In this document: one piece after another, positions 1 to 64,000 of the stretch
Position numbering within the stretch: position 1 is the first letter of the stretch
Layout of the letters: each line of letters starts with the position of its first letter
Assembly (NCBI GenBank): GCA_000934665.2
Contig: JYFJ02001929.1
Coordinates: forward strand, 1 to 64,000
Reading direction: 5' to 3'
Source: Catajapyx aquilonaris
Taxonomy: Eukaryota
Length of the DNA: 64,000 nucleotides
Made by a program: the position numbers and the translations under genes
Notes under the pieces: generated by a model
What the model was told of the DNA's origin: nothing
Seen by the model: only the letters and a program-made list of their open reading frames with translations
The model's database searches: none

Positions 1-3000
1 CGACTAATGATACCCCGGGCCCGGATTAACCTCCTTGCCCGGATGCAGCCAACGGGTCCTGTCATGACATTGCACCGATCTAATTATTCAGATATACAGC
101 CCTCACATTATATATTACTTAAATACGCCACATGTGATCGTCATATTAAAGAAAAAAAGATATGGCCGGTTAAATGATCATTTACTATCGAAGGAATGGG
201 TTGGACATGGGCTTGGACATAATCGCAGATCAATGGTGGATGCTGACCAAGCCAGTCTCCCTGGACCGTCTCTCATTGATTAAATTTCCCGCAGGTGATT
301 ACATTCGGTATTGGCTGAAGTTGCTTCAGCAAGGAAGAGCCTATTATATCCCCAACCTCCGTCCAAAATCGAGTATTTCCCCAACTGCCTCTAGGCCTTT
401 AATTATCTTTAGAGTAAAAATAGTGAACACGAAAAGACTATCTGCAAATGCAGTCTTTTAGTCAATATCTGTGGAAGTTTTTTTTACTCATTGTAACTTC
501 TGGATTCGAAGCAAAATAAAGCAGGCCTGTAAAACTATGTCGGTGTCATGCTTATTTAAGCATATTGTAAAATCCAAGCTTCTTTTTTTAAACAAAATAG
601 CAAGGTTGCAGGTAATATTTCCCTGAGCATAAAATGTGTACAATTTTTATTCCAATAATTAAAACTGCGCATAATGTTCACCACTTTACTTTTCAATAAT
701 TGAAACAGTTATTCATGCTCGGAAAAAATATTGTAGACAGAGTCAAGCATGAGTTGAGAAATACAAACTGAATTCCGGTTACTTTTCGGTTCAAATATCA
801 GAGATCTGGCTAACACCGTGTATACGTTTTGCATTAAAATAAAATACTATTGCTGTATTATATTAAAACTGTAATATTCTCCTGATGCTTTAATTGCTGG
901 AGACCATTACGCTTAGAAGCCTAACCGAAATTTATATGTGACGCAAAACGCAGACCTATAGTTAAACCAACTGCAATAATTTTTACATGCATCTTTCGTT
1001 CACCCCATAAATCCTGCACTCGCCTAATTACTCATTTAGAATAATTTGATATCTAGGACGGTTTTAATATGAGACTCCCCGTGTTCATAATGGCCGTAAA
1101 TCCTAGCATCCCAGCTGAAAACTAGATTAGCATGAATGAAATATTCTGACAGCGGGCATCCAGCCAGGCCCGAAATTTGAAGCTCTGTCAGCTCATGGAT
1201 CCTGTTTTGTCAAGCAGTCTTGGGTCCAACCCGACCCATGAGACAACCCTTGTAATACGTGCTGGGTAGTGTCCGGAGTCTGTCCCGGAGAGAACTTGAC
1301 GAGATTGAAAATGGCAACGGAAGCCTTGGGGGAATAAACCCGATTCCTTCTTGATGACCACTTCGGAGACTCTATCTTTCATTGGGAATTGCATTATTGT
1401 GATGGAGACACTGCCTTTGGGAACACTCCAGTGTGTGTGACACGTATAGGAATTTCACAAGTAATTTGGTCGCAATTCCGCGCCTGACTTGCTCCGGATC
1501 TGTCGAGCTTTAATTTAAGCTGGAAGCAGGATCGGGGTGCGGAAAAAGAAGCTTATTTGCACATTATCTGCCCTTCCAGACACGGGAATAAAAAACCAGG
1601 AACACGGCGTCACGTAGTTTCGTATACGCAAAACAGACGTGGGGATTAACTCTTGCTCCTTTTTTCCCCCTCTCCTTCCTCCACTCTCTATATACACGGT
1701 TGGATGCTTGGGCCTCATTTCTTGCATAGCAATGCGATTCTACCACCGCATCCTGCTGTGCCTCTCCAACTTTGCGAATAAGAGACTGGCAATTTCTTAC
1801 AGGCTGCTTGGTTCGTTCCTATTAGGAAGCGAAATGTAATTACGGAAGTTAATTTGCAGTATTATTATATTTTGAAAAGGTCACAGAACCTCCAAAATGG
1901 ATCCGCATCTCCTGTTCCTTTGTCTGCATCAAAATGTAATTTCAGAATGTCATATACAAGTGAATAGATTGGTTTCAGGTGTAGAGCACTCTATGCCACA
2001 CACAAAAAAAACGGAATTAACAACGCGTGGGTTATAATGCACATGTCACCCCGAATTTTACCAGGTTTGTGTCGCAGGGTGGCTGCTGCCAATGCAGTAT
2101 TTTGAAAGCGCTAATAGGCCTAGACAGTCAGGCAGGGAGCTTTTTGGACAAAGGGCATTTTGGCACGATTTTCATTCCCTCGCAAAAAAAAATGAAAGTC
2201 TTGTGCCAATATGAATCTCTTGGGACAAGTGTCTAACAGGACCATTTGTGAACATGGGTTAAAACAGCAACATAAATTTCGTGACTTTGGCTGGCTCTAT
2301 GGTGTTTCTGTAGTTGGCAGCATGGGCAGACCCGGGGCCAACCCACACTCTTAATCAAGCCAAAAATTCTGCGGAACAGTACTCATCACTATGACACACC
2401 CTGTGGCTTATTTGCTGCTCGGTAGTTCGTAAAATAAGCACAGTTTATTTCCATTGCTCCAACTGTCAAAACGTATTTTTTTTGAGCGCCTTTGTTAAAC
2501 ATGGCGTGAAACTAATAAAATCCGGGAATAAAGCAGTGCCAAATTATTCACGGGCGAAATGAAATACAGTTCTCGCCGTGTTGCTTCCAAAATGCGGAAA
2601 CGGAACGAGGTGAACGTGAGAAGAATCTCTTTTTTTTTACACAATGGAATTTTTGTTATCATTTGAGCAAATATGTACTAATGAGGTTAAAATGCTCGTT
2701 AACGACGTAATTGTCTGCGGTCGTGTTAACCTAAATATTCCAAACAGACAGACAATAAAGCCCGCTCCCAAATTATTTATTAACGGACTCATGGTTCTGC
2801 ACTATTGCAGCGCATGAATTCAACATGAGCAAAAACATGAGTAACATAACTTTCCCTTTTCCTAACAACTTTGGTCATTGCAAGGGGGGAAAAAAATCCG
2901 TTTTATCTTTTTTGAGCTAGAGAATATTGGTGGAAGGAAAGGTGTTATGCTCGGGTCGTGAAGGAATTTTACTCCGGAAGTAAGGAGGAACTAAGGTCTC

Positions 3001-3827
3001 CGGAATTTCTTGCCAGGAACGACCCTCCGGAATGGGCCAATTTGCAGGACCCGCTTCCTTAATTTCGCCAGCCAAAATTCCCTTCCATGCAGAAATGCAC
3101 GCGTCCGGAAGCCAAAATGTGCAAAATAATATGTACTTGTACGTCAAAAAAATGGACGCAATATTTTTTTTAGAGTACATGACAAGTAGTGCAGGGGTCT
3201 AGATTAATTGCTGGCGGTAAACTTTTGGAGGACAAGAGGACACGACTGAAGCTGTGCTTTTTTTTGCAAGGACTTAAGAGAACTTTTCTTGCGGCCCTCT
3301 CAGGACCACAAAAATTACTTAGACGTGAAATAATTAGAAAGCAAGTAAAGGCAGGCAGGGCCATTACTATTCCCATCAAGAAGGACAATTTTCCGCACTT
3401 TTTCTACCCATTATTAGCCCCCCCCCCCAACATAATAAATCAGGGAAATGAGACACGAGGACTTAATAAGAAGCGGGTGCAATTTGCAATGTAAATCGAC
3501 GTCTTCAGGGGTCCTTCCAATTGGAATTCTGCGGAGAATTTTGCAGGCTCTAATATTGTCTCTTCTTTCGAAGCAACATGATCGATACGCTGAGGTTGTT
3601 CACTGCGAAAAAAATGTACGTAACTTCTCCGGTTATTAAAAGTTCTTTTTTTACGATGTTCATAAGAAATTCCTTAGCTTTTTGATCCAAAAGGTGTTGC
3701 GTTTGTTCCGCACTTTGTTTAAGGCTCCATTTCGATACTGGAAGGAGGTCAAGACTTTGGAGAAGTTGCGATAAACTTTTTTTTTGCAGCCTTATCAACC
3801 CTGGGTGGTGCAAAAATGTGTGGGCTG

Positions 3828-6800
3828 GTCCTCGATTTGGGTTTGGCCCCCTTTTTTTCCGACCCATTTGTCACCGCCTTCCCGCATCTTCCTACCCCAT
3901 TTTTCCTGCCTCCCCTTTCTGCTGTCACCTTCGTCTCTCCTCAAAAAATGTCCAGGATGAAATGGCTTTTATGACTGAGCAAGTTGCTAACTCCTGGAAG
4001 TGACATACTTCCTGAACTCACTCGGGGAAGGACCTTTGCTTCAAATATTTTGCTTGAATGTCCATCGAATTTTGTGCCTAATATACCATAGGCGTAACGA
4101 GATTTACGAAGGAAACGAGTGGACCGTAATAGACAAAAGTAGGATGTCAGAAAAATATTGAGTTTTGTGATCGACCGAATTTTTACAAAATTCAGGAAAT
4201 GGTGTTTACACAATTCCTGTGTAGAGGAAGTAAGATTAATATTGTGAAGGGTAGTGGAAGGAACTTTCTCATGGGAACACTGCGGATTACAAAGATGCTG
4301 CTCCTCATCCTAAAACCTGCTCTTTCGCAGCTAGAAGGTACATTTGACACCCGGGCCTTAATCCCCCTTCTCCCTCTAAGACCATCCCAACAGCAAAGCA
4401 TTACATCCGCCAACTATCGATCATTTAGCTCCGTGACAGAAGCCAGATCTTCTCCGCCACCTCCCAGACACACCCTTGTTCGTGTCCTGTTTGGCATGTC
4501 AAATGCACTCTTCTTCTCATCACTTTTTTTTTTTTGGTCCAGAGTTGATGCGTCTCTTAGGACCAAAATTTGTCATCGTTTCGGACTGCGAACGGATATT
4601 GTGTGTCACTCGCAGGAACAGTAAATATTTATTTTATTTTTGCTAATATTAGCACTGTCTTATATTTCACGTTAATACGTACCCAGCAAGGCGTGTCACT
4701 TTTCCTCTTTTATGCAGTGGTCTCCATGCAACAAGGTCTGATTAAAGCGACTTATTCTACTACCACCAGGAACAGCTGCACTGGTGTAATGAACACAGGC
4801 ATTCATTAGCGGCAGGAGTTAATTTGAAAACCGGCCGTTTTCATTATTCCGTGTCCGACAAGGCTTCCTATACCCGGACTGAGAATGGTCCGGAGCCCCC
4901 CGTTTCATTACAAACTGCAATATTAACCTAACCGGATTCGAACAGATAGCAACTCTTAATAGGTGATTGAGTGTGATCGCTTAAAAATCCGGGGGACCCA
5001 AACCCGGAACAATTTTCGCGAAATTTATGTTGGCTGGAAAAAGGGGTGTGGCGCCTGACAGGACAGGGCTATCCTTCCCGGAGATTATAAACTTGCTATA
5101 AAAGCATCAGAGGGGCGTCAGACAAACATTGCACCGGGTGCATAAATCTTAATTTTTTTGTATGAAAATTACTGCTCCCCGGAAACTCGCCTCGTAATTT
5201 TTCCGACAGTGTTGCAACCAGTCACCAGTTCCCATTGTCGCATTCAGTGTGTGTGTGAATCATGTTTTGGACGCAAAAAAAAAACAACGGTCGTTACTTT
5301 TTTTTTACTCGGGTCAACTCTTTGTTTTTACTGGAACAAAGAGTGAAATACACCTTTGTTTGCTTCAGCACGTATATCGTAAACAGTAAAGATTGATGTT
5401 GAAAGAATCCGATCTTGACTGTTTAATTAATGTTACATTGAGGAGTGAATCGAGGGATTAACTTTCACCATGGCAACCTTGTTCAATTTCATGGGAGCAA
5501 TTATTGAAGCTCAGTTTCCATTGTCCTTTTAGCCGTATATCCGGAGCAGTGATGTATGGTTGATACCTGTCCGAAACCCCGGTGTGACACTAATACGTAT
5601 ATCTGGTGATGGAAAGGGGAAGCCTGGCCCATTCTTATTCTCTAGACCCAGTTTGAAGATACGTTTCCTGCATTCAGAATCAGGTAGCTGTCTTGTTTCG
5701 TAATCATAACTAAAGCAGAAAGATGAAACATTCGCAGTCATATAAGCAAAAACCATGTAGCAACAATTGCGATCAAAATATCAGTGGCGTAAAAACAATA
5801 CCATTAATCAGATCTCCGCATATGTCACATGTGTTCAGCTCGAATTTTTTTACTAGCGATGCAAAAACCGCATTTGAGTCGCAAATTCTTTCGCAAAAAA
5901 AATGTGCGGAATTTTGTCCTGTGGCAACAGGCCCCCTTTATTGCGGATTTATTATTATATAAGAAGATCGATAATTTGTATATCGTACGGAATATGTCAA
6001 TAATGGTGCTGAGCTTTGGTGCTGAGAATATGGTGCATAATATCCCAGTGATAAAGTAAGACCCCCTCGCAAATGAGAGTCATTAGCTATGCACAATCAA
6101 CGAAGCCTAACTAATATTTAAAATGGGAGTCATTGTTGCGTTGCGAGTGTGTCGGCATGCAAAGTAGTGGAGGGACCAAACTTTTTTTTTTGGGACAATT
6201 TTTTGACATGAAGCCAACGGATCTTCATACCAAATACCAGGGCGCTTTGGATCTGATATTACGAGTGAAGCCTAGTTATTAAAAGCATCAAGCCGAGGGC
6301 AGGCGTACTTTTACCAAAAACGCAAGGGCTGAATTATGCATGAGGGAGGATCGAACCAGACCAAATTATACAACCCGTTCCTTTACTCACGGGTTTTTTT
6401 AAAAAGCATAGTTGAAACTCGGCCGAGATAATAATTAGTGCGAAAATGAAGCAAGAAAAAGCCTCGATTTATGCCCAATTCTGCATGGACCACACGAGGT
6501 TTCTTTTACAAGCAATATTTGAGCTCGCTTTTTCGTATCCCTGGAGAGAAATGTTACTCCAAGTGCTCTGTATCTCATTTTTGTGAACCACGTTTTCTCT
6601 CGGCTGAAAAACGAGGTGATGGCATCGCTCCCTGTAAGTAATACCCGCGTAGAATAACTGTTGAAAAAGGAGACGACTGCTCATAAATAGTTACGGTTCG
6701 TCCAATCAAAAGAGAGAGCTCGTTTTATGCCCCGAGTTGCATTGCAGGTTTGGGAATATAGAGAAGCTCTCTGCTTATGGGAATGGGCGAATTGGTTACA

Positions 6801-9800
6801 CCCTTATAAGATGCAAATAGGTTAAAGTTGATGAAATCAGAGTGTTCAGAGAGTTTCAGAGCGTAAAAAAAACACAAACTAAATTTACGTCATATTTATT
6901 AGTTACATCACCTTAAATTAATATAAGCTCATGTGCTAAGTTAGCTGCTATAATTGTATCTCGACCTCTCCTTGCCGTTTCCTCGCTCGATAAATTGCGC
7001 TCCTTCCCTTTTGCCTTTTGTAAGCCAAGAAAAATGCTCCTCCACTTTTCACTACAGATTTTCCTCAAGTAAGAAAAAAAAAGTGCAGCCCAAGGAACTA
7101 TAGCTCGGCGGCTTCCGTTTCCTCAGCCATGGCTGAATGCACGGTTATAGTGAAGATGAGTGTCAATGGAGCCAAACTAATGGATTTCTAATGCGGTGCA
7201 ATTTTGGGCGTGGAAGGGCCATTCTCCTTACTGGTTCCAATAGAATAGAAGGAAAGAGAGAGAGGGGGGGATGATCAGTGTGAGGAATATGGGAAGGTCC
7301 TTTTCTCCATATAGCCTGCTGTGATTAATTCTGGTCTTAGAAGCCCAGATTCGGCTCAGGTTGAAACAATTTGTGGCTCTTGTACCAGTCCGCAGTAGGG
7401 GATTTATGTAAGGGATGATGAACGCCACTTGAGGGATTTTCTCGGGGATTCTTCTCGCATTTCTTTGCCTCGGCGTTTGAAGAAGCGCAAACTGTCTTAA
7501 GAGGGATGAAGGCTTAAGGCACTGGGATTAATCACGAGCTAACTGCTCAGAAAAAAAAGAAGAAGTGTGAACAGCCTCTTTTTCAGGTCATGTGGATTAC
7601 CACATCCAAATCTACAAATTGTAAAGGAGCAAAATGCTTTAGATTCGGGTAGGTCAGTGACTATTGTTGGAGTAGGTTGTTTCTGGTCCTCCAGTCGGCG
7701 CCAGTTGGGTCCCCCTTTGAAATCTGGCTTGGAGCCATGAGTTTGGGAGGATTGGAGGAGGAAGCAAGAGTCACACAACCCTCCCCCTTTTGGATCATAC
7801 TGATTTATAAGCCAGCTTTCCATCGGGTAAACGCGCTGCTGGATAGAAAGAGAGGATGACGCCGAATAAATTATTGGACCAATCCTCGCTTCTGATGTGG
7901 ATTGAGCGCTGACTGATCCCGATTCCCATTTTTCCAATTCAGGGATCTGGAGGTGTCAACATTTTTCAGGTGGCAAACTGTGTCAAAACTATTCAAGAAA
8001 TAAAGTATGAACCACCTTGTAGTATAGTGAAGAGTGTTGGACGATTGTCCTTACGTAGACAATATGGATTGCGATTTATAACCCTCCATTTCTGCCCGAG
8101 TTTCTGCTCCTGGCTGCAAAAGGCCAAAGTCGGCTTATTATGGTAATTAAAGGAATCCTGGCTCTCATTTTGATGGGCAAGTATATTAAGACGAGGCCTT
8201 GATGACTCAACTTCCGCCAGCAGTTAATGATTAATCCTCTCGGTTCGGAATATTTGTTGCTCATCTGCCCAAACTTGGAAGGGATTATCATGTCAAGAGC
8301 TTCTGTTGGTTGTATAATAAACGATTATAGAGGTCTGGAAATCTGACCTTTGAATTGTCCCTTCCTGAGAGAAGTGGATTGAGGGACATGCTGATGCGGG
8401 GCAAGTCTGGAGACAAGAAGGTCCATCCGAATTCAGGGGAGGTTCCGGAGGGATTTGCTCTTTACCATCAAGCAGAGGAGAGTTTTGGGGCCAAGATTAG
8501 ATGAAGATCGCGGGAGAGAACCAGCGGTGATGTTCGGAATTAAAGCGCTTTCTAAGCCCCGAATTTGTAGGGAGTTAAGCCCAGGGACACACTACTTTCC
8601 AACAGTTCATTCAAGCCTTTTTTTTGTCAACTTGTAATTTTAAAAAATGCATAGTTTGAATGATTTTGCGCAGGCCTTCATCAGACTTAATAAAGTTTTT
8701 AAGTTCTTAATTAATTGGCAGTTCAAGATAAATCCAGACCAGTTGTCGAGAAGGGAATGGGCGCCTAGGCATCACAGAGTCTGACAGCTCAAGTCGAGTA
8801 CAGTGAGTTTCATTCGGCCTGAGAGGTCATGGAAAGTCAAAAGGTTTTTCGAAACAATCTCGGGTCATTGCTCTACAGTCCACACTATTCCTGCAGAACG
8901 CGTGACTTCCAGAGCAGAACTTCCGAAACTGCGTCTTGTGACATGAGATGTCATGGATAAGGATTCAACTCATGTCACCGAAACTTGTGACAGGAACTAA
9001 AGTTTGACATGACTGTATGATCTGGGGTTCCTTGCACTGCGGTATAATTTTGAGGCTGTAAAGTCCTTTGGTCGGCCTGCTCTATCTGTCTCTCTATACC
9101 ATTTTTGAAGCTTCGTATCTGTGTAATTGTAGAGCTGGGAACCGCAGGGGGCTTTATAGGCGCTTACTTTATGGCACGAGTAAATAAACCGACGCGGTTC
9201 AGTCTCTTTTGTAAATGAGCACCCGAGGAATTCCCACAAGAATTCATTCTCTGTCCAGGCTTTTTTCCCTCGGTACATTGACGCATTTGCCGCATAACAA
9301 CCAGGTAAATATGACTCATACACTCACCTGCCGCCATTATTTTTATTAATGCATTTAGTGTTTTACATGTACATCGTTTAAATAGTGTTGATGGCCTATT
9401 ATGGTCATTGTTTCATGTGGGTACATGCATTCTCAATAAGCGTTGACACTGTACGCGACCAGTAATGACAGAAAGTATTCGGCTTTACACCAATATATTG
9501 CATCAAAAAAATTCCGACAAAAGCACTCTAACAAGGTGAAATTTATATAAAGTGCTGATGGATATATACGTATACATTGTTCAGAATATATTTTTATTTG
9601 CGATATAGCATGTGCTTGTTTCCAAATTACAAGAAGTTTAATCCTTCATCAAACCATCGTTTATCAGTTTTTGATCAAAACCAAAGTCGACCTGAATAGC
9701 GGTTTGCCTGCAATAACCTGGCTGTCAATTTGCATTTTATCGGTCCTTATCCAAAGTAACAAGGGGATTAATCCACAGCGCGGAATTTTTTTTAGAGCGC

Positions 9801-12800
9801 AAAGTTTTCGCAGCCTTAATATCTCGGCCGTGATGAATTTTATAAAAACCCGCGATGAAACGCTCGTCTGACACAACCATTAAAAAAAAGTTTCAATTCC
9901 GGTAATGAACTTGATTGCACTCGTTCATGCAAAGTGTCAGGTCTCATTACTGGATGTAACAGTCAGTCTTACAAAAGTACTACCCACATGCTCGTCAGCT
10001 CAAATCAGGTTGTAATGTTCAAACCATGCTCATATGTGACGTTTTAAATGAACTGTAATTGACTGCACTGAGCTGTATCTTCACTTGAACTAAAATGATA
10101 ATTAGCACAAGTTCATGCCGATCCCGTAAAAGTGTTACTAACCTATCTTGATGACCGGGGGCAGGGCCAGCACAGGGGCGACCCCGAGGCAGAAGAATAG
10201 GGCTATGAGGGCGAGGAGGCCCGCCCCGTGGCCCCTGGGCAACGGCATGGCTCATGATGGTTCCGGACGACACCCCCGTCCGATCCACGTGCCTCTGCCA
10301 AGCAAACCCCAAAAACTCAGAACCCAAATATTTTTAGGCCCACCCCACCCGCCTAAAAACCGCGCCTGTGCCCTGCTCGGACTCAGTCCCACGAATGAGA
10401 CTCCTGGGCCCCCCAAGACCAACTCTGGCTCCACCCTTCCACCCCCCACCGACAGAGTTGCATACCCTTCAAGCACCGGCGCAAATGCCTAACACACCCG
10501 GAGTGTCTCATGTAATGGGAGAACACAACACACCACTTTGCATACATCGATGGGGCTCAAACTTTGGGAGCAAATTTAATCATTTTTATTCCAGGCTTTT
10601 TAAAAGAAACGTTTTGTTGTATAGAAGTGTGTTAGGACTGGTTTCCCCAGGTTGGACCTTTCCTGTTGGAAAAACAAGGCTGTCAAAAATTGGGGGATTG
10701 AATTATGGCAGGGAATTGTTGCGGTGTCGCGCTCTGGCCCGGAAATCCGGTTAATTTTGCCCGTTTGATGAATTTTCATGCAGGGGTGTTTATGGGATTG
10801 GGTACTTCATTTCGGGGAGGTCCGGATGGGAGGCCAAACAATGATGCTGATACTGCAGAAGTACAGATATGCCATGTTAATGTTATACTTAAAAAGGAAG
10901 TAAGGTTTAGGATAGGTTATAGGATAGGTTAGGATAGGTTAGAATAGGTTAGAATAGGTTAGGATAGGTGAGGATACGAAAAGTTAGTTAGTTGAAATTA
11001 GTCTACACCCAAATGTATGGGCTGCATATAAAAAGTACTGTAGATTTTCCTGCTCTTGTGAATTAAATGCAGAGTAGTGAGCAGGACGTTGGGTTAGGTT
11101 AGGAGGATGGAAATACTTCTCTTTTTTTAGCCAAGTATGATGTTTCGTATGCTCCAGTTGCTCTGGAAAATCTGGCCTCCCCCCAACTCCCCTCAACTTT
11201 CTTCTTCTTATGGAGGATCAATAATGATTCGCCTTGATACCACTTCTTTCCCTCTCCCTTTCAACCCCTTTTCCTCTCCATCCCCTTCCCCCACCAACCC
11301 GTCACAAGAAATGTTGGCTCCTTTTCAAACCAACTGCGGAACTAATCCGGCGTAATGCAGCCTCCTTTCTCTTGGCTCAGGCTGTACCTATAGAGTCAAT
11401 GGCATGAACTTAAAGTATCTGCATGAAAAATTATTTTAGATTAAAATGTATTCATGTTGGCAGACCTTGATGTACAGGATTGTGGAACCGAAGCTTCTGG
11501 AGTGTGCGGCTGTGTTACGGTCCGAATATTCCGGATGACCACTGGTATGTGCAGCGTGCGGACGACAACTTTCTGTGGTATCAGTTTCCGTCGCTGGACA
11601 AGTTGGCCTCCTGGGATGAGGGAACATTGTCTGAATTATCGCTGTTCAGTGCAGGAACATTTCCTTAGTAATCCTCCGCATCTTGTGCAGTGGACAAGTG
11701 TCGCGCAGTCTGCAGTGTGTACAATGCATTGGCTTGGATGAAATTCTAAGTGGTTTTCATGATGTGCTGCGAAGCATTAGGATTATCTACTGTGTTTGTA
11801 ATATACTCGTACGTTGCTATTCGAGTTATTTTTCTGTCATAAAATCTGCATGCACGACATGCTGGTTGCTAATTTTTTAAATAGTCGATGTTACAGGATG
11901 AGTGCATAAAAGTACAGTAATTATGTGGCTATAAACGCGCAGTTAATACGAGCCAACAAATGTTTACTAATGGCATTGTTCTGATATGCATCCTCCCTGT
12001 ATTGTTACAATGTGTAGATCGACAACACGGGAATGTAATTTTTGTTGTTGAAAGCATATGCCCGAAGCAGATAAAAAAAAACATGTTGCATCAGATCTTT
12101 CAAAAAAAAAAATACGTGATAGGAACCTTATTAATGACACAATTGGCCTTTTTGTTGAGGTCAACCGCGCTATCACAAAGCCCCCTGTAAAAACGAACAA
12201 TAAAATGATGATCGTTTTTTAGAGGCCTCACTCCACGAATGCAAAACACAACCTCTGCCACTGGGAAGCCATCGAACCGAGAAATCGAGCAAACAAAAAC
12301 TGGACCCACAAATTGCCACTTTTTGACTGATAAAAAGGTCAATCACATCACAAACGGAGATATTATGAGCATTATTTTCATCTACAGACGTATAAGTTAT
12401 TAAAATAATTACGATTTGAATCTAAAGAGAATGTATTTTTCAGGCTTTAAGGTCTGTTGAATAAGAAGCCAACTCGAGTAGGACTAGAGAAAGTGAGCGT
12501 CTGACTCCGGAATGTCCGGTATGCTCATATCCGGAGTCCATCTATAGTTCAGCTCGAACTGAATAATATTGCAGGAGGGTTGAAGCTCCATCACCCCCAC
12601 AGTTCAATGCCTGCCTCTGCAGAATATGTTTTTTTCCCCCTGAGCATGATGGATGATTGGCTCTTTTAAACTGACGAATATTTACACTTAGGCAGCACTG
12701 GTTAAGAGACTGGAATTAATAGACTGCACTTTTTTGTGATGCCTGGGGATAAAAAGAGGGGGGTGATTAGCTTCCTAGACTTGATAAACCCTGACGGAAA

Positions 12801-15800
12801 TTGGTGTGTGCTGGTGGCAAAGACGAGTCGCTCTGAGCTTATAATGAATATTAGTTGACATCAGCTTGCCGGTGATGCACAGAGAGAGAGAGACAGAGAG
12901 GCTCTGAAAGTACCAAATTGATCCTTTGATCTAGCAGCAGTGCATTTTTCAATAGGGTTTACCATACACACACAAAAAGAGGGGGTCTTTTAATTTCAAG
13001 GCGTAACATATGGTCATGGTATTGTAAAGGAGCATTATTCAATAATTGGCAGTTTATAAAAAGGACCGGATCTTACTATAATTTTAAGTTAGGTTGTTCC
13101 TAACGGTATTAAATGGTACGACCCGTAGACGTCCATTGTTGTGAAACCTGCAAATTCTTTTGAAAAATGGTTATGGATATTATTAATAATTTTCCTGCAA
13201 TATTAGGGTCAAGTGCTGAACATGGAAAGAGCAATATCCTGTACGTTATTTAGCCACGAACCATCCCCCAGAAGCATCTCATTGTCTGAACCTGAATGAA
13301 AAGCCAGTTTTAGCAGAAAACCCTTGTGAACCCACAAGCACAAGGACGATGCCCTCCCAAAAGATTTAATTACTCGACTATGGCGATATAATTGGCCAGC
13401 CAGATTTCGCACACTTGAGTCTTCCAAACCTTGGGCTCAATTGGACCCTTGTTCAGATCCGTGCTGGTGACATTTTATTTCTTCCATTGTCACTTAAGAG
13501 CACAGCTGTTCCGTTGATGTACAGTGCAGTGTACAAGCTGAAAAAGCAGGGTGTTTCATAAAGATTGGAGAAACTTCTACAGTGACCTTCCTGGCCTTGC
13601 AGACTTCATGTAGAAGTACGATCATCACTATTAATACTGATGTTCTTGTTAGATTTCACTGGATCACAACTGTTGCCTTGGATACCCGAAATGCGATCCG
13701 AAAATGTGTTTCATCCAGTAGAAGCCACACGTATTCCTCACACCTAAAAAGGGGCAACGATGAGATATCTCCTGCGGGGCTTTTGATTGGGTCCAACCCA
13801 ACCTCTGGATAATACCATGCCCCATATATTTCAGTCCCTGAACTGAAGAGGCGACGTCCGCTAATTAGTCTCACTCGCTTCAGAGTCGAGCAGCCAAAAC
13901 CATTCAACCTCCCAAAACCCCCCCTCGGAATGAAATCACTCGCCCTGCCATTATTGCATTGTTGCCTCGGCTCTTCAAAAGGATTAGTCTTCAGATATTT
14001 CTCACTCCAAGAGACACACGGTCCAGTGTTAATATTGCTGAGTTCTCCGGTCAACACCAGGCTGTTGCTGGGTCGTAATTAAAAGATGGCCGTTTGCCTG
14101 TCTCCTTCAGTCGTCCTTTATATTATTCCCACGCCCATTGGCCCATATACACCAGCAGCAGGCCCAATCCCATTAATTGGGAGGAATCGATGCCCTTGGG
14201 ATTGGAACCAAGGTTGAAGTGCAACAGTCATTAGCACGGATAGAACCTGTCCATTCTTCTGATTATTGGGCGAGGCAGCCTTTTGGCAAGTCCATTAAGT
14301 CCTTACAGGGTGATTCAATTTGTGAGCACATTTTACAAATTGGCACGAAAACAATTTCTATCATACAGATTTTTTTTGGTGAAAAATATACGAATGCCAG
14401 TAGTTATAAGGAATCTGGCCCATAAAGCAAACGGGCCCTGATTTCCAATTCACGATGCCCTCAGGAAATGTGGTCATAGTCTGGAAAGGTGCTGGTGTAG
14501 AAAAATTTGGCAACGCGATCAGAGGAGATTAATCTTCAGTTTGAATTATCATCTCCGCAAAAGGCAGCAGCAATTTGGCAATATCCGGGAGAGCAACGAA
14601 GCAATTGATCATCAATATATTTTTTTGCCCCCTTTTTTAAACCACAGCAATAACCAAGTGAGAATTTGCATGGCTCCGGAATGTCTACAACCGCAGTGGC
14701 ATCCTTTGACCATTTTGCAATTTTATGGACGTGTTATTTTTACATTTTGGATGTTGGTTTTTTTTGGAGGATAAATTATCGCTGAAATGGCCAGGACGGT
14801 TACAAATAGCAAACGTAGTATTAATCTTCCCCTATTATCGGTTTAGTGTTAGCGTTTTTTTGAATTCTGACAAAACGATCGCGGTTGGAACGAGTTAATC
14901 CGCAAAGAGCAGGCTTATAAAATAACATTTTGATAAGTGCAAGAGGTCATAAAATTTGACCACGCTTTTGTTATAGGAACGCAGAATAATCCACATACAG
15001 CTGGTAATCTATTCAGGCCAGCATTTGCAAATTAGGCTAAGTGCGATTCAATTTTCCAGATCATTCTGGCCACCTGAATCGGCTCTTTTTTCACATATAA
15101 ATGCGTTTTAAATCGCTGCAGTTGGAATGGGACACATCAGAAAATGAATATTGCACACAAATTAATCGTACAATGGATAATCCCTAGTTCAGATTGAGCT
15201 GCCACATTCAGGTAATTATATGCACTAAGTTTAGTCAATTTTTTTCTATAGAAGCAATATCCGACTCTCTGCAAGTTATTCAAACATAGGAAAGGACAAC
15301 AGAATGAAGATAAAAATAAAAGCATTTTCTTGTGGGACAAGATCAAAGCTTGCCTTTATTTGATTTTCCCGCGCCTCTTCTTATTGGGCTTGGAAATAAC
15401 ACTTTTGCTCATTTGGACCCTGCAGAAGCTGGATTATGGAGAGTGATTGGGTTGGATTGTTGAAGGGACCAGGGTTGTCTTCTTGTGCAAATGGGGAGGG
15501 ATAGAAGCAGACCTTTTTGTTCAATAAAAATGGTGAGACTGTTATCCTGCGGCCAGCCAGCCCCGGACTCTGATTGAGTGTCGGAAATATGACATCAGAA
15601 GCATGAAAGGTCCACTGGACACATTAAATTTCAAGTAGGGATTGGGGTGTAGAGGGGTGGGTTAAGTGGATCGCTCTCTTTCACACCCATTTCCACTGGG
15701 TATTGATTTCACCTTAGGGAACGATTGGCTATACCATGCTTTTTTTTCTCGGGAGGCCCCGATGGAAAGAGAGAGGTCATCGAAATGATAACGTTAAGGT

Positions 15801-18800
15801 GGTGGGGTGGCTTATCCCTTGATATAAGTGATGGGTAGAAAATGTTAGGGGAAGTTTCCGGGCCGAAAAATTGGGTTTGTACAGTTATGGGAGCCCCCCT
15901 CAGTGAGGAACAATATCGGACCCTCTGGAATTTGAGTGCAAGCGAAGCAGGAATCGAAATAAAAAATTGTCATTTCTGCCCCAGGCACGTTTTAAAATCC
16001 ATGTTGAGTTTCGGATGCCACAAAAATGTCGATACAAATTTTTTTAGTTGTGTCATTTTAGAAATGCAAAATGTGGAGGCATTTTCATTCAATACGTTAA
16101 TGACCGAAGGTGGAATTCATAATTATCTACATTTAATGAGCAATTGGAGTCAAACGCAACGTAATGGTTTTTATAAAGAGACTGTGGCTCTTTTGCTGTA
16201 TTATTTAAGTAGGCTTCAATTTTGCTATTTACATTACGCTAATTATCACATTGAAATGTACCGGTTTCATTTTTGCTAACGTAGCGTAAACTTCCATTTC
16301 AACCTCAAAAAAACTACGGCTAATTATGTATACCTCCGACCAGTTATTTGAAAATATGTAATCAGACGTCAAATTTGGTCTTACTTTAAAGCTTAATATT
16401 TTAAATTATTACGATGCATTAGGCCAGGTAAGTTAATTCCCCCTCCCCCCATTACTTCAAATTCCAACAATCGAAAAGTGGGTCCAAAATGCCTAATAAT
16501 CTGGAAAACGGAGTGGAAGTTCGCCCGCGGCTTTAATTAAAGCACCGATAGCTTTAAAGTTTACGCGCTAAGTTAATATCTCGCACTTCATTTTGCAAGA
16601 GAACTTTTAGCAACTTTTGCTCTCTGTTCGGTCGCATATAAGAACTAATTGTCACATTTCAAATAAAGATTTCTGTATATTTTCAGATGTAAAAAAAAGA
16701 TGCAGTAAAGAGAGTATCTGTTAGGAACAAAGGGATTGGTCCTTTTTGTTTCTAGAGAGGTTTGGAACTGAGCCTCGAATATATATGTGTAGGAATCTCC
16801 ATGGGGTCTGCTGATCCGAGTCTTCCTCCTGCAGGAAGTTGGCCATTTCCTCTTCCTTTTGGGCCTCTAGAGGAAAAGGTGCATGCCAGACCCATAGATT
16901 AAAACCCAAGCTATCTCGGGTAGCTAGAGGTTCACACTCGGCGTCTTCCTTCGGCTGCTTCGACAACTTAATGGAACTTATCTCGACCCCAGCATCTCGG
17001 GGAAAGCATAATTAATTTCTCTAAAAGGAGGGGGGAGAGAGAGAGGTAGGTTGGTGGTGGAGGGTTGGATATGAAGCAATCTACATAAACCTCGTTCGCC
17101 AGGAAATGCCTTTCTTGCAACGACTTTCTCGGGACATTAGCATTGGGTGGGCGGAGAAACCTGGCAATTGCTTCATTTCGGCTGCCTGCGCTTGCATGTC
17201 TGGAGGGAGAGAAAATGAAACCGTTGGTAGCTGTTACACGAGGCTCCTGGCGGCCACTAACACTTCTTAATTGTGCGTTTTGACACGGTGACGATTGTTA
17301 ACAAGTTAATAAACTGTGGAAAAGTATACAGCAGCTTCTCGAGGAAGATGTCTGAGCCCTTTTCTTTGGGAGGGATTATGCCCAAAATTGTGTCTTCCAC
17401 CACCAGTGCATTCATCCTGGCCCAACCCAACCCACACGTAATAATTTTTATAATACTACAATCGGTAATGTAACACTATTTTCATAATCGGCAGGATGTG
17501 TACATCGACATAAATATTTTGCACACTAACTTCAATTCCGCTTTAATCTTGCGGAGGGCGTTATTGTGTATTAACGATTGCGCCCTGACTAAATGGCCGC
17601 AAAAACCATAAAGCCAATGTTGCCTCTCTTAATGGCATTTTGAGGGCGATAACACGAAGTGTAAATTTATGCATGTGGCAATGATTATCGCGGTGCCGAA
17701 GCCCACCCCAACTAGACTATAACATAAAAAATAATAAAATGAAAATCCACACACACACCTCATTCATATCACGTGCAAAGCGTTAGCTACGTAATCCATA
17801 GCTCTGATTCATATTTCGAAAAAAAAAAAGGCTGTATAGGGCCAATCATAATAATTCGTGTAACACAAGTTAATGAACTGATCAGACCAAAAAACAACCT
17901 CCACTTTTAATTAAATTCAACATTAAACCGGGTGCGACATCCGTCACTTTCAGAAACCTTTTCGTGTTACACCCTGTACATCGGTTATGATCCGGGCCTC
18001 TCCTCTGCTCGAATTTGTCACACGTAGCTATCGTAGCGTTATCAATTTAGCATATGTAGCACATAGTCCATTACCAATCCAATAAGCCTATAAAAGCGTC
18101 CGGCAAACATCAATAACGCCTGACAAACGGCCTTCTCATAATGAGCTCTGGACAACATGCAAATTCACCGGCAGAATTTAGAGGCGTCAATGTGACACAA
18201 TTTCGGCCTCTGTGTGACATCTATGAAGAAATAGACCGGGTCTAGTCAGTGCTGCTCGTTGCACAAAAAGTAGGAACTATCGTGCAATTTATGAGTAAAA
18301 CCAATAGTTAACGCCAATACGCGTAAAAAAAATTGATACTTTAGCAGTATCTTCTTGGCACGTTTTGTTCACACGATCTAACAACTTCATGTCTAATATA
18401 TTCTCTATACACAACAACGATCGATTTTTACCGGTACCAATACATATTCTCGTTTCCAATAAGCTGGGCCAGATAGTAATCGAAATTTATCATGTTGCAA
18501 ATTGAAAGCCTCCCCCCCCCCCTCCGATTACAACTTGGCAATTTTTTGGGGCGCCCCTGGGTGTACTTTGTGTGTGGGTTTTGCGGCTGGCAGTGTTTGG
18601 CCCTGCCCCATTGACATTCCTCTTCCGTATTGGGGAGGCCAGAGGGGTGAAAAGGGCAGGGGGCTGTGTATAAGTAGAGGGTTGGAGGTCAGAAAAAAAT
18701 GAGAGGATAAAAACGGAGACCTGAACAAACTGCAAAGTTCATTCAAGTGTAGACTAAGTTTAATACACGATGCAGCGATGGAAGTGTCGTAGGTTGTATC

Positions 18801-21484
18801 CGAGACAGATTGTCGCTAAGGGGACCATTATTCCACAGACAGAACAAGTGCATCATTCCAGAGGTTTGTTGGTTAAAAAATAGTGCATAGTGTGAAAGTA
18901 GATTCAAATGTTAAACAAAAAGTAGTTTGTTACTTTTTCTAACTGTATAATGTGCAGACAACCACAACTCTACATCAGAATATGTACATTTTGAGAAGAG
19001 AATACTGCAGAAAGTTACTTTTCCATCCCAAAAATATGCAGTTGTTGGCCATTCACACTTTGTACTGTACACTGGTACAGTAAAAGTGTGTTAGAAATGC
19101 CTTTGATCTTCATGCGCTTGAGAACCTTCACTTAGTTGTTGCAGATTCTGCGCATCTTTTAGTGTAGCATGAAATCAGGTCCAGCTCTGGTTCCTGTAAG
19201 CTAACTTGCTCACTGACTTCATCTACATGTAACTACAATTTGGAAAAACAAGCTTTACATCCTAAATATTAACTATTTCGTGCAAACAACTACTGCATTA
19301 TAAACATGAATAGTTTGGTCAAAATACGCATGAAAAATATAGCATGAATATTATTATCCAAATGTCAATGCCTTTGATTGCATTTCAAAAATAATACTAG
19401 GCATAATTATGTCACGGAGTGCAGAACAGTCTTCCATAATATTACTGTATAATAAAGGTGAGAAAATATTATTGCAGCCAGTTGTGCTTGAAAATGGTAA
19501 TGACTTTACAAGTACTTGAAGCTCGACAGAGTGTGTTGTCATAACGTCTTGTTATTACAGTAAGTCTACAGCGATTTCATCAACTTGGATAAAATTCATA
19601 TGCAGCGCCAGTTAGGATCTCATGTACCGTAACCTGAACTTTGAGCCTAATTTTGTCAGATTGACAATAAGTGGCAGGCTCAAAGAAAATCCAATAATAT
19701 ACTGTACACCTTGCTGGTTGTGAAAGTGTTCATAGCCATTTGAACTAAGGTGAAATCACCTGAGACCAGGTAGGAAATAAAAGATTGGCTCCTTTTTTTC
19801 CCTTCAATTCAGTCATAATGCAGTCTCTTTCCGGATTGCTGAGTCGCACTCATTTTAACGGGTCGTACTTAAATTAGCTGTAAATCACAAAATGCCTCAG
19901 TTAATATAAAAAAACGAGAGAGAAGATGGCAAAAGAGCAATTAAGTGGAATTGAATGGCTCCATTTTTGCCTCCTTTAATGCGTAGCGCTAAATAGCTGA
20001 ATAGTAATAGAATAATTAAATGAAATTTTACGGGACCTAACTCGCTCTGATGCAATAAGATGCCAACCTCATTTCGGAATCTTCGCTTCCTAGGAAAAAG
20101 CCTCTTATACTGTACGTATTTTTTTCCAAATATTATTTTTAAACCACAAGTTCCTAAACATATCATCGTATATTTGAAATTGGCTGATTATCATTGCTGA
20201 TTATGATGAATGCGATGCTCTGAACTAGTCAAATGAATCATATGCAATTTTATTACTATGTTCCCATGACACGTATTGTAATTCATACAGTATCTGCACA
20301 TACTTCTGCACATGTATATCCTGGGAGTGAGGCTTCCATGCGAGCATGAAAGACATGAGGTTAGCTCTTCACAGTCAGGATGTCAACCAATGTTCAACAC
20401 GAACTACAGATAAATTGTGCACAAAATACACTACCCAAATTCAAGCAGGCCTGCTTTAAAACAATCCCTTACAAAGTGCCACCTGTCGGTGTGTAACAGG
20501 CGAGAATAAGCGACAATAATCCTGCGGGTTCTATTTGACAATGAATAAAGAAAAAGGGTTGGTTGGTTGGGGGGGGATTTCCCGCGGACACTGCCTCACT
20601 TTCCATTTACACTGCAATCCTGGAGCAGTTGAAGAGAGATCAACCTTCAAGTGGAGACGGGGTTTGGAAGGGATTTGGTTTCCTTAACGTGGCAATTCGG
20701 TGAAAATGGTGGGAGGAAGGGGGGGGGGGGACCTCCAGGAGAAAACGCGGCCCGTTCTGGAACGAAGTAACTTTTTTTTTCTTTCGTTGTTGGAAAAGCT
20801 CTCTTTCCCCCCCCCCCCTTCACTTTCAGAGGATCTCATGATTCCAAGGCGCCTTCAATCTGCTCCCCTTCTTTTTGCTATGTATGGAAATCGAGGGCTC
20901 TTCCTCGGTGCCAATAATGCGGATGACTTTTGCTCCCATCCGCTCCTAGTTTGAAATGCAGATTGACACTCGCTGGCAGCCAGCAGCATTGTTGAAGAGA
21001 AGGTCGGATAAGGAAGGAATTTTAGCTCACTATGCAGATATTAAATATTTACTGGTCACTCGAAATAATTTTAAGGCCAACTCTTTAGTGGCAAAAAGGA
21101 CAGAAGTTTGTTCCTTTTGGGCAAGTCTTTTGAATTGGAGGGCAATGATTTGGGAAGCGGAAGCTGATCCTTTCGGTTCCGTTGCTGCCAAAAGATGAAA
21201 AGGTTTTTCGGTCCAGCCCCAGCATCACTCGCTCGGTCCACTTCTCTCTTACAACCCTGCTGGAAAAGAGGGACTGTTTGGACCCCCATTTTCATTCCCT
21301 GTCCGTACTTTTGCTCGCTTTTGCAACACTTGGTTGCCTTTCCTAGCTGCTTGTTTTTTACCTAACTTTTTTGGGAGGGAAACCTCATCTGACTAGCAAA
21401 ACTTGAGGGCTACTCGTTAATGAAATTCGGAGGATAATCTGATGTTGCGTGATAGCCCTTTAGCGATCCATGTCCAGAACTGGG
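3828..21484. repeat. Left arm of a large diverged inverted duplication (~20 conserved non-coding blocks)
   Basis: Approximate reverse-complement pairs: 3828-3990/63845-64000; 4330-4630/63480-63770; 4720-4870/63200-63350; 5020-5340/62810-63100; 5405-5480/62445-62545; 6300-6790/61600-62100; 7330-8610/60250-61450; 9040-9245/59200-59400; 10140-10470/58290-58615; 11139-11389/57885-58136; 12120-12235/57295-57400; 12490-12580/56738-56826; 12765-12862/56190-56292; 14065-14225/55090-55245; 15330-15735/54470-54900; 16530-16620/54170-54256; 17600-17650/53555-53610; 19850-20020/51550-51720; 21090-21484/50290-50730. Confidence 0.95.
10907..10976 (+). repeat. Tandem 10-mer (AGGATAGGTT)n, TTAGG-related
   Basis: About 6-7 imperfect copies read directly. 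Confidence 0.85.
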
Positions 21485-24400
21485 AGGAAAAAAAAAGTTC
21501 GAGTTTTTGAAATATTTATAGCAGCCGCCAAAATGCTTTCAAGAGTTCACTCACATGCCAGGAACTATAAAATTACGTTTCAAGTGTGATGTTATAATTG
21601 GAGTTTTTTTCCCTTGCAGCGACGGTTAGGAAATGATCAAAGCTTACATATATGCCAGCCTTCAGGAGCTTACCATTTCATTATTACAGATTGTGATTCC
21701 CACTTGTGTTGGTAACATTTTCAACATAAACGTTGCATCAGGCAAACCCTGGGCAAACCTCAATCCCTCGCTTGCTCAGGATAACTTAGTCAGATATTAA
21801 CGGGGTTATTCCAGACCATGTAGGTCCTTAAACCCCGGGCCCCTGCTCAGGATAACTAAGTACCTCAACCAAAAGTTCCATTTGTCTCTCTAAGGGCTCA
21901 CTTGAGTCTTACATTATGACGATGGCTAGGAGAGGTCTTACCCCATGTAAGATTCAAGCTCACAAATAGGGTGGTTTGACCTGCACAAATTTCGCAAATG
22001 TTAATTCAAAGTTTGCTTTCAGTCGCACAATATTGATGTGTACTGTACGTCATCATAATGTATAATTTAGACTAAAATATATCCAGGTCCTTTACACATT
22101 TTCCAACCTTTTCAACGTCATACGAGCAAAATTTGACCCCATATTCTGGGCCCAAGCTTTTGGTCAGGGAGCCAACATCTCACGGGTGTCTGGCAGGCAA
22201 TCCAGGCCTATCAAGCCGAGAATGGAGATGATCCTTCTCCAGGCGAGAGAGGCCTTTTTAGCAAGAAGAGGCTTCCACAAACTAAGGCCCATCTACACTG
22301 TTGGCTTTTCCAATCGGGATTAGGCCTAGGACAAGTGACAGGCACCTCCCCATTCTACTTTGGATCAAGCCAACGTTTAAAGCATAGAATGTGTAGAACG
22401 AACGTGTCACTGCTCGTAAGTTACATCATAAAGTATCCTGCCAATATCTTGCTTCAATTTTTTTTTTAAAGTACGTGACATTGTGGCCTGTTGTTAATAT
22501 TAAGAATGAAAAATGATGTGTGGTGGTGACTTGCGGATTGCTCGTGAAGAGTATAATTTATCATTGTGCAAATTCAGATTTTTCTAGCTCCCTTTCGAAA
22601 ATAAACTATAAATTAAATAATAAAAAAACATTACGGGTGTTGGAAATATCTGAATAAAAGCAAAAAAAAATTAATTCTGACAAATCGTTAACTTTTCCCT
22701 GAAATCAATCGTCTGTATGCGGATCGTCGTGTCTTAGTTTTCAGGAGAGATACCTCAAAGATCCTGAAGCGCGTTGATCCAGAGACAAATGCAAGGCATG
22801 GCCAAAACTCTATCGGTCCCTTCGGCCCTCCAAATTTCGCTTTTTGCCTCCCTCTCGAAAGATGGCAGGTCCCGATGAGAAAAGCTCCTTAATCGGATAG
22901 GACCTCTGGGACGCATATCACTTCCACCCACACTTCTATATGAAATATGTTTAACCTTTTTTCTATCCCTCTTGCAAGGCGAGAACGCGGAATTTTTTTT
23001 AAACGTCTCATTTTAAGATAGACAACCACTATGAATACCATAAAAAATAATTCAATTATCCCTCCCTTTGATGTGATCCACCTAAGTTTATAACCCATCC
23101 TCATGTACTGTGATCATCATCCTGCATCCAGCCTCTTCTCCGGATGTTGGAAGTGACCTTCGGAATTAACCCGGATTCCAGACCCCCCCCCCCCCCCTCA
23201 TTCCATTGCATAGTCACCATAAATCCGGGTCCGGGTTAAGGAAATGGAGCGGTTCCATTCCAGTCGTGGTGATGCTCGGTCCCCCAACTCTCTCTCTGGT
23301 CTTCCTCCGGACCGGTGCGATATCTCAGTATTCATAACGGAATTCATTTCCCGACATCATTAGCCGCTTCACTACCTATTACTGCGAGCTCTAGTCGTCT
23401 ACGTTATAGCCAGAGACATACTGAACTGAGCCTTACACAACGGATTCGCTCTGATGTAGTAGGGGACGCATTTTATATATATTTAACAGGTAGATGCTGC
23501 AGGACAATCGACAGTAACAGAAAGTCGGTTATGAAAAGCCATATCTGCTAATAAAATTAATCGTGTTTTTTTGTTGTTCGAGAGCAATATCATATAGAGA
23601 GCGGGAGTAAGGCGGAATATACTGATAAAAAAAATTTTTTTTTTGGGGGGGGGGAGTCTAGGGAGGTTATTATCGATCGAGAAAAAGTTGGTGGGGTCTC
23701 AGATGGAGTCGCGCTTTGTTGGTCCCAAGCAGCTGAAAAAGACTCCGATCTGCCAGCAGGAGTGTTTGGTCTACGACCTTTTTTTCCAACATTGGACAGG
23801 TGATCACCAGACCGATAACCATTACTTAACTGGTTGAGCTTATATGGATTGCCCCGAAAATATATATATATTAGCTACAGGAACACAAAAATAACTCAGC
23901 ATAAGTCACACTTGAATAATCAAGAGATATGAATTACTAGCAGTGAATCCCGTTCTTCGCACGGCCTGTTTCCATGGTAATGTAATAAACAGTAATCAAC
24001 TGTTGTGTTTTGATGCCATGGAAACCACGACGCCATGGACAAACTAACTAACTTTTACTCACATATAAGACAGGGTGGGAAGAGGAGGTTATGTGGCGTG
24101 CGTAACAATGGCGCAGATGAGAAACCAAGCGCCATTAAAAACAAAAGAACCCTCAATTTTGGGAATGTATACTCACAAAAGTGAGGTTTTCGGACGTTTC
24201 CCTGAATCAGCGGCAGGTAATCCATCAGTGTGCCAAGTTTCAGCACTCTCAGTAGTCCAGAAGTGGGTTAGGTAACCCGGACAAACAATCTTTCTCGTTT
24301 ACACTATATGCAAGATGTCCGGACTGTCCACTTAGTACTTTACTCTTCCCACAGATGGCGCGTCCTCCCTTTCTGCACACTACTGCCACTCTCAGTCGTG

Positions 24401-24783
24401 CGGGGGGTAGTGGTACTACAGTACATCCAATTGTCCAGTCCACATTGCTTTGAGTATAGTTTAGTTCCGGAGACGAATTAGATAATTTGGTTTCGGGGAG
24501 GACCAAGCTGGCAGCGGCGCCTGTGCGCGGGAAAGGACCGGAATCGGGTTTTGGCACAGGGGGAAGGAGGAGGAGGGTTTGGGAGGGTGGAAGGGGAGGC
24601 ATCCACCCACCCACCCACTGCAATAGAGGCAGTGGCAGTCAGGGTCGGAGGGGAGGCGGGAGGGGAGGTCGTCTGGCTCCGGGGCAGCATATCACCAAAA
24701 ACCTGTCTCCTCTATCATCTAAACCCGAAGCTTGACGGATGCGGGTCAGGTGACCCAGAGTTCAACTCGCGGGGGGAATTATA

Positions 24784-24946
24784 ATGTACGGGTCAAAGTT
24801 GAGTGGTGGCGTGGCCATGGACACGTGCGGGTGTTGTCGCGTCCAGTGCGTGACATGTTGGCCCGTCACTAAGACTTTGGCTTGCTGGACCATACTGGCC
24901 ATCGTCTCACCTTGCGTCTTGGCCCTACCACCTGTCATTAGATTAG
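24784..24946 (+). CDS. iGluR coding exon 1 (signal peptide, ...[19 protein letters not shown])
   Basis: In-frame ATGs at 24784 and 24817; hydrophobic stretch then LPPVIRL; donor G|GTGAGT, phase 1, matching exon 2. Which ATG is used is uncertain. Confidence 0.85.
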
Positions 24947-27900
24947 GTGAGTAATTATATGTTTAATTACCACACATACACTATTTAGGGAACATTTCCT
25001 GCGCTTCGTTTCTTTTCTATTCTTATTATCGTAAGTAGATCCGGTAATTAGCAGCCTCCTCCGTTGATTACCCGCGAACATGTCAGGCAAAGTTAATGCT
25101 GCCTTGGGCCTGCTCCAAAACCCATTTTATAAGGTGGTCTTTGGCAAGGTTAGCGTCCTCCAGGCCCCCCTTTTTTTCCTCCAGCAAATAAAAACTTTAA
25201 CTCCAGGCCAAAGATTTGCGACCTTCAAGCTTTTTTTTATACAAAAAAAACTGAAAGAGGTCAAATCCCTTGCAATGTAGCCTAACCAAATTATAACTTC
25301 TTTTTTCTTGGCACAGGCCATCGATAAAAAGAAAGCTTACTTTGTGTGCAGATCAATGAACACTATTGTTTTCTTATAACAATGACACGGAAATGAGATG
25401 GAAAATTTTGGATGGCTTTTGTGAGCAACTACTATTGTGCCTACACCATGCAACTTTTTAATGTATTTCTTCACATGCATCGCCTTCATACAGGGTGATA
25501 TTCAGAATCTCTGGTGACCAGTAGTTTGTTTGAATATTATCAGTCATATTGATATGCTCTCATGGGATGTGTTATGAAAAATGATACCACTGGATTCCTG
25601 AGGGATTTCATATAGTTAGATTTCAACGGACCATGAGTTTGTAATACTTTTACTGCAATTTCCGACCCCGATGTGATATAGTAACATAATTTTGGACGAA
25701 AAGCATGCTCCTGAAAACTTAATTCACAATCATTTAGGTCCACCACAGTGTTAACCATAAAGAGAATCACATGCATAATTACGCTCGTGGCCACTTTGCT
25801 AATGCGTGTGTGATAACGAGCCATGTTTCATGGAATTTTTCAGCCAATTTTGTTAACCTTTGAAGATCACCCTGTGAAACGACACCGTGTTTTTCAGCGG
25901 TCGCAATTTTTCATCCTCTCTTCGAATGATTGGAATGTCGTACAGGGTGAATCAAAACACCCTGTGGAAAAGCTGAACTATTGAAAAATTTGCTAATCTC
26001 CCTTGGCAATGCTCGACATATTTACGCAATGCAGTTCCCTGGGTAATCACGGAATGAGTAATGCATCGCAAAGAGATGCTCAATAGCCTGTGCTTTTAGT
26101 CGGGTGTGGAACGTCCATTTTCGGAGGAGGGGGAAATTAAATAGCTGAGTTTCCGGGACACATTGCGAATGGCGATGATTCGCAGCTGGAGTGCACGCAT
26201 ATTCGCATTTGAATATCACCAGGCGTATAGAGAAAATTATAGGGAATTTCCACTGGTCTGTGTTACACAGGATGATGCACTGCACTAGTTCACAAATTAC
26301 TTTCATATGAGATTTTTTAAATGCAAATTTTTTTTACTCAAATTGAATGATCACTATTTCAGGTGCTGAAAAGTGTACTGGACGAGAGATCCATCTTGTA
26401 CTAAACACACATGAAATAATTCCATCCGCTTTAAAACGGAGGCAATAGTGGATTAACTAGTGATTAGATTCAACTGTATGGTCTCTGATTTAACTGGTGT
26501 TCCATGAATGTCAAGGCCTGTACAGTACTTCATATTGGCATACAAAATCCTCGTGCTTTCGATTTCAAACATCAAAAGGTTCTGTTTCAGAGTTTGAGAG
26601 GGAGAGATGGATTCGGTGTTTGACGAGAGAAAAAAAAAGATTCTTAGATCACCTGTTTACAGAGCTTAGTACAAATGTTTGCCTTCCTGTAGTAAAAATC
26701 GCCAATCTTGCTCTAGTGATAGTCCATAGCTTTTAGATTCTAAGGAGGGAGAAATTACAGATAGGCTATAGTTATTTTGCGAATGGAAGGCAAAAAAATA
26801 ATGCCCTAAGATATATTTACACTAATTTATTTTAGGAAAAGATGCTAATTAAAATGAAGTATTAATGAATTAACAATTTTATGCGTAATATATCACATTG
26901 TTATTTGTGCACGACAAAGTCTAAACAGCACACTGTCATTATTAGGAGAATTATTGCATGGATGATTTTCAATTCAAAATTTGTGATGAATTATTAACAA
27001 ACAATATGTGGCCGGCAATCCCAATTAAATGTCACGCACCCCAAAATTACCAAGTCAATTATGGCCACATTGTAAATTCCTTTTATCGTGTAAAATGAGC
27101 TATGTGAACTACTGTTATTAAATGGAAAATTCATTCCTTATTGGATTCTATTCACATACTTATATTTGAAATCCAATTGACTTGCTTCTTGCACGAGCAT
27201 TGTTGACGTTTGTTCTTGCTGCAATATGTCCCATGTGTCTGTCATTGACACGTCTACATTAGGCTGAATAATTCCCTGTCGTAAATTCCAGATATTATGG
27301 ATGTGAGTGTCAGTTGGAAAAAAAAGCATGGGGTTGGCAGCAGTTGGGACAGCTGCACCCCCCCCCCCCCCTGAAGCCATAATGTTGACTGAAATTGCTG
27401 TTTTAGAGTGACAGGTAACAGCCACATACCCCTGCAGAGTCTCTCGAGAGGTAAACCAGTCTTCAACTTGTCGTTACACCTCGACTGAAAGACAGCTCTC
27501 TCTTTTTAGTTGTTGTTGACGCCAGAAACTTCTCCGAGGTCTGACTGACGGAAAAGCCTTATAAATTTTAAGAGATGCAAATACGCGGTTGTAAAAGTTT
27601 AATTATCAGGTTATTTTACGCAGAAAAAATGAGACGCTTTTTTTCGTTCCCTTGAAGCCTCTGGAGGGAACGGCTTTATTAGAAATTCTTGTCAACGCCT
27701 TTTGAAGTTGCCCGTTAGTCAGATATGCACAGGAAGGGTTGAAAAATATTACGCAAAGGTGCAACGTGCAAAGCCAACATTTAATATATATATTTTTTTA
27801 AATAAGAATTTTCACGAATATGTAGACATTCTGGAAAACTTCTTCTTCAGATATTATTGACGATATGGGCTTTGCAAAAAGGGGCTCGATTGAGGTATCT

Positions 27901-30900
27901 GATACGTACGGACACAAAACGTATCCCATTTGAGTGGCCCAGCTGTGATTGTGTGTGTCGTAGAAAAAGAGAGATTTTCGGATATACTCGATCCTTCCTG
28001 CATTAGGAGACTGCTTCCTTTGTGATTTTTCAGTTCCGTTCCCTTTGACGAACCTTCATGCAGTATAACCCTCACTCAATCCATTTTGCGACAAAAAAAT
28101 TGCAAATATAGCCAGACTTTGATACAAGAAGGATTTACTGTTGATCCCCTGATGGACATCACATTTTAATGTGTACACGCTATTTGCATTACTCTCCAAC
28201 TCTTTTTTTGCAATAGTATGCAGTACCATATAATGAAAATAAATATGACAAGGACACTCCGCCACGCAATCAGACTCGGCGAAAAAAAAATCGCACACAA
28301 TATGGGCAGGCCTGCAAGTGTAGACGTCACTCCAGAGACGTGTTTGGCAACCCGAATAGGACGCTGACACAGTTGGAATTCACGTCATCTCTTGGGATTC
28401 TCCCGGGACGACAACCCGAGCTCTCACAGACCTCGTTGACATGTTGATTGTATCGCGCTGCGGTATTCCAAAGGGGGGGAGAAAATGTACGGTGTGGGGG
28501 AGGAAGGTGGAAAACCTAGGAATTCATAGCTGCTGCAAATGGAAGGACAGGATTTTTTATAAAAAAAAATTCAACCTGGGCCACCAGAGGAATAGATATC
28601 TCGAAGCAAAAAAAGGTAGATTGAATCTGCTTTTTTTTGTCTGAATACTTCAGCTTGGAAGCTACTTTTTTTTCAATTTTTTCTGTACTTTGTAAAAAAA
28701 AGCTGGTCGGTCAATGGCATCCGGATTCAGCTTCCATGTTGCAAAAAAAAGCGAGCACGACTTTCACGACATTTCGAAATCATAGCCCATTCAATGTAAC
28801 AGTAAAAAAAAAAACTGAGGTCTAAGACCCGAGGCAATTTCAGATTTTTTTTAAAAGTCAGAAAGACTTCTCAATTGTATTAAGAGCAACCGTGCCAGCT
28901 AATGAGAAGTGGAGGACTTTCAATGGAATTTAGTAGGAGTAATTATTACAATAGATACCTCAAGTACTGAGATTTAAATTATTGGTGAATTATTTTATTA
29001 TTATTAACCCAGCTGTGCAATGCATCTCTTAATGAGTCTGTAATAGTTCTTAATTTTCTCATAAATATGTTTTAATAAATAACATAGTAATTCAGGCTGG
29101 CAGGATGGAAATAACTGCTTAATAATAACAAGAAAAAAATCGAAATCACGTCGACTGAACAACAAACTTCATTTCGATCGCCCTTTTCATATAGTAAATA
29201 ATTCTCTAACTGCATCTCTCTCTATATCCCTTAGGAAACGTCGGTTAGCGCGCAATTCTCAACATTTTCAGGATGATTGAATTCATCTCGACTTTCGACC
29301 TCAAGGGGCCTGGCAACACCACGAATGAGGGAGGGGGATGGGGAGCTAAAAGAAGGGGGGAAAAAGAAATAGAAGAAAAGGGCCCTGACGGGAAGTGTTG
29401 GTTGTCAGGGAAAATGGCCGGAAGGCCTTATTCTCAAGACTTCAAACGTGGGAGAGAGAAGTGTTCCCGGAACTCCTGGAATGAGTGAAAGAAACGGCCA
29501 ATGGAAAAAGGGGGTCGCTTTTTTTTAGGTGGGGGGTTATATGGCAAGAAATGAGGAAGGCGCCGTTGCTTGAAAAGAGTAGAAAAACCCCCTCAGAAAG
29601 AATGAGCCGTTTGGTAAAAGCAAAACAAACTTTCATACTCGATTAGCACTGATGTTTTTTTTTGGTTGAAAATACTGCTGGTCAACAGGATGTTAAATGT
29701 CGTATTTTTAATTTGAATATACACAACTTTATTGAGGACTATAATTTTCATGAATGTGTGAGACAGACCTTGAAATGGGTTGGCTTTGGAGCCTGGTTTA
29801 TATATATTTTTTTGCAATATTGATAGTTTAGGCGTGGCCCAGTGCCAAGCAGGCGCCTGTCTGAAAAAAAGGTCAAAGCATCAGGGTGCTTCGTACAGCC
29901 TGGGAAACTATACAAGAGCAAAACCAAATTGGCAAGATTCCGGAACAACAGCGCATTGCGCTACTTTTTTTTCTGGTCGACTATTAGCCTCCAGTAAGAG
30001 AAAGTATATGAAAATAAATAGTTGCATATGAACCACAATCCTACAAAATCACCAATAAATTCGTGTAGATTATTGCAACAAACATGTACATTGTACATAA
30101 ATAAGTATGTTTTAAAGGGGGTCCTGGTGATTGTTGCTTCTCTTTAAACAGTCTGCTGGAGTAAGCAATCAATAAGTTCTCCTCGCTTTTTAACTTGGAC
30201 AGTGCACAACCCGGTGTCGAGTAACACAAAAACTAGTTAACAACATTGATTGGAGAAGAGCAATATTAATAGGTGTCAGAGAGAGAGAGAGGTTGAAGCT
30301 GGAAGTAGTGTATTACAAAATTGCGAGTTCATCATGGCTTGGCACGCATATGAGCAGCATATGGTGCACATGATATGCTTGTCAGAGAATGAAGTGTGTC
30401 GGCTTGTTGTCTGTATTTTTTTTAATCGACTGGTAGTGTTGGGTGATAGCCGTCCATAAATGGCGTAATCCATCCTGTTTTATGGTTTGGATATGGAGTA
30501 AGGCTTTATGAACATGCCGCATGTTAATACAGTACTCCAACTCGATGTGAAGCAGAATTCGCACACTGAAAAAAACCAGTTAAAAAAATTGTGTTGCATA
30601 TCTGTTTTGCTCATCTGAACATATAGAGTCGAATCAGTGCAGTCTGCGGTTCCGCTGACGTTAAATTTTACTAGGGCTGACTCTCCCAAGAGACTCATTT
30701 CACTTGGTTACCTTCAGTAATGCAAACTTTAAGGGATTACGGTAATGATGCGGAGCTTGTGTGGGGGGGTACCCTTTTGGAGGAGTAAATTTCCCGAAGC
30801 ATAATTACTGCGGCTCCGTTAGGTAACACAATGCACAGGGTGTTTGCATATATTTTTGGACCTCTGACTGTTTCCGCTTCTTGGTTCGCTTCCAGGTGCG

Positions 30901-33900
30901 ATATTCACCGAGGAACAAAAGGACACGAGTACAGAGCTTGCCTTCAAGTACGCGGTGTACACCATAAACAAGGACAGAAACATACTTCCAAACACAACTC
31001 TGGTGTACGATATTCAGTACGTCAGAAAAGACGACAGCTTCAGGACATCCAAGAAAGGTAAGCATACTCTCATATTATTGAGCAAAATTAATGTATATAT
31101 AATTTTAATTAATTCAAAATCAAATTTAATTGTAATATCTTAATTAGATTCGATTCGTGTGACTATTTTGGTGTGTGATGTTGCAATGGTAAATCCACCA
31201 AGAGAGCAAAGGACCGATATTGCCATTAAGTTGCTTAATGTACATGTTCCGATCAAAAATTGCCAGTTAATTACCGATATTGCAAAAAACCGGGCAGTGA
31301 GATAATTACGTGAAAAATGATAATGCTGCAGCCTCACATTGATTGAGTGAAACGCGGCATGTTACAATTACAAAGTGCTCATTGTAGCATACGATGTGAA
31401 CTGTCCAGTGATATATATATTTTTTTAAATAAAAAAAATCAAATCTGCAACATGCATTTAGTTATATTTTTTATTATCATACAATGGATTTTCACGATCG
31501 GATTATCCAATTAAATTTTCTCGCAACAAACAACACGTAATGTTATTTTGCTTTTGTACAGATTCCCAATGCAATGTTAGTCATGAGTGAACATTAGCCA
31601 TGTAAAAGTGAGTTTGCATTCATATTGGACATTACTGAATTCGCAAAAAAAAAAATTAAAACCGGATCAAAAGCACATGATGTTCTCTCTCTCTCAATAT
31701 ATTTGCCAATATCTCCCTCTGAATTTGGTTATTATGTACAGTAGGCCTACTCTAAGTTGATGTGAATTTTTCTTTTACTGACTAACAGCAATGGGACTAA
31801 CAATTAAAGGCTTTGTGACGTAATAGCCTACCAAGGATGTAATTAGTGCAAAGGTGATTAAATCAGTCTGAGGGCCCGTATGTAGGGTTCCGCACAAATG
31901 TGACTTTGTAACCTTCCGTATAATGCAACCGACTTGACATGAATGTGTGGCGAGCCGTATAATTCCCTCTCTAGCTGGCCTTGACAAATCTACTATAAAT
32001 TAGTTTTAGAGCCTCGACACAGCATTTTATCCGTGGTAGGATGGTTGCTCTGGCGTTGTCACATGAGACGACGACCACTCCACATGTTGGGGCTAAGTAA
32101 GTTGAGTCCATTAACTGTGGGGGGCAGTCCTGAGGGGCTTATGGCGTGAACATGCTCGTTGAGCACCAGCCACTAATCAGACGCTGTCCTGAATATCGCG
32201 CCGCTAATTACTAATGTGGGCGAAGGTGACATGTCCGCTGTTTGTCGCCAACTTGATCGTGCATTCAGCGGTTGGCAAGATAACCTTTGAGTCGGTTATC
32301 TGGAATTTCTCCGAAACAAGTTATGGAACACCCTGTGTATTCGCATAGGCTTATATCCAACATCTCTCTCCGCTTAAACACAGCTAGACTATTCATGAGG
32401 ATTAGTTTGCGAGAGGGTCGTGAAGACTGCAAAGCTGCTTTTCCGGTCCGAGTTGCTTTTCCGGGGCATCTTCGGCAATTAACCCCTCAGGTCGGAACCG
32501 GGTTTTGATAAGCAACACCCAGCCTCAATTTGCATGGATTCCCTGCGACTACTGCGAGAACACCTTCAGATAACACTGCGCAGGGAAACGTTACAAAATA
32601 TTTATGATATTTTTAGCAACTTTTAGTACACCACTCTTGTTGACATTCTTTTTGCGAAAGTGGACCAACTGCGATTTTTTTTTGTTGGCCACCGGCCTGT
32701 AGTTTTACTTTACAAAGCAGTTTGGTGTGGTAACCCACACACTTGGTGAGAGTGACACATGCACGTGTGATCCAGGGGAGAAGGAATTTAGGCTGTGCAT
32801 ATAGGACGTATCCGGAGCATTTAGGGTTGGCAGTTAGGACCGGTGTCGGGTGAATGGAAAGTGCCAGAGGGGGCCAACTGCCAATAAACTCCAGGGTTTA
32901 TGCCACGGGCTCGGCTTTTCAGCCGCGGCCACACCATAGCCTAGGGGGGCCCCCTGTGGGCCCCGGGGCCCATGAAAATCACCCCATTCCCAGGAAGAAG
33001 CCGGGCTCTTACCTAACATAATTCGGACGCATTTTAATGGCTCGTTTCGGACCATAATCAAATGCAAATGGTTGGAAGTCGACCTTTCGTTTCCTCCGGT
33101 TATGATTAGTGAACTTCTCTAGTTCGGTGAACGGGGAAAGTGAAGATCTATGGTAACTACTACCTAGGCGCTAGGCGATGAGTAAACATGGACAAAGAAG
33201 CGGACAGACAGAATATGGGAATTAGTAGTATGATTTGGGGACATGAACTTCACCAGTTGGATCCTGCTACAAATGTCCATTTGGCACGAAGGCAACGACC
33301 TCTCATCAACGTCCATGTCCGCCTGCTGGCACTTTTATACCGAATTGCACCCAAAAAAAACCCAGAGTGGTCCATGCTGGTAGAGAGTTGGGCGAGTTAG
33401 TTCCCCACGTCATCCGGCTCTGAATGTTTTACTGGGGAAAAAGAAAGAAGTGTCTATTTCCGAGTGTGCCGCCCAGTCAAGTGTGTGAAGGTCCCCCCTT
33501 TTTTTCCTTCAATCCCACCCCAAAAGAGTCTCTTTGGGAACAAGAGAGGGGGGGCCAAATGAGGACTGTGGCCATCGACCTTACGGCTGTTTTCCCGCTA
33601 ATCCCGACCCCGCAAACCGCCAATTTCCGGGTGATTCTCAGGCCGTTTTTGGCTGGAGCATGGGGAATACTCGCCAGTATAGAGAGTGGACAGGCCTGTG
33701 TTGTCAATTTTCAATGTAATTTTTTTTTGTCTCTAAAACTACAATTTTCATAGTAAAGAGTTGGTGTTCAAATAAAGCAACCAAAATATTTGTTTCCCTC
33801 CACTTTTTTTTTTTGGTTTAAAGGTACAAAAGGTTTATCGCATATTGGACCCTCCACTTTGTCCGGCAGGTTTCCGGAGCGGATGAAAGACAAACAGATC

Positions 33901-36900
33901 TAAAAGGGTCCGAATCCGGTTGCATGTGGACCAAACATAAATCTGAACCCTTGAATCAGACTACAAAAAAATGCAGGCTTTTTAACAATGCAATCTGATA
34001 TTTACCTCCAGCAGTTAAAACACACATTGAAGCCAGATAGACACGCTCTTTAATAACTGTCAATTACCGGCCGAATCCATCCGACGGAACATATTTTCTG
34101 GTTTAAAGTCTGAGCCTCGGTCACCAGGTTTTTGATCCAGTTGTAATCAGTCGTCCCAGCGAAATGATGAACGTTTTTCAGGTCATTTTTTAAAGCCCCA
34201 GGGTATGAATTGCTGCGGGGGTCCTTCCGGGTCGTAACTTTCCGAGCAATTTGAAATCAGTGTGATTAATAATCGGATTGCAGGCCACCTGGTTGGACGT
34301 TGAAGTGTAATCCGATTCCCGGTTCCGCGATTAGATCCCGGTGTGTGATACAGGCTGCTCTCTTCATTATTATGGCCTCTGATGACAGTCAACAATAACC
34401 ACGCCAAGCCACATTAAATTATCAGCGTTTTCCCCCCACTAATCCTAATTAATCCAAGTGCTTCGTGATCAAAGTTATTCGGATTCCTATTGTTGCGAGG
34501 CCAACACTGGATATCCCAAGGGCTACTATTGTGTTCAATTCATTGTTGTCAACGGTTCCTCACTGACTAATCAGAGTGGTCCACAGGCACATTTAATTCA
34601 GGAGTATATGGCGAATGCGTATATGATGACAATGCAGGGTCTGCTGCATTATTACTCACCTCCGCGTGGGTAATTAAATTCGCGCGGCATTTCAGCAGGA
34701 TTCCTCAGCTTCAAAGGCGGAAAGGCATACACACGGAAAGGTTCGGGTCTTCTGAGGCCATTTCCAGCCGACTTTGTACCTATACCATTTCCTCCAATTA
34801 AGCACTTGAGAGGTCTCAGTGGTGGCCTCGGGGCCATGCCACTGACCTGATTCATCCTGCGCAAACTTATTTCTGCACAACAAACGTAGAGTACTAATTA
34901 TTAGTAATTATTAACATGATCCAATTAACTCGTACTCGACTGCGCGAACATTGTGATAAAATCAGATGAAATATTCAGGGTATAAACCACTTGCGACGAT
35001 ATGCACTTACCTTTGAGGATTAGCGAAAATGTTTGCGATATCTAAGTGAATCTGCCGAGGGTAATGTACTCTAGTTTTTTAAATATTTTAATAGAAATTT
35101 GCTGGAGAATCGCGCGGCATGTACTTCCAGAGAGTAATGCATTGTGAATTTTTTCGCAAAGATTTGTCTAGAGGCTCGTTTTCCGTTAGTTGCAATTTGC
35201 TTTGGTATAAGTAAGCTCATGAGCTGCATTGTGCTGTATTAATCGAAATGTACGGAGTCTGTGCACCTTCGGGGCTTAAATTCAGATTCGATATACCGAC
35301 CGAGTGTGTCAAAATCATATGTCTCCAGTACAAGGCAACAGGTTAATCCGGAAAGTTGCATTACCGAAGCAGGACTGTAAATTCAGTTTGAAATATTTTC
35401 TCTAGAGAATATACCACTATGTCTTTGCTATAGATAAGTGAAAGAGGGTTGATTTTGGCATCACTTTTGCAAATTGTATGTTTTGGAAATCCCACAAATG
35501 CAGAGTTCAATATAGCTTTTCTGGTTAACTGACAGCGAAATCGGAAATTTAATAACCAACGGCTAGTAATATTCCGGGGTGGTCCCAAAACGGCTATTTA
35601 ACTGCGGAACTGAACTTCCTGGCGCCTTATTTAGTATCGAACCTCGTGGCTGGATGCCACCACCAGATAACACTCACAGTTTCAAAAAAAAAAGAGAGCG
35701 AGAGAGGCCATTCAAAAGCACTGTTGGAAAATGCAAAACTGCAATTAACACTTGGGTGAAGTGGCCGAAATTCGAAATGTTTCACATTCAATGGCCATTC
35801 ACTAACTTCTACCCCCTCGTAATTTACTGTGATAATTTCTATAAAACAGTAGGCTAAAACGATACCCCCCCCCCTATGCCCTGTTAACCGGCAGTTAAAA
35901 AGGCTGCTCATGTTCACAGCACAACCAAAATAGCGGTGATTTTAAGTAGCAGTCATTGGTGGCAAAATTATTTGCAATTTCCAAATGGACTTGACAAATT
36001 CGCAGGCTGTCAAAATAACAGTAGCAATTTCGTCATCCGCTATCCCCCCTCGCTCAAAATCAGTCCGATTCACATCCGATAAAACGTCCAAAACGGTTTC
36101 GCAACCATAAATGCGAAATCATCATTCACTCACACGAGTAGAAATTTGCGGCGGGAAACGTCCCAGTGTCCCGGTCAGACCGATATATCACAATGGAGGT
36201 TGGGATGGGCTCAATTTTGCGAATATGCGAATGCAAAAAAAATTGGCATTTTCTCCCTACCTTTGCTCCAACGGTGGTCGAGTATGTGAATCTCTCTCTC
36301 TCTCTCTCTCTGCGCATATTTTTCATGAAGGGCTCATGCAACTCAATTGTGAGAGTTTAATATCTCAACCGACCAACGCGCTCCCTTCCAGCCCAATTTC
36401 ATTTTCAATAACCCAGCAAACCTGGCTGTGAAAGGTTTAATTAACGCAAAAGTCAAATGCCAGGGAACCGGAATTGGAATACTAACGCTCGGAGCTCAGC
36501 CCCCCCAGTCGAACAGGACCCACAAAAAAATGATGTAAATTGTTACATTGCATTCATCGACTTGAGTGAAAAAAGTGCGTTAATTAAAGCACCTCACTAT
36601 AGTATCAATCTCCTTTTGACCAATCTGAACTAAGTGCACAAAAATGACCACCAGGTGACTTTAGACTAATTGGCAAAAAATTCGAAATGAATTTTTTTCA
36701 ACATTTCTGTTAAATATTGTCTATAATATTGTTGTCTTTTTAGCTTGCAGGCAGATCCGATTCGGTGTCCAGGCCATCTTCGGTCCGTCTGACCCTCTGT
36801 TGGGGTCACATATCCAGTCAATTTGTGATGCTCTGGACATACCTCACCTGGAGGCCCGACTGGACTATGAGCCTCACATCAAAGAGTTTTCAATCAACCT

Positions 36901-39900
36901 GCATCCAACACAGGACCATCTCAACCAGGCCTTCAGAGACCTCATGGTCTTCCTCAATTGGACCAAGGTCGCCATCCTCTACGAGGAGGACTTTGGTATG
37001 TATATTCACCGGATCTCGTTGTCTGCAAAACCCAAGTTTTATGGGGCCAAAGTTCCCGGAGCGAATGAAGAAATTATTTGTCCTTTCTCATTCCCTTTTT
37101 TTCCTTTTGTTCCCTACGGTCTCCTTTTTTTCTCCTAGTTCCGGGACAGGGTTATTTAGGTCTTGGGAGGGCCGTTAAAATAGGAAAATGGTGTCGTTAA
37201 CAGTGGCATGAGATGAGAGCATAAAAGGATGAATAGGAGGGGAAAGGGTATAGAGCAGCAGATTTACTGGGTCTTAAGCAGATCGAATTTGGCTGTCTGT
37301 ATGGGAACTATTGGCTGGGATGGCGTAATGGAATGAGTACTTGGACCAACCATCATTTGTTTACGGGCCTAAGAAGAACGCATTGTAGGATGGGTGGCAC
37401 AATCCTTTACTTCAAAACGTCCTATGAAGTCCCCAGCGTCTGGCACAAAAATAATTCCTATGTGGAAAGAATTGTGTTGGTTTTCTTATGATGCTCATTC
37501 GTTGTTTTTCTCCACTCCACATACAGGTCTTATAAAGCTAAGGGATTTGGTCCGGACTCCGCCAGCCAAGAACATGGAGATTCACATCAAGCAAACTAGT
37601 CCTCCAAACTACAGGGCGATCCTGAGAGACATCAAGAGAAGGGAGATCTACAACCTAATAGTGGACACCCGTCCTGACAACATGTACAAATTCTTCAGGG
37701 CGGTGAGTTGCAAAACATTCTTCTCATTTAGGTTCAGTTTTAATTTTAATTTGCCCCCCCCGCAATGAAGTCATGCCCATTTGCTCTAATTGTTACAGGC
37801 AAAAGCACGTCAGGGTCGATTCGGTGTAAGCCACGCTTTAACCCCGAAACGGCGCAGAATTAAAACGTCCCCTGTTTAATCCGGGTAATCCGTGTTCGCG
37901 GCTTGTTTTGAAGTGATAAATCCGGAGCGAGGAATTTGCGAAAGGGTTGCACTTTTCGGGACTCTCTGCAACAGCAGTTTGATCGACAAGGACTCATCAT
38001 GTGTAGTAGCTGAAGGACTTTGACATGGCTTGCAATCAAAGGAGCTCTTTTTTTTTCAAGGTTCTTCCGTTAGAGTTGGGCACTTTGGGAATTTACAGCG
38101 GGTCGTAAGAAGGTTTATGGCAATGTTAAACACTCGTAGGTTTCACTTTTGTGGGTGGATGTGAGCATAAAAATTCAATCGAACTGTAGGAGGTATTTTT
38201 CAGATTGTTTGTTGGCGGCGGATGATGTAAGAGCTTGAACATTGTCGAATTCGATTCAAAATGGGCAAAAAATTAACCCAGTAAATCATGCAATACCTCG
38301 TTAAAAGTAACATCACAGCAGATAATAAAAAGGAAGGAAGAAATCTTATTCGTGTTTATGAAGAATGTCTGAGTAAATCTGAAAATTTATGAGGCGAACT
38401 AGGTCTTAACGTGATATCTTAATTTTCAGGTCCTGCAGCTTCAGATGAATGACTACAGATACCATTACGTATTTACAACCTTCGTAAGTTGCTGAATATT
38501 TTGCGATTACTTTTATCTGAGCAAAAATGGGTAATTATTTAAAGTCTCTGTCAAGTAGAATTTAAAAAATGAGGGTAAATTACAGCATGTAGTAAATTAG
38601 GTTGCAGATAGCTCTAAAAGAGACGTTTCAGGCTCAGAAAAAATCCATATTTTTTTGTAATTTTTAGGATCTGGATGTTTACGACTTGGAGGACTTCAAG
38701 TACAATTCTGTGAACATGACTGCTTATCGTCTGGTTGATTCGGAACACGCCAAAGTACGAAACATCCTTCACGCCATGGAAAGGTTTCAGCCCATCGGAC
38801 ACAGCATTGTGAATCGATCGGGAATTATTCAGGTGAGGGTTGGACACGAGATGACTCGATAAACCTTACGTTTCCTGCCACTCATAGGGTTTCTTCCATT
38901 TTGATTATTTTTTTTCCAGGCCGAGCCAGCTATGGTGTTCGACAGTGTGTTTGCTTTTGCGAAAGGTCTGGAGTCCCTGGATGGAGGCCATGCCCTACGA
39001 CCTGGAAACCTCTCATGCGACGACGAGTTGCCTTGGAACGACGGTCTCAGCCTGTACAACTACGTTAATTCGGTGAGTATAGTCCTTTTGATTAATTTGG
39101 AGACGTTTTGAGAGACATATTTGAGGCAGTGTGCTTTTCCGACACCTTAATTATGCCACTTATCCGACACAAGCACAAAAAGGAGGAGTAATGAGCCACG
39201 TTTTGTACGTGGAGGCATCATCGTTTGGCCCCAGACCAAAATTCATCTTCAAACAAAAACCTGGAGGCTATTGTGCTCCGGATTCCTGCTGGTTTTACCC
39301 GCATTTAAAAGAGGCCTTGTAAATGTTCCAGTGCGCGTAATTTGCGGGATAATAACATGGAAGATCTCAGCCGTGGCCATATCAGATGAGTGAAGACCTC
39401 TCCTCTTTGCTGGACATGGCCCACTCGCTTTGTTTTGACTGCCTCGCTAAAAGGGACTTCGGACAAGAACCATTGCTTTTACTGCCTGAACAACTAAGTG
39501 CTAACAAGGGTTAACGTGCTCTCCAGAGCATGAATGTCCTTTGAATAAGGTGTTCTTCATTTTTACCGGTACACAGAAGTAATAACACTCAACATATGCC
39601 TGACAGAGTGACCCCAACAATAAATGATAATCTCTTAAAACTAGTATTTTTTTCCTATTTATGGCCTGGCACTTCGACTCTTGTTGTACAATTAGTAAGG
39701 TGTTAAAGTACTGGTATTTAACAAGGTTGAAACGATGATTGAGTGACGCAATGCGGTTATCTTACACCGCAATGAAATCAGTGACCGAGCTGTGAAACAA
39801 ACAAATTAGTTGTAATTGGCGCAGTAACATAATGGCATGGCATTAATGCTAATTATTGATAATAGCCCCTGCTCAAAATTACTGGACTCTAAATCCACTT

Positions 39901-42900
39901 ATGGAATATTAATATTCAGGCGATAATCCCGACCGGCTAATTCCCTAACAATTGCAATGAAGAGGCTTATTATTGGACGGTTAAATGTCGCTTATATGTA
40001 TTAGAGTGAAACAGTCTGTAACTGACCAGGAATATTGTGAATGACATTTGAAACTCCATTTTTGAGAACCTGTGACCAGAGGAAATATTTTGCATACCAT
40101 TTTTGATTCATCTAGGAGTTGGCAACCATTAGCTTAATATTAAGGAGTAGTTTTTTAAGTTTTGCGTCACAAAAGCTGCGGGTATAAATCAGGGGCTAAA
40201 ATTCTTGACACAGGCAAGCATAGGGAATATGCGAGTGAAATCCTCCCTTCTCTAGTTATCGAGCGTTGCTGCTGTAATTACTCAGTCAAATCCGGAAGAT
40301 TAATGATGCAACAATATTAATATCGACACTGGAAGCCTCTGACGTTGCTCTTCAAAGTTTCGGTAATCATCAACTGCACCTTTTTTTTTTAAAAAAGGGC
40401 AGAAGCTGCATAATGACAATGGCACGTACACCGTATACCAAATAATAATGATTTGTTTGGTACGGTAGTTGTACAGTAGTTTCTAGCCCAATGAAGATTG
40501 AACACCCTGTATCCTGACTGTGAATGGCAAACCTTGAGTCTCTTCTGTTTGGTTGGAAGTCCACATGCCAGGATACATTCACTAGCAAGTACTCGTTTTG
40601 TTTACTGGTTTACCGGAATTAAGTGCAATAATTATTAGAGATGACAGGTATTTCTAAACTTTGGCACACTCTGCTTGTAACTCTGCTCCGTTTTAACTGA
40701 CACCATAGCCTTTTGACCCTGAGGTGTTTGCCTAGGTGTCCTTCCAGGGTCTGACGGGTCGGATCGAGTTCAAGGAGGGCAGAAGAAGCAACTTTAAACT
40801 GGACCTGCTCAAACTGAGGAAGGAAGTGGTCCGGAAAGTTGGAGAGTGGAATCCAAGCAAAGGAATCAATGTCACGGATCCAAGCGCTTTCTTCGAAGGA
40901 GTCGTGCCAAACGTCACACTCATCGTCATGACACTGGAGGTCAGTACCATTTGTAAATATGCCAAGTACACTCTCACCAGGGAAATAATTAAGTAATTAT
41001 GACTGTTTCATTAAATATTTTTTCCATCTATGTAAGCGGACATTGACAGAGAATGTGCCGTTATAAACGTCATACCCAATTGCTTTAAGTAGTGTTGACT
41101 GCAAAAATGGATCGTTAGTGTTGGTCCGCACTGGAAAAACAAACCATTGCACTTGCACAATAGTACTTATTACGGTAATGTGCAATAATGGCACTTTGTG
41201 GTTTGCGAAACGAGCGTTGAAAAAAAAACACATGGTGGGACTAAAAGTGCTGTCAACCGAATTGCCCAAATACACTTAACAAGTGTGTTGTTTTATCGCG
41301 CATCTTCAACCCTCCAGGGCACAAACATTTCACACCCTAATAAATTGGATTCAATAATTTTGCAACGCATCGTGTATGGTCGCTATTAACTCCTGCAAAT
41401 ATTTATTACCTCAACGCTCGCTTGAGTTTTAGGTGATGAGAATAAAGGGCTTTGCGCTCCAACAGTTTGCTCTTCGGACACAATTTTTTTTTTGTGCTAA
41501 TGAAATACGTCATCGCACGTGCTTAGCCTGATAAAAATTGCAGAAATGCAAACTTTTTGCTCCCCCCCTTGAGGTCATTAAAGCAGCCATTTAACTACCG
41601 TTTTTTGTCCGTTTAAGAGCTAAGCAGGACTGATTATCATAATGAGCTCGTAATAACGGGCGCATTTGGAAAGAGCAAGGATTACAGTACTTAAGCTTAA
41701 ATTGAAACTGAATATTACATCTGTTGCCAGTGTCTCGTTACACGATTTAATTGAAAGTGAGAATTATTAGTGATGAAGAAATCACAATCGCTGTTATTAA
41801 TAAAACTAGCAGCTACTAGAATTAGAAGCTTTTAATAATGCTGCTCGAAATTAGCATCTGGTTATAGAGTTAGCTTCTAATTATTCTGTAATTATTATTA
41901 GCTGTAATATTCAGCACAAGCTGGTTAGACTTGATATAAAATTAATGTTTGACATGATTTTTGCTAATTTACACTTTTATTTCATTGTAGATTAGGGCCT
42001 ACTACTTTTACCTTGACTTTTCCATGTAACAATGCTGTATGTATTTCTTAACGATATTACTTGCACTTTTACTACATCTTTTAAAAGGTGGATCGGCTAG
42101 AAATGCAGGCCAGTAATGAAGGAAAATAATTGCGCATAAAAATAAACCGGGAGCTGCCGGAAGCAGTGCACATTGATTTTTCATTCTCATTAGCCTAGAG
42201 GCCTGAGGATAATGCCACGGGTCTCATTAGTGGTGGTTTTCCTCCAAAATGCTAAGTTGCGCCCCCCCCCTCCACTCCTTTTCCCCGTGAAAGGGGTCAG
42301 AAGACGAGATCTCTTTCGGGGCCATTATTGAAATGAGGCCCTGGAGGTGGTCACGGGGCCAAGGAACTTCTCCTCAGAGGTACTTTCCTAAGACTCTGAG
42401 AAAAGAAGCCCTCACGACTAAACTTTTCGGAAAAAGAAAATTCCAATTCAGGGGTGTGCAAATTCGGATCAGGTTTCATCTTCATACCTTGGGGGGAAAT
42501 ATATAGAGAATTCTTGACGCATAGGAAAAGTAGGTAGCCTTATAGAGAGCATCCAAGATGTGGAATGCTTTACTTCAACTTAATCCAAAATTGTCCATTT
42601 AAAGCTCTTTGTAACTTCCACACAGAGGTAGTGAGTTTAACAAGCTGAAAACTTCCTCTCGGATTCATAAAAATTCAAATGGCGGGTGTAATTTTCCACC
42701 ATTACCTCTCCCCAGGCCATTCACTGGCTGGAACATGTACTGTACTTTACATGAAACTTGCTGCAGGCTGACTTGACGCCTTTTTTATATAGAAACGGAA
42801 GGTCTACAGTACAGGATGCGAAAATATTCATTGCAAAGAAAAGTTCCTTCCAGAAGTCGGCAGAAGTCTGGAGAGGCAAAAATTCGGATAAAGAGTCAAG

Positions 42901-45900
42901 GTCTATAAATCAAGTTCAGGCTATCCGTCGGTTCTGGCATTCATGACTCTTATTCTCTCCTTTTTTCCTCCTTTCTTTCATCAGTTCCCAGGAAGTTAAA
43001 AAAAAGAAACTTTCGTCCAGGAACTTCCTTTTTTATCTCAAGGATTCGCTTCATTTCATTTCCGCTTGAAGATATTCTGCCTTTGCATTAGCACACCTTT
43101 CTTTTCTACCGACTTCCTTTTAACCAAAGTTTTGTACACCTCCTTTTGAATATGTATAAAAAAATTGAGTTCCCGCCTGCAAGGTTAGGGCTGATTGTTA
43201 ATATAGCTCTCATCCAGACACTTCATTGTGTAAGTAATATTGTAAATGAAAATATGGGCAAGGATCATAATAACATAGAGGCGCAAACTTCTGTCGGAGT
43301 CTTTGATGCCCGCGTCTCTCTGTTTGGGGCCGTTGCCAAGGCTGGCGGCCATTTTGAAGTGTGAGCAACGCCAACGAGGTATAAATAGGGTACAGGCAAA
43401 AATAGGGTCGGCCATCTTTGATGGTTTTGGCGGCCATGGCAACTGCACGGCAAGAACACACGCGAATCAAAGATGGCGGACCTTATTTTTGCCTGTACGT
43501 ACCCTATTTATACCTCGTTGGCGTTGCCCACACTTCAAAATGGCCGCCAGCCTTGGCAACGGCCCAAACAGAGAGCGGAAATCGAATGTTCGCGCCTCTT
43601 TTGTAGCTCCCTGATATGGGTGAGTAACAGGCACACTGATTTTGACTACCATGTAAGAAGGCCTATATTAGGGAACCAGATCCGATTACAGGTCATGGAT
43701 AAGGCTAAGAGACCTTAGACCAAGAACTGGGAAAACCACTGCCAAGAACTTCGGATAATTCCAAGAAAATGTTGGCCTCTCTCCGTTCCCACATGCAAAA
43801 TGTAGAGGATCAGGGTTCCTTTGTCTGTTACTCGATTCCAGGAGAGGCCGTACGTGATGGTCCGTCCAGGCCGCAACCTAACGGGGAACCTGAGGTACAC
43901 CGGATTCTGCATCGACCTCCTGAAGGCCATTGCCAACCTGGTCGGATTCAACTACGAAATTCGGCTCGTGCCCGACCTCAAATACGGGGCCGTCGACCCG
44001 GACACAGGAGAGTGGAATGGAATCGTCAAGGAGCTCATCGATAAGGTTTGTGCTTGAGAAAGTGTGCGTTGAAATTATTCTCAATGTTCTGTTGGCGTCA
44101 TTGCTCCTGTGGGCTGTTGGGAACACTGCGATTTAACATGTGTACCAAAAATGAGGCAGAAAATGGGCGGGGCATACACTGTCGATGGGCGGGGCTTATG
44201 CAATGAGTGGGCGGGGCATAAACGGAGATGGTCCTATGCCCCGCCCATAGACAGTGCATGCCCCGCCCCTTTTCGGCATCATTTTTGGTGCACAGGTGAG
44301 ATAAGTAGGTTTGCACGCAACACTGGCAGAATTTAGATGATTTACGGCCCAAGTATTTCTTCCAAAGTAAGAACCCCGCATCGTTTGAGCAGGTGAGATT
44401 TATGAGATCGGATTTGTGAAGAGGCTTTGACTAGAGTTTCCCCCTTAGAGATATTCGTCAAAGACTTTATTTACCTGTGGGATGATAAATTGGGAGACCA
44501 AATTTTCTCCCCCCTTCCTTCCTTTTCGGTCGTATCCCCCGCCTCGTACTCTTCCAATCGTACTTTTTCCGGAATCAGCCTTCACATCACTCTCAGTCAC
44601 TCGAAGGATTTTGTAGTATAGGCAAGAAGAAGAAAAAAAAATCTCAAAGAAGTTCTCCTAATTGCTCGGAAAAATTTTCTCCATCTCTAAGTCGGTTTTT
44701 CGGCAAGCTCTTTTGAAAAGCGAAAGTAAAAAAAAAAAAAAGCGAACCGCCCAATCCGTCTAGTTATTGGCATTTTTGATTGTTCGCTCACCTTATTAGT
44801 TCTCGTTTATTACTTGTCGGCTTATAACTTCCTCGAGGATTTTCGACTGGCAATGGCAACCTGTAGCTCATTACTATTTTTTGTTAAGAGCAGGAATCAC
44901 GGCTCAAATATTTCTCTCACTAACAGCTACGATCAAAATTCTGTTGCCAAGGAAAGCGGAATATTTTTCACTGAAATTTTTCATCTTGCTTATAACTTCA
45001 CAATATTAGGTGACACCAATGCACGAATATTTTTTTAAAGTAGGTACTTGACCAGCAGGATTTAGACTTGAAACTTTACCAGACATTTCCAAAGGTCGTA
45101 CACACAATAATTAGAGACACATACAATACGGGCATAGCCTCAATCACCGCATAAATTTTTAATCTTAATAGGATCTCTCTCTGCTGGATTAGGACACCAG
45201 CTCCAGATAAAGCCTGCTGTATGGAAGCCGCACTAAAATAATAAGCCATGAATAATAATTTGCTTGCGGGCAGTCCACAGTTCAGAGACAGCCTAGAAAG
45301 CCCAACGTGACCGAGACCCGCTGCTATCTCATCAGCATTCAGTGTCGTACGATAAAACATGTTGGCTCAGCTTGAATCCCGGGCCTAAACCGCACGACCC
45401 ACCACCATCGCATATATTTGACTATGAAAAGGACTGATGCATCAGGCCTGTCACCTTTTTTGGGTCTCTCTCTCTCACTCACACACACACACTCTGATGG
45501 GTATATGTAGGATATATTGCAAGGGAAAAAAAGTTCGCATGCTGCAGGCGACGGGTCCATTTGTGTTCATCGAGGCGCATTTCGTGTATTTGTATGTGAC
45601 GGTGGGACTTGTGGGTTGATTATGAGGGTCAAACGGCGCCTGCATTGCGGTTATGAGGTGGATCTGATAGTATGGTGTTGTTTCCTTCAGATTAAGTGTC
45701 TTGAATTCATCTCTCTTGAAAGAGATGCATGATATCCTAATCATGTAACCATAATAAACAGCAAAAACTGTACACATTTTCAACATCTACATGTGTGTAT
45801 TCCAGAAATCAGATTTGGCTGTTGCATCCATGACCATAAACTACGCCAGAGAAAGCGTCATAGACTTCACCAAACCCTTCATGAACCTTGGAATCAGCAT

Positions 45901-48900
45901 ATTGTTTAAGGTTAGTAAGTTTTTTTATTGCCTGAAAAACAACATTATAGTGCAGGGTTCTACTTGTGGAGAAGCTTGACTGTTTTGTGAAACAACAAGT
46001 CCGTCCTCTCTTCAGTTTGTTCCCACTCTAGTCCACAACAGAACAAGTGCTTTGCCACCACTCTGCTTGCCTTGCACTTGTTAACTGAATTACGGCCAGG
46101 TCCAACATGGCATATCCTTGTGAGAGGCACAAAATTTAATTATGGTTTGCGATGAAGGACAGTCTTTAATTTTGTGTCGAGGTAGCAGCAGCAGCAGCCT
46201 TCACCGTGGGCTCAGGTGGTGATGGCACCAATGACACTTGAACTGGCACTCGCGCAAAAGTATGGCATTAAATAATTGCAATTGACTTTATCTTATTAAT
46301 GTGTTAATAGTAAACAACAGTAATAAATTTTGCGTGTAAATAATAATTGGTTAGTCAAATTAATTCGTAAAATTACATCAAGACGTGCAAATAATGTTTT
46401 GACAAAGTTTTCGGATGACGGACGAGAGAATCGACTTCGGATTGATGCAACATGCAGTTTCATTCGCAGGATTTATTTTTCCAGCCCAACCGCATGTCCG
46501 TTGTTTGTGAAGTGCAATCATACTTTTAAAAAAATTGTGTCACTCCATTTTTGCCACATGAATTCACACGATATATTGGAGTAAATATTGAGCTGTGTTG
46601 CTGACCAAAGCGTTCAAGGATCAGGCATTTCAAACTTGACCTCCAGACCCCTACAAGCCAGCCGGCCCTTCTGTTCAGCTTCATGAACCCCCTGGCAGTG
46701 GAAATATGGCTGTACGTGCTGGCAGCCTACATCCTGGTCTCCTTCACCCTCTTTGTGATGGCCCGATTTTCCCCATACGAGTGGAACAACCCCCATCCGC
46801 CAAGGGAGGAACCTCCAATGGTCGAGAACCAGTTCTCCATCTCGAACAGTTTCTGGTTCATCACTGGTACATTTCTCAGGCAGGGCTCAGGACTCAACCC
46901 GAAGGTCAGGTTGATTCTCACAACCCAATATGACTGCTGGAGGAAGGAGGTTTTAAGAGGACTCGTACTGGGGGAGACCACTCTTATGTCTTATGATCAT
47001 GTGTCCGGGGGTCATTTTCCTTCTATTTTTCTATTTTTTTGGACATTTTTAGGTCCCTCAGAGCATGCCCCGTCGTCTGTTCTCGTTCATGACCCCCCTT
47101 GCGACAGAGATCTGGGCCTACATCGTGGCCGCCTACCTGACAGTGTCCGTCACCATTTGGGTGGTGGCCAGGTTCTCCCCCTACGAGTGGACAGAGCCCC
47201 CTCACACCAGTGACCCCTGCCTGATGACCCCTTCCCCGTCAGACACCACTCAACCCGTCAACAACTTCACCCTTTCCAACTGCTTCTGGTTCACCATGGA
47301 AACTCTCCTACAACAAGGATCCGGAATCTACCCGAAGGTACCATAGAGTTGGAATCTCGTCATGTGCCACCTGAATCTTCAACATTTAAAGATATAACAT
47401 TGCTCAAAATGATTAGGCTGGAACATCCTGTTATACATTTTTTATCGGTGGCCTCACGAGTGAAAATAAGCACCATTATTAAACGATTACATCGCAGGTG
47501 AATCCAGTCGTGAAAAATATTTAGATTCATCATCATTGGCGTGGGATGCCCCCTGAACTTAATGATTCCTGTACCGTAGAGGAATTCAAAAATAAGCACC
47601 GAAATTTAATTTCATTCACTTACCCCAATGTTACTTCATTCTACTACTGTTATGTCTATCGGTCTCTTTTTTTATTTTAATGAAGTGCAGGATAGAAACA
47701 ATCTAAATCATTGGCATACGGATTACACTCACAGATTGAGCTTTCACAACCATAACCTTTTTGATGCGTTTAATGTGTTTTGAGCTACAAAACTCCCCAT
47801 CAATGGCTTCAAGGCTAATGCGACCAGTGACTGCCGTTTACTTTTACATCTTTTCCAACAATGGTGCTTATTTTCAAAACTCTATGGTACATGAAATCCT
47901 TGTAGCTACATGTAGTTTCACAAGCTTTTCCCTTGCATTAGTTTAATTTAATCAGTAATAATAACCCATCACCAATCATCGATCGTCTATGATTTAAAAA
48001 AACAGGCAGCTTCCACACGGATAGTTGGCGGAATCTGGTGGTTCTTCACTCTGATCATAATATCTTCATACACGGCGAACCTGGCAGCCTTTCTGACTGT
48101 GGAGAGGATGATCACTCCCATAGAGAGCGCGGAGGATCTCGCGGATCAAAGCGAAATACCGTACGGCACCTTGGAGAGTGGATCGACCATGACCTTCTTC
48201 AGGGTGAGTCTATTCCAGTCAAAAGATCAACAACTTGTGGAATGACACTCGTTTCGTAGGACTCGAAGATCGAGACGTACCAGAAGATGTGGCGGTACAT
48301 GGAGAGCCGAGAGCCAGGCGTGTTTGTGTCCACATATGAGGAAGGTGTGAAGAGAGTCCTGAGGGGAAACTACGCCTTCCTGATGGAGTCGACGATGCTC
48401 GATTATGTGGTGCAACGAGATTGCAACCTGACACAAGTCGGTGGACTTCTCGATTCCAAAGGATACGGGATCGCCACTCCTAAAGGTACATTTCTAATAA
48501 TCCATCCTACAAAATGTGTTCAACCTATGACAATATTCAGGTTCGCCATGGAGAGACAAGATATCTCTGGCCATACTAGAGCTTCAAGAAAAAGGGACCA
48601 TTCAAATCCTGTACAATAAGTGGTGGAAGAACACTGCTGACGTGTGCAACCGAGAGGAAAAGGGAAAGGAATCAAAAGCCAGTGCACTGGGCATTGAAAA
48701 CGTCGGTATGTAACTACGATGCATTGCCATCAATTGTGGTCATGTCACTTCTTTAACACGCTTTGTTACATCTCAGGAGGCGTTTTTGTGGTGCTGTTGT
48801 GCGGACTGGCTCTGGCCATAGTGGTGGCCATTTGTGAATTTTGCCTCAACTCGAGGAAAAACGCCAAAACAGACCATGTAAGTAAACTCATCCGAGAGTG

Positions 48901-49356
48901 AAACTACAGCATGAGGCATAAGCACAAAAAATATTGCAACAACACAAACCAATCTCCGGGAGTGCTAGTGACTTCTTGCTTTAAATGATCCTGTAATTTA
49001 CTATCAGAGCTCTCAGCAGTAAGAACAACAAAATGATTTCAGAAATCAATATGCTCCGAAATGGCCCAGGAACTTCGCCTGGTGCTCCACTGCTCATCAA
49101 AAGCATCTCGAAAGAAGTCTGATCTCAAGAGATCATGTTCCAGATGCTCTCCCAGCACTTACATGCCCGCCTCACTTGATCTACATCAGCTTAATAGGGT
49201 GCCGGTAAGTTACATGTTACGAGCGAAATTAAATATCTTGTTTAAAATAATCTAAGTCGCATCTCTTTCTTCTTTGCGTACATATAGGAAAACGGGATCA
49301 TACCAATGATAGAGTTGGACAAATCTCCGGTGATGAGATTCGGAATGGATCAGTGA
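24784..49356 (+). CDS. Kainate-type ionotropic glutamate receptor subunit (GRIK/KaiR-like), multi-exon; 938 aa with exon 11A, 947 aa with exon 11B
   Basis: Manual splicing of 17 GT-AG exons gives 2817 nt in one frame to TGA 49354-49356. Domain order is signal peptide, ATD ([19 protein letters not shown]), S1 ([29 protein letters not shown]), M1, M2, M3 ([15 protein letters not shown]), S2 ([36 protein letters not shown]), M4, C-tail. The glutamate-binding R, T and E are intact. The exact orthologue cannot be assigned without a phylogeny. Confidence 0.96.
25491..25874. mobile_element. Non-autonomous Tc1/mariner-type MITE-like element (intron 1)
   Basis: Terminal inverted repeats CAGGGTGATATTCA / TGAAGATCACCCTG (13 of 14 match), TA on the left flank and TG on the right, no ORF. 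A mini-copy acagggtg-aatcaaaa-caccctgt lies at 25942-25965. Confidence 0.55.
30896..31057 (+). CDS. iGluR exon 2 ([56 protein letters not shown])
   Basis: Acceptor ttccag, donor gtaagc, typical kainate ATD start. Confidence 0.93.
36744..36995 (+). CDS. iGluR exon 3 ([20 protein letters not shown]...[12 protein letters not shown])
   Basis: Acceptor tttttag, donor gtatgt, frame continuous. Confidence 0.93.
37527..37702 (+). CDS. iGluR exon 4 ([11 protein letters not shown]...MYKFFRA)
   Basis: Acceptor atacag, donor gtgagt. Confidence 0.92.
38430..38483 (+). CDS. iGluR exon 5 ([18 protein letters not shown])
   Basis: Acceptor ttttcag, donor gtaagt, conserved YHY.FTT motif; too short for the ORF track. 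Confidence 0.9.
38668..38832 (+). CDS. iGluR exon 6 ([24 protein letters not shown]...GIIQ)
   Basis: Acceptor tttttag, donor gtgagg. Confidence 0.92.
38920..39072 (+). CDS. iGluR exon 7 ([10 protein letters not shown]...[21 protein letters not shown])
   Basis: Acceptor ttccag, donor gtgagt. Confidence 0.92.
40736..40939 (+). CDS. iGluR exon 8 ([12 protein letters not shown]...[10 protein letters not shown])
   Basis: Acceptor cctag, donor gtcagt, GLTG.I.F motif. Confidence 0.93.
43277..43599. repeat. Long intronic palindrome / foldback MITE-like element (intron 8)
   Basis: Core arms ~43316-43422 and ~43466-43575 are near-perfect reverse complements with a ~43 nt loop; outer agaggcgc...gcgcctct also pair. 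Confidence 0.85.
43842..44045 (+). CDS. iGluR exon 9 (S1: ERPYVM...GFCIDLL...[11 protein letters not shown])
   Basis: Acceptor ttccag, donor gtttgt. Confidence 0.94.
44136..44297. repeat. Intronic palindrome / MITE-like element with five GGGCGGGGC boxes (intron 9)
   Basis: ~60 nt arms acatgtgtaccaaaaatgaggcagaaaatgggcggggcatacactgtcgatgggcggggc versus its imperfect reverse complement ending ...catttttggtgcacaggt. Confidence 0.85.
45806..45910 (+). CDS. iGluR exon 10 (S1: [35 protein letters not shown])
   Basis: Acceptor ttccag, donor gttagt. Confidence 0.95.
46647..46904 (+). CDS. iGluR exon 11A: M1-M2 pore exon, Arg form ([20 protein letters not shown])
   Basis: Acceptor ctccag, donor gtcagg, 258 nt, phase 0-0; Q/R-site codon AGG at 46878-46880. 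Confidence 0.94.
47053..47337 (+). CDS. iGluR exon 11B: alternative M1-M2 pore exon, Gln form ([20 protein letters not shown])
   Basis: Acceptor tttttag with a pyrimidine tract, weak donor gtacca, 285 nt, phase 0-0, no stops, homologous end to end with 11A; Q/R-site codon CAA at 47311-47313. Confidence 0.88.
48006..48203 (+). CDS. iGluR exon 12 (M3 gate SYTANLAAF, start of S2)
   Basis: Acceptor aacag, donor gtgagt. Confidence 0.95.
48260..48485 (+). CDS. iGluR exon 13 (S2: [11 protein letters not shown]...GYGIATPK)
   Basis: Acceptor tcgtag, donor gtacat; preceded by a 56 nt intron. Confidence 0.94.
48541..48705 (+). CDS. iGluR exon 14 ([18 protein letters not shown]...KWWK...ALGIENV)
   Basis: Acceptor ttcag, donor gtatgt; preceded by a 55 nt intron. 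Confidence 0.94.
48777..48877 (+). CDS. iGluR exon 15 (M4: [21 protein letters not shown])
   Basis: Acceptor tctcag, donor gtaagt. Confidence 0.93.
49043..49204 (+). CDS. iGluR exon 16 (C-tail: [17 protein letters not shown]...)
   Basis: Acceptor tttcag, donor gtaagt, frame continuous. Confidence 0.85.
49288..49356 (+). CDS. iGluR terminal coding exon 17 ([22 protein letters not shown])
   Basis: Pyrimidine tract plus tag acceptor, phase 0, stop TGA; supported only by splice signals. Confidence 0.7.
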   Translation, partial: ENGIIPMIELDKSPVMRFGMDQ

Positions 49357-49547
49357 TGGTGATCCAGATGGATTGAACCACATTGCAGCTGAGAAAAGCC
49401 AAAGCCTTAAAGTCTGTGATATAACCACCAACCAAAAAGAAACCATTGAAACGGCGAATGCTGCTCACTCATCGCTATCTTTTTAAAAACTTTTCTATTG
49501 TAAGCCCACTTGCATACACTTGTGGGACCGTGACATGTCAGTGTTTT

Positions 49548-49553
49548 AATAAA
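49548..49553 (+). terminator. Candidate polyadenylation signal of the receptor gene
   Basis: AATAAA ~190 nt after the stop, followed by T/GT-rich sequence. Confidence 0.5.
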
Positions 49554-50111
49554 GAACGCAGTTATTTTTATTACTAACATTATTGTGTAATTCGTTAGGG
49601 TTTTTCTGGTCAATTTTTTAAATTATGCCCTACTGTTATAAACCGTAAGGGAACAGCTGACGAAAGCTTCTGTCAGACCTTGTGAAAATATAATCCAAAT
49701 TACGTATTTGTTTATCAGAAAAAAGCAATCAAACTGTTATTCGTATAATTGATTCTGACCAGAATCAGACAAAATATTGATGATTTCATAACACGGAGAA
49801 TTGAAGGCCCGATACTTATAAAGGCCAACCTTGAATGCAATGAGCATCCTCTGAACCTTCAACTCCGCGAAATCCAATCCTTTTCCAAGATCCGATTAGA
49901 GCGTTTCCGCCGGTGCTCAAGTACCCGCGATTTAATTAGTCAATGCGCCCCGTACAGTAATATCCAAGGCCTGAAAGGCTAAGGCCCCCATTTACAGCCA
50001 AATCTTCATAAGGATCGTGTTAAGAAACACGTTTAACTGGGATGCGTTGGTAATTAAACAAGACAGAAACTGTCGGAATTGCAATGTATACGTTTCATAC
50101 CAGGCTTACGG

Positions 50112-50268
50112 TACAGGGTAGCTTAAATTCCAACGAGACAGGTAAAGTTCTCAAAGAGATTACACTGTCTTAATCTACACATATTTATCAATTTCTCTTA
50201 TATATGAAAAATTATTTTAAATATCAAAATTAAAGTGGGGCCAAAGTTTCTTGCTGAACCACCCTGTA
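50112..50268. mobile_element. Short Tc1/mariner-type MITE-like remnant
   Basis: TACAGGGTAGCTTA ... TGAACCACCCTGTA imperfect terminal inverted repeats with TA at both ends; AT-rich interior. Confidence 0.45.
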
Positions 50269-50289
50269 CAAAATTGCTTCAATTGGATG

Positions 50290-53200
50290 CCCAACTGCGG
50301 ATTGGATCGAATTTCATTAACGAGTAGCGCTCAAGTTTTGCGAATCGCGAATCTTCGCAAAAGTTTTCCAAAAGTTGGAAGGTGCATTTCCCTGGCTGGA
50401 AAACAAGCAGCGAGGAAATGCAACCAAGTGTAGCAAAAGCGAGCAAAAGTCCGGCAGTGGAATGAAAATGGGGGGTCCCAGCAGTGTTCCCCCCCCCCCT
50501 TCCCCTCTTTTCCAGCAGGGTTGGAAGAGAGAAGTGGACCGAGCGAGTGATGCTGGGGCTGGACCGAAAAACCTTTCATCTTTTGGCAGCAACGGAACCG
50601 AAAGGATCAGCAACGACTCCAGCTTCCGCTTCCCATCCCAAATCATTGGCTTCCAATTCAAAAGAGACTTAGTTGCTCGACTTACGAGCCGGAACTAATT
50701 GGCTGCTGGACGGAGAAACTTCTGTCTCTGTGACAAAGTGTGAGCAGAATTCAAACAAAAAAAAATCCCTTAATGACTCGTCGTTTCAACGCCAATTAAG
50801 AGTAAAAATTTTCAACTGAGATTCTAAATTATTTGAGATTTTCATATATAAGCTGTGAATATTCGCATAGTCTGACATTTACTTTAAATGTGTTGTTATA
50901 GTGTGTTTAGATTTCAATCACATCCACAGACTGTTGCACGCGATTTTCAGAGCGAAAGCGCTTGGCAGTTCCATTTAATTAATGTTGGTGAATGAACGGA
51001 GCAATATGCATGATTAAATCTGTACAGTGCAACCTACCTGTACGACCAGTTCATTTCAGTATTGCGAGCAATTAGTTCTTGGAGTGAAGACCATTTACAT
51101 TAAGGTTGGTATCCATTAAAGACATCACAATTAGAAGGTGTATATGTATGTTTTTTAAATGATTTATTTAGGACCGTCTCTGTATTGCTGTGCCAGTTAC
51201 AGTCATAGCCCATTAATGTGCCATTTTAATATGCATTGAAACTGAAGAAGAAAAGCAAACGTCTCGGATTACGACCTTCTTTACGGCAGTTCATTTCTTC
51301 TGCCCCGGGAAAACAATGGTGCTAAAGAAACCCTATGTCTTCAGTAATTAAAAGAAAACATGGGCTGACCGCAATACGAAAGTCATCATTGGTACCATCA
51401 GCTTGGAGCAGTTTCGATTGTGAACCAAGCTAGATGAGAGAGGAAAAAAATAAGAGTTCTCTGCAGGAAGGAGCGTCATTCGGATTGAACACTTGGAGAG
51501 TAATGTGGGCACTTCGGAGCATCGAGAGAGAAACGTCCCTTAAAATACCGCTTAATTACTCTATTACCATCCAGTCGTTTACGCGGATTTAAGGAGGCAA
51601 AAATGGCTCCATTCAATCCAACTTAATTGCTCCTATGCGCCACTCTCTTTTTTATATTATATATTTTTTCTCTGGGAGTCTCCGATTTATAGCTGATTTA
51701 ATCGCCACCAGTTAACGTCCTGGAAATCCATAAAATCACTGAATTTGTTGGGTCACATATTCACACTCTAATGACCTTCACTTTTACATTTAGCAAAACT
51801 TGGCAACACTGCCTTGCCCACACTGGATATGTAGTACCACATGCCTCACATACATGGCACATCCTTCCTCTCTGAACAAAATAAGAAAATTTTATGCTCA
51901 TTACATAAGAGGTACGTTTTATGAATCTGTTCAGTACTTAATATGCATAAAGTGAAGGAATCAATAAGCCTGGTTTTCCCTTCATCAGCAGTTGTTGCAA
52001 TCTAACTTAGAAAGATCCTCTGATTGAAAGTGCTTTTTTTATTCAAATAAAGGGGAAACCGGCAGACAGCGGTGTACTTAAAGGTCGAGGTATACGTTAG
52101 CAGCAAAGTTCTTCGCATAGTATAACGAAGGCCTCAAGCAAAATCCTTTCTAGAGATAAGCCGTCAAAGACAGTCAAAATTTGGGCAGACATAACTAATA
52201 TTCTTATAAGGTTGTTCCAACCACCGCAGGCCAAAATAATAAAGCTATTTTAAAAAATTTATTGTAATTTCGTAATTTTCCATAACTTTTGCTAGAATAT
52301 TTTACTAACGAGAAACCTCAAACTGAGCTTCTGAGTTTGTTCTGGTCCAGATATATTCCTCTTTCCAAAATCCCATGGCCAAGTCTTCCTGGCGGCCACA
52401 ATGCAACTGGAATGTCAATGGCTCAGAGGTCCACACACCAAGGAAGCCCACGACTCCCTTCCACTATGGAAACCTGCAAAAACCCGCACCATAAGTACGC
52501 CCGAGGGAGAGCTAAAAATCAACAAGAGTTTCGGGAGGGTTATGGCATTCACTTTGAAACTTTTCATTCCGATACGGTTTTTTTTTGCAAAAAAATAAGA
52601 CCAAGTTTTAGATGTAGCAGATCTGCACGTGAAAAATAAATCCAGAAGAATCCACTGTGCATTACAGATTATTACATATCTTCCAGCATGTTGAATCCTA
52701 CATACAACGGAATGAAATTTTCTGACATACTTTCCATAAAATTAAAAGGATTTTACTGTATGTGTTTTAGTCACATTGAGATCAACTATCAGATGATGAA
52801 ACTAACAAAGTGAAAGCAAAAACAATCGATTTGTTAAGTCCTCTGTTAGTAATCCAATAATAACATTAGGTTCCAATTATTATTTTAATGGAATTAAGCA
52901 AACGAGAGGACTGACTCGTCCCTTGCACACGACAAGTTCAATGCAGGTCTGACAAATCCTTGTCTTTTCTGACTCGAATGTCAATTACCACTTCCCTTTC
53001 ATGCCATTCCGGATGACAGCAGGCGAATGTTGAGTAAATGAGGTGTAAATAAGCGAACCCCCCCGTCAGCATTTCCATGCGTTGAAGAGCACTTGTACGT
53101 TGATAAAATTTGAAATTGCGAACTTTCATTTCCAAAAAAAAACCCGCACACATAATGCAAGGTATGTGAGAGCATAAATATTCCAGCAGGCGTTAACCAG

Positions 53201-56200
53201 CTCAGAAGCTCAAAATTTACGACATCTCCTGAATCGTCAACCGCGAGGTGACGAATTACATGAGCTCGTAATTAAGCCATAAAATGGGATATAGAAGGGA
53301 GTGGCATAGAACAGACCAGTGTAGGCCCCAGAAGTTCATTATCGGCATTGCCATGAAATATACAGGTCCGTAAATTATATTAAGGCTCGCAGTGTACATT
53401 ACGGTTTCAAAAAAAAATTGTATAAATCAGAGGGCTATCGATTACGTTGCTGTATAAAGCTTCGAACGTGTGGATTTCACGTTCATTTTTCAGCAGCCCC
53501 GTCATTGAAAAATTATCGCTTCACACGTAAATCCATTCCCCCTTCACATAATCACCTTCACAATGCCATTAGAAGAGGCGACATTGCCTTTTATAGCCCA
53601 AGCGGCAAAATGATAAACATGTTAAGTTTGGAGCGATTAAAACCCTAAAATGAAGCTTCTACTTCTACAGAAAAAAATAGTCTTGTTTACCTCACGCAAC
53701 TCAGGATTTTACCACACTGTTTCACGCCTTGTCCATTAGAGAAACTTTACGACCGCTTTTCGTCCGGGTGTTTAATAACTTTGTACCTGCTGTTATAGCA
53801 TGGAAATGGTACGTCACGCTGCAATTAAAAAGCGTTTAGTGGCTGGCTGGGATCTCCTCGCTTCAGCTACCAACCGGCTTAATTTCCTCACCGACAACCA
53901 GCCAGATGAAGCCATTTACACTTCCTAGAACCAGCTTCCGAGAGCATTTTGGTAAGGTTAAGAAGGCCAGGTTTATTAAGAGGTCTCCACACGCACTCTT
54001 ACGTCAGAAATTAATTACGATCCGATTGCAATTTATCCAGTAAGTACTGCTGTCAACAACTTGCTTCACCTCCATTATAAAGAGGAAAAAACATTTGTGA
54101 TAATGCGTTTGGCGCCTTTACAAAAACAAGGATGATGAGTTCTCTTCTATAGTGATCCGAGAAAACAAAAATTGCAAAAGTTTCTCACAAAATGAAGCAA
54201 AAGGGATTAGCTTTTCACGTAAATGTTATAAAAACGATCGATGCTTTAATTAAAGCCCTAGGAGCAACTTTTTCCCCTCCCATTCCCAAATTATTCAAGA
54301 GCAATTTCAAGCCAAGCTCCAATCGTTGCTGGAAAAGGTGGCAAAGGCAAAAAAAACGGTTTACTAACTTGGCTTAAACAACATGTTAACATTGATAATT
54401 TTATCAGTTAGTATTACCGTTAGTATTATAATTTCAATGACTTTATTTCCATTGGACTTGCCAAAAAAGTAGCCAATATCGTTCCCTAAGGTGAAATCAA
54501 TACCCAGTGGAAATGGGTGTGGAAGAGAGCGATCCACTTAACCCACCCTTCTACACCCCAATCCCTGCTTGAAATTTAATGTGTCCAGTGGACTTGGACC
54601 TTTCATCTCTTCCCCCATGCTTCTGATGTCATTTTTCGGACACTCAATCGGAGTCAGGGGCTGTCTGGCCGCAGGATAACAGTCTCAACAATTTTTATTG
54701 AACAAAAGGTCTCCTTTCATCCTCCCCATTTGCACAAGAAGACAACCCGGGCCCCTTCAACAATCCAACCCAATCACTCTCCATAATCCAGCTGGGGGTC
54801 CAAATCAGCAAAAGTGTTATTTCCAAGCCCTAGAAGCTGGGGGAGAGGAAGAAGCGCGGTAAAATCAAATAAAAGGCAAGCTTTGATCTTGTCCCACAGA
54901 AAAAGAGAAGGCTTTTTCACTCTTCATTCTGTATATCTAGCTGTGTGATCCTATGTTTGTGAGTCACGTGCTGAGAGTCAGATATTGCTTCTGAAATAGA
55001 GGCTGTTGAGGCAAAGCTGAACTTATGGCACACCTTGTATATCACGTAGCAGCGATTGGTAGAAAATAAATCCTTGCTAATGGAAACTGCCAGCAACCTT
55101 GGTCCCAATCCCAAGGGCATCGATTCCCCCAATTAATGGGATTGGGCTTGGTGTATATATGGGCCAATGGGCGTGGGAATAATATTATAGGAAACAGACT
55201 GAAGGAGACAGACAAACGGCCATCTTTTAATTACAACCCAGATTATTAATATCGGGTGAGCAACAAAGGTGTTTTCAGCTACAAAGTAACCAAAGTAAGT
55301 TGATGGAATGTTGATCTTTCCCTTTAACGCAACAACCAGATCTAAGAGGGGATGATCAAAGAGACCTCAAAAGCGAAAACATAATTAGTTTCAGATGAAA
55401 TTCCAATTTGTGGTGTGCCTTAGAAAAGCCAGGATTATCCTTCAGTCCTACCTGCACCTCCTATTATTCATTCAGTCCACATTTTTTTTCGCCAAGCAAG
55501 AAAATCTATCCACCGAAAACAAGAGCGATTTGTTCGGCAATCCCTTTTCCATCAAAGCCCTAACCGTACACCCAAATTGTTATTTTATCCCCTTCGAACA
55601 TCGTTGTATGTTGTGCGTGTGTGTACACATTGGGAGAAAACTCCCCAAAGGCTGATGCTCACCCACTATGAACCGGAGCATTATTCATGCAATGATCCTC
55701 TTTGTACTGTCCATATTTGATTGTGTGTTGTTTGTCTTTGTTTGAATAACTGATGCGGTCTGTTTCTCCCTTCGGGTTACACCCGAATTCTGTCGACTGT
55801 GTGTCCAGTATGGGGCAAACAGCGCATTATTGCATTTTATTCTCAATTTTGGACCATGTTTAAAATATCTTTCATGTCCTTCTCTCCAAGTGTTTGTATA
55901 CTTGTACAATGCAGTGGGTTTCTGAGTGACAATGAACAGAATAAAGTGTCACCAGCACCAGTTAGAGAAGGTGGTGGACGGAACAAGGTGGTAATTGACC
56001 CGTCAGTGGACTCAACATATCTGACCGCGACCAATTAACACCGCCATAATTAAATCTCAGTAATGTCTGGCATGTCTAGAGATTTTTTTGTGGATATGTC
56101 GCCTCAAAAAAATGAAGGCTCTTTCTCTCGCTTTAGAAAAAAAAGCGTGAATATATCTCCTGAAAAGCGAAGCAGGCAGCATGAAGGAGATGATGTCAAT

Positions 56201-59200
56201 TACAACCCATTATAAGCTGAGAGAGACCCGTCTTTGCCACGAACACTCGCCAATTTCCGACGAAGGTTTATCAAGGCTCTGACGCTAATGACTTTTTTTT
56301 TCTCTCGCTCGCTCGTCGCAAGAAATCCGTTGCGTCAACTGTGCAAGAAGTCTGTTGATTAGCTCTCGCTTCCGCCTTGGAACTTGATCTGCCTTGTTCA
56401 GAATCACATGCTTTACATTCGTATAAAAACTGTTCTAATTATTCACATTTTTTCCTTGCCTACCCTTACCATACCTTACTTAACCTTCCCTAACCTAATC
56501 TGACCTAACCTAACCTAACCTAACCTAACCTGACGTAACCCTAACCTTTGAACCTAACCACAGGAAAATTATTAACTAGATTTTAGTAGCCTACAGTACT
56601 TGGATCAAATAAGTGCAGACATCTAATGCTGTATTTCTTACTTGAAAATATTTCTGCATTCATGTAGATCACGTACAGGCAAAGGAGGAATGGCGCATTG
56701 AGGTGTTATGTGGCGGTTGATGAAGCCTGGTTCTACCTCGTGCAATATTATTCAGTTGGAGGCTCCGGAATCTCCCTCGGATATGAGCATACCCGGAATT
56801 CCAGAGTGAGACACGACAACTTTCTCACCCCCCACCCTTATACTTGCAGGGACCTTTCCCAGGGGTCTCTTTTTCGCCAAAAATATATTCTCATACTCTG
56901 GAGGGGAAGTCCAAGGTGAAGGCAATATAAATACAACCCACCCCTAGAGGCCTCTGGAATATGAGGCTGCTGTGGTCTGACCTTACCCTTGTTTAGGAGA
57001 TGTTTAAAGCCGGACAAGATTGTGATTAAATCCAGTATTTTTCCTACACGAAGCGAGCAACATCGATCATGCAAATGAGGTTTAATGTGAAGCGGATATA
57101 ACGGATTTCGCTTATGGAATATTAAGCCATGTAATTTTCACTCGAATAATTTTCTCTATACTACTAGGGAAAAGTGCATTGACTAAAGAAAAATGACAGA
57201 AGCTCTAGTTTGAAATGTTGATCAGTTTTTGATCGATAGTTGTTGCGAGGCTGATAATGTCGAGTGGTGAGAGCATTGCACTCAACCAGAGCACGCGAGA
57301 GACCTCAAAACAATCATATTGTTCGCTCTCGCAGGGCTTTATAAATGAGCGGTTGACCGCAACAAAAGAGCATTTGTGTCATTATTAAGCTTTTCCTATA
57401 GCCAACTGCGATATAGAGGACTGAAATCAGCTCTATCAGATGTGGTCGCATGGCTTTTCATAATAATCCGCAATTTTTGATGGCCTCGAAACATTGACGA
57501 AAATTCCGGGACTGTGCGTTGAAACAATGGAAAAAATTAACTCCACTTCCAGATAACATGCGTTATCGCATCAATGTGACCATTTCGCTGGACCTTAATT
57601 GCCGTGCAGAACATTATGCAATGGTTGCGGCTAATTGCTGATGCAAGAAAATGTGGGAATAATCGCAATTAATCATAACAAATGTATAGTTTCGCACCGA
57701 TTGTGTGTTACATTTCAGTTGCTGATTTCTCCTCATTAAATTAATGATTGGAGAGGCTCAATATTTTTTTATTGCGTGAAATAGCATATTAACACCACAA
57801 TAATTAATTCAAATATTAATTTCTTCACTTTCTCTGCTCATCTTTAGAGTCTCACGTGCCATTGACTCTCGCTTGCCATTTGCAAGGTACAGCCTGAGCC
57901 AAGAGAAAAGGAGGCTGCATTACGCCGGATTAGTTCCGCAGTTGGTTTGAAAAGGAGCCAACATTTCTTGTGACGGGTTGGTGGGGGAAGGGGATGGAGA
58001 GGAAAAGGGGTTGAAAGGGAGAGGGAAAGAAGTGGTATCAAGGCGAATCATTATTGATCCTCCATAAGAAGAAGAAAGTTGAGGGGAGTTGGGGGGAGGC
58101 CAGATTTTCCAGAGCAACTGGAGCATGCGAAACATCCTTCTCTTTTTTTCTGACTCACTAAAAATGTGCAGAGTCCATGTCGCATATTGTATAATGGGCA
58201 TGTAATTCAAGGAAGATCGTAAATTATTGTGACAGTTTAGTAACAGTACTGTTGTAATATGTCGTTAAAAAATGTGTTTAAAGCTGGCTTTGAAGGGTAT
58301 GCAACTCTGTGTGGAAAGGGTGGAGCCTGGTGATGGGGGGCCCGGAGTCTCATTCGTGGGACTGAATCCGGGCAGGGCACAGGCGCAGGTTTTAGGCGGA
58401 AGGGTAGGAGGTGGATGGGGTGGGCCTAAAAATATTAGGCCCTTTACTGGTCTGGGTTTCGGTTCGCCTGGCAGAGGCACGTGGGACGGATAGGAACCAT
58501 GAGCCATGCCGTTGCCCAGGGGCCACGGGGCGGGCCTCCTCGCCCTCACAGCCCTATTCTTCTGCCTCGGGGCCGCCCCTGTGCTGGCCCTGCCACCGGT
58601 CATCAAGATAGGTCAGTAAATGGCTTCTGTGCATTAATTTTGGGGTTAGCATATTAATAGCAATATTAACATATTTTTAAACCATACACGCAATAAAGCC
58701 ATCCCACATTAAGAGCAATGAATATGCCAAATGAATTATTGGATTCCAATTTAATCCACTTATTGATCATAGATTGGCACAGTCCAAAATGACAGTTGGT
58801 CACTGCAAATAATTATGCTAGTTATCCACAAGAGCATTTTGTTTCATTACATCTTATTAGTGTGGTTTGGAATGGAACGTAATTACTTAATTACTTCGCG
58901 TATGCCACAAATGTGAGTGACTCTTCAGCAAATTTCGATGACCGGATAGGAATCACAGCCATTTACAGCTGTTGCGATTATTGACAATGATTCCGTCAGT
59001 TTAGTACTTAAAAAACTAGATGTAATTTGTCTCACTTTTCGGCATATAAAAGCCTCTCCCGGCAACTGCAATGTCCAAGGCAATAAAGGCATGTGACAGT
59101 CTATGACCGGATATTTACCTTTCTGGCTGCGAGGTTTGATTAGGAAACCAGATGCGATACTGGGGGACCAAAAAGGCCGGAAAGAGTAATTCCGGACAGA

Positions 59201-62200
59201 GAATGAATTCTTGTGGGAATTCCTCGGGTGCTCATTTACAAAAGAGACTGAACCGCGTCGGTTTATTTACTCGTGCCATAAAGCAAGCGCTTATAAAGCC
59301 CCCCCCCCTGCGGTTCCCAGCTCTACAATTACACAGATAGGAAGCTTAAAAATGGTTCAGAGAGGCCGATAGAGCCAGACTTTACAGCCCTAAAATTATA
59401 CTGGGACCAGTGTCGGCAACAACACTTACTTCCGACTCACTACGCAATCTAATGGATTGTTCGAATCGTTTTTGAAACATCCTGTAGCTTTGTAGCAGCA
59501 TTTATTGAGCGTACGACCTGCCTCTCTGAGCAGACAGAATGATCATTACGCACTTGGTCATTTCCATAAGCAAACCATCCTCGGTGGGCATCACTCTTGA
59601 AACAAAATGTCAGTCCTACTCTCAGCTTGCAAAATCTCGAATTTGCATACAGAGCCTGGATGCGAATTCCGATTTTATACGATCAGTAGGGGTTTTTTTT
59701 GGGGGGGGGGGGGGTGGAAAGTACGAGGAGGCCACAAATCCTGGTCGTGACCGTTTATGCCGAGTCCTTCTCGTAACATTATTCAGGCTTTCAAAAATAC
59801 ATAGAGTGGTGGAAAAAATGAAGAGAAAAAAGAGAGAGAAAAAATGAAAGGAAGAGAGAACCGCCATTTTCACTTAAGAGTGACCCTGACATCACCAGTC
59901 AATACCTCTTTTTCTCTCTCTCTGAACTAGGTCTGACTGCTCTTTTCAGATTTGAAGAAGACAAAAAAAAAATGGAGGCAAGAGAGAGACAGGCCTACCT
60001 TTTGTGCTAGTCCATCAGACGGAAACTTGGGGCTATTCTCAGGCACGAACAGGACCTGGGAACATAAGATTTGTCTTAGTTTCTTCCACACGAAAAATCA
60101 CTGACTTATAGACTTTGGTCACGTCACATTCCTTTGCTATAATAAATTGTGTAAAGCAAAGAACTACTGTCCGCATCAAACCAAAAATGCTTGGATTTCA
60201 GCTTATTAATGACATGGAAAGAAGCTACTAATTGTAGAGAAGTTGGTTTGAATGAACTGTTGGAAAGTCGTATGTCCCTGGGCTTAGCTCCCTCCAAATT
60301 CGGGGCTTAGAAGGCGCTTTAATTCCGAACATCACCGCTGGTTCTCTCCCGCGATCTTCATCTAATCTTGGCCCCAAAACTCTCCTCTGCTTGATGTTAA
60401 AGAGCAAATCCCTCCGGAACCTCCCCTGAATTCGGATGGACCTTCTTGCCCTGTCCCTCAACCCACTTCTCTCAGGAAGGGACAATTCAAAGGTCAGATT
60501 TCCAGACCTCTGTAATCGTTTATTATACAACGAACAGAAGCTCCTGACATGATAATCCCTTCCAAGTTTGGGCAGATGAGCAACAAATATTCCGAACCGA
60601 GCGGATTAATCATTAACTGCTGGCGGAAGTTGAGTCATCAAGGCCCTCGTCTTAATATACTTGCCCATCAAAATGAGAGCCAGGATTCCTTTAATTACCA
60701 TAATAAGCCGACTTTGCAGCCAGGAGCAGAAATGGAGGGTTATAAATCGCAAGGACAATTATTGTCTGCAGGGTATTTCATACTTATTCCTCGAAACGCT
60801 TTGATACACCCTGTAGGCACCCCCCAAAAATGTCTGCACCTCCCAATCCATCAGTTAGAAAAATGGAATCGGGATCAATCAGCGTTCAATCCACATCAGA
60901 AACGAGGATGGGTCCAATAATTTATTCGGCGTCATCCTCTCTTTCTATCCAGGAGAGCGTTTACCCGATGGAAAGCTGTCTTTATAAATCAGTGTGATCC
61001 AAAAGAGAAGGTTGTGTGACTGGTCCTCCTCTTGCTTCCTCCACATTCATGGCTCCAAGCCAGATTTCGAAGGGGGACCCAACTGGCGCCGACTGGAGTA
61101 CCAGAAACAACCTACTCCAACAATAGTCACTGACCTACCCGAATCTAAAGCATTTTGCTCCTTTACAATTTGTAGATTTGGATGTGGTAATCCACATGTC
61201 CTGAAAAAGAGGCTGTTCACACTTCTTTTTTTTCTGAGCAGTTAGCTCGTCATTAATCCCAGTGCCTTAAGCCTTCATCCCTCTTAAGACAGTTTGCGCT
61301 CCTTCAAACGGCGAGGCAAAGAAATGCGAGAAGAATCCCCGAGAAAATCCCTCAAGTGGCGTGCATCATCCCTTACATAAATCCCCCACTGCAGACTGGT
61401 GCAAGTGAGAGCCACAAATGGTTTCAAATCTAAGATCAAAATTAATCACAAGCTATAGAGAATTGACTCTTTTTTTCACTTCCAATTATTTAAAATGTAT
61501 CCTGTGTGTAAAGTAACAAAGTTTTCACCATGACAATACTCAGCTAGTGCTCCTAATTCTATATTAAAATTTGCATATATTATGGACGTCAAAATGTTTC
61601 CCATTACTATAAGCTGAGTTCTTCTCTATTCCCCAACCTACAATGCAAGTTAGAAGCATAAAACGAGCCCTCTTTTGATTGGACGAGTCTTCTTATTTTT
61701 CAGCCCTTATTCTACGCGGGTATGCCTTACAATGAATGATGCCATCACCTCGTTTTGCACCAAGTGTAAATTGTTCCAGGAGAAAACGTGGTTCAAATAT
61801 CATCCAGAAATGAGATACACAAGCTCAGGCAGTACATTTTCCTCCAGGGATATACGCCGTTTTCTAAGTCTCAGAAAAAAAAAACTAGCTCAAATATTGC
61901 CCGTTTCGTCCATGCAGAATTGGGCATAAATCGAGGCTTCCCTTGCTTCATTTTCGCACTAATTATTATCTGGCGAGTTTCAACTATGCTAAAAACTGGG
62001 AGGAAGGGAATGGGTTGTATAATTGGGTGGAAAAAAGAGAGGAAGTTGTTCGATAATCCCTCAGGCATTATTCAGCCTTGCAATTTGTAAAAGTACGCCG
62101 CCTGCTTATTTTAATGACGAGATTTCAGCTTAAATTAGCTGGTTTCTTCAGAAAGTCAGATTATTATTTCTTAAACGTAAAAAAAGTTGGTTCCTATACT

Positions 62201-64000
62201 TTTATGTGCATTCATAACGCGACACTCAATATGTGGCTTTAAGATCCGCATGCAAATGGCGTTCATTGTTGCGAAGGGTTGTTCCAGCCAAGCATTTATC
62301 ACGTAGCATTACGCACTCATTATAATTAATTCCTTGCTTAAAGCACGTCACCCTGACTTAATGACTTGTCATGCAGGACTCCATCATGTATACGATTCAT
62401 TATTGCGCATCGTGAAGTGACTTCTATTCGGACAGGCAGCATTGTGCCATGGTTACCATTCAAAATCTCAAATTAATCCCTCGTTTAACTGAAATCAATG
62501 TACCTTTTTGGCGACTGGCTTAATTAAACGGTCAAGATCGGATCGCACATTATTTTTTGAGTCGGACCTTGATCGACAACCACGACTGGTTTCAATTAGG
62601 TCGTCTAATGCGTTAGGTGCCAAACCCCCTGATATCTGGAGGGGCTCGTTAACTCGTGATTAATGAGCCCCAAGCGTATGCACCTTTCCCATCCATCAAA
62701 CTCATCCCTGTGACTCAAGTGTCGAGCAATCCTGCCCTAGGTGGTTTCAGGATTGAAAATCAAATATTGCCTAGTCTCAGCTTCCAGTCTCCAAATGTTT
62801 GTTCCCAGTTTTTTTAAAAAAAAAAAGTTGACCCGAGCAAATGTAACGACTTTTTTTTTTGTCCAGACCATGATTCACACACACTGCGACAATGGGAACT
62901 GGTGACAGGTTTGGAGGGGGGGGGGGGGGAAAAAGGTCGCAAAAATTACGATGGGGGAATTTCGGGGGGAGTAATTTTCAAAAAAATTAAGATTTATGCA
63001 CCCGGTGCTGTTGTTTGTCTGATGCTTTTATGGCAAGTTTATAGTCTCCGGGAAGGATAGCCCTGTCCTGTCAGACGCCTTCCAGCCAACATAAATTATG
63101 GAAAATGTTCCAGGCCTGAACCCCATATCACTTTCCAGCACCTATGAAGAGTTAATAATCTGCACTTTTGATAATTGCAATTCGCAGCTCGAACTTATTG
63201 TCGGACACGAAATAATAAAAACGGCGGGGATTTGTAGGAATTAACTCTGCCCGCTAATGAATGCCTGTGTTAATTACACCCGTGCGGCTGTTCCTGGGCA
63301 GCGGAATAGTCGGACTTAATCAGAGGTTCTGAATAGGACCACTCCATAAAATGTACAGTGCTGTGGAAACCTGAAGATTAAAAAATATATACAGTTTGAA
63401 TATGCGGATTGGACAAGAAACCAGGTTTCATTCGGATGTGAAGTGCGTCATATTCCATCAGGATGAATTTTGAGCTATTGAAACAAATATTTACCGTTCC
63501 TGCAAGTGACAGGCGGCCCCCACACAATATCACTTCCATGTAGTCCGAAACGATGACAAATTTTGGTCCTAAGAGACGCATCAGTTCTGGCAAAAAAAGT
63601 GATGAGAAGAAGGGTGCATTTGACATGCCAAACAAGACACGAACAAGTGTGTCTGGAAGGTGGCGGGGAAGATCTGGCTTCTGTCACGTAGCTAAATGAT
63701 CAATAGTTGGCTGATGTAATGCGTTGCTGCTTAGACAGAGAAGGATGTCAAATGTACCTCTTGTTCCTGCTGAAATTTCAGGACAGTCAAATTCAAAGAA
63801 GTTCAGGGATAATACGTCACATCCAGAAGCTTGAAAAGAAACGCAACTTTGCTCAGTCATAAACGCCATGTCATTTTTCAGACCTTTTTTTTTTTTGGCA
63901 CTGGAGTCCGTGAGGTGACAGAAAAATGGGGTAGGAAGATGCGGGAAGGCGGTGACAAATGGGTGGAAAGGACCGCTCGACCCCAACCCAGATCGAGGAC
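50290..64000. repeat. Right arm of the inverted duplication (truncated by the window end)
   Basis: Same block pairs as the left arm in strict mirror order. The ORF track independently shows duplicated peptides on opposite strands (e.g. 11137+ vs 57920-, 8455+ vs 60228-, 10148+ vs 58265-, 8076- vs 60549+). Confidence 0.95.
56480..56559 (-). repeat. Interstitial (TTAGG)n / (CCTAA)n degenerate array
   Basis: cctaacctaacctaacctaacctaacc core with degenerate flanks; TTAGG is the canonical arthropod telomere repeat. Confidence 0.85.

Follow-up and report, generated by a model that had tools for sequence, protein, structure and literature searches.

A probable cluster of three kainate-type glutamate receptor genes, two of them inverted duplicates, in Catajapyx aquilonaris

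Why should a receptor gene lie between two long arrays of mostly non-coding sequence that mirror each other block by block? This question is raised by the stretch of 64,000 nucleotides analyzed here, hereafter called the window, in which all coordinates are positions. The preliminary description of this DNA had regarded the arrays as enhancers of two paralogous developmental genes. The results of our analysis point instead to what is probably a cluster of three kainate-type iGluR genes, in which two inverted duplicates, the left paralogue or L and the right paralogue or R, flank a central gene, C.

The mirror arrangement itself is real. In a blastn self-comparison of the window, the left arm (3828-21429) and the right arm (64000-50308) are joined by 17 inverted matches whose order is strictly mirrored, with E-values as low as 1e-124 and 0.0, and the same comparison finds no direct repeats. 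These colinear matches, far above chance, confirm the roughly 20 mirror-order blocks reported previously and support the inverted duplication proposed for them; a repeat search returned 29 inverted pairs, and among the best 25 of these 24 join arm to arm. The right-arm match extends to base 64000, as had been claimed, and the arms continue past the window. Aligned sequence accounts for 4988 of the 17602 nt of the left arm (28%) and 4903 of the 13693 nt of the right arm (36%), with identical bases at 4229 of 4651 aligned sites (90.9%). Identity per block ranges from 77.5 to 99.6% and is heterogeneous (chi-square 158, 16 df, p = 2e-25), the lowest values being found in the shortest islands, and the low overall percentages of the blastn matches are mostly due to indels. 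The G+C content is 0.46 in the blocks versus 0.40 in the spacers. The latter had been described as unequal in length and unalignable. Their lengths are indeed unequal, for example 1008 nt at 14242-15249 versus 77 nt at 54993-55069, and are correlated between left and right (Spearman 0.58, p = 0.018); 11 of the 16 score like shuffles, as expected of unalignable sequence, whereas the other five retain small extra homology (z >= 5). All 16 contain non-homologous DNA on both sides, the smaller side measuring 38-2500 nt.

The arms had also been considered devoid of coding exons, but each of them contains one: the block at 10135-10472, paired with 58619-58290, holds one intact first coding exon of 106 nt per arm. 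In L, which is transcribed leftwards, exon 1 lies at 10143-10248 on the minus strand; it starts with ATG, encodes a 35-codon signal peptide ending in ALPPVIKI and closes within a split Gly codon (phase 1) at the donor G/GTTAGT. Exon 1 of R, which is transcribed rightwards, lies at 58506-58611 on the plus strand and has the same structure with the donor G/GTCAGT, differing from that of L by 3 nt (T/I, A/V and one silent). By tblastn, the N-termini of arthropod homologues match 10215-10141 on the minus strand, 58539-58613 on the plus strand and 24844-24948 in exon 1 of C, with alignments that end at the same final residue in L, R and C, at the boundary of exon 1; exon 1 of C (24817-24946) has an ending like that of L and R and an identical phase. 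An HMM profile of this N-terminus, built from 46 distinct homologues and compared with 2800 ORFs from all six frames, places C first (E = 0.0024), L third and R fourth, the scores of L and R being weak (E = 0.22 and 0.29) and the second rank being occupied by an unrelated ORF at 51454-51540 (E = 0.11). The full motif ALPPVI[RK][IV]-G closes exon 1 in 35 of the 46 homologue N-termini, while three more are cut at the slice edge; its form with residue K, as in L and R, is confined to the six members that bear the motif in the subgroup whose M1-M2 scores are lower, and the motif of C fits the subgroup of homologues with residue R. The assignment of exon 1 draws on several features together, namely the motif, the conservation, the donor site and the reading frame, and, as far as this exon shows, L and R would begin with the first exons of kainate-type glutamate receptor paralogues, not of the developmental genes that had been supposed. 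The ORF of exon 1 (35 aa) has no extension that does not meet a stop, and in both arms the start codon is preceded, 7 nt upstream, by an out-of-frame ATG.

Since exon 1 is found in both arms, these appear to be the 5' parts of two receptor paralogues. Besides exon 1, the left arm (minus strand) would comprise intron 1 of L (3828-10142) and its promoter and upstream region (10249-21429), and the right arm (plus strand) the upstream region and promoter of R (50308-58505) and its intron 1 (58612-64000 and beyond). A tblastn search up to E = 10 detected no iGluR exon beyond exon 1 in either arm, so that the remaining exons of L and R would sit outside the window; both are presumably complete genes. 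The earlier proposal of two paralogous, oppositely oriented genes, each with its copy of the array of non-coding blocks, is upheld in this respect, except that part of each gene falls within the window, with its promoter and first exon inside the arm (10.1-10.5 kb in L and 58.3-58.6 kb in R).

Gene C (24817-49508, plus strand), delineated by tblastn of seven arthropod homologues, fills most of the 28.9-kb spacer between the arms. After exon 1, its further coding exons extend from 30895 to about 49341 and its transcript to at least 49508, with GT..AG joints at 48483/48539 and 49203/49287 recovered from an RNA-like run, X5. The exons match the Pfam families ANF_receptor (E = 1e-12), Lig_chan-Glu_bd (E = 1.5e-23) and Lig_chan (E = 1e-21), and the best PDB matches are GluK2 and GluK3; C is a kainate-type receptor with amino-terminal, ligand-binding S1/S2 and channel domains. 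Each of the 120 relatives listed is either named as an arthropod glutamate/kainate receptor or, if unnamed, carries the same Pfam set. Per-exon scoring of these 120 homologues, which is distorted by long HSPs, gives only about 65% identity to the better-aligned full-length ones, and no close relative is present among those scored. The Pfam domains, the tblastn matches and the ending of exon 1 place C in the same family as L and R, of which it is an older member rather than a bystander, as previously thought.

Conservation between the arms around exon 1 runs from about 230 nt upstream of the ATG to 8 nt past the donor. Within the exon, one of the 23 four-fold sites differs between L and R, whereas the next 200 nt of intron 1 give an alignment score of -14 versus -17.6 +/- 6.3 for shuffles. 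The four-fold data have a probability of 0.003 under 30% neutral divergence and fit a divergence of 5-20% (P = 0.68 to 0.04). Such a contrast between silent sites and intron is not accounted for by selection on the protein following an ancient duplication. With 1 of 23 silent sites differing, the two exons must either have shared their sequence recently, by young duplication or conversion, or be constrained at the nucleotide level, and the idea that the duplication is ancient and that only constrained sequence survived is not established.

Apart from the block with exon 1, most blocks look non-coding: mismatches show no preferred codon phase, the lengths of indels do not follow multiples of three and translated arm-to-arm matches appear in every frame of both strands, as for non-coding DNA. 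Hidden coding sequence in the other blocks is ruled out by the flat mismatch phase and the all-frame matches. None of the 181 ORFs of at least 60 aa in the arms and the initial 3.8 kb of the window (119 in 1-21393 and 62 in 49255-63998) belongs to a Pfam family, in line with the reported lack of transposase in the arms. Searches for RNA genes found no tRNA and no Rfam match, either at the gathering score or at E up to 1. Immediately upstream of exon 1 of R lies a promoter-proximal/5'UTR block (58290-58505, plus strand; left partner 10249-10472 in the arm alignment), in which the conserved CTAAAAATATT, some 80 nt before the ATG, and a CACGTG may represent a TATA-like element and an E-box, respectively. 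The most conserved block, at 11139-11389 (minus strand; partner 57885-58136), has sharp edges and is located about 0.9 kb upstream of the start codons of L and R, with 250 of 251 aligned sites identical and one 1-nt indel; it gives no signal of RNA structure (z = 0.18 and -1.03 versus shuffles), and a 24-mer taken from it had no match in a metagenome scan. A structured RNA, miRNA, snoRNA or tRNA reading is rejected on the absence of Rfam and tRNA matches and of any folding signal. The largest cluster of blocks, at 7361-8617 (minus strand) in intron 1 of L with its partner at 60245-61427 in intron 1 of R, is identical at 1104 of 1172 ungapped sites (94.2%), with a non-coding mismatch phase of 23/21/24. 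The innermost blocks (21126-21429, partner 50308-50665) are 96-97% identical at ungapped sites and adjoin the central gene. Most of the high-identity islands are candidate cis-regulatory sequences that both copies may have kept. As the comparison covers the two arms of one species, constraint on the islands is something that we infer, and conversion or young age is possible too, because conservation is as high at the silent sites of exon 1 as in the islands.

Our preferred explanation, which we consider probable, would account for these features as follows. C (24.8-49.5 kb, plus strand) would have on either side the 5' portion of another paralogue, L on the minus strand and R on the plus strand, these two pointing away from each other and being far more alike than either is to C. 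L and R would derive from an inverted duplication with inner ends at 21429 and 50308. Upstream DNA would account for about 8-11 kb of each arm and intron 1 for at least 5-10 kb; between them would lie the promoter-proximal block and exon 1 with its signal peptide, the other exons following beyond the window. The mirror blocks would then be the still-alignable remainder of the duplication, comprising the first exon, the region of the promoter and non-coding islands both upstream and within the intron. Gene conversion between the arms, limited to islands with persisting homology, has probably occurred and would add to their near-identity. The identity pattern may reflect constraint on regulatory blocks, conversion between the arms, rapid turnover of indels or some mixture of these.

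The duplication could also be younger and its pattern owed to fast indel turnover, with a neutral divergence of about 10-20%, constraint restricted to the blocks of 93-99.6% identity, the low-identity blocks being neutral remnants and the spacers the leftovers of overlapping deletions and insertions. The four-fold sites of exon 1, which fit 5-20% divergence, are consistent with this, as are the overall identity of 90.9% with lowest blocks at 77-82% and the blastn percentages lowered largely by indels. Yet the spacers are non-homologous on both sides and correlated in length, unlike simple one-sided indels, and no transposon structures were found; we consider this explanation unlikely, though far from negligible. 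A somewhat smaller likelihood is assigned to a decaying palindrome maintained by conversion, in which the islands have no function except for exon 1 and remain similar enough to convert while the rest has drifted. It would explain the near-identity of exon 1 silent sites (1/23) beside an unalignable intron, the sharp edges of the island with 250 of 251 identical sites and the least identity in the shortest islands. The G+C excess of the blocks (0.46 versus 0.40), which GC-biased conversion predicts, is equally expected of regulatory DNA. Moreover, conversion has poor substrates in the islands of 80-130 nt with 77-82% identity, which nonetheless persist in order, and the edge of one island is a splice donor while another island spans the promoter-proximal region, a situation that fits functional boundaries.

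There is a slender chance that the innermost blocks (21126-21429 and 50308-50665) are boundary elements that pair with each other and loop out C and, jointly, that the arms form a two-copy cis-regulatory footprint of an arthropod kainate-receptor gene, its islands kept alignable by selection and then homogenized by conversion, with C insulated from the regulatory domains of L and R. Very improbable is the original proposition that the arms are enhancer arrays of two developmental paralogues outside the window and the receptor an unrelated bystander. Colinear non-coding islands with unalignable spacers, the absence of Pfam domains in the arms and the extension of the arms past the window are all compatible with it, but each arm contains a promoter-proximal block and an outward receptor-type exon 1, which makes receptor genes starting inside the arms the nearest paralogous transcription units, and C comes from the same family.

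Read depth bears on the integrity of the assembly. The locus is contained in four DNA runs, all of one sample and of one organism only, and in no RNA run among those listed; the depth data concern the right arm, and the sample may be the source of the assembly. Word depth in the unique contigs of the right arm was 19-24 versus 20.6-24.7 for C in run X1, 28-35.5 versus 30-36.8 in run X2 and 25-28.5 versus 30.6-38.8 in run X3. The right arm has the same depth as C, contrary to a half-depth haplotig, so a haplotype mis-join is unlikely; and the summed contig depth of the right-arm blocks, which does not exceed about 1.7 times the single-copy level, is not that of high-copy repeats. Paralogue contigs over the exons of C sum to about two further copies. 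The RNA-like run gave six contigs on 44001-64000, which cover receptor exons; on the right arm it left only scraps below 30 nt with long loose ends, which are uninformative on the expression of R. An assembly artefact, in the form of an alternative haplotype or a chimeric join in inverted orientation, is hardly credible, for although the assembly is single and the four runs from one sample may be its source, the depth of the right arm is not half that of C, its unique contigs contain no other letters, contig 48603-50554 bridges the 3' end of C into the right arm across the inner right junction, and the unalignable spacers and two amino-acid changes exceed the low heterozygosity of the sample. 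A foldback or long-TIR transposon is likewise rejected, given the lack of Pfam hits, the block depth and the absence of terminal structures (no TIR, LTR or target-site-like repeats were found).

Inverted, head-to-head segmental duplicates are common within receptor gene-family clusters, and the arrangement of L and R is an ordinary kind of gene-family duplication. As in such clusters, near-identical first exons with their flanks stand opposed with a further family member between them, and the homology is colinear and free of transposase; in contrast with them, only the 5' parts are visible here and the non-coding similarity forms about 20 separate islands rather than one continuous stretch. 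Palindromes of sex chromosomes have arms that are near-identical over their full length. Our locus resembles them in its inverted arms around a unique gene-bearing spacer and in its near-identical tracts, including the silent sites of exon 1, but whole-arm near-identity is absent, 28-36% of the arms being alignable at identities of 77.5-99.6%, and a palindrome of this type is rejected. Homogenization by arm-to-arm gene conversion is the process associated with large palindromes around a unique spacer (PMC3403216). In vertebrates, duplicated conserved non-coding elements (dCNEs) are found beside paralogous genes (PMC2781166 and PMC1896008). They are defined by cross-species conservation and usually lie near developmental regulators after whole-genome duplication. 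The present islands are similarly kept near both gene copies in conserved order, whereas they accompany neurotransmitter receptors, derive from a local inverted duplication and are compared within one species only. Genomic regulatory blocks with bystander genes (PMC3514665 and PMC2688929, among others) also have arrays of conserved non-coding islands that span tens of kilobases around genes; here, however, no developmental target gene is evident and the enclosed gene is paralogous to the flanking ones. The main text of PMC3514665 contains no occurrence of kainate or glutamate receptors. In the literature listings searched, no account of arthropod receptor genes surrounded by paralogous non-coding arrays came up, and for arthropod kainate-receptor clusters there were only family surveys.

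If our preferred reading of a three-gene cluster is correct, a striking mirror array that appeared to be 'non-coding' would consist of the inverted 5' ends of two receptor genes, which corrects a tempting over-reading of such arrays. The comparison of L with R points, without recourse to a second species, to parts of an arthropod kainate-receptor gene that may be regulatory, namely the promoter-proximal block, the near-identical upstream element of 250 nt and the intronic cluster of 1.2 kb. With almost identical silent sites lying beside an unalignable intron, the locus would also offer a compact case for studying how selection, conversion and indel turnover act in young inverted duplicates.

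When the window is compared with itself by blastn, 3828-21429 pairs with 64000-50308 in 17 matches, all inverted and strictly in mirror order, and direct repeats are absent; the mirror array reported in the preliminary description is therefore real. The outermost match indeed reaches base 64000, and the partner of 1-3827 would therefore lie beyond the window. A repeat search returned 29 pairs in inverted orientation; of the 25 listed, 24 join one arm to the other. The best matches, with gaps counted, pair 11139-11389 with 58136-57885 (252 nt, 99.2% identity) and 7361-8617 with 61427-60245 (1268 nt, 87%). On ungapped columns only, 4229 of the 4651 aligned sites of all blocks are identical (90.9%), and identity varies block by block from 77.5% to 99.6% (heterogeneity chi-square 158, 16 df, p = 2e-25). 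In the left arm 28% of the sequence lies in matches, in the right arm 36%. Local alignment of each spacer against shuffles detected extra small homology (z of 5 or more) in 5 of the 16 spacers and none in the other 11; spacer lengths are unequal between the arms yet correlated (Spearman 0.58, p = 0.018). The composition of the window is unremarkable, with G+C of 38-48% per 2-kb bin and no N anywhere. Microsatellites of TAGGA/TTAGGATAGG and ACCTA units, at 10907-10976 (plus strand) and 56473-56547, are mirrored between the arms in strand sense, while their positions are not colinear; they resemble TTAGG, the arthropod telomere unit.

The spacer between the arms holds a kainate-type ionotropic glutamate receptor gene, hereafter abbreviated as C. 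Translations of two window ORFs match kainate receptors in PDB, and a database search with the exon encoding the M1-M2 pore segment retrieved 1031 proteins with E no higher than 1e-10; all 120 that were listed are kainate-type receptors of arthropods (insects and crustaceans), and none has the same sequence as the query. The coding exons mapped by tblastn with seven homologues (plus strand) span 30895 to about 49341 and carry the Pfam domains ANF_receptor, Lig_chan-Glu_bd and Lig_chan; the gene is therefore inside the 28.9-kb spacer, as the preliminary description had it. Two adjacent exons, 46647-46904 and 47053-47337 (plus strand), each encode the same M1-M2 segment. Their lengths, 258 and 285 nt, are multiples of three, AG and GT flank each of them, and Lig_chan profile positions 2-64 are matched by both. 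The two exons may be either mutually exclusive or included together; 47051-47257 is covered by an RNA-like contig. All 12 homologues examined have a second M1-M2-like stretch immediately next to the first, so the deposited models contain both units. Two such units are at odds with the usual topology of these receptors, and the part of the literature surveyed held nothing specific on them. An intron of C also contains a 70-nt inverted repeat (43324-43393 and 43499-43568, 97% complementary, arms 105 nt apart), which resembles a small element of the foldback or MITE type and is the one repeat of the window without a relation to the mirror arms.

To find the missing first exon of the central receptor, the N-termini of homologues were run against the window. 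They match 24844-24948 (plus strand), exon 1 of C itself, and also 10215-10141 (minus strand) and 58539-58613 (plus strand), both inside the block 10135-10472/58619-58290; all alignments at the three sites end at the same residue. The predicted exon in the right arm (58506-58611, plus strand) has its ATG at 58506, a 35-codon signal peptide running to ALPPVIKI, a split Gly codon and the donor G|GTCAGT. Its counterpart in the left arm (10248-10143, minus strand) has the same structure with the donor G|GTTAGT, and exon 1 of C (ATG at 24817, end at 24946, plus strand) has the same phase. Of 46 distinct homologue N-termini, 35 have exon 1 ending in an ALPPVIKI-type motif and three more are cut at the slice edge; among these sequences the motif is a signature of the clade. 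Its Lys form, present in both arms, occurs only in the six motif-bearing proteins of a subgroup with lower M1-M2 scores, and the motif of C agrees with the Arg subgroup. When a profile of the 46 N-termini was searched against all 2800 six-frame ORFs of the window, exon 1 of C took the first rank (E = 0.0024); ranks three and four went to the arm exons, whose E values of 0.22 and 0.29 are weak by score alone. The second rank (E = 0.11) fell to a short ORF of the right arm, VIRIEHLESNVGT (51454-51540, plus strand), which is taken as chance because it has neither a left-arm partner nor splice context. Motif, start codon, signal-peptide character, phase, donor and local conservation coincide in the arm exons, which are thus probably receptor first exons.

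No later receptor exons were found in either arm, even at E = 10, which implies that the remaining exons of the two outward-pointing paralogues, L (left, minus strand) and R (right, plus strand), lie outside the window if they exist, with a first intron of more than 10.1 kb in L and more than 5.4 kb in R. Relative to the arm exons, blocks 3828-9256/64000-59194 correspond to intron 1 and blocks 10249-21429/58505-50308 to the promoter and upstream region. L, transcribed leftward, and R, rightward, would form a head-to-head pair with the older paralogue C in between; the left arm stops 3.4 kb upstream of the C start codon, and the right arm begins about 0.8 kb past 49508, where the transcript of C is last seen. 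The paralogous genes are therefore probably receptor genes with predicted first exons within the arms, and not, as previously proposed, developmental genes wholly outside the window flanking arms devoid of coding exons, nor is the enclosed receptor, their paralogue, a bystander.

The earlier view that the blocks are non-coding is confirmed for most of them, with the exon 1 block as the exception. Mismatches do not follow codon phase (23/21/24 in the largest block), nor do indels come in multiples of three. Translation of 620 left-arm ORFs against the right arm gave 162 matches within nucleotide blocks, in all frames and on both strands, and added only one colinear match (17615-17677 with 53524-53586) and one non-colinear. 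Pfam had no match in the arms and the initial 3.8 kb of the window (181 ORFs, each at least 60 aa long), and only two, both below curated cut-offs, in 57 ORFs located at 22-30.7 kb. The array has no features of a transposon or known RNA: the arms lack TIR- or LTR-like local repeats, no tRNAs were found, Rfam gave 0 matches, whether at gathering score or with E allowed up to 1, and on neither strand does the best block fold better than shuffles.

Conservation between L and R reaches about 230 nt upstream of the ATG and ends 8 nt past the donor, the next 200 nt of intron aligning no better than shuffles. Within exon 1 only 3 of 105 coding sites differ (two replacements and one silent), including 1 of 23 four-fold sites, a count with P = 0.04 if neutral divergence were 20%, 0.003 if it were 30% and 3e-6 if it were 50%. 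We favor selection on the islands together with arm-to-arm conversion: functional islands would stay alignable through selection, and conversion, halted at the end of homology, would homogenise them. Conversion alone, acting on non-coding islands without function, remains an alternative, and the silent sites of exon 1, a sharp-edged island with 250/251 identical sites and the higher G+C of blocks than of spacers (0.46 vs 0.40) suit it; in favor of island function, edges fall at the splice donor and promoter region, short islands of 77-82% persist in order, and every spacer holds sequence in both arms with correlated lengths. The same silent sites, sharp-edged island and G+C excess would also fit a younger duplication with neutral divergence of about 10-20%, which also remains, heavy indel turnover having erased the spacers. 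The original proposal was right about an inverted duplication, but an ancient one kept only by protein-level or regulatory constraint does not explain near-identical silent sites adjoining unalignable intron.

Other features lie near the start codons. A TATA-like CTAAAAATATT, a candidate by its letters only, occurs about 80 nt upstream of the ATG within the conserved stretch. A conserved out-of-frame ATG (58499-58501, and 10255-10253 on the minus strand) precedes the start codon of exon 1 by 7 nt in each arm; its frame overlaps the signal-peptide codons and could add nucleotide-level constraint on silent sites. CACGTG is present at about 58480 (plus) and about 10285 (minus), just upstream of the start in R and L, and at 24821-24826 (plus), within the first codons of C; the three hexamers may represent a regulatory site in common or a coincidence.

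Four DNA runs from one sample, which may be the assembly source, contain 96-98% of the sampled words. Depth was evaluated from run contigs placed on 44001-64000, thus for the right arm only and not independently of the assembly. Word depth of unique contigs in the right arm and in C was 19.2-24.1 and 20.6-24.7 in run X1, 28-35.5 and 30-36.8 in X2, and 25.3-28.5 and 30.6-38.8 in X3, with no other letters except one in a single X3 piece. This parity, with a contig (48603-50554) spanning from the 3' end of C into the right arm, argues against a mis-joined half-depth haplotype, and summed depth over right-arm blocks, at most about 1.7 times single-copy, argues against high-copy repeats. Left-arm contigs cross-match right-arm blocks at 90-99%, with skips that are the spacer differences. 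Over conserved C exons lie paralogue contigs with a few letters unlike the window: two at 45835-45880 have single-copy depth, and one at 48077-48098 has about double depth (53.5 vs about 22 in X1, 75.3 vs about 33 in X2, 61.3 vs about 29 in X3); two further closely related exon copies therefore seem present, a hint of two more C-like copies in the genome, which could be unseen parts of L and R. At 44624-44643 and 62809-62912, many contigs stop, and their loose ends differ from one another (agreement about 0.4-0.75, with 2-8 per entry in each run), which suggests short elements that recur at other places in the genome.

The locus is organized like an ordinary inverted segmental duplication in a receptor gene cluster; as the enclosed gene is paralogous to those flanking it, the genomic-regulatory-block or bystander model is unnecessary. 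Conversion-maintained palindromes are defined by near-identity along whole arms, a feature absent here. As far as the sources available in part describe them, duplicated conserved non-coding elements of vertebrates are like the present islands, which are defined by arm-versus-arm comparison, but differ in that the genes here are not developmental regulators. The locus thus adds one more case to a known kind of structure, with a set of candidate regulatory islands as a useful by-product.

Follow-up and report, generated by a model that had tools for sequence, protein, structure and literature searches.

Tandem arginine- and glutamine-coding M1-M2 exons in a kainate-type glutamate receptor gene of Catajapyx aquilonaris

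Introduction

What does a receptor gene make of two neighboring pore exons that differ at the Q/R site? Arginine at this position alters Ca2+ permeability, conductance and polyamine block, and vertebrates set the Ca2+ permeability of their AMPA and kainate receptors by editing a single codon. In the window analyzed here, a stretch of 64,000 nt from contig JYFJ02001929.1 of Catajapyx aquilonaris, a kainate-type receptor gene carries paired M1-M2 exons, an R copy followed by a Q copy. A sequence-only reading of the window had proposed that the two exons are mutually exclusive, and that one gene would thereby give both R and Q subunits by splicing. It had pointed to Drosophila CG11155 as a possible parallel. 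CG11155 is little studied. According to PMC10847715 it is essential, a T2A.GAL4 insertion being homozygous lethal. In the literature searched, judged by listings and abstract openings together with passages of 10.1101/2025.10.05.680544, PMC10847715, PMC4382183 and PMC3228551, we found no arthropod glutamate receptor for which pore exons are described as duplicated or as alternatives.

Results

The gene was mapped to 30895..49338 on the forward strand by tblastn of the orthologue proteins P0007, P0037 and P0011 against the window, and comprises ATD, S1, pore, S2, M4 and C-tail exons. With its S1 and S2 segments, a Lig_chan domain with M1 and an M2 loop, and the M3 motif SYTANLAAF, it encodes a kainate-type ionotropic glutamate receptor. 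All exons described below lie on the same strand. The exon encoding the end of S1 (45806..45910) is single-copy, ends in phase 0 with ...GISILFK (AAG/gttagt, with a slash at the exon border), matches Lig_chan-Glu_bd (PF10613, E = 1.3e-13) and is 86–91% identical to its orthologues. It is followed by exon 11A (46647..46904; 258 nt, 86 codons; cag/ACC...AAG/gtcagg) and exon 11B (47053..47337; 285 nt, 95 codons; 5′ splice site AAG/gtacca), each encoding a pre-M1 segment, M1, M2 and filter, and then by a single-copy M3 exon (48006..48203; ...SYTANLAAF), identified by translation, Pfam and orthologue mapping. The intron between 11A and 11B (46905..47052) is 148 nt long, a spliceable length that is not a multiple of three. 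It is of the GT..AG type and has a strong pyrimidine tract ending in ...tttttag. The AG and GT sites of 11B are intact, and every junction from the S1-end exon to the M3 exon is in phase 0. 11A and 11B thus form a cluster of adjoining homologous exons, both phase 0-0 and both flanked by AG/GT sites. This direct reading and translation agrees with the anatomy described in the sequence-only reading, namely two tandem, intact M1-M2 exons that are separated by 148 nt and flanked by one exon each for S1 and M3. No tandem repeats were found in 44000–50000, and six long ORFs from other parts of the window had no Pfam match.

The resemblance of the two exons is far above chance expectation. Their translations are identical at 48 of 95 aligned positions (51%, E = 2e-31). 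Both match Pfam Lig_chan (PF00060), 11A over profile positions 2–64 (E = 5.6e-19) and 11B over positions 2–63 (E = 8.9e-16), and the M3 exon matches the same family. An open frame of 95 codons would by itself arise by chance with a probability of about 0.01, calculated as (61/64)^95. The best solved relatives of both exons are GluK2 chains (E = 1.8e-26 for 11A, 2.8e-20 for 11B), whose Q/R site, the first Q of the pore motif, aligns with R in 11A (AGG, 46878–46880) and with the first Q in 11B (CAA, 47311–47313). The alignment thus supports the earlier assignment of genome-coded R and Q to this site. 11A has G at +4. In 11B two residues are unusual, E at −4 and the G it shares with 11A at +4.

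Best matches, a common layout and placement in a tree identify the Catajapyx gene, as judged from sequence, as the pancrustacean orthologue of Drosophila CG11155. Among the relatives found are D. busckii CG11155 (P0115) and D. melanogaster CG11155 isoform B (P0287). The suspected parallel is real, since in CG11155 too the R unit precedes a Q unit. A wider look across arthropods, likewise suggested by the sequence-only reading, found the R-then-Q pair in insects, decapods, isopods, amphipods and branchiopods, and also in a second paralogous gene; in 116 of the 120 relatives that best match 11A, an R unit and then a Q unit precede a single M3. This distribution indicates that the pair predates the insect-crustacean split. 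A tree built from 47 units places all 22 R units, 11A among them and drawn from the two paralogous genes alike, in one clade (100/100), and the 14 Q units of the CG11155-type gene, 11B included, in another (100/98). As the R clade spans both paralogues and the Q clade is separate, the exon duplication is older than the gene duplication as well as the split between insects and crustaceans. The residue at +4 follows the same division. Among 270 proteins with a unit match it is G in all 246 R units, and in the Q units it is D (255), N (6) or E (3).

The two exons have been conserved to different degrees. 11A is 80–88% identical to its orthologues and keeps 67 of 71 near-invariant columns. For 11B, identity to orthologous Q units is 55–64%, and 33 of 39 such columns are kept. 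All six changes fall within a stretch of 20 residues in the pore and none in M1. They include E at −4, where every unit with a residue at this position among the 270 proteins has G. The branch leading to 11B is the longest terminal branch in the tree (1.4, compared with a median of 0.16). A search of protein representatives with 11B gave 931 matches at E ≤ 0.001, with no close relative among the matches listed; among these, identity reached at most 67% for a portion of the query and ∼65% when the entire exon is counted. A word-index protein search with 11B gave no match. A comparable degree of change is seen in D. yakuba, in which 7 of 41 near-invariant columns of the Q unit are changed and for which a Q-only isoform is annotated.

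Expression was assessed in X1, the sole sequencing run found that contains the window. Its contigs are RNA-derived, as GT..AG joints are spliced at 48483>48539 and 49203>49287. One contig of 207 nt matches 47051–47257 without a difference and begins 2 nt before the 11B acceptor. Exon 11B is therefore transcribed in Catajapyx; the sequence-only reading had held that a lack of RNA from 11B would count against it. This contig opens with AG, two letters that could equally well come from the intron or from the last bases of either 11A or the S1 exon, and it ends at 47257, upstream of the CAA codon. The depth over 11B is 4.8 and that over the downstream exons 2.2–5.5, contig depth being a poor measure of abundance. 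The X1 contigs listed do not reach 11A or any S1 or M3 exon and have no bearing on the expression of these exons.

The expectation that R and Q exons are never joined did not hold in the relatives. The order S1, R unit, Q unit, M3 is found in D. melanogaster HL08030p (P0288), which, going by its name, we take to be a cDNA translation, in CG11155 isoform B (P0287) and in a Clastoptera protein (P0078). Both units are present in 237 of the 270 annotated or predicted proteins examined, a set that is skewed toward tandem forms because HMMER sums the two units and because annotation may be copied between species. HL08030p ends a few residues past the M3 exon (...TFFRHNKL) and for this reason looks like the product of an incompletely processed RNA. 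Twenty-two of the 270 proteins, from 18 Drosophila species, the termite Cryptotermes and the beetle Onthophagus, are Q-only. Onthophagus has an R-only isoform, X7 (P0243), beside the Q-only X6, and among species known to carry both exons X7 is the only clean R-only isoform observed. Thus, the proposed mutual exclusion stands in part. Separate Q forms in many relatives and one clean R form support it. Its strict either/or version is not supported in relatives, where tandem forms occur; frequent joining of 11A to 11B was among the outcomes that the sequence-only reading had named as evidence against it.

Other R-only sequences were found. In the representatives P0321, P0326 and P0333 the R unit is directly followed by M3, in P0321 with the S1 end upstream as well, and four mRNA contigs (L003, L006, L011 and L012) have intron-free ORFs of 941–961 aa encoding complete proteins with S1, R unit and M3. 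At three genomic loci (L019, L023 and L034) the R unit and M3 lie in one exon, and at a fourth (L013) they are 108 nt apart; none of the four has a Q exon. These four loci share the M3 start of the Catajapyx window. We had considered the mRNA contigs as proof of Q-exon skipping but withdrew this interpretation because similar genomic loci lack a Q exon; judging by this likeness, the contigs may stem from lineages without any Q exon. In a Daphnia-like sequence (L001) the R unit is joined to M3, and in its near relative L005 no Q exon was found in the 392 nt downstream of the R exon.

No steric or frame-based means of exclusion is apparent from the layout of the Catajapyx locus. At 148 nt the intron between 11A and 11B would impose no steric block on their splicing, and since both exon lengths are multiples of three there would be no exclusion by frame; tandem mRNA, being in frame, would not be expected to be degraded. 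A repeat search showed that the first 13 nt of the intron between 11B and M3 (47338..47350, forward strand), at the 5′ splice site of 11B, are perfectly complementary to 47878–47890, and the two segments pair with each other in the MFE fold as well as in the centroid fold. The latter segment belongs to two adjoining arms (47857..47890, forward strand), ∼115 nt upstream of the M3 acceptor, that pair with 47461–47480 (19/20) and 47338–47350 (13/13). In this fold, computed from a single sequence, the 5′ splice site of 11B would be masked by the predicted duplex. RNAduplex comparison of the splice-site windows with non-overlapping introns and exons gave only two weak matches (z = −2.2 and −2.3), both with the 5′ splice site of the S1 exon. 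Pairings of 14 nt between 46876–46889, around the R codon of 11A, and 47211–47224 in 11B, and of 16 nt between 45985–46000 and 47908–47923, are near chance by our estimate (0.4–0.6 expected). The repeat search found no significant duplex at the CAA codon.

We used hydropathy to assess the membrane topology of a tandem protein. Kyte-Doolittle means over 19 residues are ∼0 for both M2 stretches and 1.2–2.0 for both M1 stretches. M2 is thus too weakly hydrophobic to span the membrane, and inclusion of both exons would add one transmembrane crossing, which would leave S2 and M4 facing the wrong side of the membrane. This is in agreement with the earlier argument that the two exons together break the topology. 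In both units the segments that adjoin S1 and M3 in canonical receptors, the pre-M1 motif and a terminal ...NPK, are retained. An AlphaFold2 model of P0014, an orthologue from Anabrus with both units in tandem, was uninformative (44-row alignment, mean pLDDT 38.9, pTM 0.25).

Discussion

With moderate confidence we favor the reading that 11A and 11B are alternative pore cassettes which yield R or Q subunits, tandem transcripts probably being a non-productive by-product. An ancient tandem duplication of the M1-M2 exon in the pancrustacean CG11155-type gene would have produced the two exons. A transcript with 11A alone would encode a subunit whose Q/R site is fixed as arginine and whose +4 residue is glycine, and one with 11B alone a glutamine subunit; we infer that both kinds of mRNA are made in Catajapyx. 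By analogy with edited and unedited GluA2 and GluK2, the R form would conduct weakly, be poorly permeable to Ca2+ and escape polyamine block, with the reverse for the Q form, so that the two Catajapyx subunits should differ in ion permeation. Exclusion would be leaky, as two-exon transcripts occur in relatives, and these would probably give a misfolded protein because a membrane-spanning segment is added.

The divergence of 11B could also mean that 11A is the working pore exon and that 11B is an accessory exon, drifting or being lost, and transcribed, by itself or behind 11A, without giving a functional Q channel in Catajapyx. The lower identity of 11B to its orthologues, its long branch, the G to E change at the otherwise invariant −4 position, the D to G change at +4 and the existence of loci that share the M3 start of the window and have no Q exon all point this way. 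However, the 95-codon frame, both splice sites and a strong pyrimidine tract are intact, and every near-invariant M1 column is kept. Clustering of the changes in the pore looks like altered pore function rather than general decay. The Q unit of D. yakuba is equally changed, yet a Q-only isoform is annotated, and the RNA depth over 11B, poor measure though it is, is similar to that of downstream exons. We consider this reading rather unlikely. It is very improbable that one of the copies resembles a pore exon by chance or is an unused, dead pseudo-exon. The faster evolution of 11B is all that speaks for it, and it is opposed by the strong match between the copies, the match of both to Lig_chan, the conservation of the pair across Pancrustacea and the presence of 11B in RNA.

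The tandem forms allow a different interpretation, in which both exons are normally spliced in and the main protein has R and then Q M1-M2 units, one of them outside the canonical pore. It draws on the predominance of such forms among relatives, on the R-to-Q junction in the putative cDNA record HL08030p and in the Clastoptera protein, for which no genome contig is on record, on the good splice signals of the 148-nt intron and on the preserved frame, which would spare tandem mRNA from degradation. We nevertheless regard it as improbable, since M2 does not span the membrane by hydropathy and S2 and M4 would be misplaced, HL08030p looks incompletely processed, both units keep ends fitting S1 and M3, Q-only and R-only forms are known, and tandem models may propagate through homology-based annotation. 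Slightly less probable again is a translated tandem chain carrying both pore loops, with one unit lining the channel and the other forming an accessory hairpin. The dominance of in-frame tandem forms in the annotations and their occurrence in HL08030p would fit such a subunit, whose topology is not known from any other glutamate receptor.

If the alternative-cassette reading is right, the choice between genome-coded R and Q pore exons in arthropods would be a second, independent solution to the Q/R problem that vertebrates solve by editing. It would have been retained since before the insect-crustacean split and is directly testable in CG11155, which a 2013 study of the Drosophila mutually exclusive exome, or its tables, may reportedly list. 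Most database models of the CG11155-type gene join both pore exons and may be wrong for the working protein.

The closest parallel to the Catajapyx locus is CG11155 itself with its pancrustacean orthologues (annotated as “glutamate receptor ionotropic, kainate 2”), which share the S1 exon, R unit, Q unit and one M3. The Catajapyx Q unit differs in its length of 95 aa, compared with ∼165 aa in Drosophila, and in carrying E instead of G at −4 and G instead of D at +4. At the insect-like loci L007–L009 the intron between the units measures 0.9–2.9 kb instead of 148 nt. The R-only receptors (L003, L006, L011, L012, L013, L019, L023 and L034) resemble 11A joined to M3 in having an identical pore motif followed by AASTRIVG, but the genomic ones among them (L013, L019, L023 and L034) have no Q exon and the S1 end is fused to the start of the unit.

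ADAR editing of vertebrate GluA2, GluK1 and GluK2 likewise gives Q or R at one pore position from one gene. In Catajapyx, however, the two residues are coded in separate exons (AGG and CAA), the whole M1-M2 segment would be swapped, and the arthropod swap also changes +4 (G versus D in relatives). Mutually exclusive tandem exons are known from other channels, such as AMPA receptor flip/flop, exon 8 (TM2) of the insect nAChR alpha6 and exon 8/8a of CaV1.2. As with 11A and 11B, homologous exons lie in tandem, are alike in length and phase, and exchange one functional part of the channel for another. Flip/flop does not affect the pore. To our knowledge these three clusters are strictly either/or, whereas the R and Q exons of the CG11155-type gene are joined in putative RNA records of relatives.

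Results

Two M1–M2 exons in a kainate-type receptor gene

Mapping of orthologous proteins to the window placed the exons of one kainate-type receptor gene at ~30895–49338 on the + strand. In this gene the S1-end exon, reading ...GISILFK, ends at 45910 and the M3 exon, which contains SYTANLAAF, starts at 48006 (both + strand). Between them lie two tandem copies of the M1–M2 exon on the same strand, 11A (46647–46904, 86 codons) and 11B (47053–47337, 95 codons), separated by a GT..AG intron of 148 nt with a strong pyrimidine tract. Translation gave phase 0 at every junction of the four exons. The two encoded proteins are 51% identical (pairwise alignment, E = 2e-31) and both match Pfam Lig_chan at profile positions 2 to 63 or 64. 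When aligned with solved GluK2 chains, the Q/R site (the first Q of their pore motif) falls on the R of 11A (AGG, 46878–46880) and on the first Q of 11B (CAA, 47311–47313). Thus, the sequence-only reading was right both about the two phase-0 copies and about R and Q at this position.

The search with 11A returned 984 matches, of which we examined the best 120. These include ‘glutamate receptor ionotropic, kainate 2’ proteins with 80–88% identity from decapods, isopods, one amphipod, Daphnia, Artemia and many insects, the closest match being 88% identical, as well as D. busckii ‘CG11155’; D. melanogaster CG11155 isoform B was found in a cluster of related proteins. A second group of insect proteins, 70–75% identical to 11A, represents a paralogous gene. 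Among the best 120, 116 have an R unit (the M1–M2 segment with R at the Q/R site) directly followed by a Q unit before a single M3, three combine an R unit with a further M1 that lacks its pore, and one, from Bombyx mandarina, carries two identical copies of the R unit. This last protein (isoform X2, P0006, residues 517–689) lacks a Q unit, and the exact doubling looks more like an artefact of assembly or annotation than a biological feature.

Residues were counted in the 270 of 287 collected proteins with a unit match. Counted from the Q/R site, position +4 is G in 246/246 R units and D (255), N (6) or E (3) in Q units, and position -4 is G in every unit. In four related glutamate receptor fragments (P0336, P0339, P0347, P0360) the Q/R position is H and position -4 is V. 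In Hymenoptera (P0088, P0120, P0123, P0190 isoforms) the Q unit is divided over two exons, and some annotated isoforms carry the R unit and a second M1 while skipping the second pore loop (...CPSCKCPLQ runs directly into ATSTRIVGG); these should be topologically aberrant.

Age of the exon pair

A 47-unit tree over 86 columns was computed from the window, four outgroup units and 22 proteins selected by hand; three units (Daphnia Q, Diaphorina Q and Ladona R) were lost to a coverage filter. In it the R units of the two paralogous genes, 22 in all, group together as one clade (100/100), and so do the 14 Q units of the CG11155-type gene, 11B included (100/98). The 86 columns do not resolve the deeper branching order. 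Despite this, the clustering of R units from both paralogous genes means that the exon pair is ancient, predating the gene duplication and the divergence of insects and crustaceans.

In the centipede Strigamia maritima, residues ~1409–1536 of model P0277 hold two tandem M2-only units, both Q, reading ...SLMQQGSDILPK (first) and ...SLMQQGSDLAPK (second), followed by one M3. This pair looks like an independent duplication, and pore-exon duplication therefore seems recurrent in arthropod kainate receptor genes.

Single-unit and tandem forms

Q-only forms make up 22 of the 270 proteins; isoforms of this kind (987–1022 aa) come from 18 Drosophila species, two Cryptotermes entries and Onthophagus X6. 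Onthophagus X7, encoded by the paralogous gene, is cleanly R-only (LLRQASGVNPQ joined to ATSTRIVGG), and in three unnamed representative proteins M3 directly follows the R unit. Tandem proteins number 237 of 270, a count that is inflated because HMMER adds both units, lifting them up the lists, and because homology-based annotation can spread a tandem model between species. D. melanogaster HL08030p (562 aa), which by its name we take to be a cDNA clone translation, and CG11155 isoform B (855 aa) both run from S1 through the R and Q units to M3 and end in ...TFFRHNKL shortly beyond the M3 exon, as intron retention would produce. Clastoptera P0078, presumably transcriptome-derived and without a recorded genome contig, is also tandem. 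Should HL08030p indeed be a cDNA translation, RNA of at least one relative carries a genuine R-to-Q exon junction, a result that the original proposal had given as refuting it. Mutual exclusion as originally proposed is thus borne out in part, by the annotated single-unit forms, but not in its strict version.

A metagenome scan with 11A yielded 37 loci. Four intron-free contigs (L003, L006, L011, L012) contain complete ORFs of 941–961 aa reading S1, R unit, M3. Genomic loci with the same motifs speak against reading them as products of Q-exon skipping. In L019 (2190–2290), L023 (1526–1630) and L034 (4206–4310) the R-type unit and the M3 start (AASTRIVGG) share one exon; in L013 (2939–3298), identical to L012 in the S1 and R-unit protein stretch, only 108 nt lead from the R unit to M3. 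These four loci have the S1 end fused to the unit start and no Q exon, which as judged from the contigs is lost, or was never present, in some lineages. The intron-free contigs therefore show a complete expressed R-only receptor, not alternative splicing. L001, in which M3 is joined to an R unit sharing 94% identity with D. pulex, was counted neither as skipping nor as an R-only gene, since in the closely related L005 no Q exon follows within 392 nt. The insect-like genomic loci L007–L009 contain both exons, 0.9–2.9 kb apart.

RNA from Catajapyx aquilonaris

Contigs of sequencing run X1, a single run covering part of the window, contain the GT..AG joints 48483>48539 and 49203>49287 with 0 differences to the window, and are thus RNA-derived and from this species. 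One whole contig of 207 nt spans 47051–47257, beginning 2 nt before the 11B acceptor, which is what an assembly-graph branch at a used splice site is expected to give. Its first letters, AG, fit equally well to the intron (..TAG), the 11A end (..AAG) and the S1-exon end (..AAG). Hence 11B is transcribed, as had been anticipated, very probably with use of this acceptor and with an ambiguous upstream partner.

As the 148-nt intron is spliceable, given its pyrimidine tract, and both exons are multiples of three, neither steric hindrance nor a frame shift enforces exclusion. The 11B–M3 intron contains a 13/13 inverted repeat (47338–47350/47878–47890) whose left arm is the first 13 nt of the intron, the 11B 5′ splice site. 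A 19/20 repeat (47461–47480/47857–47876) adjoins the 47878–47890 arm, and a further one lies at 47589–47600/47863–47874. The 13/13 and 19/20 helices are both present in the MFE and centroid folds (whole-intron z = -1.6), and we estimate that 0.03–0.04 perfect 13-nt matches are expected by chance in 2.1 kb. The predicted 13/13 pairing might occlude the 11B donor or place the intron in a loop. The intron also holds two direct copies of AAAATAAGCACC, each matching one and the same downstream arm, in the manner of a docking site shared by two selectors. The 11A R codon lies in a 14-nt segment (46876–46889) that is 93% complementary to 47211–47224 inside 11B, about chance level (~0.4 expected by estimate).

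Discussion

We lean towards 11A and 11B being alternative pore cassettes, by which one gene would give an R subunit via 11A or a Q subunit via 11B, with leaky co-inclusion of both alongside this choice. That 11B is a chance look-alike or dead pseudo-exon is hardly credible for a transcribed exon within a well-supported Q clade, even with an end branch longer than any other in the tree (1.4 vs. a median of 0.16). That branch would better suit an accessory exon undergoing drift in this lineage, which we consider rather unlikely. Of the columns near-invariant in 15 other species, 11A keeps 67 of 71 and 11B 33 of 39; all six 11B changes (S>C, G>E at -4, M>L, D>G at +4, L>I, N>Y) fall in the pore stretch and none in M1. 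General decay would scatter changes, so the clustering points to an altered pore or to constraint relaxed there alone. The D. yakuba Q unit has 7/41 changes, and a Q-only isoform is annotated in that species.

The prevalence of tandem annotations would fit a tandem protein as the real product, which we regard as improbable. Mean hydropathy over 19 residues (Kyte–Doolittle scale) is ~0 for both M2 stretches and 1.2–2.0 for both M1 stretches, so that a tandem protein would gain one membrane crossing, displacing S2 and M4 to the wrong face of the membrane. The earlier claim that including both exons disturbs the topology is in keeping with this, and tandem transcripts are likely non-productive. 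AlphaFold2 on a tandem orthologue gave no usable model (pLDDT 38.9).

Our literature search, with incomplete journal coverage and one unreadable set of supplements, found no paper describing the R/Q pore-exon arrangement of CG11155 orthologues. Drosophila CG11155 had rightly been named as comparable, as the paired arrangement is already visible in public annotations of its orthologues. By analogy with the established role of the vertebrate Q/R site, the R and Q cassettes would be expected to differ in permeation.
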